Below are positions 1 through 64,000 of a stretch of DNA of 64,000 nt, piece after piece. A program made the position numbers and the translations under genes. Position 1 is the first letter of the stretch, and each line of letters opens with the position of its first letter. This DNA is from an uncultured bacterium (GTDB lineage Bacteria > Krumholzibacteriota > Krumholzibacteriia > Krumholzibacteriales > Krumholzibacteriaceae): positions 58,142-122,141 of the forward strand of contig CAWFAD010000012.1 in assembly GCA_963813815.1 (NCBI GenBank), in the 5' to 3' direction. The notes under the pieces are model-generated. The model saw nothing but the letters and a program-made list of their open reading frames with translations, was not told where the DNA came from and made no database searches.

Positions 1-644
<644 letters not shown>

Positions 645-1337
645 TCACGACTTTTTTCTCGAGATCATGACGCGTGCCGGCCGTAGCGCTTCGCCGTGGA
701 GCAGATATCCCTTTCGTACGACCTGCGCGACGCATCCATCCTCCAGAGTGTCGTCGTCGATCTCACCGACCGCCTCGTGGTATTTCGGATCGAACTTCGC
801 GCCGAGAGCGGCCATCTCAGTCACGCCCGCCCTTCCCAGTATTTCCATGAACCCCGCGCGAATGAGCCGCAAACCTTCCCGGTGCGCCTCGTCCATGCCT
901 TCTAGTGCTGCGATGGCACGGTCGAAATTGTCGATCCCCCCGATGATTTCCTTGATGAGATCGGCATTCGCACGCTTTTGAAGCAATTCCCATTCCCGAT
1001 GAGTACGTTTACGGAAGTTCTCGAAATCGGCGGCAATGCGAAGCATCCTATCTTCTTTAATTTTAAGCTGTTGAACCGCTTCTTTCGCCGTCCTATCGAG
1101 CTCCATGAGCTGTGTGTTCTTCTTCTGCAGGTGCTCGAGCAACTCCTTGCGACTCGCGCGTTTCATGCGCTTTTGCACGTGTTCCTCGCCGTCGGCTTGA
1201 GCCTCCCTTTCGAGCACGATCTCCGGGGACTCGGCGAGTTCGTCCGCCTTCTCCGCGTCGGGCCGCGCTTCCTGTCCACCCTCCGTCTCCGGCGCCGCCT
1301 TGGGTTCTTCCTGCTCCACGTCATCCTCCTCGAGCAT
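645..1337 (-). CDS. grpE: Nucleotide exchange factor GrpE
   Basis: The 230 aa ORF has an acidic N-terminus and the FENFRKR ... DLIKEI ... HEAV motifs typical of GrpE. It sits between hrcA and dnaK. Confidence 0.9.
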   Translation of the reverse strand: MLEEDDVEQEEPKAAPETEGGQEARPDAEKADELAESPEIVLEREAQADGEEHVQKRMKRASRKELLEHLQKKNTQLMELDRTAKEAVQQLKIKEDRMLRIAADFENFRKRTHREWELLQKRANADLIKEIIGGIDNFDRAIAALEGMDEAHREGLRLIRAGFMEILGRAGVTEMAALGAKFDPKYHEAVGEIDDDTLEDGCVAQVVRKGYLLHGEALRPARVMISRKKS

Positions 1338-1344
1338 CCTGCCG

Positions 1345-2379
1345 CTATTCTCCTATTTGGATATGCGTGAGCTCCTCGACGGTCGTATCGAGGAGCGACA
1401 GCACCTGCCGGTAGGACATTCTCATCGGGCCGAGCACGCCGAGAATGCCGTCGCAATCCGACGTCCGAAACCGCCGGGTGACGATGGCGAAATCCTCGAG
1501 CTCGGCGATGCGATTCTCGCGCCCGATCGTCACCGAGAGATCCGTGTCGAGCCGGTTCTTGAGCACGCCGAGCATGATCGTCCGCTCGCCCATGAGCCGC
1601 ACGAGACTCTGCAGAATCCTCGGATTGCTCAGCTCGTAGCTGTCCGCCTGGCGCTCGATTCCCCGATACGAGTATTCGAGATCGTACGGCGAATCGAAGA
1701 GGAACGCCGCCTCGCGAAACACCGCCGAGACTATTTCGCGCTCGGTGCCCGCGCCCTCCCGCAGAAAGCTCTCGAGGCGCTCCGGCGCTCGCTCCAGAGC
1801 GTGTCCGGCGATCCGCTCGTTGATCATCCTGCCGGCGCCCTCGACGACGTGCGAAGGGTAGTCGCGATCGAATCGCACGAAGACCTTTCTCGCATCGCCG
1901 GGGGCCAGCGTGAGGATGACGAGTCCGCCGCGGCTCTCGAGGAGCACGATCTCGAAGCGCTCGACGACGCGGCTTGCCTGCACGACGCCCATCGTGAGCC
2001 CCATGTAATCGGTGATCTCGCTGAGAAGCCTCGACGTCGCCGCCATGAGCTCGCGCACGTCGCGCCAGTCCTGGCCGATTTTCGTGCGAATCCGTTCCGC
2101 GAGAACGCGGTTCGGCGGACCGAGCGCCCGGATGCCGTCGACGTAGAGACGATAGCCGCTGTCGCTCGGCACCCTCCCCGCCGAAACGTGCGGTTTGTGG
2201 ATGAGCCCGAGATCCTCGAGACGATGAAGGATCTTTCGTATGTTCGCCGTGCTCTCCTCGAGCCTGAAGTGCGATTTTATCATCCGGCTGCTCACCGGTT
2301 CGCCCGTCGCGACGAATATGTCGATGACATTGCGTAATATTCTTATTTCGTCTTGAGTTATGAGAATTTTATCGCCCAT
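1345..2379 (-). CDS. hrcA: Heat-inducible transcription repressor HrcA
   Basis: The 344 aa ORF begins MGDKILITQDEIRILRNVIDIFVATGEPVSSRMI, a winged-helix N-terminus like HrcA. It is first gene of the hrcA-grpE-dnaK operon. Confidence 0.88.
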   Translation of the reverse strand: MGDKILITQDEIRILRNVIDIFVATGEPVSSRMIKSHFRLEESTANIRKILHRLEDLGLIHKPHVSAGRVPSDSGYRLYVDGIRALGPPNRVLAERIRTKIGQDWRDVRELMAATSRLLSEITDYMGLTMGVVQASRVVERFEIVLLESRGGLVILTLAPGDARKVFVRFDRDYPSHVVEGAGRMINERIAGHALERAPERLESFLREGAGTEREIVSAVFREAAFLFDSPYDLEYSYRGIERQADSYELSNPRILQSLVRLMGERTIMLGVLKNRLDTDLSVTIGRENRIAELEDFAIVTRRFRTSDCDGILGVLGPMRMSYRQVLSLLDTTVEELTHIQIGE

Positions 2380-2382
2380 GGA

Positions 2383-2409
2383 ATAGCACTCTCCTAGACG
2401 GACTGCTAC
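2383..2409 (-). promoter_or_regulatory. CIRCE-like inverted repeat (HrcA operator) just upstream of hrcA
   Basis: Sequence aTAGCACTC-N9-GAcTGCTAc matches the CIRCE consensus TTAGCACTC-N9-GAGTGCTAA with a few mismatches. It lies 4 nt upstream of the hrcA start codon. Confidence 0.45.
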
Positions 2410-2485
2410 ATTTCATAAGAATGTACGGAGTTCGGTCGCGATTGTCAAGAAAGAGGTCGAACCGGCGCCGGGAAAACGCGGAAGA

Positions 2486-3097
2486 TCAGCGAATTATATC
2501 CCCGATGCGCGAGAAACGGATCCAGTGCTTCCCGTAATCCAGAGAAAAATAGATGAAAAGCGCCTTGCCGCGCAGAAGCTTCCGGTTCACGGGGCCCCAG
2601 TAGCGGCTGTCGGAGCTGTTGTCTCGATTGTCGCCGAAAACGAGGATGTGATCCTCCGGCACGGTGTACGGACCGAAGGTGGGACGCTCGACGTCCCCAT
2701 AGAGGTATTTCACGTACTTCTCTTGCTTCTCCACGCCGTCGACGAAGAGACGGCTGTCGCGAAACTCAACCGTCTGTCCGGCGACCGCGACGCAGCGCTT
2801 GATGTAGTCGGTTTTGCCGTCGCCGGGCCATTTGAAGATCACGATGTCCCCCGCACGAGGATCGCGCACCGCCGGCAGGAAAAGGTCCACGAAGGGCACC
2901 TTGGCCCCGTAGAGAAACTTGTTCGCGAAGAGAAAGTCCCCCTTGAGGAGCGTGTCCTCCATGGATTCGGAGGGAATGTGATAGCTCTGGATGATGAGGG
3001 CGCGCACGATGAGGGCGAGGATGACGGCCGTCGCGACTATCTCGACATACTCGCGCAGCTTCGATTTCGGTTTCTTGTCCTTGGTATCGGACTTCAT
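2486..3097 (-). CDS. lepB: Signal peptidase I
   Basis: The 203 aa ORF has an N-terminal TM helix, a SESMEDTL box with the catalytic Ser, a KRCVAVAGQ box with the catalytic Lys, and the GDNRDNSSDSRYWG box. Confidence 0.85.
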   Translation of the reverse strand: MKSDTKDKKPKSKLREYVEIVATAVILALIVRALIIQSYHIPSESMEDTLLKGDFLFANKFLYGAKVPFVDLFLPAVRDPRAGDIVIFKWPGDGKTDYIKRCVAVAGQTVEFRDSRLFVDGVEKQEKYVKYLYGDVERPTFGPYTVPEDHILVFGDNRDNSSDSRYWGPVNRKLLRGKALFIYFSLDYGKHWIRFSRIGDIIR

Positions 3098-3243
3098 CGC
3101 GGCCTCCCGTGAATGTTGACGCCCGCTCTCCCATACGTGATCGCGGGCGCGTATGTTCCAGTAATACTAACCGTTTCGGTCGTCCCGCGCAAATGCCGAT
3201 TTGCCGCTGAGCCCGGCGCGACGCGGCGTCCGCCGCCGGGCGA

Positions 3244-3987
3244 TCAGTAACGCAGGACGATCTGCAGTCCCACGCGGTCGGCGGAGGCCGCCGGGGCGAC
3301 CTGGAAACGCATATCGTCGAGATGCGCGTCGACGTAGGCGTCGATCACGATCACGAGCACGGCGGCCGCCGACCACCAGATCCAATCCACGGAGCGGTCC
3401 CAGTACTCCGTCACCCACGAATCGTGAAATCGCCATTCGCTCGAGCTCACCGGATAGGTGTCGCGCACCGCTTTCTCGCGGCTCCAGAGACGCCGATTCT
3501 GATAGATCATGAGCGTGTAAAAGGTTTCGACGCCCATACCGATCGCCGCTTTGAGCGGCTTCTCGTTGTACATCTGGCCGAGCCCCGGGAAGGTGAGCGC
3601 GCAGAGCATGGCGACCCGCCCGCTGCGTCTCTGCCGATACTCCTTGCCCGCGAACCCCGCCGTCTCGCCCCCGAGGATCGATTTGAGCTCGTCCATCGTC
3701 CAAACGCCGCCCTCGGGAGGCGCGAACGCCGTATCCGGCCGCGCGGCGCGGACGGAATCGGAGCCGCTCGCCGACGCCGTGTCCTCCGGAGCGACCCACG
3801 CCGTATCCGCAACCGGCGAGGCGGCCGAATCCGCGGCGGCCCGGACGGCGTCGGCCGGAACCGCGGCGATCGATCCCTCAGGCCACAGCGGGCCGCCGGC
3901 CGCCACAGGGTTCGCGGCCGCGAGGACGCCGAGCATCGCCAGCGCGACGGCTATGGTTTTCCCGTAAAATGCAGGTTTCAGAGGCAT
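3244..3987 (-). CDS. Hypothetical secreted/membrane protein (signal peptide, two predicted TM helices, Trp-rich C-terminal region)
   Basis: Reading from the internal Met MPLKPAFYGKTIAVALAMLGVLAAANPVAAG gives a signal peptide. Hydrophobic segments follow at LCALTFPGLGQMY and WIWWSAAAVLVIVIDAYV. The upstream part of the long ORF (3244..4245) overlaps the tRNA and is unlikely to be coding. I did not recognise a catalytic family. Confidence 0.45.
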   Translation of the reverse strand: MPLKPAFYGKTIAVALAMLGVLAAANPVAAGGPLWPEGSIAAVPADAVRAAADSAASPVADTAWVAPEDTASASGSDSVRAARPDTAFAPPEGGVWTMDELKSILGGETAGFAGKEYRQRRSGRVAMLCALTFPGLGQMYNEKPLKAAIGMGVETFYTLMIYQNRRLWSREKAVRDTYPVSSSEWRFHDSWVTEYWDRSVDWIWWSAAAVLVIVIDAYVDAHLDDMRFQVAPAASADRVGLQIVLRY

Positions 3988-3996
3988 ATATGAATC

Positions 3997-4094
3997 TGGC
4001 GGGAATGTGTGGGAATCGAACCCACCCCGGATGGTTTTAGCACCCGGCGGAAGGATTTGAAGTCCTCGAGGTCCACCAGAACCCATCCATTCCC
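3997..4094 (-). tRNA. selC: tRNA-Sec (anticodon UCA), selC
   Basis: The minus-strand sequence is GGGAATGGATGGGTTCTGGTGGACCTCGAGGACTTCAAATCCTTCCGCCGGGTGCTAAAACCATCCGGGGTGGGTTCGATTCCCACACATTCCCGCCA. The anticodon loop CTTCAAATC matches E. coli selC, with UCA reading UGA. It has a long variable arm, a 7 bp acceptor stem GGGAATG/CATTCCC and a T-loop GGTTCGATTCC. It is 98 nt, longer than a canonical tRNA. Confidence 0.7.
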
Positions 4095-4135
4095 GCAACG
4101 CCGCAACACGTCCCCCCGCGATCCCCGGCGCCGGC

Positions 4136-4558
4136 TCACCGTCCGATGCGCGCGATCGCTTCGATCTCCACGAGCGCGCCGAGCGGGAGCCGTCCCACCT
4201 GGTACGTGGCCCGCGCCGGAGGAGCCTCGCCGAAGAAGGTCGCATAGACCTCGTTCAGAACTGCGAAATCGTCCATCGACTGGAGCAGCACCGTCGTCTT
4301 CACGACCGCGGCCATCGTCGTCCCGGCGGCCTCGCAGATCGCGGCGACATTTTTGAGCGCCCGCCGCGCCTCGGCCTCGATCCCTCCGTCGACGAGCTTC
4401 TTCGTCTCCGGATCGATCCCGAGCTGCCCCGATACGAAGAGAAATTCCCCCGCGAGGATGCCCTGACTGTACGGTCCGATGGCGGCGGGGGCCGCCTTCG
4501 TGCGGATCACCTGTTTCACCGTGCCTCCTCCGAGAACGGTCGTCGCACCGAAGATCAC
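4136..4558 (-). CDS. ridA: RidA/YjgF family reactive enamine-imine deaminase
   Basis: The C-terminal 127 aa of the long ORF (VKQVIRTKAAPAAIGPYSQGI ... ARATYQVGRLPLGALVEIEAIA) is a typical RidA. The likely start is the GTG at 4558, overlapping the glmS stop as GTGA, or the GTG of VKQ near 4519. The 5' part of ORF 4136..6115 is an out-of-frame overlap with glmS and was rejected. Confidence 0.7.
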   Translation of the reverse strand: MIFGATTVLGGGTVKQVIRTKAAPAAIGPYSQGILAGEFLFVSGQLGIDPETKKLVDGGIEAEARRALKNVAAICEAAGTTMAAVVKTTVLLQSMDDFAVLNEVYATFFGEAPPARATYQVGRLPLGALVEIEAIARIGR

Positions 4559-6387
4559 TCGACCGTGACGCTTTTCGCGAGGTTGCGGGGTTGATCGACG
4601 TTGCACCCCCGCAGCACCGCGATGTGGTACGCCAGCAACTGCAGCGGAATCACCGAGAGAATCGGATAGAGGAAGTCGAGCGTGCGCGGAATGTAGATCA
4701 CGTGATCCGCCATCTCGACGACCTCGGTGTTCCCTTCGTTCGTGATCGCGATGATCCTGCCCTTGCGCGCCTTTACCTCGGCAATGTTGCCGACGATCTT
4801 CTGGTACGCCGCGTCGCGCGGGCAGATGAACACGACCGGCATGTTCTCGTCGATGAGGGCGATCGGGCCGTGCTTCATCTCCGCCGCGGGATACCCCTCG
4901 GCGTGCACGTAGGAGATTTCCTTGAGCTTGAGCGCTCCCTCGAGGGCGACCGGATAGTTGGCGCCGCGGCCGAGATAGAGGAAATTGTTGTGCTGAGCGA
5001 GCTGCTCGGCGATGCCGCGGATCGACTCGCTCGTATCGAGAATGGAGGCGACCTGCCCGGGGACCGCCTGAATCGCCTTCACGATTTTCTGGCCCTCGGC
5101 CTCGGAGATCGTGCGCAGGCGGCCGAAGATGAGCGCGATGAGGCTCAACACCGTGATCTGGGAGGTAAAGGCCTTCGTCGACGCGACGCCGATCTCCGGA
5201 CCCGCGTGAATGTAGACGCCCGCGTGCGACTCGCGGGCGATCGTGCTGCCGACGACGTTGCAGATGCCGAGGCAGCGCGCCCCGCGCCGCCCGGCCTCTC
5301 GGAGCGCCGCGAGCGTGTCGACCGTCTCTCCGGACTGGCTGATCGCGAAGACGATCGTGCCGTCCTCGATGACGGGATTGCGGTAGCGGAACTCGCTCGC
5401 GTACTCGACCTCGACGGGAATGCGCGCCTTCTCCTCGATCATGTACTCGCCGATGAGCCCCGCGTGCCAGCTCGTGCCGCACCCGATGAGCAGGATGCGC
5501 TTCACGTTCCGGAGCTCCTCCTCCGTCATGTTGAGACCGCCGAGATGCGCCTCCCCCGTCGCCGCGATGAGGCGCCCGCGCATGGCGTTCGTGATCGTTT
5601 CCGGCTGCTCGCGAATCTCCTTGATCATGAAGTGCGGATGGCCGCCGCGCTCGATCATATCGAGATCCCAGTCGATTTTCTGGACGTCGTGGCTCACGTA
5701 TTCGTTCTGGACCGTCATGGTTGTGAAGCCGTCGCGGGTCGCCACGATCATTTCGTGATCCTCGAGATAGATCACCTGGCGCGTGTGCTTGAGGATCGCC
5801 GCGACGTCGCTCGCGATGATGTACTCGCTCTCGCCGATGCCCATGACAACGGGCGAGCCGTTGCGGGCCGCGACGAGCTTGTCCGGCTCGCTCGCCGACA
5901 CGACGAGGATGCCGTACGTTCCCTCGACCTTCTCGAGCGCCTTCCGCACGGCGACCTCGAGATCGCAGCCGGTGTAGTACTTCTCGATGAGGTGCACGAG
6001 CGTTTCCGTATCCGTCTCCGTGACGAACCGGTGATTCTCCGCGATGAGGGATTTCTTGAGCGTCGAGTAGTTCTCGATGATGCCGTTGTGAATGAGCGCG
6101 ATCCGGCCGCTGCAATCGAAATGCGGATGGGCGTTCGTGCGGTTCGGCTCGCCGTGCGTGGCCCAGCGGGTATGCGCTATGCCCACGCTGCCCGAGAGAT
6201 CCATTCCCCGGAGCTTCTCCTCGAGCTGGCTGATCTTACCCGCCGTTTTCTCGTACACGAGCCCGCCGTCGCGCGCGATCGCGATCCCGGCGGAGTCGTA
6301 TCCCCGGTACTCGAGCCGCTTGAGCCCCTCGATGAGAATCGCGCCGACGTTCTTGCTCTTTCCGATGTACCCGATAATTCCGCACAT
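4555..6387 (-). CDS. glmS: Glutamine--fructose-6-phosphate aminotransferase (isomerising)
   Basis: The protein begins MCGIIGYIG with the Cys1 nucleophile. It has the N-terminal Ntn amidotransferase domain and two SIS domains, and ends with the conserved KSVTVE. It is 610 aa from the internal Met. Confidence 0.95.
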   Translation of the reverse strand: MCGIIGYIGKSKNVGAILIEGLKRLEYRGYDSAGIAIARDGGLVYEKTAGKISQLEEKLRGMDLSGSVGIAHTRWATHGEPNRTNAHPHFDCSGRIALIHNGIIENYSTLKKSLIAENHRFVTETDTETLVHLIEKYYTGCDLEVAVRKALEKVEGTYGILVVSASEPDKLVAARNGSPVVMGIGESEYIIASDVAAILKHTRQVIYLEDHEMIVATRDGFTTMTVQNEYVSHDVQKIDWDLDMIERGGHPHFMIKEIREQPETITNAMRGRLIAATGEAHLGGLNMTEEELRNVKRILLIGCGTSWHAGLIGEYMIEEKARIPVEVEYASEFRYRNPVIEDGTIVFAISQSGETVDTLAALREAGRRGARCLGICNVVGSTIARESHAGVYIHAGPEIGVASTKAFTSQITVLSLIALIFGRLRTISEAEGQKIVKAIQAVPGQVASILDTSESIRGIAEQLAQHNNFLYLGRGANYPVALEGALKLKEISYVHAEGYPAAEMKHGPIALIDENMPVVFICPRDAAYQKIVGNIAEVKARKGRIIAITNEGNTEVVEMADHVIYIPRTLDFLYPILSVIPLQLLAYHIAVLRGCNVDQPRNLAKSVTVE

Positions 6388-6460
6388 CTCGACACCTCGA
6401 ATCGAATATCGCCGGCAAGGCCGGCGCCGACCTACCAACGCGATTGCCGCCCGCGCGGCG

Positions 6461-7801
6461 TCACGACAGAAGCTTTCCCGCTTCCCTCGCGAGCCGCTCC
6501 GCCTCCTCGGCGGATGCCGCCTCCGCGATGACCCTCACCACGGGCTCCGTATTCGACCTGCGCAGATGTATCCACCCCATGGGCATATCAATTCTTATAC
6601 CATCCGACGCGCAGGCCTCTCCCGGGAAACGCTTTTCCGCTTCTTTTTTCACCCGCTCGAAATCGCCGGCGAACGAGAACTTGTCCTTGACGATGTGGTA
6701 GCGCGGGTAGGAGGCGACCTTGTCGGCGAGCGAGACTCCCTCCTCCGCCAGCGCCTGCAGCGCGAGGGCGGCTCCGAGCATCGCGTCGCGGCCGTAGTGG
6801 AGGGGCGGATAGATGACCCCACCGTTCCCCTCGCCCCCGATCGCCGCGCTCCGCTCCTTCATGAGGGCGATGACGTTCGCCTCCCCCACTTTCGACCGAA
6901 ACACGGGAACGCCGTGCCGCTTTCCCAGATCGTCGATGATGCGCGAGGTCGAGAGGTTCGCGACGAGCGGTCCCTTTTCCCTCGAGAGCACGAAATCCGC
7001 CGCCACGGCGAGCGTGAGCTCCTCGCTGCACACAAACCCCGTCCCGTCGACGAGCACGAGGCGGTCGGCGTCCGGATCGCACGCGAAGCCGATGTCGGCC
7101 CGCTCGCGAACGACCGCGCGAGACAGATCGACGAGGTTCGCCGGACGCGGCTCGGGCTCGTGTGGGAACGGCTCATCGACGCTCGTGAAGAGCTCCACGA
7201 CCGTGACGCCGAGCTCCCGGAGCAACGCCGGCAGGATGACGCTCCCCGCGCCGTTCACGCAGTCGACCACGGCCTTGAAACCCCGCTTCGCGACGCGATC
7301 GCGGTCCATGCGTCCGAGCGCGAGAATCCGCCCCACGTGGACGGCGTTTCCCGCCTCGTTCGCCGCATACCCGCCGAAGGACCGCCTCGCCTCGTACACC
7401 GGCGACGCCGCGGCGGAGGTCAGGTCGTCCATCTCCGCGGCCGAGAGAAACTCCCCGCGGCGGTCCAGAAACTTGAGCGCGTTCCACTCGATGCCGTTGT
7501 GGCTCGCCGTGATGATGATCCCGCCCTCGGCCTTGAGCTCGTCGACCATGATCTCGACGGTCGGGGTCGACGCGATGCCCAGATCGACGGCCGAGCATCC
7601 CTCGAAGCGCAGCGCCGAAAACACCGCCGAGGCGAGCGCCGGACCGGAGGGACGGGTGTCCCGCCCCACGACGACGACGCCGCCGCGGAGCCGCGCGGCG
7701 AATGCGGCCGCGTAGCGCAGCGCCGTCCCGGGGTTCATTCCGGGCCCCACGATCCCCCGCACGCCCGAGACGCCGGCCATGAGATTCGGATTCTGAGCCA
7801 T
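6461..7801 (-). CDS. glmM: Alpha-D-phosphohexomutase family enzyme, probably phosphoglucosamine mutase
   Basis: It has a GVSGVRG active-site loop, a TASHNG phosphoserine loop and four-domain phosphohexomutase architecture. It lies directly upstream of glmS. The motif deviates from canonical GlmM (TASHNP), so the substrate assignment is tentative. The start could be at 7822 or 7801. Confidence 0.6.
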   Translation of the reverse strand: MAQNPNLMAGVSGVRGIVGPGMNPGTALRYAAAFAARLRGGVVVVGRDTRPSGPALASAVFSALRFEGCSAVDLGIASTPTVEIMVDELKAEGGIIITASHNGIEWNALKFLDRRGEFLSAAEMDDLTSAAASPVYEARRSFGGYAANEAGNAVHVGRILALGRMDRDRVAKRGFKAVVDCVNGAGSVILPALLRELGVTVVELFTSVDEPFPHEPEPRPANLVDLSRAVVRERADIGFACDPDADRLVLVDGTGFVCSEELTLAVAADFVLSREKGPLVANLSTSRIIDDLGKRHGVPVFRSKVGEANVIALMKERSAAIGGEGNGGVIYPPLHYGRDAMLGAALALQALAEEGVSLADKVASYPRYHIVKDKFSFAGDFERVKKEAEKRFPGEACASDGIRIDMPMGWIHLRRSNTEPVVRVIAEAASAEEAERLAREAGKLLS

Positions 7802-7935
7802 CGACACGCTCCGTCCCGCCACCGCGCCCGCGGCGCCGGGCGGTTTGCATTATACGACAGCCGCCGCCGAGCCGCATAAGAAAAATCCCGGCCGCCGGGC
7901 GGCCGGGACGATTCGCGGACCCTTCGCGGCGGAGC

Positions 7936-8481
7936 CTATTCCCGCACTTCGGCGTACGCGCGCATGAACGATTTGAGGTTTCGCGGCCCGACGCGCCCAA
8001 AACGCTTCGTGAGGGGTTCCTCGATCGATTCGGGCTTGATGACGCCCGTCATCTTGACCGCCGCGCCGAGCATCGTCGTGTTCGTAATGGGGCGCCCGAG
8101 CTCCTCGACCGCGATTTTCGTCGCGTCGACCGTTGCGACCCGGATATCGGCGTAGCCGAACTGTTTCTTGATCTCCTCGGGGCTCTTCGCCGTGTTGACG
8201 ACGAGAACGCCGCCGGATTTCAGGCCCTTTCGGGGATTCGCGATCCGGAGGAGGCTCTGGTCGAGCACGATGACGACGTCCGGTTCGTTCACGGCGAACC
8301 GGGTCCGGAGAGGCGCATCGTCGACGCGGGAGAACGCGACGACCGGCGCGCCGCGCCGCTCCGGCCCGAAGCTCGGAAAGCTCTGCGCGTATCTGCCCTC
8401 GTTGATGACGGCGACGGCGAGCAACTCGGCGCTCGTCACCGCTCCCTGTCCGCCGCGTCCGTGAAATCTGATCTCCAGCAT
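7936..8481 (-). CDS. porG: 2-oxoacid:ferredoxin oxidoreductase gamma subunit
   Basis: The 181 aa protein begins MLEIRFHGRGGQGAVTSAELLA, which includes the GRGGQG motif of OFOR gamma subunits. It is the last gene of the porDAB-nuoEF-fdx-porG string. Confidence 0.8.
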   Translation of the reverse strand: MLEIRFHGRGGQGAVTSAELLAVAVINEGRYAQSFPSFGPERRGAPVVAFSRVDDAPLRTRFAVNEPDVVIVLDQSLLRIANPRKGLKSGGVLVVNTAKSPEEIKKQFGYADIRVATVDATKIAVEELGRPITNTTMLGAAVKMTGVIKPESIEEPLTKRFGRVGPRNLKSFMRAYAEVRE

Positions 8482-8488
8482 GTTCGTC

Positions 8489-9214
8489 CTACTTTTTTGT
8501 CGAACGGCAATCGACGCACGTGTCGAAATGATCTTCCGGAAGGTTCGCGATCTTCCGGAAATACTCGAGCTGTTTCACCGGGGCGAAATGCTTTCCGCAG
8601 ACCTTGCATGCGGCCATCGGAAAATCCGTCTTCCAGATGCGCCGCACACCGTCGCGCTCCTCCATCGGAATGACGCCCACCGGACAGATATAGTGGCACG
8701 AGCCGCACGCGATGCAATCCTCCGGCGCCTCCTCGAACGGCGTCGCGACGGCGCGCGTGTCGCCGCGGCTCTTGAATCCGATCGCCGATACCCCCACGAC
8801 CTCCCGGCAGACGCGAACGCACTGGCCGCAGAGGATGCACCCCTTGAAGTCGACCGGGAACATGCTCTTCTCGATCCCGAGGCTCGAGGCGAGCTCGCGG
8901 AGGCGCGGATGCGTCGAGTTCCGCGAGAGGAGCAGGTGCAGAACGAGCCGCCGCACGTTCAGAACGCGCTCGGTCGAGGTATTCACCTCGAGCCCCTCGG
9001 CCACCTCGTGGATGCACGAAACGACGAGGCGCTGGCGCTTCTTGTGCGTAACCTCGACCATGCAGAGCCGGCAGGCGCCGTACGGATGGAGCTCCTCGTT
9101 GCTGCAGAGGTTGGGGATGTCGATGTTGGCGTCGCGCGCGGCGTCGAGAATCGTCGTCCCCGCCGCGGCCGTCACCCGCCGTCCGTCGATCGTCAGTGTC
9201 ACCTTGTCCGCCAT
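8489..9214 (-). CDS. [2Fe-2S] plus 2x[4Fe-4S] ferredoxin-like protein, like the N-terminus of NuoG or HydA without a catalytic domain
   Basis: Reading from the internal Met MADKVTLTIDGRRVTAAAGTTILDAARDANIDIPNLC ... CRLCMVEV gives a 2Fe-2S ferredoxin fold. Two CxxCxxCxxxCP motifs follow, giving 241 aa. The upstream extension of the ORF was rejected because it overlaps nuoF in another frame. Confidence 0.75.
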   Translation of the reverse strand: MADKVTLTIDGRRVTAAAGTTILDAARDANIDIPNLCSNEELHPYGACRLCMVEVTHKKRQRLVVSCIHEVAEGLEVNTSTERVLNVRRLVLHLLLSRNSTHPRLRELASSLGIEKSMFPVDFKGCILCGQCVRVCREVVGVSAIGFKSRGDTRAVATPFEEAPEDCIACGSCHYICPVGVIPMEERDGVRRIWKTDFPMAACKVCGKHFAPVKQLEYFRKIANLPEDHFDTCVDCRSTKK

Positions 9215-9258
9215 GTCGGTTCCTTTGCCGGGGGCGGCGCGTCCCCGCGCCGCCATCG

Positions 9259-11109
9259 CTACGAAATGAGTATCGCGTCGAACTTGCAGGCCTCGAAACA
9301 GGCCCCGCACTTGATACACGTTTTCTGATCGATCGTATGAGCCTTTTTCTTCTCCCCCGTTGCCGCCTTCGTCGGGCATACTCGCGCGCACGCCGTGCAT
9401 CCGGTGCAGGCGTCCGCCGCGACCGTGAAGGCGATGAGCTCCTTGCAGACGCCGGCCGGGCACTTCCGGTCGCGGATATGCGCGAGGTACTCGTCCTTGA
9501 AATGCTTGATGGTGCTCAGCACGGGGAACGGCGCCGTGCCCCCGAGGGCGCAGAGCGAGCCGTCGATGACCCCCTTGCCGATCCATTCGAGCAGATCGAT
9601 ATCGCTCTCCACTCCCTTGCCCGCGCAGATCCGGTCGAGAATGGCGCGCATCTGGTAGACGCCCTCGCGGCACGGCGTGCACTTGCCGCAAGACTCCTGC
9701 TCGAGAAACTTGAGGAAATACCTGGCGACGTCCACCATGCAGGTGCGATCGTCCATGACGATCATGCCGCCCGAGCCCATCATCGAGCCCACCTTCGAGA
9801 GCTCGTCGAAATCGACCGGCATGTCGAGATGCTGCTCGGGGATGCAGCCGCCCGAGGGACCGCCCGTTTGTATCGCCTTGAACTTCCGGCCCTTCGGGAT
9901 GCCGCCGCCGATGCCGAACACGATCTCGCGGAGGGTGATTCCCATGGGGACCTCAACGAGACCGGTGTTGTTGATCTTGCCGACGAGCGAGAAGATCTTC
10001 GTTCCCGTGCTCCCCGCGGTGCCGATCGAGGCGTACCAGTCGGCGCCCTTGCTGATGATCGGCGGCACGTTCGCCCACGTTTCGACGTTGTTGAGGCAGG
10101 TCGGTTTGTCGTAGAGGCCCCGGTCGGTGGCGTGCACGTACTTCTGACGCGGCTCGCCGGCCCGCCCTTCGATCGAGGCGAAGAGCGCGGAGGATTCGCC
10201 GCAGACGAAGGCGCCGCCGCCGCGGTTGATCTTGATATCGAAGCTGAAATCCGTTCCGAGGATCCTTTCGCCGAGCAGCCCGTACGCGCGGGCGTTCTCG
10301 ATCGCAGAGGTGATGTTCGTCACGGCGAGCGGATACTCGTTGCGCACGTAGATGTACCCGTTGCTCGAGCCGATCGCGAAGGCGCCGATGATCATCCCCT
10401 CGAGCACGCTGTGCGGATTGCCCTCGAGGAGGCTTCGATCCATGTAGGCGCCCGGATCCCCCTCGTCGGCGTTGCAGATGACGTACTTCGGCTCGCCCTC
10501 CGCCTTGGCGGTCGATTCCCATTTCCAGCCCGTCATGAAGCCGCCGCCGCCCCGTCCGCGAAGCTTCGCCCTCGTCACCTCGTTGATGATGTCCCCGGGC
10601 TTCATCGCGAGCGCCTTGGCGAGCGCCGCGTAGCCTCCGATGGCGACGTAGTCGTCGATGCTCCGCGGATCGATCTGCCCGTTCATGCCGAAGATAAGCC
10701 GCATCTGCTTCCGGTAGAAGGGAACGTCGTGCTCGTGGAGGATTTTCTCCTTCGTCACCGGATCGCGGTACACGAGGCGGTCGATGATTTCGTCCTTGAG
10801 CACCGATTTCTCGATGATCTCGCCCGCGTCCTCGGTTTTCACGTGCTGGTAGAATATCTTCTTCGGCTGGATCACGACAAGCGGTCCGCGCTCGCAGAAT
10901 CCGTGACAGCCGCTCGTGCGAATCTCGACCTTGTTTCCGAGCCCGCGCTTCTCGATCTCCGCGCGGAAGTTGTCGATGAGCTTCTGCGTACCGTACGCGA
11001 GGCATCCCGTGCCGGCGCATATCACGATGGTCGGCTTTCTCGGGTCGCGCGCGGACGCGAGCTTCTGCTGGAGCGTCGCGAGCTCTTTCGCCGATTTAAG
11101 CTTCTTCAT
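9259..11109 (-). CDS. nuoF: NADH-binding flavoprotein of the NuoF/HydB/HndC type (FMN, NAD(H), [4Fe-4S]) with an N-terminal thioredoxin-like [2Fe-2S] domain and a C-terminal 2x[4Fe-4S] domain
   Basis: The 616 aa protein has a GRGGGGF glycine-rich loop, the ESCGKCTPCREG 4Fe-4S motif, and C-terminal CTGCTAC ... CIKCGAC ferredoxin motifs. Confidence 0.85.
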   Translation of the reverse strand: MKKLKSAKELATLQQKLASARDPRKPTIVICAGTGCLAYGTQKLIDNFRAEIEKRGLGNKVEIRTSGCHGFCERGPLVVIQPKKIFYQHVKTEDAGEIIEKSVLKDEIIDRLVYRDPVTKEKILHEHDVPFYRKQMRLIFGMNGQIDPRSIDDYVAIGGYAALAKALAMKPGDIINEVTRAKLRGRGGGGFMTGWKWESTAKAEGEPKYVICNADEGDPGAYMDRSLLEGNPHSVLEGMIIGAFAIGSSNGYIYVRNEYPLAVTNITSAIENARAYGLLGERILGTDFSFDIKINRGGGAFVCGESSALFASIEGRAGEPRQKYVHATDRGLYDKPTCLNNVETWANVPPIISKGADWYASIGTAGSTGTKIFSLVGKINNTGLVEVPMGITLREIVFGIGGGIPKGRKFKAIQTGGPSGGCIPEQHLDMPVDFDELSKVGSMMGSGGMIVMDDRTCMVDVARYFLKFLEQESCGKCTPCREGVYQMRAILDRICAGKGVESDIDLLEWIGKGVIDGSLCALGGTAPFPVLSTIKHFKDEYLAHIRDRKCPAGVCKELIAFTVAADACTGCTACARVCPTKAATGEKKKAHTIDQKTCIKCGACFEACKFDAILIS

Positions 11110-11605
11110 CGGTTTCTACCTTTTTCCCGAGGGCGGCGAGCACCTTGTTCGTCTTGGCGATCGTGATTTGGCCGTGATACTCGTCGTTCACGACGAGTAT
11201 GGGGCCGAGCGCACAGGCGCCGAGGCAGTTCACCGTCTCAAAGCTGAACTCTCGATCGCTCGTCGTTTCGCCCGAAGCGATGCCGAGCGTGCGTGCGATG
11301 TGGTCAGCGATCTGCGGGGCCCCGCGAACGTGGCACGCCGTTCCGAGACAGAGGCTCAGGCGGTAGCGGCCTTTCGGCGCGAGACTGAACGCGCGGTAGA
11401 AGGTCGCGAGGTGGTACACGAGACTCCGCGTCACGCCGAGACTCTCGACGAGAGCGTCGAGCGCCTCTCTCGGGAGGTAATTGAACTCCCGCTGGATATC
11501 CTGCATGATGGGGATCACGAAGCTCTTGTCGCGCCCGTACCGCGCGACGATCTCGTCGACCTTCGCTCCCACGGCATCGTTTCGTTTCGATCGGCTCGCT
11601 TCCAT
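11096..11605 (-). CDS. nuoE: NuoE/HydC-type [2Fe-2S] thioredoxin-like ferredoxin subunit
   Basis: The 169 aa protein has the CLGTACH ... CLGACALGP cysteine pattern of 24 kDa NuoE-like subunits. It overlaps the nuoF start by 14 nt. Confidence 0.85.
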   Translation of the reverse strand: MEASRSKRNDAVGAKVDEIVARYGRDKSFVIPIMQDIQREFNYLPREALDALVESLGVTRSLVYHLATFYRAFSLAPKGRYRLSLCLGTACHVRGAPQIADHIARTLGIASGETTSDREFSFETVNCLGACALGPILVVNDEYHGQITIAKTNKVLAALGKKVETDEEA

Positions 11606-11654
11606 GGCTCGCTCTTTCCTGAGGTCGTCCTCTCTGCATCGACTCCCGCGCGCG

Positions 11655-12578
11655 CTAGAGCTCGGCTCTCGCGCGGAGCTTCTCCCATTCCCCCGTGACG
11701 CGACTCTGTATCTTCTCGATGAGCTCGGGCGTCAGATGGCGGAACCGCCCCTGAGGCTTGAGGTAGTCCGCGACCGGCCGCAGCGCGGGAACGTCGACCG
11801 TGATTCGGTACCGCCCCTTCTCGACTTCGTAGAGCGGGAACACACCCGTCTCGACGGCCAGCCGCCCGATCCAGATCGCCTTTTCGCTCGGAAGCCCCCA
11901 TCCCGTCGGACACACGGAGAGTATATGAATGTAGGCGGGGCCGCCGGCCTTCGCCGCCTTCTCGACCTTCTTCATGAGATCGAAGGGGTAGCTCGAGCAC
12001 GCCGTCGCGACGTAGGGGATGCCGTGCGCGGCCGCGATCTCCGGCATGTTCTTCTTCCACGTGACCTGCCCGGCCTTTATCTTGCCCGCCGGCGAGGTGG
12101 TCGTCGAGGCGCCGAACGGCGTTCCCGAGGATCGCTGCACGCCGGTGTTCATGTAGGCCTCGTTGTCGTAGCAGACATAGATGAAGCGATGCCCTCGCTC
12201 GAATGCGCCCGAAAGCGCCTGCAACCCGATGTCGCTCGTTGCGCCGTCGCCGCCCATGCCGAGGAAGATCGTCCCCTTCTCGGGGATCGCGCCCTTGCGC
12301 ACGAGCGCGCGGTAGGCGCCCTCGGCCCCCGTCGCGACCGCCGCGGCGTTTTCGAACGCGACGTGAATCCAGGGCACTCGCCAGTTGGTGAAGGGGAACG
12401 GCGAGGAGATGATCTCCATGCACCCCGTGGCCGAAGCGACGACGACGTTCTGCCCGAGCGCCTTTGCGACGAGCCGGACGGCGAGCGCTTCCGCGCACCC
12501 CTGACAGGCGCGATGTCCCGGGGCGAAGTACTCGCGCTTCGTGACGAGCCTCGAGGCGTATACGTTGAGCGATTCCAT
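11655..12578 (-). CDS. porB: Pyruvate/2-oxoacid:ferredoxin oxidoreductase beta subunit (TPP-binding)
   Basis: The 307 aa protein has the CQGCAE cysteine motif and the TPP-binding GDG ... NE region. Confidence 0.85.
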
Positions 12579-13762
12579 TACTCTCTCACCCCGTAGAAGA
12601 TATAATCTTCCTGCCGGATCGGCGCGCCGGAAGCGACGAGCTCCTCCGTTTTCGCGTACATCTTGATGAAGTCTTCCGGCGTAACGTCGCGGCCGGCGAA
12701 TCCCGCGAGGAAATTGGTGATCGCCGGCTTCTGCTTCTGCTCATAGAGCGCCGCGCGGATCTCGCTCGCCACCGGCCCGCCGGGACCGCCGTACGATATC
12801 GCCCGGTCGATAACGATGAGCTTTTTCACGCCCTTCACCGCGTCGCGGAGCTCGTCGAACGGAAACGGGCGCCAGAGGCGAAGCCGTATCTGCCCGACCG
12901 GCTTTCCCTGCTCGCGAAGGCGGTCGACCGCGATCGACGCGGTCTCCCCGAAGCTTCCCATCGTGACGATCGCCGTCTCGGCTCCGTCCATCTTGTAGGT
13001 TTCAACCGACTTGTACGCGCGACCGGTGATCTTCGCGATCTCGTCCCACGCCTTCATGATGACCGGCCTCGCGGCGAGGAGCGCCGCGTCCTGCGCCTTT
13101 TTCGTTTCGGCAAAAATGTTCGGAATGCCGAAGGCGCCCAGCGTGACGGGAGCGTCGGGAGTGAGCACGTTGACCGGTTTGAAGGGAGGAAGGTAACGCG
13201 CGGCCTGCTCCTTGTCCCAGTACTCGATGGCCTCGATGACGTGCGTCACGATGAACCCGTCGATGTTGATCATGACCGGTATCGAGACCGCCGGATCTTC
13301 GGCGACGCGAAAGGCGTAGAGCACGTGGTCGAAGAGCTCCTGCCCGTTGTCGGCGAACACCTGTATCCAGCCGCAGTCGCGCACCGACATCACGTCGGTG
13401 TGATCGTTCCAGATGCTCAGGGGTCCCGAAAGCGAGCGGTTCGCGAGGATCATCACGATCGGGAGCCGCAGGCTCGCCGCGATGAACACGATCTCGTTCA
13501 TGAGGGCGAGCCCCTGCGCGCTCGTGCAGGTGAAGGTGCGCGCCCCCATCGCGGAGGAGCCGCAGCACACGCTCATCGCCGAATGTTCCGATTCGACCGG
13601 TATGAACTCGGCGTCGAGCTCTCCCTCGGCGACGAGCTCGGCGAGGTGCTCGACGATGTGCGTCTGCGGGGTGATCGGATACGCCGCGACGACGTCGACG
13701 TTCGCCAGGGCGACCGCCTCCGCCGCGGCGATCGAGTTTTCGATTCCGACGCGTTTCGGCAT
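12578..13762 (-). CDS. porA: Pyruvate/2-oxoacid:ferredoxin oxidoreductase alpha subunit
   Basis: The 394 aa protein begins [34 protein letters not shown] and has the typical POR alpha domains I and III. Confidence 0.85.
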
Positions 13763-14068
13763 TTATTCCTCCGCCTCCTCCGCCATCGAGATGCAGCCCG
13801 TGATGCATTCCTGCGCGCAGATGCCGCAACCCTTGCAGTAGTAGAGGTCGGCCTCGAAGTAGCCTTCCTCATTCTTGCGGACCGCCGCGTCGGGACAGAA
13901 GAGGTAACAGACGCCGCACTTGACGCAGCGGGAATGATCCCACAGGGGCCGGATGGAGCGCCAGTCGCCGGTCCTATACTGCGCGGCGTTGCCGGCGTCG
14001 GAGACCGCGCAGCCGATCTCGATGTCTTTCCACCCGAGTTCTTCTTCCGATTTGACCGGCTTTTTCAT
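13763..14068 (-). CDS. porD: Pyruvate/2-oxoacid:ferredoxin oxidoreductase delta subunit (2x[4Fe-4S] ferredoxin)
   Basis: The 101 aa protein has two CxxCxxCxxxCP motifs (CVKCGVCYLFCP and CKGCGICAQEC). It is first in the cluster. Confidence 0.8.
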   Translation of the reverse strand: MKKPVKSEEELGWKDIEIGCAVSDAGNAAQYRTGDWRSIRPLWDHSRCVKCGVCYLFCPDAAVRKNEEGYFEADLYYCKGCGICAQECITGCISMAEEAEE

Positions 14069-14215
14069 GTCACTCCCCCGCGCTTCAGGGACGAAAAGCC
14101 CTCCCGACCCGATTCCCCGCCGTGAACGAAAAAAATTAGGCGAAATATACTCTCTTCGCCGCGCACCTTCAAGCGGAAACGGCGGGGGCCGCGCCCCCGC
14201 CGTCCGCCTGCGAGC

Positions 14216-16174
14216 CTACTGGCGTTCCTCGAGGAGATGCTCGACGACGTGCGGGTCGGCGAGCGTCGTCGTATCGCCGACCTCGGTGCTGCCGGTCGCG
14301 ATGACTTTGAGGATGCGACGCATGATCTTGCCGCTGCGCGTCTTCGGGAGCGCGTCGGCGAACTGTATCTTGTCGGGCTTCGCGATGGGCCCGATCATTT
14401 TCGAGACGTGGTTGCGAAGCTCTTCCTTGAGCTTGTCGCTCTTGTCGAACCCGCCGGTGAGCGTGACGAACGCGTAGAGCCCCTCGCCCTTGATCTCGTG
14501 CGGCATCGGCACGACCGCCGCCTCGGCGACCGCCTCGTGGCTCACGAGGGCGCTCTCGACTTCCATCGTTCCGATCCGGTGGCCCGAGACGTTGATCACG
14601 TCGTCGACGCGGCCCATGAGCCAGAAATAGCCGTCCTCGTCCTTGCGCGCGCCGTCGCCCGTGAAGTACACGCCCTTGTAGCGGCTGTAGTACTGATCCT
14701 GGTACCGCTGGTCGTCGCCCCACACCGTGCGGAGCTGTCCCGGCCACGGCTTCTCGATGATGAGATAGCCGCCTTCGTTCGTGTCGCACGGCGAGCCGTC
14801 CTCGCGGACGACCTTGGGGAACACGCCCGGGAACGGCAGCGTCGCTGAGCCCGGCTTCAGCGGGAACGCGCCGGGAAGCGGCGTGATGAGGATGCCGCCC
14901 GTTTCCGTCTGCCACCACGTGTCGACGATCGGGCAGCGTTCCTTGCCGATCACCCGGTAGTACCACATCCAGGCCTCGGGATTGATCGGCTCGCCGACCG
15001 AGCCGAGGAGGCGCAGGCTCGAGAGGTCGTTCTTCGCCGGCCATTCGTCGCCGTCGCGCGCGATCGCGCGGATGGCGGTCGGCGCGGTGTAGAAGACCGA
15101 CACTTTGTACTTCGAAACAACCTTCCAGAAACGATCCGGCTCGGGATAGCTCGGAACGCCCTCGAACATGACGGTCGTCGCGCCGTTCGAGAGCGGCCCG
15201 TACACGATGTACGAGTGGCCGGTGATCCAGCCGATATCGGCGGTGCACCAGTAGATGTCTTCCTCGCGCAGATCGAAGATGAGCTTGTTCGTCATGGTCA
15301 CGTACACGAGATAGCCGCCCGTCGTGTGGACGACGCCCTTCGGCTTGCCCGTCGTGCCGCTCGTGTAGAGAATGAACGAGAGGTCCTCGGCTTCGACGTG
15401 CGTCGGCTCGCAGGTTTCGGAGACCTTCGCCATCTCCTCGTGCCACCAGAAGTCTTTGCCCTTGTTCATCGTGACATCGAGCCCCGTGCGCTTGACGACG
15501 ATCACGTGCTCGATCGTCGGGCAGGCGCCGAGAACGGAATCGGCTCCGGTCTTGAGCGGCACAGCCTTGCCCCGGCGGTAGCTCCCGTCGCTCGTGATGA
15601 GCATCTTGGCGCCCGCGTCGATGATGCGGTCCTTGAGCGATTCGGCGCTGAAGCCGCCGAACACGATCGAGTGGATCGCGCCGATGCGCGTGCAGGCGAG
15701 CATCGCGATCGCGAGCTCGGGGATCATCGGAAGGTACAGGTTGACCCGATCGCCCTTCTTGATCCCGTGCGCCTTGAGGACGTTCGCGAACTTGCTGACC
15801 TCGCGATGGAGCTCCTTGTACGTGTACTTTTTCGAATCGGTGAGCGGCTCGCCTTCCCAGATGAGGGCGATCTTGTCGCCCTTCGTCTTGAGGTGCCGGT
15901 CGAGGCAGTTATAAGAGATGTTGGTCGTGCCGCCGGAGAACCATTTCACGAAGGGGGCTTTGCCGTAGTCGAGCACCTTGTCCCACTTCTTGAACCAGTG
16001 AATACAGTTCGCCTGCTCGGCCCAGAAACCCTCGAGATCCTTCTCGGATTTGCCGTAGAGCTTCTTGTACTCATCCATGCTCTTGATGTGAGCCTTCTCG
16101 ACGAAGCTCTTCGGGGGATTGAAAACCCGGCGCTCATCGAGCATCGAAGTGATGGTTTTCCTCTCCGCTGCCAT
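14216..16174 (-). CDS. acs: Acetyl-CoA synthetase (AMP-forming)
   Basis: The 652 aa protein has [12 protein letters not shown] and WQTETGG motifs and the C-terminal SGKIMRR, giving full-length Acs architecture. Confidence 0.9.
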
Positions 16175-16439
16175 CTGCTACCTCCTGTAGGGTTTCCGTT
16201 CGCTCGCAGGATTATCGTTTCAGTCGGATACATGGTCGCGCAAAACGCGGCACTAAACGCTTGAATTTATTGAGATACTCCGCAAATGTCAAGACAAAAT
16301 CGGTTTGGCGAATGGGGGTTCCGCAAACCTCTGGAAACGAATCCCCAGCCGGTATATACTCTCACACTGCGGCGTTCGAGCGGCCCGTACCGGGCATGCA
16401 ACGCCCTCCGCGAAACGGGACGCCGCGCCGCGAACGACC

Positions 16440-18934
16440 ATGCCGAAAAAGAGCGCATTACGCCTTCCGCTCGCGGCCGCGATCCGGCCCTGCGCCGCCG
16501 TCGCCGCTCTGGCCATCGCCGCCGCGCCGGGGCCGCTTTTCGCCGTGGGCCACGCGCGGGATATCCGTTTCACGCAGATCTCCATCGAACAGGGGCTCTC
16601 GCAGAGCATCGTCGAGTGCATCATCCAGGACCGGCGCGGATTCATATGGATGGCCACCGAGGACGGGCTCAACAAGTTCGACGGGTACGATTTCACGATT
16701 CTCCGCCACGATCCCGACGATCCGAACAGCCTCGTCTACAACCAGCTCCTCTCCCTCTGCGAGGACCGCGACGGCCGCATATGGATCGGAACGTTCCAGG
16801 GCGGCCTCAACCGCTACGATCCCGCGACGAGGCGCTTTACCCTCTACACGCACGCGATCGGCGATTCCACGAGCATCAGCCACAATTCGATAAACGCGAT
16901 CGTCGATACGAAGGCCGGGGACCTCTGGATCGGCACCGATAACGGGCTCAACCGCTACGAGCGCCGAACGGATTCCTTCACCCGCTTTTACGGCGACTCG
17001 ACCGGCGAGAACGGACCCGGCCACAGCGGAATCCGCTGCATCCTCGAGGATCGCGGCGGCGGGGTCTGGATCGGCACGAACGGCGGCGGCCTCAGCCGTT
17101 ACGACCCGGCGAGCGGCCGATGGAGGCGCTACGCGCACGATCCCGGCGATCCCGGAAGCCTCAGCCACAACACGGTGCGCGCGATCCGCGAGGACCATGA
17201 GGGCGCGCTCTGGGTCGGCACCGTCGGCGGCGGACTCAACCGGCTCGACCGCCGGACGGATCGCTTCACCCGCTACCGGCACGACCAGGACGATCCGAAG
17301 AGTCTCGCTCACGATCAGGTGTTCGATATCCTCGAGGACCGCACAGGCGCCCTTTGGATCGGCACCAACGGCGGAGGGCTCGACCTCTTCGATCGCGAGA
17401 CCGGCGGTTTCATTCACTATCGGAACGATCCGAACGATCCGAACAGCTTGAGCTTCGACGAGATTCACGACATCTTCGAGGATCGATCGGGGATTCTGTG
17501 GCTCGGCACCTACGGGGGCGGGGCGAACAAGTTCGACACGAAGCGAAAGAGCTTCGTTCTCTACCGCCCGAATCCGGCGGATCCGGCGAGCGGGCTCAGC
17601 GCCGAGATCGTGTGGTCGATCAGCGAGGACGAGCGGGGAATCCTGTGGATCGGCACGCACGGAGGCGGGCTCAACCGCCTCGACCGCGCAACCGGGCGCT
17701 ACCGGCACTACCGCCACGATCCGGGCGATCCAACGAGCCTGAGCTCCGACATTGTGCGGATCGTGTACCGGGACCGTTCCGGAGCCTTCTGGATCGGCAC
17801 GCACGGAGGCGGCCTCTGCAGGTTCGACCGCTCGAGCGGCCGCTTCACCGCCTATCGTCACGACCCATCCGATCCGTCGAGCCTGAGCCATGACGAGATC
17901 AGATCGATATACGAGGATCGGCAGGGCGCGCTCTGGCTCGGCACGAACGGCGGCGGTCTCAACCGCATGGACCGCGCGACCGGCGTTTTCCGCCGCTACC
18001 GGTCCGATCCCAATGATTCAACGAGCCTCAGCAACGATTTCGTGCGCGCGATCTACGAGGACGACTCGGGGGGCTTCTGGATCGGCACGCAGGGGGGAGG
18101 GCTCAACCGCCTCGACCGCTCGACGGGCGTATTCACGCCGTTCCGGGCGAACCGGCTCGACGCGGGCGGCATCAGCAACGATTACATCTTCTCCATCTTC
18201 GAGGATTCGCGGCGAGGTATGTGGATCGCCACCTGGGGCGGCGGGTTCAACAGGTTCGACCGGCAGACGGGGACCTTCAGGCACTATACGATGAAGGACG
18301 GCCTCCCCAACAACTCCGTCTACGGCATGCTCGAGGACGAGGACGGCAACCTCTGGCTCAGCACGAACCGCGGGATATCGAGATTCGACCCACGGACGGA
18401 AACCTTCAAGAACTACACCGACGAGGACGGGCTCCAGAGCAACGAGTTCAACGGAGGGGCGTTCTTCAAGAGCCCCGCCGGGGAGATGTTCTTCGGCGGG
18501 ATCCACGGCTTCAACTCTTTCTTTCCGGGGGACATCAGGGACAATTCCTTCATCCCTCCCGTCATCATCACCTCGCTCTCGGTGCTGAACCGGCCGGCGG
18601 AGCTCGACACGCCGATCACGGATATTCATACGCTCCGGCTCTCGTATCGCGATTACCTTTTTTCGTTCGAGTTCGCCGCGCTCGATTTCACGGCGCCGGA
18701 CAAGAATCAATACGCCTACCTGATGGAGGGCCTCGATCGCGATTGGATAGCGACCCCCGCGGGAAGGCGCCACGCGAGCTACACGACCCTGCCCCCGGCC
18801 GCTACGTCTTCAAGGTGAAGGGCTCGAACAACGACGGCGTATGGAACGAGACGCCCGCGACGATATCGATCGTCATCACGCCTCCCTACTGGCGAACGCT
18901 CTGGTTTCGAAAAATGATATACTTTTTTTGCTGA
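16440..18934 (+). pseudogene. Sensor protein with two-component-regulator propeller repeats, Y_Y_Y domain and TM helix. It is frameshifted near 18795, and the reading frame ends inside a foreign low-GC insertion
   Basis: From the internal Met MPKKSALRL there is a signal peptide. More than 12 repeats of the LWIGTxxGGLNRxDRxTGxFxxYRHDPxDPxSL unit follow. At a C5G homopolymer the frame of ORF 16305..18818 moves into ORF 18221..18934. That second frame carries the Y_Y_Y segment GRYVFKVKGSNNDGVWNE and a TM helix ITPPYWRTLWF. Confidence 0.6.
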
Positions 18935-19585
18935 AAGGCTGGCGCCGTTGTACCTGTACCTTCGGTACCATGTCGAATGTGGCATGCTGTTGGCCGGTTA
19001 CAGTGCTTCAAATTCAATGATGATTCATACCACGATCATCAGACATGACCGCGCTGCATAGCCTAGCCACACGTGGTCTGCAGCGGCGTAAGGTCACGCG
19101 AATCAAAAGCACAAAAAATGTGCAACTTTTAGCATCCAGAGGTTTGGATATTTCCACAGTACATAATTGAGGGGATCATCTTCATGCACCACTCTTGGCA
19201 GCCGCAAGGTCATCCCGGGTGGTATCACGCTGCAGTGTGGTACTTATATGATATTACTTTTTTTTGGCTGAAAGGCTGGCGCCGTTGTACCCCTGTACCC
19301 TTTCAGGTACCATGTCCGAATGTGGCATGCTGTTGGCCCGGTTAACCAGTGCTTCAAATTCAATGATGATTCATACCACGATCATCAGACATGACCGCGC
19401 TGCATAGCCTAGCCACACGTGGTGCTGCAGCGGCGTAAGGTCACGCGAATCAACTGCACAAAAAATGTGCAACTTTTGCAGCACCAGAGGTTTGGATATT
19501 TGAGTATAATTAATATTAGAATTAGATATTTTATATTTATATTTATAATTATATTTATCTATTTAATATATTTTTTTTTTTTATA
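18914..19585. repeat. Low-GC (about 40-45%) insertion containing an imperfect tandem duplication of a roughly 250 bp unit, plus an AT-rich low-complexity tail
   Basis: Unit 1 is about 18914..19155 and unit 2 about 19248..19504. Both begin ATGATAT(T)ACTTTTTTTGCTGAAAGGCTGGCGCCGTTGTACC and end GGTTTGGATATTT. They differ by scattered 1-2 nt indels. Each unit has a short hairpin GCACAAAAAATGTGC. The tail at 19505..19585 is TATAATTAATATTAGAATTAGATATTTTATATTTATATTTATAATTATATTTATCTATTTAATATATTTTTTTTTTTT. The flanking DNA is about 68% GC. Confidence 0.6.
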
Positions 19586-20394
19586 CCTCGCCGCCGGCTT
19601 CATGGTCGCCGGGGTCGCGACCGTCTTTTACCGTCGCCGGCTCACCGGCGTCCGGCTCGCCGCCGAGCTCAGGGCGGCGCACAAGGCGCAGATGTCGATC
19701 ATGCCCCAGTCGGATCCGGCGATCGAGGGGTTCGAAATCTCCGGAACCTGCATCCCCGCCTACGAGGTCGGAGGCGATTTCTACGATTACTTCTGGCTCG
19801 GGAAGGATCGCCGCCGCTTCGGCATCGCCGTCGGCGACGTCGCGGGGAAGGCCATGAACGCCGCGATGATATCGGTCATGTCGAGCGGCATGCTCTCCTC
19901 GAAGGTCGATAACGCCGTTTCGGTCGCCGGCCTCATGCGCGACCTCAACGGGCCGCTCTTCAACAAGACCGACGATTACGTGTTCACGGCGCTCTGTCTT
20001 CTCTCGCTCGACGCCGGAGCGAAATCTGGCGTCTTACAGCGTCGCCGGATTCAACAACCCCATTCTCAAATCCCGCGCGGGCGTGCGTTCGCTCCCCGGA
20101 CGGGGACCGCAGTTCCCCCTCGGGAGCCTCGAGAACATCGCCTACGAGGAGACGGCCCTGCGGCTCGAACGTGGAGACGTTCTCCTTGTGTTTTCGGACG
20201 GACTCATCGAGGAGCGGAACAAGGCGGGCGAATTCTTCGGCCTCGAGCGCCTGCGCGCGCTTCTCGAGACCCTCGACACGGCGGGCATGACGGCGCGCGG
20301 GATCAAGGAGTCGATCGTCTCGGAGGTGCTCGCCTTCGCCGGAAAGCGGCGCCATGACGACGACATCACGCTCGTCGTCGTGAAGGCCGCCTAA
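19586..20394 (+). pseudogene. PP2C-family (SpoIIE/RsbU-like) Ser/Thr phosphatase domain. The 5' end is truncated by the insertion and there is a +1 frameshift near 20030. It is probably the C-terminal part of the upstream sensor gene
   Basis: Frame of ORF 19419..20357 reads LAAGFMVAGVATVFYRRRL (a TM helix) then AELRAAHKAQMSIMPQSD ... GGDFYDYFWL ... GIAVGDVAGKAMNAAM. It then shifts into ORF 20083..20394, which reads SYSVAGFNNPILKSRAGVRSLPGRG ... VLLVFSDGLIEERN ... DDITLVVVKAA. Confidence 0.6.
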
Positions 20395-21158
20395 GACGCT
20401 TTCTTGATCGCGCGGACGATGACGCTTTCGGCGGGGCTCCGCGGAGCCCCCTGAAACGGATACGGAACCTCTTCGATCACCCGGACATCCTCGAATCCCG
20501 CCCCGCGGATGAGCGCGAGATAATCGTTCTTGAGCGACGCGTTCGCGATGCAGCCGACGAGAAGCTCTTCGGATTCGCGCAGCTCCTCCGGCAGTGGCTC
20601 GAGAAGAACGATATCGGAGACGACGAGACGTCCGCCGGGCCGGAGCACCCGCAGCGCTTCGTCGAAAACCCGCGCCTTGTCCGGCGAAAGATTCACGACG
20701 CAGTTCGAGATGACGATATCGACCGAGGCGTCCGCCGCGGGCAGGTTCTCGATCTCCCCGAGCCTGAACTCGACGTTGTCGAGGCGGCCGTCCGACGCCG
20801 CGCGACGGGCCCGGTCGATCATTTCGGGTGTCATATCGACGCCGATGACGCGGCCCGACGGACCCACCGCCTTCGCGGCTATGAAGCAGTCGAGCCCCGG
20901 CCCCGAGCCGAGGTCGAGGACGGTCTCCCCCTTCCGTGGCTTCGCGTGCGCGATCGGGTTGCCGCAGGAGAGACCGGCGATGGGGACTCCGGGCGCGCCC
21001 GCGAGATCCCCCGCCGCGTACCCCATCCCCTCGAAGAACGACTCCGCCGACTCGTTCCCTCCGCAGCACGAGCTACCGCCCGGCCTGCACGAGCAGGAGG
21101 TGCGGGCTATTTTCGCGTACCCTTCCCGAACCGTCTTTCTCATCCGATCCTTTTCCAT
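20391..21158 (-). CDS. arsM: Arsenite S-adenosylmethionine methyltransferase
   Basis: The 255 aa protein has VREGYAKIA, the conserved Cys residues (CSC ... CC ... GCG), the SAM-binding LDLGSGPGLDCFIAAKAVG motif and RLVVSDIVL. Confidence 0.8.
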   Translation of the reverse strand: MEKDRMRKTVREGYAKIARTSCSCRPGGSSCCGGNESAESFFEGMGYAAGDLAGAPGVPIAGLSCGNPIAHAKPRKGETVLDLGSGPGLDCFIAAKAVGPSGRVIGVDMTPEMIDRARRAASDGRLDNVEFRLGEIENLPAADASVDIVISNCVVNLSPDKARVFDEALRVLRPGGRLVVSDIVLLEPLPEELRESEELLVGCIANASLKNDYLALIRGAGFEDVRVIEEVPYPFQGAPRSPAESVIVRAIKKAS

Positions 21159-21198
21159 AGCGCCTCCTTGACGCCCCGCCGTGCGGCGCGCCGCCCGA

Positions 21199-21579
21199 CT
21201 ATGCGCCGCAACCGTGACCGTGTCCGTGGTGCCCGCACGAGTTGTCCGCGGTGAGCTCCTCGAGCGCTCCCCTCTTCAACGCCTCGACGTTGTCGCGGAC
21301 CGTGCCGGGCATCGAGCGGTACACGCGAATCCCCGCGTCGTTCAGCCGCTCGACCGCCCGCGCGCCGATCCCGCCAACGATGATCGCTTCGACATTCGCG
21401 CCTTCGAGCCCCTGCAGCGGCCGGCACGCGCCGTGGGCGTGGTGCTGGTCGCCGTTATCGACGACGCGCGACTCGCCGGAATCTCCGTCGACGATCAGGA
21501 ACCGCTCGGCCGAGCCGAAATGCCCGTAGGGCTCCCCTTCCATGCCGCGCACGTCGTTCACCGGAATGCAGATCCGCAT
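21199..21579 (-). CDS. Dinitrogenase FeMo-cofactor-binding domain protein (NifX/NafY/NifB-C-terminal-like) with a His/Cys-rich C-terminal tail
   Basis: The 126 aa protein reads MRICIPVNDVRG ... HFGSAERFLIVD ... AIIVGGIGARAVERLNDAGIRVY, matching the Nitro_FeMo-Co family. The C-terminus is CGHHGHGHGCGA. Confidence 0.7.
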   Translation of the reverse strand: MRICIPVNDVRGMEGEPYGHFGSAERFLIVDGDSGESRVVDNGDQHHAHGACRPLQGLEGANVEAIIVGGIGARAVERLNDAGIRVYRSMPGTVRDNVEALKRGALEELTADNSCGHHGHGHGCGA

Positions 21580-21589
21580 CGTGTTTCTC

Positions 21590-21967
21590 CTATTCGTTTT
21601 TGCCGAGGTCCAGCATTTCCTTCATCATGGGGCCGAGCATCGCTCGCACGCCGCCGGCGAGGCTCTCGGCCTTGACGAGCGTGAGGCAGCACGTCTTTCC
21701 GCGCCCCCCGCGCCCACCGTGCCCGCCGTGGAAGATGATGGCGAGCTTTTCCCCCGCGCCGATTCCGGCGCGCTCCCGCACGTCCTTCGGCAGGACGACT
21801 TGGCCGCGCTCGTCGACCGACACGACGGCCTCTATCCGGCAGCAGCCCCCGAGGGCTCCCCGGCCACCCCCGCGCATCCCTCTCTGCCCGCAGCAGCCGT
21901 CCCCGCCGATTCCAGATCGCTTTCCGCTCACGTAGCCTCCTTCATGTTCGGCGCACACGGACGCCAT
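21590..21967 (-). CDS. Small Cys/Gly-rich protein with a SpoVT/AbrB-like (MazE-like swapped-hairpin) DNA-binding segment. It may be a metal(loid)-responsive regulator
   Basis: The segment EAVVSVDERGQVVLPKDVRERAGIGAGEKLAIIF resembles AbrB/MazE domains. It is flanked by CC pairs (DGCCGQ, GGCCR, TCCL). The start is uncertain and may be the internal Met near 21877. The high-GC low-complexity N-terminus lowers confidence. Confidence 0.35.
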   Translation of the reverse strand: MASVCAEHEGGYVSGKRSGIGGDGCCGQRGMRGGGRGALGGCCRIEAVVSVDERGQVVLPKDVRERAGIGAGEKLAIIFHGGHGGRGGRGKTCCLTLVKAESLAGGVRAMLGPMMKEMLDLGKNE

Positions 21968-22279
21968 AAACGCACAATATTCAGAATATTATGATTTATC
22001 TGATTTGTCAATGGTCAATGATTGAGCGTTATCCCTCGCCGCGGGAATCATAACGCGGATGCGCGGCTCCGCCGTAGCTCTCTCAAAGGCATGGCATTCG
22101 ACGCAATTATTCCATCAATAGATATTTATGATGACTTTAACTCTAGCTTATGCTACCCTAGCTGTGACTGGGGGATTCTTAATTCATTTCTAAATGGGTC
22201 TAGCCGTATTGAGGGAACTCTTTCCGAAACCTCAATCCGCCTTCCGCGGGTTGAGTGGTTATCCAAGGGGGGATCGTTG

Positions 22280-25200
22280 ATGAAAAAGGTGTTAGCCCTC
22301 GTGATCGGCGTCGGCCTCATTGCCCTGCTCATCGGCTCGGTCGCAGCCCGCGAAATTGCGAATCCCGGCAAGCGTCCCGTGAGAGATTGGTCGAGCGATG
22401 AGTCGCTCGATCTCGTCGATCCGGGTCTGCGCGGCCTCTACGAGACCGCCGCCGCGGATACGTACTGCATGGTCTGGTACACCTTTGAGACCAACAACTG
22501 GATGGGTTGGACCCCGATCGACAACACGGCTCAGGTGGATACGTTTTTCCACGTGGACGACTTCGCCGGCCTCGGCACCTCCTGGACTCCGCTCGAGGGC
22601 TTGAAGTCGATGTGGTGCGGAGCCGAAGAGGACCTTGATGATCCGTACATGTGCTCGTGGGAGTACGCCCCTGGCTACGGCAACTACTGGAACCAGATGC
22701 TGACGAGCGATCCGTTCGCCTTCCAAGGCACGATCAGCTTCACGTATACGATCAGGTGGGATTCGGAGCCCGGATACGATTACACTCGGATCGAGTACGA
22801 CGCTGGCGGCGGCAGCTGGGTGGAGCTTGCTGAGTTCGACGACCTCGGCGACAGCACGGGAACCGTTCTCGTGTACACGACGCAGGCTCGGACGAAGCTT
22901 CGCTTCCACTTCACGGCCGACGGCGCCTGGAGCGATCAGGACGGCCTGTGGAACACGAACGGCGCGTGCGTCGTCGACGCTCTGCGCATTCAGGACGCCG
23001 CGACGCTCAACCTGTACGAGAACTTCGAGACCGCGGCCGTCGACGCGAAAGACGCGGGGATCTGGCACGCGCGTCCGGAGACTCCATACGGCAGCTTCGC
23101 CGGCCTGTACACCGGCCTGACCGACAAGGATCCGTGCGGCGACAACTTCGGCACGCAGGTCGTGTTCTTCGTCGGGTCGAGCGAGATCAGCACGAGCTAC
23201 CCGGGTCTCTTCGACACTCCGTTCTGCACGGGCCCCGGCGGCACCAGCGCACCGTGCCAGGATGAGGGCATCGTGTCTCCGATCATCGACATGACGATGT
23301 ACTCGACGCTCTGCAACAACGTTCAGGACGGCACCATCCCGTCTACCGATCTGAACCTGCTCGGAGGCGCCATTCTCCGGTTCACCTCGTACCGCGATCT
23401 GCCGCTCTCGAACCTCGTGTTCTACACGTGGTCCGTCCGGTCGATCATCGACGGGTGCCCCGGCCAGTGGGTGGACGATAACTTCGTTTACTACGGCGCC
23501 GACATGGATTACATCTATGGAGGAGCCGGCGACGTGAGCAAGTTCATCGGCGGCAACGATCCGGTGCAGATCAGAATCGGTTGCACGGACATGTGCGACG
23601 CCTGGTACAACACGTACGGCAACTGCGCGGCGCACACTCCGTCGCCCTGGGTCGACAACGTGCGCCTGTACCGGTACAAAACCGCCGGTCCGCAGTGGGG
23701 ATCGCGCGACCTGGATTTCTTCCAGGACAACTTCCCCGAGGCTGAGTACAACATCGAGAGCTACGTCCGCTGCGACGCGGCGAACGACATCTTCGCGGGC
23801 GACAACCCGGTCATCCATCCGGGCGACTCGCTCGTGGTCGATTGCACGTCGATTATCGCGGACGGGCTCAAAGAGGACAACACCTTCGGCGGCGCCTCCG
23901 TGTACATCAACGTGAGAGCCAGCTACATCGGCCCCGCGCCGACGAAACCGGCTCTCAGCGGCGCCGCGCTCGCCGGATCGGTTCTCGTCAACGACGATCC
24001 GGAGACGTACGTGAACTTCAACTACGTGAGCACGAGCGGTGCCTGGACGAAGATTCAGTGCGACACCGCCCGGACGGGCGCCGGCATCGTCGACGGCAAG
24101 TACATGGTCGACCTCAACGACGAGCTCTTCACCCGCGGCTACAAGATCGACTACTACTTCACGGCCACGGACAAGAAGAACGTCACTTCGGCGTACCCGC
24201 GCTACTCGCGCTCGGGCCCGCCGTACTTCGAGTGGACCTGTCTCCCGACGCTCAACACCGACGTGCTCTTCGTAGATGACGGCTACGTCGAGCTGTACTG
24301 GCTGCCGGTCTTCGACGCCGTGCTGGCTCTGCCGGACGCCAAGATCGACATCTACGACGTGAACGCCCCGAGCTCGGGCGTCTCCAACGGTCCGGGAAGC
24401 CGTGCGAAGAACTACCAGCTGAGAAGCACGTACGAGACGATCGTGTGGGATTGCGGCGCCTACGAGTCCGTGACGATCAGCGAGGGCACGGCCCACAGCG
24501 ACAAGTCGAACGACTGCCAGATGCTCGTCGACTGGATGAGCCTCTCGGAGCACCAGTGCGGCCTCTGGGTCTGCGGCGACGACATCGCCTTCGACCTGGA
24601 CGGCGCGGCCGGCGGCTCCGCGCTTCTCCTCATGAGCTCCTGGTGCGGCGTTGACTACGTCGCGACGAGCTACTTCGAAGAGACGGGCGGCCGGTTGAGC
24701 GGCGGCGTCGTGACGCCGCTTCTCACGGGCAACACCGACTCGGGCATCTTCGTTCACAGCGGCGTGCCCGACAAGCTGTACGCCTCCGGCGCCTGCTTCA
24801 TCATCAACCAGTTCGACTGCCTCGAGAAGACGGCCGGCGGCAAGTACGCTCTGAGCTACCCTGCGTATCTCGGAACGAACTACTACGGCGCCATCTCGAA
24901 GGCGACCACGAACACGAGCGGGTTCCCGGTCCGCACCATGTGGTTCGGATTCAGCTACGCGTTTGTTCGTGACGACGTCAACACGGCTCCGATGGACAAG
25001 TTCGAGATCGCGAACGACGTTCTCGTCTGGATGCAGAACGAGACGAACCTCGTGATTTCGGGCAACGAGACTCCGTCGGCCTACGCGCTCGCGCAGAACT
25101 TCCCGAACCCCTTCAACCCGTCGACGACCATCCGGATCGACATGCGGGAGAAGGGCTTTGTGACGTTGAAGATCTACAACGTCGCCGGGCAGCTCGTGCG

Positions 25201-25354
25201 CACGCTCGTTGACGGCGTGAAGGATGCGGGTTCCTACAACATCGCCTGGGACGGCATGAACGACCGTGGCGGCGCTGTGGCGAGCGGCATCTACTTCTAC
25301 AAGATGGAGACCAAGGACTTCAGCCAGACGAAGAAGATGGTCATGCTGCGGTAG
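22280..25354 (+). CDS. Large secreted protein (1024 aa) with a C-terminal T9SS (Por secretion) sorting domain
   Basis: A strong SD (AAGGGGGG) precedes the ATG at 22280. A signal peptide MKKVLALVIGVGLIALLIGSVAA follows. The C-terminus FPNPFNPSTTIRIDMREKGFVTLKIYNVAGQLVRTLVDGVKDAGSYNIAWDGMNDRGGAVASGIYFYKMETKDFSQTKKMVMLR matches the T9SS CTD (TIGR04183-like). The central domains are not assignable from sequence. Confidence 0.75.
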   Translation: MKKVLALVIGVGLIALLIGSVAAREIANPGKRPVRDWSSDESLDLVDPGLRGLYETAAADTYCMVWYTFETNNWMGWTPIDNTAQVDTFFHVDDFAGLGTSWTPLEGLKSMWCGAEEDLDDPYMCSWEYAPGYGNYWNQMLTSDPFAFQGTISFTYTIRWDSEPGYDYTRIEYDAGGGSWVELAEFDDLGDSTGTVLVYTTQARTKLRFHFTADGAWSDQDGLWNTNGACVVDALRIQDAATLNLYENFETAAVDAKDAGIWHARPETPYGSFAGLYTGLTDKDPCGDNFGTQVVFFVGSSEISTSYPGLFDTPFCTGPGGTSAPCQDEGIVSPIIDMTMYSTLCNNVQDGTIPSTDLNLLGGAILRFTSYRDLPLSNLVFYTWSVRSIIDGCPGQWVDDNFVYYGADMDYIYGGAGDVSKFIGGNDPVQIRIGCTDMCDAWYNTYGNCAAHTPSPWVDNVRLYRYKTAGPQWGSRDLDFFQDNFPEAEYNIESYVRCDAANDIFAGDNPVIHPGDSLVVDCTSIIADGLKEDNTFGGASVYINVRASYIGPAPTKPALSGAALAGSVLVNDDPETYVNFNYVSTSGAWTKIQCDTARTGAGIVDGKYMVDLNDELFTRGYKIDYYFTATDKKNVTSAYPRYSRSGPPYFEWTCLPTLNTDVLFVDDGYVELYWLPVFDAVLALPDAKIDIYDVNAPSSGVSNGPGSRAKNYQLRSTYETIVWDCGAYESVTISEGTAHSDKSNDCQMLVDWMSLSEHQCGLWVCGDDIAFDLDGAAGGSALLLMSSWCGVDYVATSYFEETGGRLSGGVVTPLLTGNTDSGIFVHSGVPDKLYASGACFIINQFDCLEKTAGGKYALSYPAYLGTNYYGAISKATTNTSGFPVRTMWFGFSYAFVRDDVNTAPMDKFEIANDVLVWMQNETNLVISGNETPSAYALAQNFPNPFNPSTTIRIDMREKGFVTLKIYNVAGQLVRTLVDGVKDAGSYNIAWDGMNDRGGAVASGIYFYKMETKDFSQTKKMVMLR

Positions 25355-25382
25355 CGGCAGACTCCGGCCATCGATACGCATG

Positions 25383-25415
25383 AAAACGGCAGCCCATTCA
25401 CTGGGCTGCCGTTTT
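25383..25415. terminator. Bidirectional rho-independent terminator hairpin between the convergent T9SS cargo gene and the kinase gene
   Basis: AAAACGGCAGCCC-attcact-GGGCTGCCGTTTT is a perfect 13 bp stem flanked by A and T runs. It overlaps the last codons of the kinase at 25398. Confidence 0.5.
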
Positions 25416-27773
25416 CACATCCGCTTCTGCTCCGGGGAAACCGATGCGGCTCAAAATCTCCCACCAGCGCGGATCGGAACGCAGGCTGTCGAAGTACGGC
25501 TCGCTGTTCATGGACATTATTTGTATTGAGCGCGCCTGCAACGACTTTCTCAGGCAGGCAAATGCATTATCCCTATCGCCGAGCCCTGCGTACACCATGG
25601 CGGCTCCGTAAGGGTCGACGAACGCCTCCGCGGACTCCTTCTCGTACTCACGGAGCTCACGGCGCGCGATCTCGCGCTTCCCGGCGACGGCGTACACGAA
25701 TCCCGTCTGGCCGTCGAAACGGCCGGAGTATTTCGTCTCCAGAGTGTCGCATTGGGCCAATGCCTCGTCGAACTTTCCCTGCGCCGCAAGGCTCGTGGCG
25801 AGAAATATTCGCGAGACGTCGGCCAGCGTCGCCTTCGGCTCCATGGCGATATGCCGCCGCAGAGTGGCGTTGGCGTCGTCGTATCGTTTCGCATAAAAAT
25901 ACGTCCATCCGAGAAAGCTGATCGAATAGGCGGAAGATGCGTCGAGCTCGCACTGACGCTGCGCGAGATCGAGAGCCTCGTCGGTTCTCAACGCGGCCGC
26001 GAGATAGAGGATATAGTTTTTGAGCACCGGGATACTGCTTGGATTGAGCTCCAGGGCCCGTTTGTATTCGGCGTCCGCCGTCGACCAATTCCATTCGAAG
26101 AGGAATTTCGCGAGGGCGAGCGCCCCATGCGCTTCCGCGGACCGCCCGTCGAGCTGCACCGCTTTCTCCGCCGCGCGCAGGGCGTCGGTCGCGATCTCCC
26201 CCGGCGCGGCCTGTCCGTAGACGCATAGCATGCTGAGCGCATCGGCAAGCCCGGCGTTCGCGGGAGCGAAAGCAGGATCTATCTCGATTGCCCGTTGAAA
26301 CAGATCCGCGGCGGCGCGGTTCTTGGCACCGAGCAGCTCCGCGATTCCCCTCAAGTAAGCTTCCATGGCCTCGGGATCGGAGGATCCGACGCCTGCAAGA
26401 ATTTGCCGCTGCTCCGGCGTGAGCTTCGCCTTGATCTCGCGGGCGATCGATTCGGCTATTTCGTTCATCACGATCAGCGCGTCCTGCAGATCCCGGCGAT
26501 AGCTGTTCTGCCAGATCACCCGGTCCCGTTGAGCGCTGTAGAGCTTCGCCGTTATGACCATCCTCCTTCCATCGACGGTCAGCTCCGCCTCGACGAGTCC
26601 CTTCGCTTTGCTTTTTCTGCCGATTTCCTTGAGAGACTCGGCGCTTGCTTCGAATCGCCTCATGGTTCGATTCGAAATGACATTTACGCCGATCGATCCG
26701 AGGCTCACCGCGAGGCGATCGGTGAGACTGGCAGCCAGAAACGCCTTGTCGGGATCCTCCGAGCGATACTCGATGGGCAGCACGCCGATCGAATCTATCC
26801 TTTCGACCTTCGGGGCGAGGAGCGCGAGGCTACCCACTATGATCCCCGAGATGACAACCGCAGCCGCCGCGATGACCGCCGCGCGCTGCCAGGGACGGGC
26901 GCGGCGCCAGACTCGCTTGAGCCCTTTCGCGGGCGCAGCCTTCCCGGCGGGAAGCGCCTCCCGGTCTTTGGCCAGCGCATCGAGGTCGGCAACGAGCTCC
27001 TCCGCCTTCTGATACCTCCGCGCCGGGTCCCTCGCCAGCGCCTTGGCGACGATCCCATCGAGACCGGCGGGGATATCTCCGCCCTCTTTCGCAAGCGACG
27101 GCGCATCCTCGTTCAGAATCGAATACAGCAGCGCCGCTTCGTAGTCCGCCCCAAACGGCATCCGCCCCGACACCATCTCGTACAGCACCACGCCCAACGC
27201 CCAGATGTCGCTTCGATGATCCGCCTCCCTCCCCTGCACCTGCTCCGGCGACATATAGGCCACCGTCCCCATCGTCGTCCCCGTCCGCGTGAGCTTCGTC
27301 GCGCCCGAGACCTTCGCCAAACCAAAGTCCATGAGCATCGGCCTGCCCTCGGCCGTCAGCATCACGTTCGCGGGCTTGATGTCTCGGTGAACGATGCCTT
27401 TGGCGTGGGCAGCGGCGAGGCCATCCCCGATCTGCCGGGCGATCGAGAGCGCCTCATCGAGGGGGAGCGCGCCTTCACCGATACGATCCTTGAGGCTCCG
27501 CCCCTCGATGTGAGCCATAGCAATGAATGTCCGGCCTTCCGCCTCGGCGATCTCGTAGACGGGGCAAATGTTGGGGTGAAGGAGCGCCGCGGCCGCCCGG
27601 GCCTCGTGCACGAGCCGGGCGCGGTCTTCATCGCGAGCTATAGAGTCAGGAGGAAGAAACTTGAGCGCCACGGTCCGGCCGAGGGTGAGATCTTCCGCCC
27701 GATAGACCACGCCCATCCCCCCCTCGCCGAGCTTCGAGAGAACGCGATAGTGTCCTATGGTCCGCCCGATCAT
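25398..27773 (-). CDS. Ser/Thr protein kinase with a TM segment and C-terminal TPR repeats (paralogue 1 of 3)
   Basis: The 791 aa protein begins MIGRTIGHYRVLSKLGEGGMGVVYRAEDLTLGRTVALK and carries HRDIKPANVML, DFGLAK and GTVAYMSPEQ. It has a TM helix AAVIAAAAVVISGIIVGSLALLA and a TPR-like C-terminal half. Confidence 0.85.
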   Translation of the reverse strand: MIGRTIGHYRVLSKLGEGGMGVVYRAEDLTLGRTVALKFLPPDSIARDEDRARLVHEARAAAALLHPNICPVYEIAEAEGRTFIAMAHIEGRSLKDRIGEGALPLDEALSIARQIGDGLAAAHAKGIVHRDIKPANVMLTAEGRPMLMDFGLAKVSGATKLTRTGTTMGTVAYMSPEQVQGREADHRSDIWALGVVLYEMVSGRMPFGADYEAALLYSILNEDAPSLAKEGGDIPAGLDGIVAKALARDPARRYQKAEELVADLDALAKDREALPAGKAAPAKGLKRVWRRARPWQRAAVIAAAAVVISGIIVGSLALLAPKVERIDSIGVLPIEYRSEDPDKAFLAASLTDRLAVSLGSIGVNVISNRTMRRFEASAESLKEIGRKSKAKGLVEAELTVDGRRMVITAKLYSAQRDRVIWQNSYRRDLQDALIVMNEIAESIAREIKAKLTPEQRQILAGVGSSDPEAMEAYLRGIAELLGAKNRAAADLFQRAIEIDPAFAPANAGLADALSMLCVYGQAAPGEIATDALRAAEKAVQLDGRSAEAHGALALAKFLFEWNWSTADAEYKRALELNPSSIPVLKNYILYLAAALRTDEALDLAQRQCELDASSAYSISFLGWTYFYAKRYDDANATLRRHIAMEPKATLADVSRIFLATSLAAQGKFDEALAQCDTLETKYSGRFDGQTGFVYAVAGKREIARRELREYEKESAEAFVDPYGAAMVYAGLGDRDNAFACLRKSLQARSIQIMSMNSEPYFDSLRSDPRWWEILSRIGFPGAEADVKTAAQ

Positions 27774-27809
27774 TTCGCTTGTCCCGCGGCAGAGTGATCG
27801 ATCGCCCTT

Positions 27810-30236
27810 CTACTGTTCCATAATGCCGGCTCTCGCCAGCAACCCTTTGTAGCGCGGATCTCTTTTGAGGAAGACGAGCCAGGGCGTATTGATTCGCCTC
27901 GCAAGATCACGAGGACGATCTGCGTATTCTATCTCGAGAGATGTATACGCTTCAGTGATCCTTCCGAGACAGCAATATGCGAATGCCTTTTTGCCGGCAA
28001 CCTTCTCATGGGCGAGCGCCGATTCTACGTGCGCTCCCTCGCCGAGCCAATAGGAGGCGGCAGCGAGCGTCGATGGACTCCAGTAGCCTCGCGGCGCCAG
28101 AGCGACCACCTCGCGGAAGCATTTCCTCGCCTGGACCGTATCGCCGACATTCACGTACCAGGCTGCCAGAAGGGCCCTGTGATTTTCGTTTACTGCGGCC
28201 GCTATCTCAACATCTCTGAGAGCCTCGCGATACCTGCCTCTTGTCGCGTACACCGAGCTCCGATAGAGGCGGCTGTACACCTCGGCGCTGTCTTCCGCGA
28301 TCGCCCGGGTCAGGTAGACGATCGCGCTGTCCATCATGAAGCAATCGAGAAATATGATCCCGACGCCGCCCGCATACCCGGTGTTCAAGGGATCAAGCAT
28401 CTGCGCGAGCTTCGCTTCGCTCACCGCCTTGTCGCAATCGCCCTCCATCGAGAGGAAAAACGCATAGCTGTTGTGAAACGCCGCCAGGTTCGGATCGAGA
28501 GCGAACGTCCGCTGGAAAAGCTCTTCCGCTGCCGCGGAATCGGCCTCGAAGGAATACTTGTAATCGGCGAGAGCTCCGAGCGCCTCGGGCAGGTTCGGAT
28601 CGAGCGCGAGCGCGCGGTCGATGTTGAGCTTCGCCTTGGGAACGGCCTCCTCGGCCGGGAGGATATCAACCCAGGCATAGACGCTGTAGGCGAATGCGAG
28701 CCCGGCATATGCCTCGGCGAACGTGGAATCGATCGCGACCGCTCTTTCGAGATACTCTATCGCCTTCGATGCACTGTCGACATCCGTCCTGGAACGATAA
28801 CCCATTCCCAACAGGTAGGCTTGCATGGCTTTGGGATTCACGGGGCGCCTCGCCGCAAGCGATGCCCGGCTTCCCGCTCGCATCTCGACGCCAAGCGCAG
28901 TCGCCACCTCACGCGCCACTTCATCGAGACGCTGGTGCAGATTTTGCATGTCACAGCTGAGGGTGCGAGCGTAAAGCTGCCTATCCTTCGCTGCTTCGTA
29001 AACCTGGATGCTCAGCCGCACGGCGTTCCCCGAAAATATGCACGAGCCCGTGATCAACGCTCTTGCATCCACCTTCCGGGAAATCTTGTCCATCGGCAGG
29101 TCGCTCCCCTTGAATTCCATCATCGTCTGCGGTGATCGAATCTGAACTCCTTCGAGGGATCCGAGCGCGCCTGAGAGAACGATTTCGAGCCCATTGATCA
29201 TTTCATCCTTCGATAAATCTCCCGTGAGGTTCTTGAGGGGCAGGATGCCGATCGAGTCGATCGACTCCGCCCCCGGCGATGATATCTTCATAATCCCGAA
29301 GGCGAGGGCCCCCGCGACGATGCAGAGCGCGCCGATAACGGCCGCCCTCTGCCATGGCCGCGACCGGCGCCAGACTCGCTTGAGCCCTTTCGCGGGCGCA
29401 GCCTTCCCGGCGGGAAGCGCCTCCCGGTCTTTGGCCAGCGCATCGAGATCCGCAACAAGCTCCTCCGCCTTCTGATACCTCCGCACCGGGTCCTTCGCGA
29501 GCGCCTTGGCGATGATCCCATCGAGGCCGGCAGGAATGTCTCCGCCCTCCACCGCAAGCGGCTCCGGATCCTCGTTCAATATCGAATACAGCAGCGCCGC
29601 CTCGTAGTCCGCCCCGAACGGCATCCGCCCCGACACCATCTCGTACAGCGCCACGCCCAACGCCCAGATGTCGCTTCGATGATCCGCCTCCCTCCCCTGT
29701 ACCTGCTCCGGCGACATATAGGCCACCGTCCCCATCGTCGTCCCCGTCCGCGTGAGCTTCGTCGCTCCGGAGACCTTCGCCAAACCGAAGTCCATGAGCA
29801 TCGGCCGGCCATCGGCCGTCAGCATCACGTTCGCAGGCTTGATGTCGCGGTGCACGATCCCCTTGGCGTGGGCGGCGGCGAGCGCGTCGGCCGTCTGTCG
29901 GGCGATCGAGAGTGCTTCGTCGAGCGGCATCGGACCCTCGGCGATGCGATCCTTGAGGCTCCGCCCCTCGATGTGGGCCATCGAAATGAACGTGCGCCCA
30001 TCCGCTTCAGCTATCTCGTGAATCGGGCAGATGTTCGGATGAAGAAGCGCCGCGGCGGCCCTCGCCTCGTGCACGAGGCGGGCGCGGTCTTCCTCTCGGG
30101 CCACCGAATCAGGCGGGAGAAACTTGAGCGCCACGGTCCGACCGAGGGTGAGGTCCTCGGCCCGGTAGACCACGCCCATCCCCCCCTCGCCGAGCTTCGA
30201 GAGAATGCGATAGTGGGAGATCTTCTGTCCGATCAT
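27810..30236 (-). CDS. Ser/Thr protein kinase with TM segment and TPR repeats (paralogue 2 of 3)
   Basis: From the internal Met MIGQKISHYRILSKLGEGGMGVVYRAEDLTLGRTVALKFLPPDSVAREEDRARLVHE. The kinase domain is almost identical to paralogues 1 and 3 for about 300 aa. The C-terminal TPR region is divergent. Confidence 0.85.
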   Translation of the reverse strand: MIGQKISHYRILSKLGEGGMGVVYRAEDLTLGRTVALKFLPPDSVAREEDRARLVHEARAAAALLHPNICPIHEIAEADGRTFISMAHIEGRSLKDRIAEGPMPLDEALSIARQTADALAAAHAKGIVHRDIKPANVMLTADGRPMLMDFGLAKVSGATKLTRTGTTMGTVAYMSPEQVQGREADHRSDIWALGVALYEMVSGRMPFGADYEAALLYSILNEDPEPLAVEGGDIPAGLDGIIAKALAKDPVRRYQKAEELVADLDALAKDREALPAGKAAPAKGLKRVWRRSRPWQRAAVIGALCIVAGALAFGIMKISSPGAESIDSIGILPLKNLTGDLSKDEMINGLEIVLSGALGSLEGVQIRSPQTMMEFKGSDLPMDKISRKVDARALITGSCIFSGNAVRLSIQVYEAAKDRQLYARTLSCDMQNLHQRLDEVAREVATALGVEMRAGSRASLAARRPVNPKAMQAYLLGMGYRSRTDVDSASKAIEYLERAVAIDSTFAEAYAGLAFAYSVYAWVDILPAEEAVPKAKLNIDRALALDPNLPEALGALADYKYSFEADSAAAEELFQRTFALDPNLAAFHNSYAFFLSMEGDCDKAVSEAKLAQMLDPLNTGYAGGVGIIFLDCFMMDSAIVYLTRAIAEDSAEVYSRLYRSSVYATRGRYREALRDVEIAAAVNENHRALLAAWYVNVGDTVQARKCFREVVALAPRGYWSPSTLAAASYWLGEGAHVESALAHEKVAGKKAFAYCCLGRITEAYTSLEIEYADRPRDLARRINTPWLVFLKRDPRYKGLLARAGIMEQ

Positions 30237-30247
30237 TCCAAGCGCCT

Positions 30248-33121
30248 TTAGAGCTCGGCCACCCTCTTCTTCGCATCGATGAGCTGCGGCCGGTCCCCAT
30301 CCGCTTCGGACCACATCTCGAGGAACCTGGCGTATTCCTTTTTCGCCTCCGCCGGACGTTTCATCTCTTCGTAGAGCTTGCCGAGCTCGTAGTGCGACAG
30401 AGCGTGCCCGCCGTAGATCCGCAACAATTCCTTGTGCACTTTCGCGGCCTCATCGAAACGTCTCTGCATCGCGTAAACGCGCGCCCGCGCGGTTCGGTAA
30501 TCGATATCGATGTATCCTCCGAATGGAATGCCTCCCCGCTGAAGCTGGTCGAGGAACTTTAGGGCTGTTTTAGGATCGTGGTCCGCCAGCGCGGCGTAGG
30601 CCTCGATCTCGAGCGCATCGTATTGAGCAATTCCACCTTGTTTGCCGGTTTGGCCGGCGAGATTTTTCGCCGCCTCTCGCGCTCCCTTCACATCGCCGAG
30701 CATGGCCAGAGCCCTGCCGAGTGGCCGAGGGTAATCGTTCATCGTGTCGGACGACGCCCATTGCCGATACAGGTCGCAAACCTCCTGAGGCCGCTCCATG
30801 GCGATCAGCATGCGAAACTCGGGCATGTCCATATCGGGCAAAACGGTGTATTCCCGAATCAAGTCGCGGGCCTTTCGATATTGGCCCTTTTCAACGTAAA
30901 GGGACGCGAGACACATATCGAAAGGACTCAGAACGATCAGTTCCCATCGTCTGCGCGGACCAATATTGCTCTGGCCGAGGATCTCTTCGAGAATATGGAT
31001 TGCTTCAGCTACGTCGCCTCGCTGATACGCGCAGTAGCTCAAAACCGCACGGTTCCACTTGGGATCCAGCTCCAGGGCCTTTTGAAACGCCGCTTCTGCG
31101 CTATCCGGCTTCCCGAGGGCGAGATATCTACGCCCCAGCTCATCCCAGTTATTCGGAACTTCCGGATGTCGTTCCGCCAGCAATCGCGTCGCCCGTAGCG
31201 CTTCCTCCGTTCGCCCCATGCACACAAGCGAAGATACGTACATAGGACCTCCGAAAATCGGATCATCCGGATACAGGCGCAATCCCGTTTCGCAAACCGC
31301 CAGCGCTTCGCCGAATTCCCAAACCATAAACATGTCTGTGAACATATCCCGCATGACTTGGCGATAATCAGGCCAACGAGCGAGAAGCCTCCGGTACGCT
31401 GCAATAATGGCCGTATGCGAGGTCTCGCGCCAGGCTTCCAGCCTCATCCGATCCTTCACGCCAAGATTTTCCCTCAGCATCCACGCTTTATCCGAATATT
31501 CCTTGGACTTTCCCCTTGTGGTGGGCGAAATACCCCCGAACATTTGGTAGGCGTTTGCGAGCTCCATATATGCCAGGGCAAACGTCGAATCCTCTGTGAC
31601 AGCTTTCTCCAACTCAGCGATCGCATCATCTCCACGGTACTCTTCGCACGCGAGCAAACCAGATATATAGTGCTGGTAGGCTCTCAGAGAATTAGTCGTG
31701 ATACTCTCCACCGGCTTCGGCGCGATGGTCGCCTTGACCCCGCAGGCGCTCGCAATCCGCGGAATCGCCTTCGCGATGATCTCATCCGCTATACCCTGAA
31801 GTCCCGATCCCTCCGCATCTCCCGCGCCGACGTTCTGCCCGTTTCGTACATCGACCAGCCTCCAGCTCACGATTCGATTCGGTCCCGTCCGCCCGATCTT
31901 GGCAACGAGGAAGAGCGTCGCCTTGACCTGCCGGGCGAGGTCGAATATCTGGCTGTCATCGATCGCGCCCCGGGGGGAGCCGTAGAGACGGCGGCGAAAA
32001 TCGTGGATCAGCTCGGAGCTTATCACCCGGATGACATCCGCCTCCGTAAGACTGGTGCTCACGAGCTCGGTGAGGGCCGCCGATGTGATGAGACTGTCGG
32101 GAGCATCGATGTCCCGAAAATCCATTACCGCTATCGAAAACGAAGCGGCTTCGGGCTCCCCGTGCCGCATCTGGACTATCGACAGTGCGGCAATGGCTCC
32201 CATGACTATGAGCGATGCGACCGCCGCCGCGCGCTGCCAGGGCCGGGCGCGGCGCCAGACCCGCTTGAGCCCCTTCGCGGGGATCGCCTTGCCCGCGGGC
32301 AGCGCTTCACTGTCCCGCGCCAGGGCCTCAAGATCCGCAACAAGCTCCTCGGCCTTCTGGTATCTCCTCGCCGGATCCTTCGCCAATGCCTTCGCGATGA
32401 TCCCGTCAAGGCCGGCGGGGATGTCGCTCCCCTCTCCCGCAAGGGGCGCGGGATCTTCGTTCAATATCGAGTACAGCAGCGCCGCCTCGTAGTCCGCCCC
32501 GAACGGCAGCTTCCCCGACGTCATCTCGTAGAGCACCACGCCCAACGCCCAGATGTCGCTCCGGTGATCCGCCTCCCTCCCCTGCACCTGCTCCGGCGAC
32601 ATGTACGCCACCGTCCCCATCGTCGTCCCCGTGCGCGTCAGCTTCGTCGTCCCCGAGACCTTCGCCAGCCCGAAGTCCATCAGCATCGGTCGGCCGTCGG
32701 TCGTGAGCATGACGTTGGCGGGCTTTATATCCCGGTGGATGATCCCCTTGGCGTGGGCGGCAGCCAGACCATCTCCTATCTGACGAGCGATCGAGAGCGC
32801 CCCATCCAGGGGAAGCGGTCCCTCTGCGACGCGATCCTTGAGGCTCCGCCCCTCGATGTGGGCCATCGATATGAACGTGCGGCCCTCGGCTTCAGCGATC
32901 TCGTAGATGGGGCAAATGTTGGGGTGAAGGAGCGCCGCGGCCGCCCGGGCCTCGTGCACGAGCCGGGCGCGGTCTTCCTCGCAAGCCACGGAGTCGGGCG
33001 GAAGGAACTTCAGCGCCACCGTCCGGCCGAGGGTGAGATCCTCGGCCCGATAGACCACACCCATCCCCCCCTCGCCGAGCTTCGAGAGAATGCGGTAGTG
33101 GGAAATCGTATTTCCTATCAT
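30248..33121 (-). CDS. Ser/Thr protein kinase with TM segment and TPR repeats (paralogue 3 of 3)
   Basis: From the internal Met MIGNTISHYRILSKLGEGGMGVVYRAEDL ..., giving 957 aa. An alternative start is at 33151. The kinase domain is near-identical to the other two. The C-terminal TPR/sensor region is longer and divergent. Confidence 0.85.
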   Translation of the reverse strand: MIGNTISHYRILSKLGEGGMGVVYRAEDLTLGRTVALKFLPPDSVACEEDRARLVHEARAAAALLHPNICPIYEIAEAEGRTFISMAHIEGRSLKDRVAEGPLPLDGALSIARQIGDGLAAAHAKGIIHRDIKPANVMLTTDGRPMLMDFGLAKVSGTTKLTRTGTTMGTVAYMSPEQVQGREADHRSDIWALGVVLYEMTSGKLPFGADYEAALLYSILNEDPAPLAGEGSDIPAGLDGIIAKALAKDPARRYQKAEELVADLEALARDSEALPAGKAIPAKGLKRVWRRARPWQRAAAVASLIVMGAIAALSIVQMRHGEPEAASFSIAVMDFRDIDAPDSLITSAALTELVSTSLTEADVIRVISSELIHDFRRRLYGSPRGAIDDSQIFDLARQVKATLFLVAKIGRTGPNRIVSWRLVDVRNGQNVGAGDAEGSGLQGIADEIIAKAIPRIASACGVKATIAPKPVESITTNSLRAYQHYISGLLACEEYRGDDAIAELEKAVTEDSTFALAYMELANAYQMFGGISPTTRGKSKEYSDKAWMLRENLGVKDRMRLEAWRETSHTAIIAAYRRLLARWPDYRQVMRDMFTDMFMVWEFGEALAVCETGLRLYPDDPIFGGPMYVSSLVCMGRTEEALRATRLLAERHPEVPNNWDELGRRYLALGKPDSAEAAFQKALELDPKWNRAVLSYCAYQRGDVAEAIHILEEILGQSNIGPRRRWELIVLSPFDMCLASLYVEKGQYRKARDLIREYTVLPDMDMPEFRMLIAMERPQEVCDLYRQWASSDTMNDYPRPLGRALAMLGDVKGAREAAKNLAGQTGKQGGIAQYDALEIEAYAALADHDPKTALKFLDQLQRGGIPFGGYIDIDYRTARARVYAMQRRFDEAAKVHKELLRIYGGHALSHYELGKLYEEMKRPAEAKKEYARFLEMWSEADGDRPQLIDAKKRVAEL

Positions 33122-33193
33122 GCGATAAACCCGAAATGAAAGCCGCTTCACATCGAAAAAAGCGCTGCCGCCGAAATCGGCCCCCGAGCTCCC

Positions 33194-33526
33194 CTAGGTG
33201 TCTCTTCGGGCCGCGTACGCAAACTGCGAAAAGTACCGACGCCAGACGGCATCGGTCGACTTGAGCTCGTTTTCTCCGTAAAAATAATCGACGAGCGCTT
33301 CTCTCATCCGGGCAATTTCTCTTAGATGCGAGGAACGAATCGGGTATTGCAGCGAAAGATCGATCAATTCGAGGGCCCGTTCGATCGCCTTTTCGCTGTA
33401 CGTGGCGTTTCCCCTCTCCCGCCAGGAAATCGCGCGCTCCACCTCGCTCCCGATGTTCGCCATGCGCTCGAGAAGCGGCATATCCTTCCATCGTCCCGCG
33501 GCCAGATTCTTGTGCTGATAGCTCAT
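33194..33526 (-). CDS. Hypothetical small protein
   Basis: The ORF reads from the internal Met MSYQHKNLAAGRWKDMPLLERMANIGSEVERAISWRERGN. I did not recognise a family. The coding call rests on ORF length and position only. Confidence 0.3.
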   Translation of the reverse strand: MSYQHKNLAAGRWKDMPLLERMANIGSEVERAISWRERGNATYSEKAIERALELIDLSLQYPIRSSHLREIARMREALVDYFYGENELKSTDAVWRRYFSQFAYAARRDT

Positions 33527-33684
33527 TGCACCATTATAAACGAACCTCCCGCACTGGCAAGACGCATTCTCGTTGGCAGCTCTGGGCCGAGGCAACGAAC
33601 GAAACGGCAGCCCTGAGGGGAGCTGCCGTTTCCGTGTCGATCACAGGACGCCGCGAGGCGCTGTCGTCCCGCGGCGAACCGCCG

Positions 33685-35193
33685 CTATTTCATCTTCGGA
33701 AGCTTCACGAGCCCCTTCTTCTGCAGGAGCTGGAACTTGCTGCGGGACTCCGTGATCATCCTGTCGGCCTTGCTGATGAGCTGGTCCCAGGTGAGGTCGA
33801 TGCGCGCCACGCCCTGCTCGACCGCCTTGCGGCCCACGGCCGCCGCCTCGCGCGGATAGACCTCCACTTCGTCCATCGTCGGGATGAGGTAATCCTCGCG
33901 AAGCCCCTTGTCCTCGGCGACGCGCGCGAGCTCGCGGGCGGCCGCGATGCACATCTCGTCGGTGATCGTGCGGGCCATAACGTCGAGCGTTCCGCGGAAG
34001 ATGCCCGGGAAACCGAGGGAGTTGTTGACCTGGTTCGGGAAGTCGCTACGGCCGGTGGCGACGACCCTCGCGCCCGCCTCCTTCGCCTCCCACGGCCAGA
34101 TCTCGGGGATCGGGTTGGCGCAGACGAACACGATCGCGTCCTTCGCCATCCGCGCGATCCATTCCTTTTTGATCGTGTCGGGGCCCTGCTTCGAAAGGGC
34201 GATGAGCACGTCGGCCCCCTCGATCGCGCGCGGCACGTCTCCCGTTCTCCCCTCGCCGTTCGTCTTCTGCGCCATCTCCCATTTCTCTTTCCAATCCTGC
34301 TTGAGCTCCTCCTCGCGGCCGAGGTGGAGGATCCCCTTGCTGTCGCACATGATGACGTTCTTCGGCGAAACGCCGGCGAGCATGATCATGCGGGCGATGC
34401 AGATGTTCGCGGCCCCCGCGCCCACCATCGTCACCTTGACCTTCGAGATATCCTTGCCGACGATCTTCACCGCGTTGATGAGACCCGCTACGGTAACTGC
34501 GGCCGTGCCCTGCTGGTCGTCGTGCCACACGGGGATGCGGCATTCGCGCCGGAGCGTATCGAGAACGCGGAAGCACTTGGGCTGCGAAATATCCTCGAGG
34601 TTGATGCCGCCGAAGGAGGGCTGCAGGAGCTTCACGAACTCGATGAGCTTGTCCGGGTCCTTCGTATCGACGCAGATCGGGAAGGCGTCGACCCCGCCGA
34701 GATACTTGAAGAGCATCCCCTTGCCCTCCATGACCGGCAGGCCCGCCTCGGGACCGATGTCGCCGAGTCCGAGAACGCGCGTGCCGTCCGAGACCACGGC
34801 GACGAAGTTCCCCTTGTTCGTGTGCTCGAAAACCTTTTCGGGGTTATCGCGGATATCGAGGCACGGCTTCGCGACTCCGGGGGTGTACCAGATCGCGAAA
34901 TCGTCGAAGCTGCGGATGCAGGCCTTCGGCATGATCTCGATCTTCCCCTTGTAGAAGGGGTGCATGATCATGGCGTCGATCCCGGGCTGCTTGGCCTTCT
35001 CGACGAGCTCTTCCTTCGTGACTGGTTTCATGATCTTCGGAGCGGGCTTTTTCGGCGCCGCTTTCCGCGGGGCCGGTTTCTTGGCGGGCTTCGCCGCCTT
35101 TTTCGCGGCCTTCTTCGGGGACTTCTTCACGGCCTTTTTCGGCGTTTTCTTCGCCGGCTTTTTCTTCGAGGCCTTCGCCTTCTTCGGGCTCAT
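33685..35193 (-). CDS. maeB: NAD(P)-dependent malic enzyme with an unusual N-terminal Lys/Ala/Pro-rich tail
   Basis: The malic enzyme N- and NAD-binding domains are present (IRDNPEKVFEHTNKGNFVAVVSDGTRVLGLGDIG ... TMVGAGAANICIA). A roughly 60 aa in-frame tail SPKKAKASKKKPAKKTPKKAVKKSPKKAAKKAAKPAKKPAPRKAAPKKPAPK precedes the catalytic core. The start is placed at the Met of MSPKK and could be further downstream. Confidence 0.8.
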   Translation of the reverse strand: MSPKKAKASKKKPAKKTPKKAVKKSPKKAAKKAAKPAKKPAPRKAAPKKPAPKIMKPVTKEELVEKAKQPGIDAMIMHPFYKGKIEIMPKACIRSFDDFAIWYTPGVAKPCLDIRDNPEKVFEHTNKGNFVAVVSDGTRVLGLGDIGPEAGLPVMEGKGMLFKYLGGVDAFPICVDTKDPDKLIEFVKLLQPSFGGINLEDISQPKCFRVLDTLRRECRIPVWHDDQQGTAAVTVAGLINAVKIVGKDISKVKVTMVGAGAANICIARMIMLAGVSPKNVIMCDSKGILHLGREEELKQDWKEKWEMAQKTNGEGRTGDVPRAIEGADVLIALSKQGPDTIKKEWIARMAKDAIVFVCANPIPEIWPWEAKEAGARVVATGRSDFPNQVNNSLGFPGIFRGTLDVMARTITDEMCIAAARELARVAEDKGLREDYLIPTMDEVEVYPREAAAVGRKAVEQGVARIDLTWDQLISKADRMITESRSKFQLLQKKGLVKLPKMK

Positions 35194-35260
35194 CGATCTA
35201 CCTCCCGGGGTCAATCCCGACTTCGGAACGCTCGCCGCTCCATATCCGATTCGAACGCTA

Positions 35261-35809
35261 TTATTTCTCGAGGAGCTCCGCCGCGGCCTTCAGCCCCTCG
35301 TCGAACGCCTTCATGTTGAGCTCTTCGGTCCCTTTCGGCACGCGGGCGAGAATGGCCTTGCGGACCGATTCCTCGGACGCGGCCTGCGAGATTTTCGTGA
35401 GAATCCCGAGGGCAACGATGTTCGTCACGACCGCCTTGCCGACCTTCTTCAGCGCGATCTCGGTGATCGGCGCCTCGTAGAGCCGGTAGTCTCCCTTCGG
35501 CAGCTCCTTGACGAGCCCCGAATCGACGATGAGAACGCCGCCGGCCTTGAGGTCCCCGCTGTACTTCGTGCACGAGACCTGCGTGAGCGCGAGCAGCAGA
35601 TCGAGGTTCAGCACCTTCGGATAATCGATGTCGCCGTCGCTCGTGACGACCTCGGCCTTGCTCGCCCCGCCGCGCGCCTCGGGGCCGTAGCTCTGCGTCT
35701 GCACGGCGTTGCGCCCGTCGTATATCACGACCGCCTCCGCCAGGATCTTGCCCGCGAGGATGAGCCCCTGCCCGCCGGAGCCGCTCAGCCTCATTTCATA
35801 TCTGTCCAT
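35261..35809 (-). CDS. 2-oxoacid:ferredoxin oxidoreductase gamma subunit (cluster 2)
   Basis: The 182 aa protein begins MDRYEMRLSGSGGQGLILAGKILAEA. It is last in the korD-korA-korB-korG string on the minus strand. Confidence 0.8.
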   Translation of the reverse strand: MDRYEMRLSGSGGQGLILAGKILAEAVVIYDGRNAVQTQSYGPEARGGASKAEVVTSDGDIDYPKVLNLDLLLALTQVSCTKYSGDLKAGGVLIVDSGLVKELPKGDYRLYEAPITEIALKKVGKAVVTNIVALGILTKISQAASEESVRKAILARVPKGTEELNMKAFDEGLKAAAELLEK

Positions 35810-35827
35810 GCGAAGCTCCTGTTTCCG

Positions 35828-36652
35828 TCAGTCCTTCGATTTCTCGGTTTTCAGCCTTTGGATGAGCTTGTCGTACTCGGCGCAGAACTCCGGTTTCTCG
35901 ACGTCCCACAGGACTCCGGACGCGATCTTGCCCACGCGCTCGTCCTCGGCCATCTTGTCGAGCTTGTCCTTCGTAACGACGTTGTCCTTGAGCCAGTTCA
36001 TGAGATCGACGGGGTTGGCGAGCTTGTTCCGCCGCCCGTACGCCGTCGGACACGGCGAGAGGATCTCGACCACGGAGAATCCCTTCTTCGAGAGCGCCGC
36101 CGTGATGAGCTTGTCGAGCTGCTGGACGTGGTACACGTCGCCGAGCGCCACGAACGAGGCCCCCGCCGCCTGCGCGAGCCCCGCGATGTTGAACGACGGC
36201 TCGAGGTTCCCGAACGGCGCCGTCGAAGCGTTCTTGCCGCGCGGGGTCGTCGGGGACACCTGCCCTCCCGTCATCCCGTAGATGAAGTTGTTGTAGAGGA
36301 GCACCGTGAGATCGATGTTGCGTCTCGCCGCATGGATGTAATGGTTCCCGCCGATGGCGGTCGCGTCCCCGTCCCCCGTCACGACGATCACGTGGAGCTT
36401 CGGGCTGGCGAGCTTTACCCCCGTGGCGAAGGCGATCGCGCGCCCGTGCGTCGTATGCAGCGTGTTGATATCGATGTATCCGGGAGTGCGGCTCGAGCAT
36501 CCGATCCCCGACACCATCGCGGTCTCGTCCTTCGGGATCCCGAGCTTCTTGAGGGAGCGGATGAGCGACTTGAGGACGATCCCGTCCCCGCACCCCGAGC
36601 ACCAGATATGAGGCAGGTTCCGCTCGCGCACGTATTCGAGGTAGTTGAACAT
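35828..36652 (-). CDS. 2-oxoacid:ferredoxin oxidoreductase beta subunit (cluster 2)
   Basis: From the internal Met MFNYLEYVRERNLPHIWCSGCGDGIV ... GDGDATAIGGNH ... MTGGQVSPTTP, a TPP-binding beta subunit of 274 aa. Confidence 0.85.
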   Translation of the reverse strand: MFNYLEYVRERNLPHIWCSGCGDGIVLKSLIRSLKKLGIPKDETAMVSGIGCSSRTPGYIDINTLHTTHGRAIAFATGVKLASPKLHVIVVTGDGDATAIGGNHYIHAARRNIDLTVLLYNNFIYGMTGGQVSPTTPRGKNASTAPFGNLEPSFNIAGLAQAAGASFVALGDVYHVQQLDKLITAALSKKGFSVVEILSPCPTAYGRRNKLANPVDLMNWLKDNVVTKDKLDKMAEDERVGKIASGVLWDVEKPEFCAEYDKLIQRLKTEKSKD

Positions 36653-36654
36653 CG

Positions 36655-37921
36655 TCAGAACGCCTCCTTGACGGCGTCGACGATCTGTTTCGGGGTGATC
36701 GGGTCTCCATCGACGCGGTTCACCCGCCTGATTTCGGCGCGGCATTTCGCCGCGAGCTCGACCTCGCGCGCCATCTGCCCGAGGTTCATTTCGGCGCAGA
36801 TGAACGCCTTGACCTTCCCCGCGATATCGAGTATCTCCTCCGCCGGGAACGGCCAGATCGTCGTCGGCTCGAAGAGACCGACCTTGATTCCCGCCTCGCG
36901 GCACTCCTTGACGGCACGCTTCGCGGACCGGGCGACCCCGCCGTACGCGAAGACGCAGATCTTCGCGTCATCGAGCTCGAACGTCTTCCAGCGCATGATC
37001 TTCGCGCGGTGCCGCTCGATCTTGTCGGTGAGGTGCAGGATGTTCGCCTCGATCTTCTTCGCGTCGTTCGTCGGGAAGCCCGTTTCGTCATGGCAGAGAC
37101 CGGTCACGTTGTACCGGTATCCCGTGCCGAAATTCGCGAGAACCGGGATGCCGTCCTCGTTCTTCGCGTACGGGAGATACTTGCCGGGGAGGAACGGACG
37201 GCTGCTTGCGATTGACGATCCGGACGCTCGAGTGGTCAGGGAGGTACATCCGCTCCGTCATGTGGCCGACGATCTCGTCGAAGAGCAGTATGACGGGGGT
37301 CATGTACGTCTCGGCGAGGTTGAACGCCTCGATCGTCTGCTCGAACATCTCTTGCGCCGAGGATGCGGTGAGGGCGATGACGCCGTGGTCCCCGTGGCTT
37401 CCCCACCGGGCCTGCTGCATGTCCATCTGGGCGGGAAGGGTCGGCGTGCCGGTGTCGGGCCGCCCCGCTGCACGTCGACGACGACGCACGGCACCTCCGC
37501 CATGACCGGCGTGCCCGAGATTCTCCTGCTTGAGGCTGAAGCCGGGACCCGAGGTCGCCGTGAGCGCCTTGGCCCCGGTGAGCGAGGCTCCGATGACGGC
37601 GCCCATCGCCGCGATCTCGTCCTCCATCTGGATGAATTTCCCCCCGACCCGCGGAAGCTTCCTCACGAGGTACTCCGCGATCTCGGAGCTCGGGGTGATC
37701 GGATACCCGGCGAAGAAGCGGCAGCCGGCCCAGATCGCCCCTTCGGCGCAGGCGTCGTTCCCCTGCATCATGACCACCGTGCCGGTCGGACTCTTTGACA
37801 ACGCCGTCGTCTCCTTTTTCGGGTCGCCCCGCCGCGGGGACGCCCCCATACCCGTCTCGACTCCCCGGGGACGGCGAGGGGCAAAAAAATAAGGACCCCC
37901 TCGCGGAGAGTCCTCATTCAA
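36655..37921 (-). pseudogene. 2-oxoacid:ferredoxin oxidoreductase alpha subunit (cluster 2), interrupted by three frameshifts
   Basis: The N-terminal piece MMQGNDACAEGAIWAGCRFFAGYPITPSSEI is in ORF 37088..37921. The middle piece MAEVPCVVVDVQRGGP is in ORF 37300..37503. The C-terminal piece TGLCHDETGFPTNDAKK ... DAVKEAF is in ORF 36655..37107. Together they reconstruct a full alpha subunit. This is either real decay or sequencing errors. Confidence 0.65.
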
Positions 37922-38132
37922 CCGTTATAGCGAAATCAGGACACCTGAGCTCGCACAGGTTGCACTTGATGCAGTCATCGGGTCGTGCAACCTTGACCTT
38001 GCCGCCCTCCATCTCGAGGACGGCCTTGGGGCAAAAGGCCACGCAGATCTCGCACCCCTTGCACCACTTCAGGTTGACCTTTATTATCGCTTTCTTTTTT
38101 TCTGCAGCCTGGCTCTCGGCCACCCCGACCAC
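37914..38132 (-). CDS. 2-oxoacid:ferredoxin oxidoreductase delta subunit (2x[4Fe-4S] ferredoxin, cluster 2)
   Basis: The 72 aa protein, with a GTG start, has CKGCEICVAFCP and CIKCNLCELRCP motifs. Confidence 0.75.
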   Translation of the reverse strand: MVGVAESQAAEKKKAIIKVNLKWCKGCEICVAFCPKAVLEMEGGKVKVARPDDCIKCNLCELRCPDFAITVE

Positions 38133-38341
38133 TTCCGATCAGGTTCTATGCAAGCGCTTGAAAAGCGATTTATCCCGTGAAAGGTACGGTCTGAAATTGG
38201 AACGAATATATACCACCCCTCGTTTCAATGGCAAGCCTTTTTGGGCCTATAGCAGACTTTTTTCAGGATACTGGAAGGGATTCGGGCGTCTTTTTCGGCC
38301 ATTTCCTTGACGTAAGAGGCGTTCTTTCATATTATTCACGC

Positions 38342-38560
38342 ATGCATTCGATCAAGTTGCGCACGGAATGGTGCAAGGCGTGCAAGATCTGCATCCAGAT
38401 CTGCCCGCGCCAGGTCTACGTACAGGGGAAGGACCTCAACGCAAAAGGATACAAGGTCACGAAGGTCGAGAAGCTCGAGGAGTGCACGGGATGCAAGCTC
38501 TGCGAGCTCATGTGCCCCGATCTCGTGATCACCGTCGAAGATGCCGAAAAAAACGGATAA
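38342..38560 (+). CDS. 2-oxoacid:ferredoxin oxidoreductase delta subunit (cluster 3)
   Basis: From the internal Met MHSIKLRTEWCKACKICIQICP ... CTGCKLCELMCP, 72 aa. It is divergent from cluster 2 across a roughly 210 bp shared intergenic region. Confidence 0.75.
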   Translation: MHSIKLRTEWCKACKICIQICPRQVYVQGKDLNAKGYKVTKVEKLEECTGCKLCELMCPDLVITVEDAEKNG

Positions 38561-39674
38561 GGCGCTCATGGCGCCCAAGAAATACTTCATGCAGGGAAAC
38601 CTCGCCTGCGCCGAGGGAGCGCTCGCGGCTGGGTGCCGATTCTACGCGGGATACCCCATCACTCCCTCTTCCGAGATCATGGAGCACCTCGCGCGGCGGA
38701 TGACCGAGGTCGGGGGAACGTTCGCGCAGATGGAGGACGAGATCGCCTCGATTTGCGCCGTCATCGGCTCCTCGTGGGGGGGCGTGAAATCGATGACCGC
38801 CACCTCGGGCCCCGGCCTTTCCCTCATGATCGAGGGGCTCGGGTACGCCTTCATGACGGAGACGCCATGCGTCATCATCAACGTGCAGCGGCAGGGCCCC
38901 GCCACGGGGAAGGCGACGAGGCCCGGCCAGGGAGACATCATGCAGGCGCGCTGGGGAGCTCACGGCGACCATCGCGTCATCGCCCTTTCTCCGTGGTCGT
39001 GCCAGGAGATGTACGATCTCACGATCGAGTCCTTCAATCTCTCCGAGCGCTACCGGGTCCCGGTCATACTCCTCGCCGACGAGATCGTCGGACACATCAA
39101 GGAGAGCTTCACCGTCCGCCCCGAGGTCGAGACGTTCGATCGCAACCGCGAGGGGGGCAAGGCGCCGTTCGGAGCCGAGCTCGTCCCCCCGATGCCGGCG
39201 TTCGGCGACGGACAGGCGCTCCTCGTGACCGGCTCGACGCATAACGATTGGGGAGTCCGCAAGGTGTCCGATCCCGACGTGCAGGAGAAACTCACGAAGC
39301 GCATCTGCGACAAGATAGACCTCAACCGGCACGAGATCGTGAAGGTCGACCGGCATTTCACCGAGGATTGCGACACGCTGCTCATCGCCTTCGGCATCAC
39401 GGCGCGCAGCGCCTACTACGCGGCGCGCGCGCTCCGGAGCGAGGGGCGCCGGGTCGGCCTGCTGCGCCCGATCAGCATCTGGCCGCTCCCCGAGGACGAG
39501 ATCAGGGCCGCCGCCGAAACGGCCTCCCGGGTGATCGTCTGCGAGATGAACCAGGGACAGCTCGTTCACGAGGTCGAACGGCTCCTCTGCGGAAAGGAGA
39601 TCGCGGGGCTTTTCAAGAGCCGCGGCGAACCGATCTACCCTCAGGAGATCATCGCAAAGGTGGTGGCGCAGTGA
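38541..39674 (+). CDS. 2-oxoacid:ferredoxin oxidoreductase alpha subunit (cluster 3, intact)
   Basis: The 377 aa protein reads MPKKTDKALMAPKKYFMQGNLACAEGALAAGCRFYAGYPITPSSEI ... INVQRQGPATG. Its stop overlaps the beta start. Confidence 0.85.
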   Translation: MPKKTDKALMAPKKYFMQGNLACAEGALAAGCRFYAGYPITPSSEIMEHLARRMTEVGGTFAQMEDEIASICAVIGSSWGGVKSMTATSGPGLSLMIEGLGYAFMTETPCVIINVQRQGPATGKATRPGQGDIMQARWGAHGDHRVIALSPWSCQEMYDLTIESFNLSERYRVPVILLADEIVGHIKESFTVRPEVETFDRNREGGKAPFGAELVPPMPAFGDGQALLVTGSTHNDWGVRKVSDPDVQEKLTKRICDKIDLNRHEIVKVDRHFTEDCDTLLIAFGITARSAYYAARALRSEGRRVGLLRPISIWPLPEDEIRAAAETASRVIVCEMNQGQLVHEVERLLCGKEIAGLFKSRGEPIYPQEIIAKVVAQ

Positions 39675-40429
39675 GCTCGCATCTCTACCGGTATCTGCGC
39701 GAAGAGGTCTTTCCGACGCCGTTCTGCCCCGGGTGCGGGCACGGCATTCTGCTCGGCGCCGTGACGCGCGCCATCGACGAGCTCGGGCTCGACATGAAGA
39801 GAATAGTGTTCGTCTCGGGCATCGGGTGCGCGGCATGGATCCCCTCTCCCCATTTCAAGGCGGACACGCTCCACACCCTCCACGGACGGGCGGTCGCCTT
39901 CGCGAACGGGCTCAAGCGCTCCCGCCCCGATCTCAAGGTCATCGTGATCTCCGGCGACGGGGATCTCGCCGCGATCGGCGGAAATCATCTGATTCACGCG
40001 GCGCGCCGGAACGTTCCGCTCACCGTCATCTGCGCCAACAACAGCATCTACGGAATGACCGGCGGGCAGCAGTCTCCGACCACGCCGTACGGCGCCTTCA
40101 GCGAGACGACCCCCAAGGGAAATCCCGAGAAACCGTTCGATCTGTGCCGTCTCATGAAGGCCTGCGATGCGCCGTTCGTGGCCCGTCAGACGGTGTATCA
40201 CGTACGGCCGCTCATCAAGATCATCAAGAAGGCGCTCACGACGGAGGGATTCGCGTTCGTCGACGTCGTGTCCCCGTGCCCGACGCAGTTCGGGCGCAAG
40301 AACAAGCTCGCGGGCGGCTACGAGATGCTCATGGATCTCAAGGAGCGCGCGATTCAATACGAGAAGGCGAAGGCGCTTCCCAAAGAGGAGCTTCAACAGA
40401 GGATCGTAACCGGTGAATTCAACGATTGA
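39671..40429 (+). CDS. 2-oxoacid:ferredoxin oxidoreductase beta subunit (cluster 3)
   Basis: From a GTG start, the 252 aa protein reads SSHLYRYLREEVFPTPFCPGCGHGIL ... GDGDLAAIGGNH ... MTGGQQSPTTP. Confidence 0.85.
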   Translation: MSSHLYRYLREEVFPTPFCPGCGHGILLGAVTRAIDELGLDMKRIVFVSGIGCAAWIPSPHFKADTLHTLHGRAVAFANGLKRSRPDLKVIVISGDGDLAAIGGNHLIHAARRNVPLTVICANNSIYGMTGGQQSPTTPYGAFSETTPKGNPEKPFDLCRLMKACDAPFVARQTVYHVRPLIKIIKKALTTEGFAFVDVVSPCPTQFGRKNKLAGGYEMLMDLKERAIQYEKAKALPKEELQQRIVTGEFND

Positions 40430-40970
40430 AATCAAGCTGACCGGCAAGGGCGGCCAGGGAGTCGTCTCCGCCGGCGAGATTCTCGCGTACGCGGCCGTTC
40501 TCGACGGCAAGGAAGCGAGCGCGGTGGCGGCCTACGGCTCCGAGGCCCGCGGCGGCGCCGTGAGCTCGGACGTCGTCATCGGCGATACCGAGGTCCCCGC
40601 CCCCTTCGTCATCAAACCGACGTACGTGCTGGCGATGTCGAAGGAAGGATACGCCGCGGCAGCCAAAATCCTCGCCGCCGATACGAAGGTCATCTACGAC
40701 GCGACGACCATCAAGGACGCCCCGCGCGACGCGAACCACTTCCCCGTTCCCGCCGCCGAAATCGCCGCGAAGGTCGGCAACCCCGTCACGATCAACATGG
40801 TGCTCCTCGGCGCCTTCGCGGCGATCACCGCCGTGGTGAAGCGCGAAAGCATCGAAACGGTCGTGAAGGAGAAAATGAAGCCCGAAGCGGCCGCGCTCAA
40901 CGTCAAGGCGCTCGCGGAGGGGTATGAAACGGGAAAGGGGCTTCTCGAGAAGCCCCCCGCCTCGAATTGA
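40413..40970 (+). CDS. 2-oxoacid:ferredoxin oxidoreductase gamma subunit (cluster 3)
   Basis: From a GTG start, the 185 aa protein reads NSTIEIKLTGKGGQGVVSAGEILAYAAV. It overlaps the beta gene end. Confidence 0.8.
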   Translation: MNSTIEIKLTGKGGQGVVSAGEILAYAAVLDGKEASAVAAYGSEARGGAVSSDVVIGDTEVPAPFVIKPTYVLAMSKEGYAAAAKILAADTKVIYDATTIKDAPRDANHFPVPAAEIAAKVGNPVTINMVLLGAFAAITAVVKRESIETVVKEKMKPEAAALNVKALAEGYETGKGLLEKPPASN

Positions 40971-41006
40971 TCTATCGAATCCGCGCCCGGAATCAATGCA
41001 AATTTC

Positions 41007-41085
41007 TGGAGCTGGCGATCGGAATTGAACCGATGACCTGCGCATTACGAGTGCGCTGCTCTACCAGCTGAGCTACGCCAGCTCC
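41007..41085 (-). tRNA. tRNA-Thr (anticodon CGU)
   Basis: The minus-strand sequence is GGAGCTGGCGTAGCTCAGCTGGTAGAGCAGCGCACTCGTAATGCGCAGGTCATCGGTTCAATTCCGATCGCCAGCTCCA. The acceptor stem is GGAGCTG/CAGCTCC, the anticodon stem-loop is GCGCA-CTCGTAA-TGCGC, and the T-loop is GGTTCAATTCC. Ends are approximate to +/-2 nt. Confidence 0.75.
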
Positions 41086-41120
41086 GTAACGTATCAATAT
41101 AGAGGGCAATCCGAACGTTT

Positions 41121-42530
41121 TCAAGCACTATTTCTCGCGAACCGCCCCTTCAGCGGAAAAGAGGGGAGCGAGCGCTCGACGTCGTCGGCGGCGTAGAGGA
41201 GAGCGGTTCCCTTGACGATGAGATCGTATTTCGAACGAACGACCGAATACGAGCTCTGAACGTAGACGGCCCGGGCCTGCAGAAGCTCGAGCAGCGTCGA
41301 GAGACCGAGCCGGTATCGCTCCTCGTAGTTCAGAAGCGCCTGTTCCGCATAGACGAGCTGGGCCTTGGACACATCGGTCGTTTTCCGCGCCGTCTCGTAG
41401 TCGGCGAGCGCCTGCGCCGCCTCGATGCGGGCGCGCAGCTCCAGCGCTTCGAGGCCGATCTCTGAGCGCCGCAGACCGATCTTCGCCTGCGATACGCTGT
41501 TCCTCGTCTGAAAGCGATCGAAGAGGGGGAAACTCGCCGAGATCCCGATCGAGGCGTTGAGGTTCCGGTCGAGCTGATCGGCGTAATCCCCAGGCGTACC
41601 AGAAGGATCGCGGTAGCTCGTTCCGACGCTCGCCGAGAGGCTCAAGCTCGGCCAGTACCCGGCGCGGCTCACGGCGATCTGCCGCTCGCTCGACTCCTTC
41701 ACCTTGCGCTGGGCGGCGATATCGGGACGCTTCGAGAGCCCCCCCTCGACGGCGACGCCGGCGAGGAGGCTGTCGAGACCGGTCATGAGCGCTTCCGCGT
41801 CGGGTTCCACGACGGTGCATCCGCCCGCCGGATTGCTCCCCATCGCTTGGAGCAGCTGCAGCTTGCTGATCTCGAGGCTTCGCCGGGCCTCGAGGAGAGC
41901 GGCCTCGGCGTCGGCCACGGCCGCCTGCTGCTGGTAGAGATCAGCCGCCGGGCGCTTGCCCGCGGCGACGAAGGCGTCGATATGCTCGAGCGAGCGGCGC
42001 TGGGAGGTCAGGTTCGCCTCGTTCACGGCGAGTATCTCCTTGTCGAGCACGGCCTGCATGAAGCGGACGACGGCGTCGTACAGCACCGATTGCCGCGTCC
42101 GGACGTAGCCGAGCTCCTCGGCCTCGAGATCGAGCTTCGCCTGTCTGCGAGAGTTGACCCTGCTCATGCCGGTGAAGAGGTCGAGGCTCGATGACACCCC
42201 GAGGCTCATCGAACGCGACGTCGCGCCCTCGTACCCTTCGAGGAGCGAATCGTACTCCTTCGCCCAGGATTGGGACGCGTGGGCGGAAAAACCGGCCGAC
42301 GGGAGAAAGTCATACGCGCTTCTCCGGAGCGCTATTCGGCTCGCCTCCGGGAGCGTGGCGGCCTGCCGGAGATCGAGATTCGCCCGGAGGGCTTCCGCCA
42401 CGGCGTCGCCGAGCGTGACGGCGCGCTCCCCGGCGGCGGCTCCCGCGAACCCGAAGCAGAGAACCGCGGCCGCGGCCGAAACGCGCCGGGCCGCCCCGTG
42501 CCTGAACGATGTCGAGAAAAGACGAGCCAT
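41121..42530 (-). CDS. TolC-family outer membrane efflux protein
   Basis: The 469 aa protein has a signal peptide and two repeated coiled-coil/beta-barrel halves with the typical TolC/OMF periodicity (AEALRANLDLRQA ..., LELLQARAVYVQSSY). Confidence 0.75.
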   Translation of the reverse strand: MARLFSTSFRHGAARRVSAAAAVLCFGFAGAAAGERAVTLGDAVAEALRANLDLRQAATLPEASRIALRRSAYDFLPSAGFSAHASQSWAKEYDSLLEGYEGATSRSMSLGVSSSLDLFTGMSRVNSRRQAKLDLEAEELGYVRTRQSVLYDAVVRFMQAVLDKEILAVNEANLTSQRRSLEHIDAFVAAGKRPAADLYQQQAAVADAEAALLEARRSLEISKLQLLQAMGSNPAGGCTVVEPDAEALMTGLDSLLAGVAVEGGLSKRPDIAAQRKVKESSERQIAVSRAGYWPSLSLSASVGTSYRDPSGTPGDYADQLDRNLNASIGISASFPLFDRFQTRNSVSQAKIGLRRSEIGLEALELRARIEAAQALADYETARKTTDVSKAQLVYAEQALLNYEERYRLGLSTLLELLQARAVYVQSSYSVVRSKYDLIVKGTALLYAADDVERSLPSFPLKGRFARNSA

Positions 42531-42581
42531 ACACACTCCCGTTCCTTCGAAAATCCCCGCGAGTCGCCCGGATCGTTCCGG

Positions 42582-42989
42582 TCAGTTTTTCCGCTTCCGC
42601 CGCTCGAACCGCTCCCGCATCTCAACGATGTTTTCGTCGTAGCGCTCGCGCTGCTCCGGCGTGAGTATCGTTCTGATGCGCGCCTCCATTTCATCGGCCA
42701 TCGACCGCACTTCGTCCCGGGAGACGCGGTCGAACTGCTCGAAGCGCGGCCCGAACTCCTTCACGATTGCGTCGAGCTGCGTGCGCTGGTCCGCGTCGAG
42801 GTCCAGATTGCCCGTGAGCCGCCCGGCGACCATTTCATGGATGGGCGGGCGATCGTGTCTCATGATGTGAATCACGTGATTGCGGATCAGCACCGCCGTC
42901 ACGAGCCCCCCGACGATGATGCCGGCGGCGAAAACGGCGACCACCGCGGTCCAGGCCTTTCTGCCGCCCTTCGTAATGCCATCGCTCAT
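42582..42989 (-). CDS. Periplasmic LTXXQ-motif protein (Spy/CpxP/ZraP-like envelope stress protein)
   Basis: From the internal Met MSDGITKGG the 135 aa protein has a TM/signal segment and an LTPEQRERY motif. It is downstream of the ECF sigma/anti-sigma pair. Confidence 0.55.
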   Translation of the reverse strand: MSDGITKGGRKAWTAVVAVFAAGIIVGGLVTAVLIRNHVIHIMRHDRPPIHEMVAGRLTGNLDLDADQRTQLDAIVKEFGPRFEQFDRVSRDEVRSMADEMEARIRTILTPEQRERYDENIVEMRERFERRKRKN

Positions 42990-43012
42990 ACCAATCCCTC
43001 CCGGTGACGGGC

Positions 43013-43318
43013 TCACATCAGAAAGCCGACCGGATCCTCGAGAAACCGCATCGCGAGATCCCCGTAGTCGACGAACCCTTGGTTCAAAGCGTAGATTAGA
43101 AGCGCGATCGCCGCGCACGCCGCGATCGCCGACAAGCGCCACGCGAACCGCGCCACGAACGCTTCCTGCGTCGCGCCGCTCATGGCGAGCGAGCGCCCGC
43201 GAACGTCCGTCATGACGGCGGCGCGCCATTGCCCGCCGGGCGTGATCCGTCCGCGCCCTCGCCGCTCGGCGAAGAGCGTTCTCTCGAGCGCCTCGAGCGA
43301 TTCCTTCCTCGGTTTCAT
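43013..43318 (-). CDS. Putative anti-sigma factor (single-pass membrane protein)
   Basis: From the internal Met MKPRKESLEALERTLF it has a TM helix WRLSAIAACAAIALLIYAL. Its start overlaps the ECF sigma factor stop as ATGA. The call is positional. Confidence 0.4.
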   Translation of the reverse strand: MKPRKESLEALERTLFAERRGRGRITPGGQWRAAVMTDVRGRSLAMSGATQEAFVARFAWRLSAIAACAAIALLIYALNQGFVDYGDLAMRFLEDPVGFLM

Positions 43319-43920
43319 GGGCGTCCTTTCCGGTCCTCGAGCATTTCCTCGAGAATTCCGCGAAGCTTTCGCCGCGCGCGCAACGCGCGCACCTTGACGT
43401 TCCCCGCGCTCCATCCGAGCACGGCGGCGGCCTCCTTCACAGGCCGCTCCTCTATATGAACGATTTCAATCACCATTCGGTCCTCCGGAGAGAGCCGGGA
43501 AAGCGCCCGATCGAGCAGCTCCCGCGCGTGCCGCGCGGATTCCGCCCGGTCGAGGAGCGCCATCGAGCGCTCGGAGGCGGCCACGTCCATCCAGCGGCGC
43601 TCCTCGTCGCCGAGCGCGCTCTCTTCCCGGTCGCGCCGCCGGTAACGCTCCCGCCAGTAGTCGTAGCATGCCCTCGTGGCGATCCGTGACAGCCATCCGG
43701 CGAAATTCCCCCTCCCCCGATACGACGAGAGAGATAGATAAGCTCGGACGAACGCCTCGTGGGCGACCTCCTCGACGTCCTCCCGCGGGACGTGCCGCGC
43801 CGCGATGGCGAACACCGCGTCCTCGTGCCGCTCGACGAGCAGCTCGAATGCGTCGACGTCGCCGCCCGCGACGAGCTCGATGATCTCGGCGTCGCTCCGG
43901 ACGAGGGACTCCTTTTTCAT
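43315..43920 (-). CDS. ECF (sigma-70 family, group 4) RNA polymerase sigma factor
   Basis: From the internal Met MKKESLVRSDAEIIELVAGGDVDAFELLVERHEDAVFAIAARHV region 2 is present. Region 4 reads ERPVKEAAAVLGWSAGNVKVRALRARRKLR. Confidence 0.8.
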   Translation of the reverse strand: MKKESLVRSDAEIIELVAGGDVDAFELLVERHEDAVFAIAARHVPREDVEEVAHEAFVRAYLSLSSYRGRGNFAGWLSRIATRACYDYWRERYRRRDREESALGDEERRWMDVAASERSMALLDRAESARHARELLDRALSRLSPEDRMVIEIVHIEERPVKEAAAVLGWSAGNVKVRALRARRKLRGILEEMLEDRKGRP

Positions 43921-44120
43921 GCGCAGAACGTTACTCGCTGCCATCGCACCATGTCCACTCGTTACTGGCCTTCCACCGAACTCGTCGCTCCCGGGCGGAC
44001 TTTGGTTACAGCGTACCGGCCTTCCGAAGCCCGCGCGCGGCCGGGGAGTGTAACCGGGCCGCGGCTTCGGCCGACGATATGGCCGTACCCCGGCTTTTCC
44101 CCCGAAGGAGGAATACGGAC

Positions 44121-45020
44121 ATGAGAATGCACCGTGCGCTGGCGCTCCTCGCGGCCGCCGGCGCGCTCGCGGCGCTCGCCCCCTCGAGCGGAAGCGCGGA
44201 CCCCACCTATGAGAGCAATCGATGCGATCGCGCCATCACGATCGACGGAGAGGCGACCGAGTGGGCGGGCCGGGAAGCGCGCTACGACGAGGAGGACGGC
44301 TACAAGCTCGGCTTCTTCAACGACGAGGAATACCTCTACGTGTACTTCGCCACTTGGAATCTCTCGACGCAGCAGCGCGTGCTCACGAGCGGCCTCACCG
44401 TCTGGCTCGACGGCGGCGGCAAGAAGAAGAAAACCTTCGGAATCAACTATCCGCGCGGCCGCGACCGGGGTCCCGGGAGCGGATTCCCGGCGGCCGACGG
44501 CGCCGCTCCCGGCGAAATACCTCGCGAGGCGCGCGGCGAGGCGCCGCGCTCGATGCAACGCCCCGGAGCGAATCCGGATCCGGCGAAGCTCGCGGCCCTT
44601 CTCAACGAAACGCAGGCCGAGGCGCTGCTCAAGAGCCCGGCCGGCGATTCGGTCCTGCTCCTCTCTCCTGCCGACAGCTCCGCCGCGGGGCTTCGGGCGA
44701 TGCTCCGGGCGAGAAGCAGGCTCCTCGTCATAGAGCTTCGCGTGCCCCTCGATCCGGGCGCGGCTTCGCCCTACGCGCTTCATGCGGTTCCGGGACGAAC
44801 CATCAGCGTCGGATTCGAAACGGGCACGATGGAGAGACCGAAATTGACGCGCCCGCAGGGCATGCCGGAGGACGATCAAACGGGCGGAGGAATGCCTCCC
44901 GGCGGAGGCGGCAATGCCCCCGGGGGCGGCATGTTTCCCGGCGGAGGCGCGGGGGGTCCCGGGGGAATGGGCGCGCCCGAAGGGCTCAAGCTCTGGGTCA
45001 AGGTCAAGCTCGCTCCGTAG
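44121..45020 (+). CDS. Hypothetical secreted protein with a Gly/Pro-rich C-terminus
   Basis: From the internal Met MRMHRALALLAAAGALAALAPSSGSA there is a signal peptide. The C-terminus reads GGGMPPGGGGNAPGGGMFPGGGAGGPGGMGAP. No family was recognised. Confidence 0.4.
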   Translation: MRMHRALALLAAAGALAALAPSSGSADPTYESNRCDRAITIDGEATEWAGREARYDEEDGYKLGFFNDEEYLYVYFATWNLSTQQRVLTSGLTVWLDGGGKKKKTFGINYPRGRDRGPGSGFPAADGAAPGEIPREARGEAPRSMQRPGANPDPAKLAALLNETQAEALLKSPAGDSVLLLSPADSSAAGLRAMLRARSRLLVIELRVPLDPGAASPYALHAVPGRTISVGFETGTMERPKLTRPQGMPEDDQTGGGMPPGGGGNAPGGGMFPGGGAGGPGGMGAPEGLKLWVKVKLAP

Positions 45021-45492
45021 AGCTCCCGCCCACGAGCTTCTCGGGCACCTGCACGGCGACGAGCTCGCCGCGCGCACAGGGCTTGCCGCCGGCCCTCAGC
45101 GTGGCCGTGACGACGATCTTTCGCCCCTTGATCTCCTTGACCTTCGCGCGCACCTCGAGGAGCGTGTCGATCGGAGTGGGCTGAAGGTAGTCCACGTGAA
45201 GCGACGCGGTGACGAATCGCCGCGGGGGATCGGACCCCATCTCCCGCCCCTCGGCCCGATACGCCGCGGCCGACGCCGTTCCGGTGCAGTGGCAATCGAT
45301 GAGGGAAGCGATGAGCCCCCCGTACACGTAACCGGGGATCGACGTGTGGTACGGCTTCGGCTCGAAGACGCACACCGCCTCGTCCCCGTCCCAGTAGCTC
45401 TTGATGTGGAGGCCGTGCTCGTTCAGCCGTCCGCAGCCGTAACACTGCGCGAAATTGTCCGGATAATATTCCTGGAACGCCTTCGGCGTCAT
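45004..45492 (-). CDS. Hotdog-fold thioesterase (PaaI/YbgC-like)
   Basis: Internal Met MTPKAFQEYYPDNFAQCYGCGRLNEHGLHIKSYWDGDEAVCVFEPKPYHTSIPGYVYGGLIASLIDCH, 162 aa. It is the last gene of the long minus-strand operon. The upstream part of ORF 45004..46161 was rejected. Confidence 0.65.
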   Translation of the reverse strand: MTPKAFQEYYPDNFAQCYGCGRLNEHGLHIKSYWDGDEAVCVFEPKPYHTSIPGYVYGGLIASLIDCHCTGTASAAAYRAEGREMGSDPPRRFVTASLHVDYLQPTPIDTLLEVRAKVKEIKGRKIVVTATLRAGGKPCARGELVAVQVPEKLVGGSSTERA

Positions 45493-46656
45493 TTCAAGGC
45501 CTCCTTGCGTCCCGCGTAGAAGTCGCGGTAAAAGGATATCGAGCTCCAGACCTCTCGCGGGATAAGGGGCTCGCCGCGCAGAATGAAGTTCGCCATGTTG
45601 CGGCCGACGCCGGGGCCGAGCATGAAACCCTGCCCGCACATCCCGACCGCGAGATAGAGCCCATCCACTTCGCGCACCTTGTCGAGGATGATGATACCGT
45701 CGGGAGTCATGGGATAGAGGCCGCGCCAGGTGCGCCGGATGAGCATGTTCCGCAGCCGGGGTATGAGCTCGATCATGCGCCGCGCGAGCACGGGCATGAA
45801 CTCGGACGTGTTCTCCTTGTTCGTGCCCCAGATTGGAACGATCGGCGTATAGCAGAAGATGACCTGTCCCCGGTCGTTCTGGCCGAAGTAGAAGTTCTTG
45901 GTCTTGCCCTCGGGCCCCGGCCGGATATCGACGATGAGCGGGTCGAAGAACCGCTCCATCGGGGCCGAAATGCCCGCCTCGTGGCAGTCGGGCGTGACGG
46001 GGATCTCGACGCCCGCCATCGCGCCGACCTCCTTCGCGAACGATCCCGCCGCGTTCACGACGATGTTCGAGTGGTAGATCCCCGCGCGCGTTTTGACCGA
46101 GGCGATCCGGCCCCGCTTCACCGCGAGCCCCGTCACGGGCTCGTTGAAGCGGTACTCGCATCCGCCGCCCGCGCTCACCTTCCAGAGAGCGGCCGCGTAT
46201 TTCAGCGGCGATACCTGCCCGTCCCCGGGGAGAACGTGCCGCCGCGAAGATCCTTCTCGTTGATGCCCGGAACGAGCTTCTTGATGTCGTCGGGGCCGAG
46301 CCAGTCGATGTCGAGGCCGTGGCTCTTCTGGATGGAAAGGAGGCCCTTGAGGATGTTCTCTTCCGCCTCGCGGTACACCGGAAAACAGTATCCCCCCGGC
46401 ACCCATCCGAGATCGATCCCCGTGCGCTCCTGGAAGGTCGAGTAGAACTCGAGGCTCTGGAGACAGAGCGTTATCTTCGCCGGATCGGAATGGGTCGCCC
46501 GGACGCCGCCGATCGCCGCCTTGTTCTCCCCCTGTCCCACCGACGCGTTCGACTCGAGAACGAGAACCCGGAGCCGCTCGAGGGTGAGAAAGTGCGCGAT
46601 GGCGAGCCCCACGCTCCCGCGCCGATGACGATGGCGTCGTAGCTCGCGCCTTTCAT
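45489..46656 (-). pseudogene. FAD-dependent oxidoreductase (DAO family; sarcosine oxidase beta / HcnC / OoxB-like) with two frameshifts
   Basis: The N-terminus MKGASYDAIVIGAG is in the tail frame of ORF 46471..49896. The middle piece with the FAD site GSVGLAIAHFLTLERLRVLVLE is ORF 46202..46675. The C-terminal 300 aa (PGDGQVSPLKYAAALWKV ... GQGFMLGPGVGR) is ORF 45489..46406. One shift is in a CCCCGGGG homopolymer. The other shift lies between 46471 and 46675, inside the FAD-binding motif. Confidence 0.65.
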
Positions 46657-48800
46657 GCGCCATCCCCTTCCCCATCGGAGCCGGCGAACACCCCGAGCGG
46701 CACCTCCGCCGTGAACGGCCTGTTCGTCGGCAGCGTGATCTCGCCCGCCGGAATCCCGGCCTCGCGGTAGAGCCTCAGTATGAGATCGGTGCACGTCTTT
46801 CCGCCGCACGCTCCCATGCCGGTGCGGATCGTGGCCTTGAGGATGTTCATGTCCCGCACGCCGTCGCGAATCTCTTTTCGCACCTCGCCCGCCGTGATGC
46901 GCTCGCAGCGGCAGATGATCGTGTCGTCCGTCAGGGGCTCTCCGGCGGCCGGCGCCTTCGCGCCCTTCTCCGGCTCGAGCACGGTGAATCCCGCGACCGC
47001 GAAGGCGTCTCCCCGCGGCACCTCGATCGAAACGATCTTCCGCTTGGCGTCGATGTTGGAGGTGCGGAACGCGACGACGCGTCCCCGGCCGACCGCTCCA
47101 CCTTCCATGTCGACCGTCTTGACTTCCTTCCCCTCCGCGAGATCCGTCGTTTCCAGCTCGTAGGGCAGCATGAGGAGCGACGTCTTCCGGGCGGGGTCGT
47201 ACTCCGGCATGACGAGACTGATCGCGAGCCCCGGACAAACCGCGACGCAGTTCGTGCAGCCGATGCAATCCCCGCCGAACACGGGATTGCACATGATCGA
47301 GTCGCCGCTCAGGATGATGCTGTTTCGGGGGCAGCTGTCGGCGCACGGATTGCAGGGGATCTCCTGAACGCAACGGATGATGGGGTAGACCCGCTTTTCG
47401 AATCTCGCGGGTTCGTCCGGGATCGTCCGTCCGGGCTTGCTGCGGAGCACCTTCGCCGTCGACTCCCACTCGTCCGGAACGTCGATGTCGCGGGCGAGCG
47501 ACCTCGCTATCCGGCGCCCCGTGATTTTTCCGCTGAATATGGCGGCGGACGCCTCGGCGATCTCCTCCGCGTCGCCGGCCTTGTAGCACTCGATTCCGTA
47601 CCCGGCGAGCTTCTCGTAGAGCTCGTTCACCGGCGAGAGGCCGACGGCGATGAGGAGCGTGTCGACGTCGTACGACCGTTCCGTTCCGGCGATCGGCTTC
47701 CAGTCCCGGTCGAGGCCAGCGATCGTGATCCGCTCGAGCGCTTCCTTGCCTTCCGCCCGGAGCACCGTGTGGGAGGTGTGAACCGGCACGCCGAGACGGC
47801 GGAGCTTGTCGAGGTGCACCTTGTATCCCCCGCATTGCGGAAGGGCCTCGACGAGCCCCACGACGGTGATCCCCGCCTGGATCGCGTGGTAGCCGGTGAT
47901 GAGACCGACGTTCCCGCCGCCGACGACGAAAAGGCGCCTCGTCGGAAGAACGAGATCGCGGTTCAGGATCGTCTGGAAGGCGCCCGCGCCGTAGACTCCC
48001 GGGAGATCGCAGCCGGGAAAGGCGAGGCTCTTTTCGCGCGCCCCGCACGCCACGAGAACGACGCGCGGTCTCGCGAGATAATACCGGCGGCCCTGTTGGA
48101 GACCGATCTGCTTGTCCCAGAAGGCGCCGACGGCGGTCGTGTCGAGCATCACCGATACGCTCGGGTACCGATCGAGCCTTCCGGTCAGGATATGCGCGAT
48201 CTCGATGCCCCGCGTGCCCGCGTAGCAATCGTCGCGCGAGCCGAAAAAGGTGTGCGTCTGCAGGGTGAGCTTTCCGCCGAGCTCGTTCTTGTCGTCCACG
48301 ACGAGCGTTTTGATCCCGAGCTCCCCAAGCTCGGCCGCCGCGTTGATGCCCGCGGGGCCGCCTCCGATGACGAGAACCTCGGTCTCGATCGTTTCGATCT
48401 CCCTGAACGCGGGGAGCGCATCGGCCGCGGGGAGAGCGGGCGAGCCGTCGCAGCTTTCGACGCGCATCCCCTCGCTCACGACTTGCATGCATCCCTTCAC
48501 GGGGACGCCCCCGACGAGGACCATGCACTGGCTGCACTGGCCGTTCGCGCAGAAGATGCCCTGCGGCCCTCCGTCGCGTTCGTGGTGGCCGAAGACCTGA
48601 ATGCCGTTCGCGAAGAGCGCCGTCGTGACGACCTCTCCCTCGTACGCCTTCATCGGCGCGCCGTTCCAGGTGAAGGACACGCTCGCCCGTTCGCGTATCG
48701 GCAGGATCGGGTGGCTCCTGACGCGGAATTCCCCCATCGCGCGAAGCGTCGCGCTCGAAACCGGCGTGGAGCGGGAGGTTTTCTTCATCTCGATCGACAC
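46653..48800 (-). CDS. Multidomain oxidoreductase with an N-terminal [2Fe-2S] domain, an FAD/NAD(P)-binding pyridine nucleotide-disulfide oxidoreductase domain, a Cys-rich 4Fe-4S-like segment and a C-terminal BFD-like [2Fe-2S] domain
   Basis: The 715 aa protein has FTWNGAPMKAYEGEVVTTALFANGIQ ... CANGQCSQCMV (a Fer2_4-like domain). It has VLVIGGGPAGINAA ... VVGGGNVGL (two Rossmann GxGxxG motifs), CNPCADSCP ... CIGCTNCVAVCP, and ICRCERITAGEVRKEI ... GACGGKTC (BFD-like). This resembles HcnA+HcnB, OoxA or SoxA. Confidence 0.7.
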   Translation of the reverse strand: MSIEMKKTSRSTPVSSATLRAMGEFRVRSHPILPIRERASVSFTWNGAPMKAYEGEVVTTALFANGIQVFGHHERDGGPQGIFCANGQCSQCMVLVGGVPVKGCMQVVSEGMRVESCDGSPALPAADALPAFREIETIETEVLVIGGGPAGINAAAELGELGIKTLVVDDKNELGGKLTLQTHTFFGSRDDCYAGTRGIEIAHILTGRLDRYPSVSVMLDTTAVGAFWDKQIGLQQGRRYYLARPRVVLVACGAREKSLAFPGCDLPGVYGAGAFQTILNRDLVLPTRRLFVVGGGNVGLITGYHAIQAGITVVGLVEALPQCGGYKVHLDKLRRLGVPVHTSHTVLRAEGKEALERITIAGLDRDWKPIAGTERSYDVDTLLIAVGLSPVNELYEKLAGYGIECYKAGDAEEIAEASAAIFSGKITGRRIARSLARDIDVPDEWESTAKVLRSKPGRTIPDEPARFEKRVYPIIRCVQEIPCNPCADSCPRNSIILSGDSIMCNPVFGGDCIGCTNCVAVCPGLAISLVMPEYDPARKTSLLMLPYELETTDLAEGKEVKTVDMEGGAVGRGRVVAFRTSNIDAKRKIVSIEVPRGDAFAVAGFTVLEPEKGAKAPAAGEPLTDDTIICRCERITAGEVRKEIRDGVRDMNILKATIRTGMGACGGKTCTDLILRLYREAGIPAGEITLPTNRPFTAEVPLGVFAGSDGEGDGA

Positions 48801-49955
48801 CTATTTCGCGAGCCTCGCCGCGGCGAGGGTCAGGAGATCCTTCACGTCGACGGGCGCCTTGCGCCACGACGTGCCGCCGAGCACTTCGGCGTAGAGGAGC
48901 GTGCATTTCGGACAGGCGGTGACGAGCGTGCCGGCGCCGGCGCGGTGCGCCTCGACGAGGCGCTCGTCGACGGCCGTCCTCGTGTGCGGCCCGTGATCGA
49001 CGAGCGATCCGGCCCCGCAGCACGGGGCCTTCGCGCCCCGCCGCTCGAGCTCGACGAGCCCCGCCGAAGAAAGGGAGCTCAGCAGCTTTCTCGGAGCGTC
49101 CTCGACCCCGAGGGATCGGCACAGATAGCAGGGATCGTGAAACGCGAATTTCTCCTCGCCGGCGCGAAAGACGAGCCCGCCGAGACGCTCGGCGATGTAC
49201 TCGGTGACGTGCCGGATCTCGATCGGCGCTCCGCCGAGCTCTCCGGCGTAATTGAATTTCAGCGTGAAGGCGCATTCGGGACACACGGTGAGAACGGTCT
49301 TCGCCTTCGCCTTCTTCAGCAGGGCCGCGTTGTGGCGCGCGAGAGCGGCGAACGCCTCGCGATCGCCCGTGTCGTACAGATCCCTGCCGCAGCAGCGCTC
49401 GTCCTCGAGAATCGCCGGGGCGACGCCGAGGCCGTTGAGGAGTCTCACCGCGGCCCTCGCCATGCCGCCGAAGGCTCCCGGCTCGACACCAATGCCGAGG
49501 GAATCGAAGAGCGCGAGGCATCCGGCGAACAGCACGACGGCGCTCTCCGGATCGAGCTCGAGCGACTTGTCGACCCACGAGTGGCGGGCCTTCGCCGCTC
49601 CCTGCCGGACCCCGGTCTCGAGCCTTTTCTGATACTGGCGGACGAGGCCACCGTGAATCGGCCGGCAATCGGATCTGCCGACGCGGAGCTCCCGGACGAA
49701 ATCGGCGAATTCGACCTTGAAGGGACACGCCTCGGTGCACGCCCGGCACGTGACGCACGTCCAAATCAGCCGGTGCTCGCGAGCGGCCGCCTCCCCGCCC
49801 CGGAGAAAGAGTTGAGCGAGATCGCGGGGATGGTGCTTGCCGTAGTGCCGGTAAACGGGACAGACCTCTGCGCACTCGTTCGCGCAGCGCGTGCAATCCT
49901 CGATGCGGAAGCTTTCCTTGATTTCCTGTTCGTTCATTTCGATTTCCATGCCCAC
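48801..49955 (-). CDS. HdrD/GlcF/GlpC-like iron-sulfur protein (2x[4Fe-4S] ferredoxin domain plus two CCG cysteine-rich domains)
   Basis: The 384 aa protein has CTRCANECAEVCP and CVTCRACTEACP motifs followed by CCG-type motifs (CCGRD, CPECAF, PCYLC, CCGAG, CPKC). Confidence 0.8.
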   Translation of the reverse strand: MGMEIEMNEQEIKESFRIEDCTRCANECAEVCPVYRHYGKHHPRDLAQLFLRGGEAAAREHRLIWTCVTCRACTEACPFKVEFADFVRELRVGRSDCRPIHGGLVRQYQKRLETGVRQGAAKARHSWVDKSLELDPESAVVLFAGCLALFDSLGIGVEPGAFGGMARAAVRLLNGLGVAPAILEDERCCGRDLYDTGDREAFAALARHNAALLKKAKAKTVLTVCPECAFTLKFNYAGELGGAPIEIRHVTEYIAERLGGLVFRAGEEKFAFHDPCYLCRSLGVEDAPRKLLSSLSSAGLVELERRGAKAPCCGAGSLVDHGPHTRTAVDERLVEAHRAGAGTLVTACPKCTLLYAEVLGGTSWRKAPVDVKDLLTLAAARLAK

Positions 49956-52195
49956 CGGTCGACGGCGAGCGCGAACTCGCCGGGACTCGTCGAAATTTCC
50001 GTCACGACGTTCGGGTTGCAGCCGAACACGCGGAGCAGATCCCGCGCCCGCTCCGCGACGAGACGCGAGCGCGAGCGCCCGAATCCGTAATGGCAGACCT
50101 CCTCACGGCAGCCGCAGACGAGAATCCTCTGGCTGCCGCGAAGCGCCGCCTCGACGATGAGGGACGGCGCGATGCGTCCCGTGCACATCGTCTCGATCAC
50201 GAGCACGCCGCCCGGCAGCTCGAGCCGCGCGGGGCGCGCCCAGCGGCAGACGAAGAGGACCTTCGTTCTCGTCGAAACCGAGGCGAGCGCTCGCATGATC
50301 GCCCCGTGCTCGAAATTGTCTTGATCGGCGGCGCCCGTCGGGCACGCGCCGGCGCAGATTCCGCAACCCTTGCAGGCGAGCTCGTCGACGCGGGCGACGA
50401 GACGGTTCCCCGGACGCGATTCGACCTGGATCGCCCGGTACCCGCACACCTCGGCGCAGCGTCCGCAGCCGATGCAGAGCCCCTCGTCGACCCGCGCGAT
50501 CGTGCGGACGACGGCGGCCTCCGTCTCTTCCTCCCCCGCCCGCACGCGGACCGTCCGCGGCAGGGCAGACCAGAACTCGCGCCCCGCATGCGCGCCGAGG
50601 GTGAAATCCCCTCCGAACTTCAGGAGCAGGTCCTTCTTCTCGCAGATATCCACGCAAACCGAGCACTCCGCGCAGGGGCCGCAGCGGAGGCACCGCCTCG
50701 CCTCGCGGCGCGCCTCCCGATCGGAGAGCCCCTTCTCGACCTCCCGGAAATCGTTCCGCCTCGCCCGCGCCCCCTCGACCGGCATGGTCGCGCGTCGCGG
50801 GTGATCTTCCGGAACGATCTCGAGCGTGTACTCCTCGTGCGCTATCGAATCGTCGATCGTGAGATCGAGCGGAGAGGAAAGAGTCTCGCCGCTCAGATGG
50901 TGATGGATGCCGAGGGCCGCCCGCTGCCCCGACGCGATCGCCTCCACGACGGTTCTCGGACCGGTGACGAGGTCGCCCGCGGCGAACACGCCACCCGCGG
51001 CGGCGGCGGATGTCGCCGGATCGATCGCAAGCGTTCCGGCGGGGGTCGTTTCGAGACCGAGAGAGGCGGCGAACCCCCTGACGTCGATCCCCCGCGTATG
51101 CGCGTCGACGAAGACGTCCGCCTCGACGGCGAACTCGCCGTCGGGACGCTCGCTCAGCTCGCGCCGGCCCGTTGCGTCCTTCGATCCCTCGACGAGCGGC
51201 GAACAGACGACCGCCTCGAGCGTCCGGCCTCTCCTCGCGAGGCGCAGCGGCCGGACGAGAAACTTGAAAACGAGGCCTTCCCCTTCGGCGAGCTCGATAT
51301 CGCCGCGGTGAAGCGCGGCGAGCTCGCGGCTCGAGCCCACGAGATAGGTGACGCGCCGCGCTCCGAGCCGGAGCGCCGTACGGGCGCAGTCGAGCGCCAT
51401 CATGCCCTCGCCGGCGACGACGACGCTCTTTCCCTCGACGATCGCCCGCGCCTTCGCGCGCTCGCCCTCCGCCGGAGCGGCCGCCGCCTCGAGGAGCTCG
51501 ATCGCGTGCAGCGCCCCTCCTCTCCCCGCCGGTCCCCATTTCCAAGAGGGTTTCCACGCGCCGTTCGCGAGGAGCAGCACCCGGTATCCCCGCCGCTTGA
51601 GCCGGCTCCACGTGACGTCCCGGCCGAACTGCACGCCCGTTTCGAGCTCGATCCCCATCTCGAGAATCATGCTCGATTCCCTCCGGACGACCTCCGCGGG
51701 AAGTCTGAATCCCGGTATGAGATTCATCATGCCGCCCGGAATCTCCCTCGCTTCGAAGATCGTGACGGCGTACCCGAGGCTCGCGAGCGCCGCCGCCGCG
51801 GAAAGCCCGGCCGGACCGGCGCCGATGACGGCGACTTTCTCCGGGCGGCTCCTCGCGGCCCTCGCGGACGGACGGATTCCGCGCTTCATCTCGAGATCGG
51901 ACACGAAGCGTTTCAGCGCGCACACGGCCACCGCCTCGTCGTGCCTGCCCCGCGTGCACGCCGCCTCGCACGGCCGCGGGCAGACGCGCCCGCAGACCCC
52001 GGGGAACGGATTCCGCTCGCGGATGAGCTCGAGAGCTTCGGCGTAGCGCCCGTCGGCGATGAGCGACACGTAGCCGCGCGCGTTGATGCGCGTCGGGCAC
52101 GCCAGCGTGCAGGGGGAGGTCTCGAGGGGAACGAGCTCCCACGTTCTCTCGCCCTGCGGCATGCGAACCCGTATCGTTTCCGCCGCGCGTTTCAT
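49934..52195 (-). CDS. Fusion protein with an NAD(P)H-dependent GltD/NfnB/SudA-like FAD oxidoreductase, a 2x[4Fe-4S] ferredoxin and an MvhD (methyl-viologen-reducing hydrogenase delta) domain
   Basis: From the internal Met MKRAAETIRV the protein is 753 aa. The GltD-like N-terminus reads CTLACPTRINARGYVSLIADGRYAEALELIRERNPFPGVCGRVCPRPCEAAC. The FAD site is KVAVIGAGPAGLSAAAALASLGY and the NAD site is SVVVAGEGMMALDCA. Ferredoxin motifs CLRCGPCAECSVCVDIC, CIGCGRCAEVC and CKGCGICAGACP follow. The MvhD-like part is KVLFVCRWARPARLELPGG ... ILVCGCREEVCHY ... GCNPNVVTEIS. The upstream part of ORF 49934..53248 belongs to a separate ferredoxin gene. Confidence 0.75.
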   Translation of the reverse strand: MKRAAETIRVRMPQGERTWELVPLETSPCTLACPTRINARGYVSLIADGRYAEALELIRERNPFPGVCGRVCPRPCEAACTRGRHDEAVAVCALKRFVSDLEMKRGIRPSARAARSRPEKVAVIGAGPAGLSAAAALASLGYAVTIFEAREIPGGMMNLIPGFRLPAEVVRRESSMILEMGIELETGVQFGRDVTWSRLKRRGYRVLLLANGAWKPSWKWGPAGRGGALHAIELLEAAAAPAEGERAKARAIVEGKSVVVAGEGMMALDCARTALRLGARRVTYLVGSSRELAALHRGDIELAEGEGLVFKFLVRPLRLARRGRTLEAVVCSPLVEGSKDATGRRELSERPDGEFAVEADVFVDAHTRGIDVRGFAASLGLETTPAGTLAIDPATSAAAAGGVFAAGDLVTGPRTVVEAIASGQRAALGIHHHLSGETLSSPLDLTIDDSIAHEEYTLEIVPEDHPRRATMPVEGARARRNDFREVEKGLSDREARREARRCLRCGPCAECSVCVDICEKKDLLLKFGGDFTLGAHAGREFWSALPRTVRVRAGEEETEAAVVRTIARVDEGLCIGCGRCAEVCGYRAIQVESRPGNRLVARVDELACKGCGICAGACPTGAADQDNFEHGAIMRALASVSTRTKVLFVCRWARPARLELPGGVLVIETMCTGRIAPSLIVEAALRGSQRILVCGCREEVCHYGFGRSRSRLVAERARDLLRVFGCNPNVVTEISTSPGEFALAVDRWAWKSK

Positions 52196-53017
52196 GCCGT
52201 GCGCGCCCCCTTCTTCCGCCCTCCGCGCCCCGTAGTCCGGCCCGCGGGCTTTCCCGCCGCCGGCTTGCGCGGCGATCGCCCGCCCCGCCGCGCGAGGGCG
52301 ACCGCCACGAGGGGATGCGTCCCCGCCTCGCCGCGCTGCTTCTGGTCGATCTCGCAGCGCGCGCATTCGTAGTTCAGCGAGCAGACCGCGTCCGGCAAAA
52401 AGCCCATGAGGGTATAGCGGCAGAGGTGCTCCCCCCCCCTGCTTGCGGAGCTCGAGGACGCGCGTGTATTCCATCTGAACGGCCCCCGTGGGGCATACGA
52501 AGGTGCACGCCCCGCAGGCGATGCACTTCGAATGATCGATGCCGTAGGGGGAGTCGACTTTCCTGTCGATCCCCCGTTCGGCGAAGCCTATCGCGTTCGC
52601 CCCGACGATCTCGGCGCACGTGCGGACGCACAGCCCGCAGAGGATGCAGTTGTCGTCGAGGGGGACAAAACGCGATTTGACGACGCCGTATCGCGCGGCG
52701 AGCTTCTTCACGTACGGAGCGTTCGGCGAGCGCGCGAGCAGCAGCTCGAGCAGAAACTTTCTCAGAGCGCGTATCCTCTCCGTCTCCGAACGCACCTCGA
52801 GCCCGTCGGCGACCGGATAGAGGCACGAGGTCACGATCCGCCAGCGTTTCTTGCCCCTCTCTCTGACCTCCACGACGCAGAGCCGGCAGGCTCCATAGGG
52901 TTCGAGAGCGTCGTGAGCGCAGACGGCGGGAATGTCGACGCCCGCGGCGCGCGCCGCGTCGAGCACGCTCTCCCCTTCCCGCGCCGGCCTCGCCCTGCCG
53001 TTCAGGATAAACCTCAT
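52192..53017 (-). pseudogene. [2Fe-2S] plus 2x[4Fe-4S] ferredoxin-like protein (paralogue of 8489..9214), frameshifted in a G9 homopolymer
   Basis: From the internal Met MRFILNGRARPAREGESVLDAARAAGVDIPAVCAHDALEPYGACRLCVVEV ... CILCGLCVRTC ... CIACGACTFVCP. The frame then moves, at a run of nine G around 52430, into ORF 52192..52407 (MGFLPDAVCSLNYECARCEID ... basic tail). Its stop overlaps the ATG of the next gene as ATGA. Confidence 0.6.
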
Positions 53018-53553
53018 GTATAGCTCTCCAGCGCCTTGTCGACCGTGAGGTGGTCGAGCTTGCCGTGTATGTTTCCGTCGATCGTCATGACCGGAGCCTG
53101 ACCGCAGCATCCGAGACACCGGACCGTCTCGAACGAAAAACGTCCGTCGGCGGTCGTCCCGCCCTCCGCGATTCCGAGCGTCCGCTCGATCGCATCCTTT
53201 ACCCGCTCCCCGCCCCGCACGTGGCAGGCCGTCCCCATGCAGAGGCATACCTCGTGGCGGCCGCGGGGCTCGAGCCGGAAGGCCTTGTAGAAGGTCGCGA
53301 TCGCGTAGAGGCGCGTCATCGGCACGTCGAGCTCCCGCGCGATGTACCGCAGATCCGCCTCGCCGAGGTAGCGGCGCTTCTCCTGAAGATCCTGGAGAAT
53401 GGCGATGATCTGGACGCTCGCGCGTCCGTGCCGCTCGAGGACCTCCTCGATGGCCGATGCCTCTGGCGCCGCCGGAGACGGCACGGCCGTCGAGGGGCCG
53501 CGCCGCGCGGCGAGCGCGCGTTCGATGGCTCGTATGCTCTCGCTTCCGCTCAT
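53014..53553 (-). CDS. NuoE/HydC-type [2Fe-2S] subunit (second copy)
   Basis: From the internal Met MSGSESIRAIERALAAR ... CLCMGTACHVRG ... CLGCCGQAP, 179 aa. The upstream extension of ORF 53014..53802 was rejected. Confidence 0.8.
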   Translation of the reverse strand: MSGSESIRAIERALAARRGPSTAVPSPAAPEASAIEEVLERHGRASVQIIAILQDLQEKRRYLGEADLRYIARELDVPMTRLYAIATFYKAFRLEPRGRHEVCLCMGTACHVRGGERVKDAIERTLGIAEGGTTADGRFSFETVRCLGCCGQAPVMTIDGNIHGKLDHLTVDKALESYT

Positions 53554-53600
53554 GGCTTGTGTCCCGGGCGGCCCCGGAGGGGGGCCTCCTTCGCGCGGCG

Positions 53601-55478
53601 TCACCTCTCTATCGCGTCGAATTTGCAGACGTCCCAGCAGGCGCCGCACTTGATGCAACGCGCCTCGTCGATCACGTGGACCTCTTTCGGCTTTCCGCTG
53701 ATACAGCCCGACGGGCACGGCTTGAAGCAGGCGTGGCACCCCGTGCACCGCCCGGTCTCGATCCGGTACCGCAGGAGCGGCTTGCACACTCCGGCGGGGC
53801 ACCGTTTGTCGCGGATGTGAGCCTCGATCTCGTCCCTGAAATAGCGGATCACGGTCAGCACCGGATTCGGGGCGGAGCCGCCGAGCGCGCAGAGCGAGGT
53901 CGCGGCCACGTTCCCCGCGATCTCCTCGAGGAGCGCCACGTCACCCCGCTTCCCCTTCCCCCCGGCTATCCGGTTCAATATCTCGAGAAGCGCGCGGAGC
54001 CCCTCGCGGCACGGAAGGCACTTCCCGCACGATTCATCCTTCAGAAAGTCTATGAAATACCGGGCGACGTCCACCATGCAGGTGTTCTCGTCCATGACGA
54101 TCATGCCGCCGGATCCCATCATCGATCCCGCCTCCGCGAGGCGGTCGAAATCGACCGGCAGGTCGAGCATCGACTCGGGGAGCACCCCTCCCGACGGCCC
54201 GCCCGTCTGCACCGCCTTGAACTTCTTTCCGTTCGGCACGCCCCCGCCGATGTCGAAGATAATTTCGCGGAGCGTCGTTCCCATCGGCACCTCGACGAGA
54301 CCGGTGTTCACGACCTTGCCCACGAGCGAGAATATCTTGGTCCCCTTGCTCCCGCCCCAGGGGCTCTCGCTCACGTCGCCGACCCCTATCGAGGTGTACC
54401 AGTCGACGCCCCCGAGAACGATCTTCGGCACGTTGGCCCACGTCTCGACGTTGTTGAGCACGGTCGGCATCTCAAAGAGCCCCTTCTCGACCGTGTGAAC
54501 GTACTTCGCGCGCGGCTCCCCGGGTTTCCCCTCGAGGGACGCCATGAGCGCGGTCGATTCGCCGCAGACGAACGCCCCACCCCCGCGCGATATGCCGATA
54601 TCGAAGGAGAAATCGCTCCCGAGGATGCGCCGGCCGAGGAGACCGCATTCGCGTGCCTGCGCGAGCGCGATCGTGAGCGACTCGAGGGCCAGCGGATATT
54701 CATGGCGAACGTAGATGTATCCCTCGCTCGCCCCGACGGCGTACGCGCCGATGATCATCCCCTCGATGACGCTGTGCGGATTTCCCTCGCAGACGCTGCG
54801 GTCCATGAACGCGCCCGGATCGCCCTCGTCGGCGTTGCAGATGACGTATTTCCGCTCGCCCCGCGCCCGCCGCGCGGTGCTCCACTTGACGCCGGCCGGA
54901 AACCCCCCACCTCCCCGCCCGCGGAGCCCCGAGCGCGTTATCGTCTCGATGACCTTCCGCGGGTTCGCTCCCTCGAGCGCGCGCCGGAGCGCCTGATACC
55001 CGTCGAGCGCGATGTAGTCCCGAATGTCCGTCGGATCGATCCTCGAGTTGTCGCCGAGCACGAGGCGAAGCTGCTTGCGGTAGTAAGGCACCTCGTCCTC
55101 GATCTCGACGCGCCGTTTGCTTCGCGGGTCGAGATAGAGGAGGCGCTCGACGACCTCGCCGCGCGCGAGCGTCTTCTCGACGATCTCGGGCACGTCGGAG
55201 GGCCGCACCTGCGTATAGAGGATCCGCCGGGGATGAATGACGACGAGGGCGCCCTTCTCGCAGAAGCCGTGGCAACCGGTGGCCTTGACCTCGACGTGGC
55301 GCAGCCGCGCTTTGGCGACCTCGCGTCTCATGGCTTCGTGGACGTGGACCGAGTCGCAGGCGCGGCAGCCCGTGTCCGTGCAGATGCCGACGGTGACGGC
55401 CCCCGCTGGGCGCTGCTCGATGATCTGCTTCTTGAACCTATCGAGGCTGCCGTATGAACGAAGCTTCGAGAGTTTCAG
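53601..55478 (-). CDS. NuoF/HydB-type NADH-binding FMN flavoprotein with an N-terminal thioredoxin-like [2Fe-2S] domain and C-terminal 2x[4Fe-4S] domain (second copy)
   Basis: About 625 aa with GICTDTGCRAC ... ATGCHGFCEKG, GRGGGGFPAGVKW and DESCGKCLPCREG. The C-terminus has CTGCHACFKPCP ... CIKCGACWDVC. No ATG is in frame between the upstream stop and the domain. The likely start is a CTG or GTG preceded by GGAGGT at about 55478, so the start is uncertain. Confidence 0.75.
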   Translation of the reverse strand: MKLSKLRSYGSLDRFKKQIIEQRPAGAVTVGICTDTGCRACDSVHVHEAMRREVAKARLRHVEVKATGCHGFCEKGALVVIHPRRILYTQVRPSDVPEIVEKTLARGEVVERLLYLDPRSKRRVEIEDEVPYYRKQLRLVLGDNSRIDPTDIRDYIALDGYQALRRALEGANPRKVIETITRSGLRGRGGGGFPAGVKWSTARRARGERKYVICNADEGDPGAFMDRSVCEGNPHSVIEGMIIGAYAVGASEGYIYVRHEYPLALESLTIALAQARECGLLGRRILGSDFSFDIGISRGGGAFVCGESTALMASLEGKPGEPRAKYVHTVEKGLFEMPTVLNNVETWANVPKIVLGGVDWYTSIGVGDVSESPWGGSKGTKIFSLVGKVVNTGLVEVPMGTTLREIIFDIGGGVPNGKKFKAVQTGGPSGGVLPESMLDLPVDFDRLAEAGSMMGSGGMIVMDENTCMVDVARYFIDFLKDESCGKCLPCREGLRALLEILNRIAGGKGKRGDVALLEEIAGNVAATSLCALGGSAPNPVLTVIRYFRDEIEAHIRDKRCPAGVCKPLLRYRIETGRCTGCHACFKPCPSGCISGKPKEVHVIDEARCIKCGACWDVCKFDAIER

Positions 55479-55549
55479 AGACGACCTCCGGCCGATATGA
55501 GCAATAAAGATAAACTGAATAAATAAGAAATCCCTGACGGTGTCAAGGG

Positions 55550-57529
55550 CTAGGGAGCGATGGTGAGAAGCACCTGATCCTTCTCGACCGAGGTGCCGGG
55601 GGCGACCTTGAGCGCCTTGACGGTGCCGTTCATGCCGGACGTGAGGTTGTTCTGCATCTTCATGGCCTCGAGGATGACGAGAACGTCCCCCTCCTTGACC
55701 TTGTCGCCGACCTTCACCTCGAACTGCACCACCATTCCCGGCATAGGGGCTATGACCGAATATTCGCCGTTCGAGGACGCCGGGGCGTCGTTCTTCGCGC
55801 CCTTCGGCTTCGCCTCGTCCTTCTGCGGTTTCGGTTCCTCTTTCTTCTCGTTTTCCTTCTTCTCCGTCTCGGCCGGAGTCGACGGCTCCTTGCGAACGAG
55901 AGGCTGCGTCTCGCCGACCGCGACGACGCGCGGCTTGCCGCCTATCTCCTCGACGTCGACGCTGTATCGCTCCCCGCTGACCGAGACGCTGAAGGTGCGG
56001 ATGGCCGAGCCGCCCGATCCGCTCGCCGCCGGGGCCTTCTCGACAAGCTGGCCCTTGAGCGCCTTCTCGATCGTCTCGTTCTCGCGTTTGACGTCCTCGA
56101 TCGTTTTCGCTTTCGTCTCCGGGGGCGCCTGCTCCTTGCCGTACTTCCAGCGCAGGAAACGCAGCCCCGTCGTCGGATACATCGCGTAGACGAGGATGTC
56201 CCGCTCGTTTTTCGCGATATCTTTCGTCGCCTCGCGCGCCTTGTCCATCTCGGGCTCGAGGGTATCGGCCGCGCGGCACGTGATGGGCTTCTCGCCGCGC
56301 GGATAGCCATGGAGCACGATCCGCTGGATGCGCGGATCGATGGGGGCCGGCGGTTTGCCGTAGAGGCCGTAGACGTAGTCCTTCACCTGGCTCGAGATCA
56401 TCTTGTACCGGCCGAAAAGGACGTTCTGGACGGCCTGCGTCCCGACGATCTGGCTCGTCGGGGTCACGAGCGGCGGGTACCCGAGCTCCTTGCGCGTGCG
56501 CGGCAGCTCCTCGTACACCTCGCCTATGCGGTCGAGGGCGTCCGCCTCCTTGAGCTGGCTCATGAGGTTCGTGAGCATGCCGCCGGGTATCTGGTGATCG
56601 AGCACCCCGGTATCGATGATCGACATCTTCGTCGAATCGAGGAACTGCCGGTACTTGGGAGCGATCGACTCGAGGTACTGCGCCACCTCGTAGAGCTTCT
56701 CGAGATCGAGCCCGGGGTCGCGCATCTTTCCCTTGAGAGCCGCGACGATCGGCTCCACGGCCGGCTCGCTCGTGCGGAGACCGAACGGCGACACGGCGCA
56801 ATCGACAATGTCGACCCCCGCCTCGATCGCCTTGAGATAGGTCATCGACGCCATGCCGCTCGTGTAATGGCAGTGAAGCTGGAGCGGGATCTTCACGACC
56901 CGTTTGAGGGCCTGAATGAGCTCGTAGGCGTCATACGGGTTGAGAAGGCCGGCCATGTCCTTGATGCAGATCGAATCCGCCCCCATCTCCTTGAGTGCCT
57001 TGGCCTTCTCGACGTAATAGCGGAGATTGTATACCTTGCCGCCGATCTTCGACCCTGTGAGCGAGAAGGAGATGGTGCCCTGAATGTGCTTTTTCGCCTT
57101 CTTGATCGCCTTGAACGAGGCCACGAAGTTGCGCTCGTCGTTCAGCGCGTCGAACACGCGGAAGATGTCGACGCCGGCCTCGGCCGATTCGGCCACGAAC
57201 GCATCGACCACGTCGTCGGCGTAGTTGCGGTAACCGACGAGATTCTGGCCTCGAAGCAGCATCTGAAGCGGCGTTTTCTTCACGCGCTTCTTGAGCTCGA
57301 CGAGCCGGTCCCATGGATCCTCGTTGAGAAAGCGCGTCGCGACGTCGAACGTCGCCCCGCCCCATACCTCGAGGGCATGAAATCCGATCCGGTCCAGCCG
57401 CTCGGCGATGGGAAGCATGTCCTCCGTCCGCATCCTCGTCGCGAGCGTGGACTGGTGCCCGTCCCTGAGCGTGGTATCGGTGATCTTTACGGATGTGAAG
57501 GCCTTGAGAATTCTGGCCCGATTCGGCAT
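55550..57529 (-). CDS. oadA: Carboxyltransferase plus biotin carboxyl carrier protein (oxaloacetate decarboxylase alpha / pyruvate carboxylase subunit B type)
   Basis: The 659 aa protein has a TIM-barrel carboxyltransferase N-terminus (ITDTTLRDGHQS). After a Pro/Glu/Lys-rich linker, the C-terminal biotinyl domain has the EAMKM biotinylation motif. Confidence 0.85.
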   Translation of the reverse strand: MPNRARILKAFTSVKITDTTLRDGHQSTLATRMRTEDMLPIAERLDRIGFHALEVWGGATFDVATRFLNEDPWDRLVELKKRVKKTPLQMLLRGQNLVGYRNYADDVVDAFVAESAEAGVDIFRVFDALNDERNFVASFKAIKKAKKHIQGTISFSLTGSKIGGKVYNLRYYVEKAKALKEMGADSICIKDMAGLLNPYDAYELIQALKRVVKIPLQLHCHYTSGMASMTYLKAIEAGVDIVDCAVSPFGLRTSEPAVEPIVAALKGKMRDPGLDLEKLYEVAQYLESIAPKYRQFLDSTKMSIIDTGVLDHQIPGGMLTNLMSQLKEADALDRIGEVYEELPRTRKELGYPPLVTPTSQIVGTQAVQNVLFGRYKMISSQVKDYVYGLYGKPPAPIDPRIQRIVLHGYPRGEKPITCRAADTLEPEMDKAREATKDIAKNERDILVYAMYPTTGLRFLRWKYGKEQAPPETKAKTIEDVKRENETIEKALKGQLVEKAPAASGSGGSAIRTFSVSVSGERYSVDVEEIGGKPRVVAVGETQPLVRKEPSTPAETEKKENEKKEEPKPQKDEAKPKGAKNDAPASSNGEYSVIAPMPGMVVQFEVKVGDKVKEGDVLVILEAMKMQNNLTSGMNGTVKALKVAPGTSVEKDQVLLTIAP

Positions 57530-57568
57530 ACAGCAAACCCTTCAAAAAGGTTTCGGCGGAGCCCCTGA

Positions 57569-57769
57569 TTATATGATCGAGAATCTCCTCGGGCTCATCC
57601 GTGCCGGATTCGCCCGCACGGCCAGCGCCATCTTCGACATCGTTTCCCGGCGCCCGGCCATTTTCCAGGGGCTCAGCTTCTGCCCGAACCTTCTCTCGTC
57701 GTTATTTTCCAGTTCTATGTATGCATCCACGGCCGCCGTGATGACGGCGAGCGTCCTCGTGTCGAGCAT
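57569..57769 (-). CDS. Small hypothetical ORF upstream of oadA
   Basis: The 66 aa ORF has an AVITAAVDAY segment reminiscent of the C-terminal motif of OadG (the sodium-pump decarboxylase gamma subunit) but lacks the expected N-terminal TM helix. Confidence 0.2.
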   Translation of the reverse strand: MLDTRTLAVITAAVDAYIELENNDERRFGQKLSPWKMAGRRETMSKMALAVRANPARMSPRRFSII

Positions 57770-57940
57770 CCTCGTTCCTCCCGGTTACGGGAAAAGATAA
57801 CCCCGCCGTTTTGCGGGTGTCAATCCAAAAAATGCCCGCCCGCCCGACGGCGCCAAACACATAATAATTTATCAAATAATCAATTAGCTCGGTGCGAGCC
57901 CGGCAGGCTGGTTAAAAAGCCCGCCGCGGGGGCTTTGAAA

Positions 57941-58018
<78 letters not shown>

Positions 58019-58058
58019 GGGCGTTAATCTTATTGGAAAAACACCAATTGTCAATGAA

Positions 58059-58778
58059 TTATTGCTTTGAAGGCCCTCGGCGGGGGCGTCTCGCGGCGTG
58101 CTCGGAGGCCTCGATATCGAGCATCCGCTTGCCGCCGACGTACTCCCGGGATGCCGGGCGCGTGATACCCGGCAGGCGCTCGGCGATGCGCTGAATGCGG
58201 GAAATTTCGCGCTCGATGCTGCGAAGCTTCCTCACGGCTCCCGCGTCCAGGCGGTCGCTCTCCATGAGAAGAAGCTGCGTGTTGCCGAGAATGGCGCAGA
58301 GCGGGTTATTGATGGCGTGGCTCAGCCCGACCGCTATCTCGGAGAGGGCGGCGAGACGCTCCGCCTCGAGGAGCTTGCCCTGAAACCGCTTCACGTCCCG
58401 GAGATCGGAGATGACGCAGAGAACCCCCGCGAGACCGCCGCGGCCCCTGCGGAGAGGAGAAACGACGAGTCGAACCGGGATATCGCCGCCCCTCTTCGAA
58501 CGTATCTTCGTTATGAAGCCGTCCGCCTCGTACCGTCCCCGCTCCCGCAGGATGCGCGTGATGTAGCGCAGCTGGGAAACGCTCATGAGGGCGTTCGCCC
58601 GGCGCCGCTCCACTTCCGAACGGCCGTAGCCGGTGAGCTCCTCCGCCGCGCCGTTCATCATGATGACGCGGAGCCCCGTGTCGAGCGACAGGAGGGCCGC
58701 GGGAAAGCTCTCGAACACCCCGGCGAGGTAGTCCCTCGTCTCGCGTCTGCCCGGCTTATGCTTCGTTGCCGTCTCCAT
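58059..58778 (-). CDS. PAS plus HisKA (dimerisation/phosphoacceptor) protein lacking a recognisable HATPase_c domain
   Basis: The 239 aa protein has a PAS-like N-terminus (LLSLDTGLRVIMMNGAAEELTGY) and an H-box LSEIAVGLSHAINNPLCAILGNTQLL. It ends about 60 aa later, just before tRNA-Phe. It is either a truncated sensor kinase or a phosphotransfer/regulatory protein. Confidence 0.55.
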   Translation of the reverse strand: METATKHKPGRRETRDYLAGVFESFPAALLSLDTGLRVIMMNGAAEELTGYGRSEVERRRANALMSVSQLRYITRILRERGRYEADGFITKIRSKRGGDIPVRLVVSPLRRGRGGLAGVLCVISDLRDVKRFQGKLLEAERLAALSEIAVGLSHAINNPLCAILGNTQLLLMESDRLDAGAVRKLRSIEREISRIQRIAERLPGITRPASREYVGGKRMLDIEASEHAARRPRRGPSKQ

Positions 58779-58826
58779 GCGGTACGACCCGTTCCGGCCG
58801 CCGCGGCCCGTCGCCGCGGCGCTCCC

Positions 58827-59237
58827 TCAGCGCGCCTCGGCGACGCCGCGGCGCTCCATGTGGATGGCGATGCGCTCAATCAGACGCTTCATGTCGAAGG
58901 GCTTGTACATGAACTCGTCGGCCTTCGACCACGTCTTGAGAAAATCCTCGCGCTCGGGGCTCGCGACCTTGCGCGCGGTGAGGACGAGGATCGGGAATGG
59001 ATCGACCTTCCCCTGCTCCATCTCCTCCTTGAGAATGCGCGAAACCTCGTAGCCGTTCTTGCCCGGAAGCATGATGTCGAGCAGCATGAGGTCGATCTGC
59101 TCTTTTCGGGCCTTCCGCAGCGCGTGCAGACCGTCGTGCGCGACGTCCACCGTGAATCCCTTGACCTCGAGGCTGTACTTCACGGTCTCGATGATGTCCA
59201 CGTCGTCCTCGACGATGAGGACCCGGTACCCTTTCAT
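58827..59237 (-). CDS. Single-domain response regulator (CheY-like receiver)
   Basis: The 136 aa protein has YRVLIVEDD and the MLLDIMLPGKNG phospho-Asp region. Confidence 0.85.
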   Translation of the reverse strand: MKGYRVLIVEDDVDIIETVKYSLEVKGFTVDVAHDGLHALRKARKEQIDLMLLDIMLPGKNGYEVSRILKEEMEQGKVDPFPILVLTARKVASPEREDFLKTWSKADEFMYKPFDMKRLIERIAIHMERRGVAEAR

Positions 59238-61195
59238 TCGACTTCTCCTTTCAGTGCAACGACCGTCGCTTCGGGCTCGAGCGCGGCGAGCGCCGCGGCG
59301 ACGAGATCCCGCAGATCTATTCCATCCCTGCGGGCGACCGAGCGTCCGGCCCGGATGCCCGAGGGAAGCGCGAGCGTGCCGCGTTCCCGCGCGCTGACGC
59401 CGAGGGCGAGAGACTCGCCCAGCGGCCAGACGAGGAGCTCCTCATCGTGCGGCTCGCTGCGATGGGGATTGACCGCCGCCCCGCCCCTCGCGGGCGCCAG
59501 TGCCTTCTCCCAGGGCTCCTTCCCCGGCTTCTCGAAACAGTACACGACGGGCATGAGCCCGAGGCTCATCATCTCCTCGAAACGCATCTCGGCCGTCCGG
59601 TACTGCTGGATGACCCGGAACGTCGCTCCGTCGGCGGGCAGATACAGGTGCACGGCGCTGCCGCCGACGACTCCCTCCTCGATGACGAGCGACCCCCCCT
59701 GAAGCCGGATGAGCCGCTGCGCCACGCGGAGCCCGAGCCCCTGCGAGGCGCGAATGGGCCGGTACGCCGTCTGAGCGGACCGGTTCGCGCGGCGCGCCAC
59801 CTCTTCCGGTATGCCTCCGCCCGTGTCGCGAACGCAGAGATCAGCGAACGTCAGCGTTCCCACGCGTCCGAGGAGCGGCCCGGGGAGAAAGAGAGCCGGA
59901 CAACCGGCGCAGGGGATGACGGTGATCGAGACGGTCCCTCCCGAGGGGACGTGCTTGATGCTGTTCGCGAGCAGGTTCTGGATGACCTGCTCGAGCCGGT
60001 CGCGATCGAAGGCGAGCCGGTCTGCGTCGCCGTCGACGAACACCATAAAATCGATCCCCTTCCTCTTCAGCGGCTCGACGAAGAGGGAGGACGCGTCCTC
60101 GATGAACGGCCGTATGTCGTGGAGCTCGATCCGCAGCGCCCGCTCGTCGATGCGCGCGCCGGAGGAATCGATGAGGCCGTCGACGAGCATGCCGAGCCGC
60201 TCGACCGTCCGGAGCGAGTTGGCGAGAAAACGCCCCGCGACCGGCTCGCCGCCGCCGCGGCCCGGGTCTTCCTCCGACTCGGCCACGATCGTGAGCGAGT
60301 TCTTGAGCGCCGTGAGCGGCGTGCGCAGCTCGTGCGCGACCATGGCGATCATTTCCTCGCGCATTTCGGCCTGCTCGCGCGCGGGGGTCGCGTCCCGGAC
60401 GAGCATGAGCGCGCCGACGCCCTCGGCCAGCCCTTCGACGCGGGCGCAGGAAACGGACAGATAGCGTTCGGGCGCGATCGATCCCTTGAGCTCGCGATCG
60501 ACGACCTCGCGCTGGAGTATGTTGAACTCATCCCAGATGCCCTGAAGGCTGAAGAGCGACCGGGAGCCGATTCCTCCGACGGTGTCGGGCATCTCGTCAC
60601 GGATTCCCAGGATCTCCGCGAAGGCCCGGTTCGATCCGACGATGGCCCCCTCCGGCGACACGAGAGCGGCTCCGAGGGGAATGGCGGCGAGAAAACGCTC
60701 CAGTATGTCCCGCTCCCCCCCCACGCGATAAACGAGCGGCGAGCGCTCCCCTTCCTCCTCGGCGAGCCCGCGAAGCGAGGCGATGTCGTCCCTTCCGAAC
60801 GCCTCCTTGCGAACGCTCCCGAGGTAGAGCACGCCTCGCACCTTCGAGCCGAAAGCGAGCGGCACGAGGAAATAGCTCTCGATCCTCGGATTGCCGAGAA
60901 GATAGAGGACGGCCGGCTCGCTTCGCCGGTACATGATCCACTCGAGATGCTCGCGCTCCGGTTCGAGGCCGTTCGTGAACATGCGGTAGCTCGAGCGGAC
61001 CTTCTCTCGAATCTCCTGGACCCGCGAGGCGAGCTCGCGGTTCTCGCACAGTATGTAGACGAGCTCGCGCTCCCGCGCCGTGCAGAAGGCGCAGTACTCC
61101 GCCTGCATGCGCTCCATGATCTCGAGGAGAACCGCGCGCATTCCCTCGTCGTTTCCGACCGCCTTGAGGAGCCGTATTTTGAGCGTCTCGTCCAT
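59234..61195 (-). CDS. Sensor histidine kinase (GAF/PAS sensory region, HisKA, HATPase_c)
   Basis: The 653 aa protein has an H-box MVAHELRTPL, an N-box QVIQNLLANSIKH and G-boxes DTGGGIP and GLGLRVAQRL. Confidence 0.85.
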   Translation of the reverse strand: MDETLKIRLLKAVGNDEGMRAVLLEIMERMQAEYCAFCTARERELVYILCENRELASRVQEIREKVRSSYRMFTNGLEPEREHLEWIMYRRSEPAVLYLLGNPRIESYFLVPLAFGSKVRGVLYLGSVRKEAFGRDDIASLRGLAEEEGERSPLVYRVGGERDILERFLAAIPLGAALVSPEGAIVGSNRAFAEILGIRDEMPDTVGGIGSRSLFSLQGIWDEFNILQREVVDRELKGSIAPERYLSVSCARVEGLAEGVGALMLVRDATPAREQAEMREEMIAMVAHELRTPLTALKNSLTIVAESEEDPGRGGGEPVAGRFLANSLRTVERLGMLVDGLIDSSGARIDERALRIELHDIRPFIEDASSLFVEPLKRKGIDFMVFVDGDADRLAFDRDRLEQVIQNLLANSIKHVPSGGTVSITVIPCAGCPALFLPGPLLGRVGTLTFADLCVRDTGGGIPEEVARRANRSAQTAYRPIRASQGLGLRVAQRLIRLQGGSLVIEEGVVGGSAVHLYLPADGATFRVIQQYRTAEMRFEEMMSLGLMPVVYCFEKPGKEPWEKALAPARGGAAVNPHRSEPHDEELLVWPLGESLALGVSARERGTLALPSGIRAGRSVARRDGIDLRDLVAAALAALEPEATVVALKGEVE

Positions 61196-61504
61196 AATTC
61201 GATGATGGCCGCGTGGGGCGCTCCCGCGCCCTCGGCCCCTCTTTTCCCATTCACAGTGGCCCGGGGAGGTCCCCCGGCGAACATCTTACGCGATGCCAAA
61301 ACGCAACTTACATGCCACGGACCTTGCCGCCGCGCACCCCGGCGCTTCTCCCGCGAACCGCCGGGATGCAACCTTTTAATCGATTGATATTATTGCGGAT
61401 AAATAGAAAGCGAAGCCGCGGGGGACGGCATTGCGCCTTCACGGGTGCGCCCGGTCTGGGTCACAGCCGCTTCGGAACGCTGGCAAGAAAGTTTCCAGGA
61501 GAAA

Positions 61505-62479
61505 TCAGGACTCGTAGCCGTCGGGAAAGCGTTCCTTCCACGCGAACGCGTCCCGGATGATCTCCTCGATCCCGGGATGGAAGCGCTTCCAGCCGAGCAG
61601 GCGCTCGGCCTTCTCGGAAGAGGCGACGAGCGCGGCCGGATCGCCGGGCCGGCGCTCGCCGACCCGGTACGGCACCTTGAGCTTCGTCACGCGCTCGGCG
61701 GCGCGCACGACCTCGAGCACGCTGAATCCCCTGCCGTTCCCGAGGTTGAGAACGCCGGCGTGTCCGGCGACGAGCTTTTCGAGACCGAGAAGGTGCGCCG
61801 TCGCGAGATCCTTTACGTGGATATAATCCCTGACGCAGGTTCCGTCGCACGTCGGGTAATCGCCGCCGTAGACGACGAGCGCGTCGCGCCTGCCGAGAGC
61901 GACGTCGAGCACGAGCGGGATGAGGTGCGTCTCGGGGCGGTGATCCTCGCCGTGGCTCCGCCCGGCTCCCGCGGCGTTGAAGTAGCGGAGCGAAAGAGAT
62001 CGGAGCCCCCACGCCACCCCGCAGTCGGCGAGCATCCGCTCGATGCCGAGCTTCGTGTTGCCGTAGGCGTTCAGCGGACGAAGCGAAGCCTCCTCGGGGA
62101 TGGGAACCGCGTCCGGCTCGCCGTACACGGCCGCGGAGGACGAGAACAGAAAGTATTTCACGCTGCGCGCCCGCATGGCGTCGAGAAGCGAAATCGCGCC
62201 GGAAATGTTGTTGCGGTAGTACTTGATCGGATCGGCGACCGATTCGGCCACCTGCGAGAAGGCCGCGAAGTGGCACACCGCGTCGACGCCGTCGAGAGCC
62301 GAGGCGAGAAACCCGCCGTCGAGGAGATCCCCCTCGCGGAAGGAAACGCGCTCGTCCACGGCGCCCCGGTGCCCCGTCGAAAGGTTGTCGACGACGATCA
62401 CCTCGTGCTTCGCCTCGAGCAGATGCTCGGTGACGACGCTCCCGATATAACCCGCTCCGCCGGTCACGAGGATTCGCAT
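61505..62479 (-). CDS. galE: UDP-glucose 4-epimerase
   Basis: From the internal Met MRILVTGGAGYIGSVVTEHLL the 324 aa protein has the YGNTK catalytic Tyr/Lys motif and an SDR extended family fold. Confidence 0.85.
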   Translation of the reverse strand: MRILVTGGAGYIGSVVTEHLLEAKHEVIVVDNLSTGHRGAVDERVSFREGDLLDGGFLASALDGVDAVCHFAAFSQVAESVADPIKYYRNNISGAISLLDAMRARSVKYFLFSSSAAVYGEPDAVPIPEEASLRPLNAYGNTKLGIERMLADCGVAWGLRSLSLRYFNAAGAGRSHGEDHRPETHLIPLVLDVALGRRDALVVYGGDYPTCDGTCVRDYIHVKDLATAHLLGLEKLVAGHAGVLNLGNGRGFSVLEVVRAAERVTKLKVPYRVGERRPGDPAALVASSEKAERLLGWKRFHPGIEEIIRDAFAWKERFPDGYES

Positions 62480-64000
62480 CTCGGGGAACCTCCGTACCTC
62501 TCCAGATACGCGGCCAAGTGCTTGCCCGTCAGGGACTGATTCGATTGTACGATGCTCTCGGGCGGGCCACAAGCGATAACCGCGCCTCCCTCATCGCCGC
62601 CGCCGGGCCCGAGGTCGATGACCTGATCCGCCCACCGGATCACTTCCATGTTGTGTTCGATGAGGACGATCGTATGCCCCGCGGCGGCGAGATCGTCGAG
62701 GACGCCGAGGAGCCTCTCGACGTCGCTCATATGAAGCCCCGTCGTTGGCTCGTCCATGATGTAGAGGTTGCGTTCGCCGGGGGCGTCGGCGAGCTCGCGG
62801 GCGATCTTGATCCGCTGCGCCTCTCCTCCGGAGAGGGTGTTCGAAGGCTGGCCGAGGGTGAGGTATCCGAGCCCCACCTTCGAGAGGATCCAGAGACGCT
62901 CCCCGAGCTGCGGCGACGCGTCGAAAAAGAGAAGCGCGTCGTCGACCGTCATGTCGAGCGTCTCCGCGATCGTTTTTCCCTTGTGGCGGACGTCGAGGGT
63001 CTCGGCGTTGAAGCGGCGACCCTCGCACTCCTCGCACGGCACGAACACGTCCGCCATGAAATGCATCTCCACCCTGCGGAATCCGACCCCTTGGCAGCGC
63101 GGACAGCGTCCGCCGGCCCTGTTGAAGCTGAACCTGCCCGGGTCGTATCCGCGCCTGCGGGCGAGCGGCTCGGCGGCGAATATCTCGCGAATGAAGCTGA
63201 ACGCCTTGATATAGGTTATGGGATTGGAGCGGGGAGAGACGCCGATCGGACTCTGATCGACGAGCATCACCCGGTCGAGCCGCCCCGTGACCTTCCAGCC
63301 CCGGAGCCGCAGATGAGCCGCCGACAGCGGGTCCTTCGATACGACGCGGTGCAGCACGTCGACGACGAGCGTGCTCTTGCCGGAACCGGAGACGCCGGTG
63401 ACGCACGTGACGGCGCCGAGCGGAAACCGCGCGTCGATGTGCTTCAGGTTGTGCTCGGCGACTCCCGAGAGCTCGATCGCGCCGTGGGAGACACGCTTCT
63501 TTCTCGGGCGCCGCTCGATCGCGCTTCCCCCGGAGAGCCACGCGATCGTTTTCGATAGGGGCGCCGGGGCGCTCCGCGCCCGCTCGAGCGTCCCGTTGTA
63601 GAGCACTTCGCCGCCGCGGCTTCCCGGCCCCGGCCCGAGATCGACGAGCCAGTCGCACGAGGCGATGATATCGGGATCGTGCTCCACGACGATGACCGTG
63701 TTGCCGAGGTCCCGCAGGCGTCTCAACACCGAAACGAGCCTTTCGTTGTCGGCGGCGTGGAGGCCGATCGACGGCTCGTCGAGGATATAGAGGGTGTCGA
63801 CGAGATTCGCGCCGAGCGAGTTGGCGAGATTGATCCGCTGAGCCTCGCCTCCGGAGAGCGTCCGCGTGAGGCGGTCGAGCGTGAGGTATCCGAGACCCAC
63901 CTCGACGAGGAAGCGCAGCCGCGCCGTGAGCTCGGCGAGAACGTCGCGCGCGACGACGGCCTCTTCTTCCGTGAACCGGACGCTCGCGAGCTCGTCGAGA
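62464..64000 (-). CDS. uvrA: Excinuclease ABC subunit A (UvrA), C-terminal two thirds; the gene continues past the window end
   Basis: It has ABC signature motifs LSGGEAQRI (twice), Walker A GVSGSGKST, and the zinc finger CPRCQG ... CEEC. The frame remains open at 64000 (..LDELASVRFTEEEAVVARDV). Confidence 0.9.
   Translation of the reverse strand, partial: LDELASVRFTEEEAVVARDVLAELTARLRFLVEVGLGYLTLDRLTRTLSGGEAQRINLANSLGANLVDTLYILDEPSIGLHAADNERLVSVLRRLRDLGNTVIVVEHDPDIIASCDWLVDLGPGPGSRGGEVLYNGTLERARSAPAPLSKTIAWLSGGSAIERRPRKKRVSHGAIELSGVAEHNLKHIDARFPLGAVTCVTGVSGSGKSTLVVDVLHRVVSKDPLSAAHLRLRGWKVTGRLDRVMLVDQSPIGVSPRSNPITYIKAFSFIREIFAAEPLARRRGYDPGRFSFNRAGGRCPRCQGVGFRRVEMHFMADVFVPCEECEGRRFNAETLDVRHKGKTIAETLDMTVDDALLFFDASPQLGERLWILSKVGLGYLTLGQPSNTLSGGEAQRIKIARELADAPGERNLYIMDEPTTGLHMSDVERLLGVLDDLAAAGHTIVLIEHNMEVIRWADQVIDLGPGGGDEGGAVIACGPPESIVQSNQSLTGKHLAAYLERYGGSPRCESS

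Follow-up and report, generated by a model that had tools for sequence, protein, structure and literature searches.

In a gene cluster conserved among anaerobic bacteria, a proline-dehydrogenase-like flavoenzyme seems to be wired to NADH/ferredoxin bifurcating machinery. Synteny and gene fusions suggest, with moderate confidence, that the core of the cluster, from a NuoF-like gene through a DAO-family gene, encodes one multi-subunit iron-sulfur flavoprotein complex in which an NAD(H)/ferredoxin module is wired to a proline-family dehydrogenase. The cluster was studied in a 64,000-nucleotide stretch of DNA from an uncultured Krumholzibacteriaceae bacterium (hereafter the window), for which an initial annotation had proposed an undescribed complex combining NuoEF, GltD, MvhD and HdrD parts with an FAD enzyme pair resembling HcnAB, SoxAB and proline dehydrogenase. 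Recurrence of the arrangement, gene fusions and the phylogeny of the alpha subunit now support this proposal, and no description of a proline-dehydrogenase-like flavoenzyme joined to such machinery was found in the searchable literature.

Gene content and cofactor modules

All genes listed in the initial annotation are present on the minus strand within positions 45004-57769, located as that annotation had placed them, and every domain was confirmed by Pfam. The ATGA-type overlaps of start and stop codons that it had noted occur at five junctions (NuoE/ferredoxin, ferredoxin/GltD, GltD/HdrD, alpha/DAO and DAO/thioesterase).

The NuoF-like gene (53601..55478; Pfam 2Fe-2S_thioredx at the N-terminus, Complex1_51K, SLBB, NADH_4Fe-4S and two Fer4 domains) encodes a BfuB/HydB-type protein whose best PDB matches are the bifurcating BfuB/HydB/NfnB/StnB subunits (full length, E 1e-225 to 1e-182), whereas non-bifurcating NuoF and FdsB score only about 1e-112 or weaker. 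Alongside the FMN/NADH site it carries an N-terminal [2Fe-2S] cluster, a [4Fe-4S] cluster and, in a C-terminal ferredoxin domain, 2x[4Fe-4S]; the alignment also shows an H-x5-C-x4-C motif. BfuB is defined by the N-terminal 2Fe-2S, the C-terminal 2x[4Fe-4S] and this motif (Schut et al., PMC9304861). Translation of the gene appears to begin at a conserved CTG codon, which sits 3' of GGAGG in four genomes. Downstream lie a BfuC/HydC-type NuoE-like [2Fe-2S] protein (53014..53553; Pfam 2Fe-2S_thioredx, E 7e-47), with NCBIfam matches of HoxE/NuoE type, and a BfuA-like ferredoxin carrying [2Fe-2S] and 2x[4Fe-4S] clusters (52192..53017; Pfam Fer2_4 and two Fer4). Judged by sequence, the core is a Bfu-family module composed of a HydB/HydC-type NuoF/NuoE pair and a BfuA-like ferredoxin, and Bfu or Nfn-Bfu-type module is the more precise label for its NuoEF-ferredoxin-GltD part. 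In a rough NJ tree, the BfuB proteins linked to this system do not form a clear clade apart from the Por-Bfu BfuB that the window also encodes.

The GltD-like gene (49934..52195; Pfam Fer4_20, Pyr_redox_2, two Fer4 and FlpD/MvhD) encodes an NfnB/GltD-like FAD flavoprotein with two [4Fe-4S] clusters and an NAD(P)H-type Rossmann fold; the same polypeptide also includes a 2x[4Fe-4S] ferredoxin domain of the HdrA C-terminal type and an MvhD [2Fe-2S] domain. Its best PDB matches are NfnABC/StnC subunits (9BOV_A, E 4e-88; 9N5U_A; 8OH5_C), with NfnB (4YLF_B) next; its C-terminus aligns with residues 568-641 of HdrA (5ODC_A) and with MvhD chains, and NCBIfam HdrA2 matches positions 569-747. The adjacent HdrD-like iron-sulfur protein (48801..49937; Pfam Fer4_8 and two CCG domains) combines 2x[4Fe-4S] with two complete CCG motifs (C140...CC182/183...C219xxC222 and C270xxC273...CC306/307...C342xxC345), and its best NCBIfam matches, TfrB, LdhH and GlpC, all fall below their cut-offs. 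The initial annotation had allowed that these two proteins might prove to be an ordinary GltD and GlcF lacking MvhD and CCG domains; both domains are present.

CCG clusters of this kind serve disulfide reduction in HdrB and HdrD, and the HdrD-like proteins of the window, L003 and L015 have the full set of two CCG and two cubane motifs. It is nevertheless highly improbable that in Krumholzibacteria they reduce a hetero- or protein disulfide as the real high-potential acceptor, with the alpha/beta dehydrogenase acting only as electron input. Most other lineages with this adaptor position (types C and D) have lost the CCG cysteines, suggesting that the conserved role of the HdrD-like protein is scaffolding or electron transfer. 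Moreover, thiol-cofactor genes are absent from the cluster, and the equivalent clusters of BamD pass electrons to a flavoprotein and bind no heterodisulfide (bioRxiv 10.64898/2026.04.10.717634).

Recurrence and fusion across phyla

The complete arrangement, all genes intact, is found again in L001 (85% alpha identity) and in the complete genome of L003 (73%), gene order differs in L005 and L042 (NuoE-NuoF..., with MvhD separate), and variants are found in many phyla. The neighbourhood comparison suggested in the initial annotation thus finds the genes not scattered in relatives. Among 80 species-level loci carrying the alpha/beta pair, an Fd-MvhD-(HdrD-like) adaptor lies directly upstream of alpha in 28, BfuB lies on the same strand no more than 6 kb away in 17, and a GltD-like gene is present in 8; because many lineages lack it, the GltD-like subunit seems optional. 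Neither adaptor nor Bfu genes accompany the pair at 23 of the 43 loci with enough flanking sequence, indicating that the alpha/beta enzyme is not dependent on them, and some Krumholzibacteria carry OadA-alpha-beta only.

The many alpha/beta loci without Bfu genes fit a different and rather unlikely reading, in which two or three independent enzymes simply adjoin: an Nfn-Bfu-type transhydrogenase and an alpha/beta dehydrogenase with its own HdrD/GlpC-like subunit, the electrons of the latter passing to quinone, a thiol or another carrier. NuoF, NuoE, ferredoxin and GltD do constitute the subunit set of the characterised NfnABC/StnABC enzymes (PMC7483475, PMC11829005), HdrD-like CCG proteins act as electron-exit subunits in GlpABC-, LdhH- and TfrB-type dehydrogenases, and the GltD/MvhD and CCG pair adjoins POR genes in the absence of alpha/beta in L087 and L088. 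However, separate enzymes are difficult to reconcile with the fusions: in seven Syntrophomonadaceae/Bacillota species, BfuA-Fd, a second ferredoxin, MvhD, HdrD-like and alpha form one ORF of 1250-1337 aa, and L032, L038 and L089 encode GltD-Fd-MvhD-HdrD-like in one reading frame. Adaptor presence is also tracked by the alpha phylogeny, adaptor-linked alphas forming one clade apart from adaptor-less ones, and the ATGA gene overlaps likewise argue against independence. In addition, the GltD domain of NfnABC, unlike the window's protein, is fused to BfuA and lacks MvhD, which in all solved cases connects modules as an adaptor (bioRxiv 10.64898/2026.04.10.717634). The closest solved analogue of the proposed architecture is class II benzoyl-CoA reductase, where HydBC-like BamGHI leads through an MvhD adaptor to a flavoprotein and an HdrD-like subunit, and from there to another flavoprotein (same preprint).

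Probable substrate of the dehydrogenase and proposed electron path

The alpha subunit (46653..48800; 715 aa; Pfam Fer2_4, Pyr_redox_2, Fer4 and BFD) belongs to the hetero-oligomeric flavoenzymes of the PDH1/SoxA/HcnAB type, matching 1Y56_A (PH1363, E 4e-21) and SoxA (2GAG_A). It combines a Fer2_4 [2Fe-2S] domain, a Pyr_redox_2 dinucleotide fold, an eight-cysteine motif of 2x[4Fe-4S] type and a BFD [2Fe-2S] domain, and its cluster cysteines are invariant in 15 homologues. The DAO-family FAD dehydrogenase, or beta subunit (45489..46656), presumably holds the substrate site. Its best PDB match over the full length is 1Y56_B, the beta subunit of Pyrococcus horikoshii L-proline dehydrogenase (E 7e-49, against 6e-25 for the second best), with roughly one-third identity as estimated by eye from the alignment; no NCBIfam equivalog scored above its cut-off.

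In other lineages, the genes flanking alpha/beta include P5C reductase (five loci), ornithine-aminotransferase-like genes (four), AOR (four), aldehyde dehydrogenase (three), and proline racemase, OCD and a glycyl-radical enzyme (two each). P5C reductase, ornithine aminotransferase, proline racemase, OCD and AOR point to proline-family substrates, and Thermococcus PDH genes lie in a similar proline racemase/OCD cluster (PMC4141209). It may be remarked that P5C reductase and proline dehydrogenase within one operon would create a futile cycle unless their directions differ.

A tentative and clearly less favoured alternative is that the complex is real but acts on another amine, such as sarcosine/dimethylglycine, glycine, a D-amino acid or an opine (releasing pyruvate). 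The family also holds opine dehydrogenase, HCN synthase, D-hydroxyproline dehydrogenase and sarcosine oxidase (PMC4575208), and beta shares about 27-30% identity with many plasmid genes of opine-oxidase-like type. Likewise, the conserved neighbour in Krumholzibacteria is OadA/PycB, a pyruvate/oxaloacetate enzyme, and an HMGL-like gene lies downstream in Syntrophomonadaceae loci. Against these observations stand the wide margin by which PDH1 beta is the best solved relative, the recurring P5C, proline and ornithine enzymes, and a neighbour survey of alpha/beta loci in which no folate-binding and no SoxG/SoxD-type genes appeared. The initial annotation had envisaged a link between NADH, ferredoxin and either an amine/imine or a disulfide couple; the loss of CCG cysteines in most other lineages disfavours the latter.

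In the preferred, proline-family reading, the Bfu module (BfuB, BfuC and the BfuA-like ferredoxin) would provide an NAD(H) site (FMN) and a ferredoxin site. Electrons could travel along a cluster chain from BfuA through the NfnB/GltD-like flavoprotein, the HdrA-type ferredoxin domain and the MvhD [2Fe-2S] cluster to the HdrD-like protein and the dehydrogenase, where beta would convert L-/D-proline or hydroxyproline to pyrroline carboxylate. Flavin-based electron confurcation or bifurcation may thereby link a high-potential amine/imine couple to NAD(P)(H) and ferredoxin, the GltD-like subunit supplying either a site for NADP(H) or another bifurcating flavin, on the model of Nfn or class II benzoyl-CoA reductase. 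The P5C/proline couple lies at about -120 mV. In a peptide fermenter, the preferred direction would be proline + reduced ferredoxin + 2 NAD+ -> P5C + oxidised ferredoxin + 2 NADH, for which Ldh-EtfAB offers an analogue; the reverse, with P5C as a bifurcating electron sink, would be mechanistically allowed equally. As a point against energy coupling, the third substrate of the published Bfu scheme is usually mid-potential, and a couple near -120 mV could mean a non-conserving reduction.

Frameshifts in the window and peripheral genes

Ferredoxin, GltD and DAO are intact, separate genes in relatives, with ferredoxins of 279-307 aa in L001 and L003 and DAO proteins of 388-390 aa in L001 and L003-L006; beta is therefore not dead in all relatives, a concern of the initial annotation. 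In the window, DNA alignment with the 85%-identical L001 shows an extra G in a G9 run of the ferredoxin gene (plus-strand C9, 52431-52439), and the tblastn match to the L001 ferredoxin falls in two frames, breaking at 52433/52431. Owing to this +1 insertion, ferredoxin reads into GltD as a 1027-aa Fd::GltD frame, which the public annotation of the contig also carries (P0121). Alignment with L001 further places two -1 deletions in beta, near 46616 and near 46224, and the L001 DAO query falls into three frames whose pieces are each 74-91% identical.

These indels imply that the copy is either mis-assembled or recently inactivated. A decaying pseudogene cluster without function, whatever its relatives do, is a possible but doubtful reading of the window: three single-base indels fall within the 12-kb cluster, with two in beta alone (1.17 kb), whose longest remaining ORF consequently lacks the FAD-binding N-terminus. 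Neither about 4.5 kb of flanking genes, when set against L001, nor other large Pfam-checked genes showed frameshifts. Yet the broken genes remain 72-91% protein-identical to L001, as do their intact neighbours, and the indels occupy sites of the kind where assembly errors are common, one in a nine-base homopolymer and two at G-rich stretches (a two-base A run; a C between G runs). With three events, their clustering is not statistically compelling.

The initial annotation had counted OadA and a thioesterase among nine genes of a single operon; both are present on the same strand, but both lie outside the cross-phylum core. The 4HBT hotdog thioesterase (45004..45492; Pfam 4HBT, E 3e-10) overlaps the DAO stop codon and occurs in L001/L007, while none follows DAO in L003; it is not conserved and is restricted to the closest relative. 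OadA/PycB (55550..57529; carboxyltransferase and biotinyl carrier, Pfam HMGL-like, PYC_OADA and Biotin_lipoyl) matches NCBIfam PRK09282 'pyruvate carboxylase subunit B' (784 bits, cut-off 402) and, in Krumholzibacteria loci without the redox module, immediately precedes alpha. The conserved 66-aa ORF s66, 5' of OadA on the minus strand (57572..57769; 80% identical to L001 and 59% to L003 by tblastn), aligns across 11 loci and has no match in Pfam, NCBIfam or PDB-profile searches; it is an element of Krumholzibacteria-specific synteny, outside the cross-phylum core. A promoter-like site precedes it (57823..57794), and OadA and s66 are probably transcribed together as their own upstream unit. 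The AT-rich OadA-NuoF spacer (55479..55549) contains a GGAGG ribosome-binding site and a promoter-like motif, TTGACA...ATTTCTTATT(A/T)AT, kept in the window, L001, L003 and L009; because this conserved motif separates OadA from NuoF, the nine genes are probably not one operon. In the terminator scan, the TTGACACC...GGG part of the motif registered as a hairpin.

Gene content, putative transcription units and recurrence of the cluster

The minus-strand cluster at 45004-57769 has a G+C content of 64-70%, and its genes and domains from OadA to the thioesterase, assigned with Pfam, agree exactly with those listed in the initial annotation. All on the minus strand, the genes are s66, a conserved 66-aa ORF preceding OadA and additional to that list (57572-57769); OadA/PycB (55550-57529); a NuoF homologue with an N-terminal thioredoxin-like [2Fe-2S] domain and C-terminal 2x[4Fe-4S] (53601-55478); a NuoE homologue (53014-53553); a ferredoxin with Fer2_4 and 2xFer4 (52192-53017); a GltD/NfnB-like flavoprotein with two further Fer4 domains and FlpD/MvhD (49934-52195); an HdrD-like protein with Fer4_8 and two CCG domains (48801-49937); the 715-aa alpha subunit with Fer2_4, Pyr_redox_2, Fer4 and BFD domains (46653-48800); the DAO-family beta subunit (45489-46656); and a 4HBT thioesterase (45004-45492), the last found only in the window and in loci L001/L007 of other genomes. 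The proposed start/stop overlaps are likewise present, being of the ATGA type at five junctions.

The earlier view of a single nine-gene operon would hold only for the genes from NuoF to the thioesterase, and OadA, together with s66, is set apart as a putative separate transcription unit because of conserved motifs in the OadA-NuoF spacer. This AT-rich spacer of 72 nt (55478-55549, minus strand) contains a promoter-like motif, TTGACA...ATTTCTTATT(A/T)AT, also given as TTGACA...ATTTCTTATTNAT, followed by GGAGG and then CTG, and all three elements are kept in four of the four genomes compared (the window, L001, L003 and L009). A candidate terminator after OadA was rejected, the flagged site being better taken as part of this promoter-like motif. 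No conserved ATG, GTG or TTG was found at the NuoF-like start in these four genomes, and the CTG at 55478 may serve as a non-canonical start. A tRNA-Phe gene (GAA; 57941-58016, minus strand), immediately upstream of a promoter-like site of s66-OadA at 57823..57794, marks the upstream boundary of the unit. The s66 ORF lies ahead of OadA in eleven Krumholzibacteria loci, where it always precedes this gene, with the consensus MD....AAI.AAV.AYIE......RFGQKLSPWKMG.RRE...R.LAVRGNP.RVRLRRFSL. The ORF has no match among Pfam, NCBIfam or PDB profiles; its AAIxAAVxAY motif bears a resemblance to OadG C-termini, on which no claim is based.

Comparison with L001, the closest locus, whose alpha is 85% identical, reveals three single-base indels in the window copy. 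A surplus G within a run of nine shifts the reading frame for the final 77 codons of the ferredoxin, downstream of its Fer2_4 and Fer4_7 domains, and produces a 1027-aa Fd::GltD open frame that is also annotated publicly on this contig (P0121). One-base deletions near 46616 and 46224 affect beta, for which no single ORF in the window spans the FAD-binding N-terminus plus the remainder. These frameshifts were called by homologue comparison; a GC3 frame-plot with an ORF heuristic confused them with ordinary gene junctions. The flanking genes compared (about 4.5 kb) and the other large genes checked showed no frameshifts. The indels reflect either assembly error or recent inactivation, two causes that three events cannot separate. 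The concern that beta might be a dead pseudogene in all relatives is not borne out, as the affected genes are intact and separate across L001, L003, L004, L005 and L006.

The arrangement also recurs in related genomes, with the full set present at 85% (L001) and 73% (L003, a complete genome of 4.1 Mb) alpha identity. Other Krumholzibacteria (L004, L006) carry s66-OadA-alpha-beta without anything between, and L005, from a more distant lineage, has the order NuoE-NuoF-Fd-GltD-MvhD-HdrD-like-alpha-beta, in which NuoE and NuoF are reversed and MvhD is a free gene. A scan by alpha alignment, with one genome per species, yielded at least 583 loci, and all counts that follow refer to the best 80, with adaptor, Bfu, GltD-like and OadA genes counted by locally built, iterated HMMs. 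According to record titles, these best 80 include, among others, Krumholzibacteriota, Syntrophomonadaceae/Bacillota, Planctomycetota, Myxococcota, Desulfobacterota, Chloroflexota, Acidobacteriota, Cloacimonadota, Zixibacteria, Bipolaricaulota, Thermoplasmatales and Heimdallarchaeia. Wherever the contig permits, alpha lies next to beta in essentially all of these 80 loci. The adaptor, a 2x[4Fe-4S]-MvhD-(HdrD-like) part, lies immediately upstream of alpha in 28/80, and NuoE, NuoF and a BfuA-type ferredoxin are also present in 17/80; GltD-like genes occur in 8/80 and OadA in 7/80. When only the 43 loci of this set whose upstream sequence extends for 6.5 kb or more are considered, 17 contain the adaptor and 23 none of these genes. 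A rough NJ tree of alpha separates an adaptor-linked clade from an adaptor-less one. Since the alphas of OadA-only Krumholzibacteria nest beside those of full clusters in this tree, secondary loss of the redox module in the former is suggested, though no more than that.

Bfu-type core, GltD-like flavoprotein and adaptor

Bifurcating BfuB subunits are set apart from their non-bifurcating homologues by an N-terminal [2Fe-2S] cluster, two C-terminal [4Fe-4S] clusters and an H-x5-C-x4-C motif (Schut et al. 2022, PMC9304861). In the window NuoF-like protein, Complex1_51K (2e-44) and NADH_4Fe-4S (3.5e-31) matches in Pfam correspond to the FMN/NADH domain and the B1 [4Fe-4S] cluster, 2Fe-2S_thioredx at residues 34-116 to B5, and two Fer4 domains at 586-638 to B3 and B4; the cluster motifs read CTDTGC...CHGFC and CTGCHAC..CP / CIKCGAC..C. 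Its EAHIRDKRCPAGVC segment has the H-x5-C-x4-C pattern and aligns with the motif of 9MQX_B, a residue-level comparison that covers three of the B2 [2Fe-2S] ligands, H525, C531 and C536 in A. mobile numbering (PMC9304861). Full-length PDB matches with E values of 1e-225 to 1e-182 were obtained to solved bifurcating subunits, namely 9MQX_B, A. mobile NiFe-HydB 7T2R_B, HydB 8A6T_B/7Q4V_B/7P5H_B, NfnB 9N5U_B/9BOV_B and StnB 8OH5_B, compared with only about 1e-112 for the non-bifurcating FdsB and NuoF. The NuoE-like protein (BfuC) matches 2Fe-2S_thioredx at 7e-47, and the ferredoxin (BfuA) contains Fer2_4 and Fer4_7 (Pfam).

Judged by these features, the cluster is classified as belonging to the Bfu family, as a variant with a putative new third-substrate module. 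Like other members, it combines BfuB-, BfuC- and BfuA-type genes with third-substrate genes in the same cluster, but here the latter encode a PDH1-like alpha/beta amino-acid dehydrogenase that would be reached via MvhD and an HdrD-like domain. The third substrates described for the family comprise H2, formate, NADP, F420, aldehydes, pyruvate, CO, benzoyl-CoA, menaquinone and H2O2, and 18 of its 57 clades are uncharacterised (PMC9304861). No proline, sarcosine, MvhD or HdrD type was found in the text of that paper or in one supplementary file. In an NJ tree of BfuB, the PDH-linked sequences do not form a single clade, and no dedicated Bfu clade is claimed.

The GltD-like subunit contains Fer4_20 and Pyr_redox_2 (Pfam), pointing to an NfnB-type FAD with two [4Fe-4S] clusters. 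Its PDB matches (9BOV_A, 4e-88; 4YLF_B, 5e-67; 5JCA_L, 4e-63) place it closest to the NADPH-binding domains of NfnABC/StnC, with NfnB next, and the matches of its C-terminal part are to MvhD and to the ferredoxin domain at the C-terminus of HdrA. The second Rossmann motif, G-E-G-M-M-A, follows the GxGxxA pattern, which hints weakly at NADP under the GxGxxA/GxGxxG rule of thumb for pyridine-nucleotide preference (PMC12054007). The window cluster shares with Nfn-Bfu/StnABC complexes (S. ovata 8OH5, C. saccharolyticus 9BOV, T. sibiricus 9N5U) an NfnB/GltD-like FAD domain accompanied by BfuB and BfuC, but its GltD-like protein is apart from BfuA and has an extra HdrA-type ferredoxin domain and MvhD, followed by HdrD-like and alpha/beta proteins. 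A GltD domain fused into BfuA is not seen in intact relatives, in which ferredoxin and GltD are separate, the fusion in the window being frameshift read-through. No PyrK-like NfnA gene occurs in the window cluster. The T. sibiricus Nfn-Bfu genes (Tsib1517-1519) were ruled out as neighbours of the PDH cluster of that organism (TSIB_0634 region).

The closest solved wiring diagram is that of the class II benzoyl-CoA reductase BamBCDEFGHI, in which HydBC-like BamGHI connects through the MvhD adaptor BamF to the flavoprotein BamE, which has an HdrA-type ferredoxin domain, and to BamD, an HdrD/HdrBC-like protein whose non-cubane clusters pass the high-potential electron to ETF, another flavoprotein (bioRxiv 10.64898/2026.04.10.717634). 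The wiring logic proposed for the window cluster is the same, whereas the parts differ. The window flavoprotein is of NfnB/GltD rather than HdrA/TrxR type; an HdrA (TrxR-type) flavoprotein is absent, with only the ferredoxin domain matching 5ODC_A 568-641. MvhD is fused instead of free, the HdrD-like end meets an operon-encoded alpha/beta DAO-type dehydrogenase, and there is no tungsten AOR-type BamBC, Pfam detecting no AFOR domains (tungsten BamB/BamC type) in the window cluster. AOR genes occur beside alpha/beta only in some Desulfobacterales loci, which have no Bfu.

The initial annotation had hinged on MvhD and CCG domains, and both FlpD/MvhD and two CCG domains are present (Pfam). In the window HdrD-like protein, the CCG domains (1.9e-25) and Fer4_8 carry complete cysteine motifs and two cubane clusters, with spacing checked. 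The domain is alignable in all cluster types, but its CCG and CxxC cysteines are kept only in the full clusters of Krumholzibacteria and partly in L015, being lost in the layouts with Bfu alone (type D) and in type C, one of the two with both Bfu and GltD-like genes. Because of this loss in most related clusters, what is conserved in the HdrD-like protein seems to be a role as scaffold or electron relay and not the reduction of a disulfide, and a conserved disulfide substrate is argued against.

Gene fusions connect these modules directly. Seven Syntrophomonadaceae/Bacillota species (L016, L017, L020, L023, L024, L025 and L036) encode a stop-free fusion ORF of 1250-1337 aa that comprises, in order, a BfuA-type Fer2_4 with 2xFer4, two more Fer4 domains, FlpD/MvhD, a cysteine-poor HdrD-like stretch and the whole of alpha. 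A single GltD-Fd-MvhD-HdrD-like ORF extends up to the start codon of alpha in L032, L038 and the archaeal L089. The fusions provide the strongest evidence for the proposal that dehydrogenase and redox module form one complex. Three modular states can be distinguished: Bfu only (type D), GltD-like only (type E, e.g., L089) and both (types A and C, window included).

Distant GltD-Fd-MvhD and HdrD-like CCG proteins also follow the alpha/beta/gamma genes of pyruvate:ferredoxin oxidoreductase (POR) in L087 (4640-10912) and L088 (8001-13738), where the next genes encode an approximately 200-aa FAD-fold protein and then a 613-628 aa Fer4/FlpD protein. This set looks like another uncharacterised POR-linked Hdr-like module. 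Since the GltD/MvhD and CCG pair adjoins POR genes in these two loci as well, it seems to be a hub that can be carried from one system to another.

The dehydrogenase pair and its candidate substrate

The pairing of a DAO-family beta with an adjacent Pyr_redox_2-type alpha is that of PDH1-type hetero-oligomeric enzymes, exemplified by the P. horikoshii L-proline dehydrogenase PDH1 (PH1363/PH1364, PDB 1Y56) with its DAO-family beta and dinucleotide-fold alpha. Beta matches 1Y56_B end to end at 7e-49, with an identity of about one third as estimated by eye, and its next PDB matches are glycine oxidase, dimethylglycine dehydrogenase and SoxB at 1e-25 to 1e-21. Alpha matches 1Y56_A at 4e-21, has the same dinucleotide fold and also aligns with SoxA (PDB). 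Unlike PDH1, D-hydroxyproline dehydrogenase, opine dehydrogenase and HcnABC, however, the window-type alpha is a 700-aa fusion with three Fe-S domain types. To our knowledge, the known hetero-oligomeric enzymes are either "dye-linked" without a defined physiological acceptor or membrane-/quinone-linked, and none has been reported with Bfu, MvhD or Hdr partners. An exact-sequence look-up of the window alpha (P0001) gave no record. No NCBIfam equivalog scored over the cut-off for alpha, beta, HdrD-like or GltD-like, and tblastn of beta against plasmid records, meant to rank opine oxidases against PDH, gave uninformative, uniform identities of 27-30%.

A Pfam survey of the two flanking genes at either end of the cluster, pooled over the best 80 of at least 583 loci, identified pyrroline carboxylate (P5C) reductase (5 loci), ornithine-aminotransferase-type class-III aminotransferase (4), aldehyde:ferredoxin oxidoreductase (4), aldehyde dehydrogenase (3), ornithine cyclodeaminase (OCD)/mu-crystallin (2) and glycyl-radical enzymes (2), with peptide and amino-acid transporters recurring; proline racemase lies directly upstream of alpha in two of these loci. 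Proline racemase and OCD are likewise neighbours in the Thermococcus PDH cluster: in Thermococcus litoralis and T. sibiricus, the genes for the hetero-oligomeric L-proline dehydrogenase have companions of the same kinds (PMC4141209). In two Syntrophomonadaceae loci, L016 (1323-16541) and L017 (439-16461), the cluster is flanked by genes for a PFL-like glycyl-radical enzyme, an ornithine-aminotransferase-like protein, P5C reductase, a homocitrate-synthase-like HMGL protein and a ROK-family protein, and these flanks suggest a hydroxyproline/ornithine/proline island.

On account of these neighbour gene families, a proline/hydroxyproline/P5C-related substrate is favoured, with enantiomer and direction not fixed, and assignment to the proline family is put at an even chance. 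A pyruvate-releasing reaction of the opine type, which occurs among relatives of alpha/beta (PMC4575208), competes with it; the linkage to OadA in Krumholzibacteria and the HMGL-like gene in Syntrophomonadaceae keep such a reaction in play, while P5C reductase, proline racemase and ornithine-related neighbours point to the proline family.

Proposed electron coupling and a second Bfu set

The cofactor inventory fits an unbroken cluster chain, gene linkage is conserved and fusions are present; judged from these genomic features, the cluster genes probably encode one functionally coupled system. In the proposed scheme, the Bfu core would react with NAD(H) at FMN and with ferredoxin at the C-terminal clusters of BfuB, and would exchange electrons with the beta flavin via BfuA, the ferredoxin/MvhD adaptor, the HdrD-like protein and the alpha clusters. 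The GltD-like flavoprotein could bring in either a site for NADP(H) or another bifurcating flavin. The P5C/proline couple (about -120 mV) is far more positive than NAD+/NADH, so the reaction proline + reduced ferredoxin + 2 NAD+ <-> P5C + oxidised ferredoxin + 2 NADH would be a thermodynamic match. The same logic operates in Ldh-EtfAB, where co-oxidation of reduced ferredoxin drives the oxidation of a substrate that is too positive for NAD+, yielding 2 NADH, although the machinery is unrelated, with the bifurcating FAD of Etf there and a Bfu and/or NfnB-type site here. In loci with an adjacent AOR gene, reduced ferredoxin might, speculatively, be regenerated as glutamate semialdehyde is oxidised. 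Confurcating oxidation as the physiological direction is a possibility held at clearly less than even.

No Bfu-, MvhD- or Hdr-linked proline/sarcosine-type dehydrogenase was found in the full-text literature searched, in keeping with the initial statement that no such described complex was known. The well-characterised flavin-based bifurcating systems act, as far as we know, on H2, formate, NAD(P)H, F420, acyl-CoA, lactate, aldehydes and heterodisulfides, never on an amino acid, and we know of no defined natural electron acceptor for the PDH-type proline, hydroxyproline and opine dehydrogenases, which have stood as "dye-linked" enzymes for twenty years. Tentatively, and at somewhat below even odds of being right, the cluster may represent the first proline-family amino-acid-oxidising electron-confurcating/bifurcating class, consisting of a Bfu complex with, in Krumholzibacteria, a second NfnB-like flavin in series. 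Such a class would provide quinone-independent proline/P5C-NAD(P)H-ferredoxin coupling in strict anaerobes of at least about eight phylum-level lineages, and would reveal the long-missing physiological electron partner of "dye-linked" PDH-type enzymes. If so, the Bfu family would gain a third-substrate class and an adaptor solution (MvhD plus an often degenerate HdrD-like scaffold), and quinone-less fermenters a route to oxidise proline or to use P5C as an energy-conserving sink. The single-polypeptide BfuA-alpha fusions of Syntrophomonadaceae would then be handy targets for expression and cryo-EM, and the occurrence of the adaptor with Bfu alone, NfnB-like alone or both would constitute a natural experiment in modular bifurcation.

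A second Bfu set, interleaved with POR subunit genes, is located at 7936-13762 on the minus strand of the window. It comprises, in this order, POR alpha (12578-13762), POR beta/TPP (11655-12572), NuoE (11138-11692), NuoF (9271-11109; 59% identical to the L001 cluster NuoF), a BfuA-like ferredoxin (8489-9259) and POR gamma (7936-8574), all on the minus strand, with a gene for AMP-forming acetyl-CoA synthetase upstream (14216-16177). This set matches the "Por-Bfu" arrangement, a predicted but uncharacterised type (Schut et al., PMC9304861). Elsewhere in the window, a tRNA-Sec gene (anticodon TCA) at 3997-4094 on the minus strand indicates selenocysteine decoding by the organism. The stretch at 18000-20000 has a locally low GC content (0.56 vs about 0.64) and long T homopolymers (T8 at 19258-19265 and T12 at 19571-19582); the coding signal swaps strand within it, with plus-strand coding up to about 18800 and again from about 19584.
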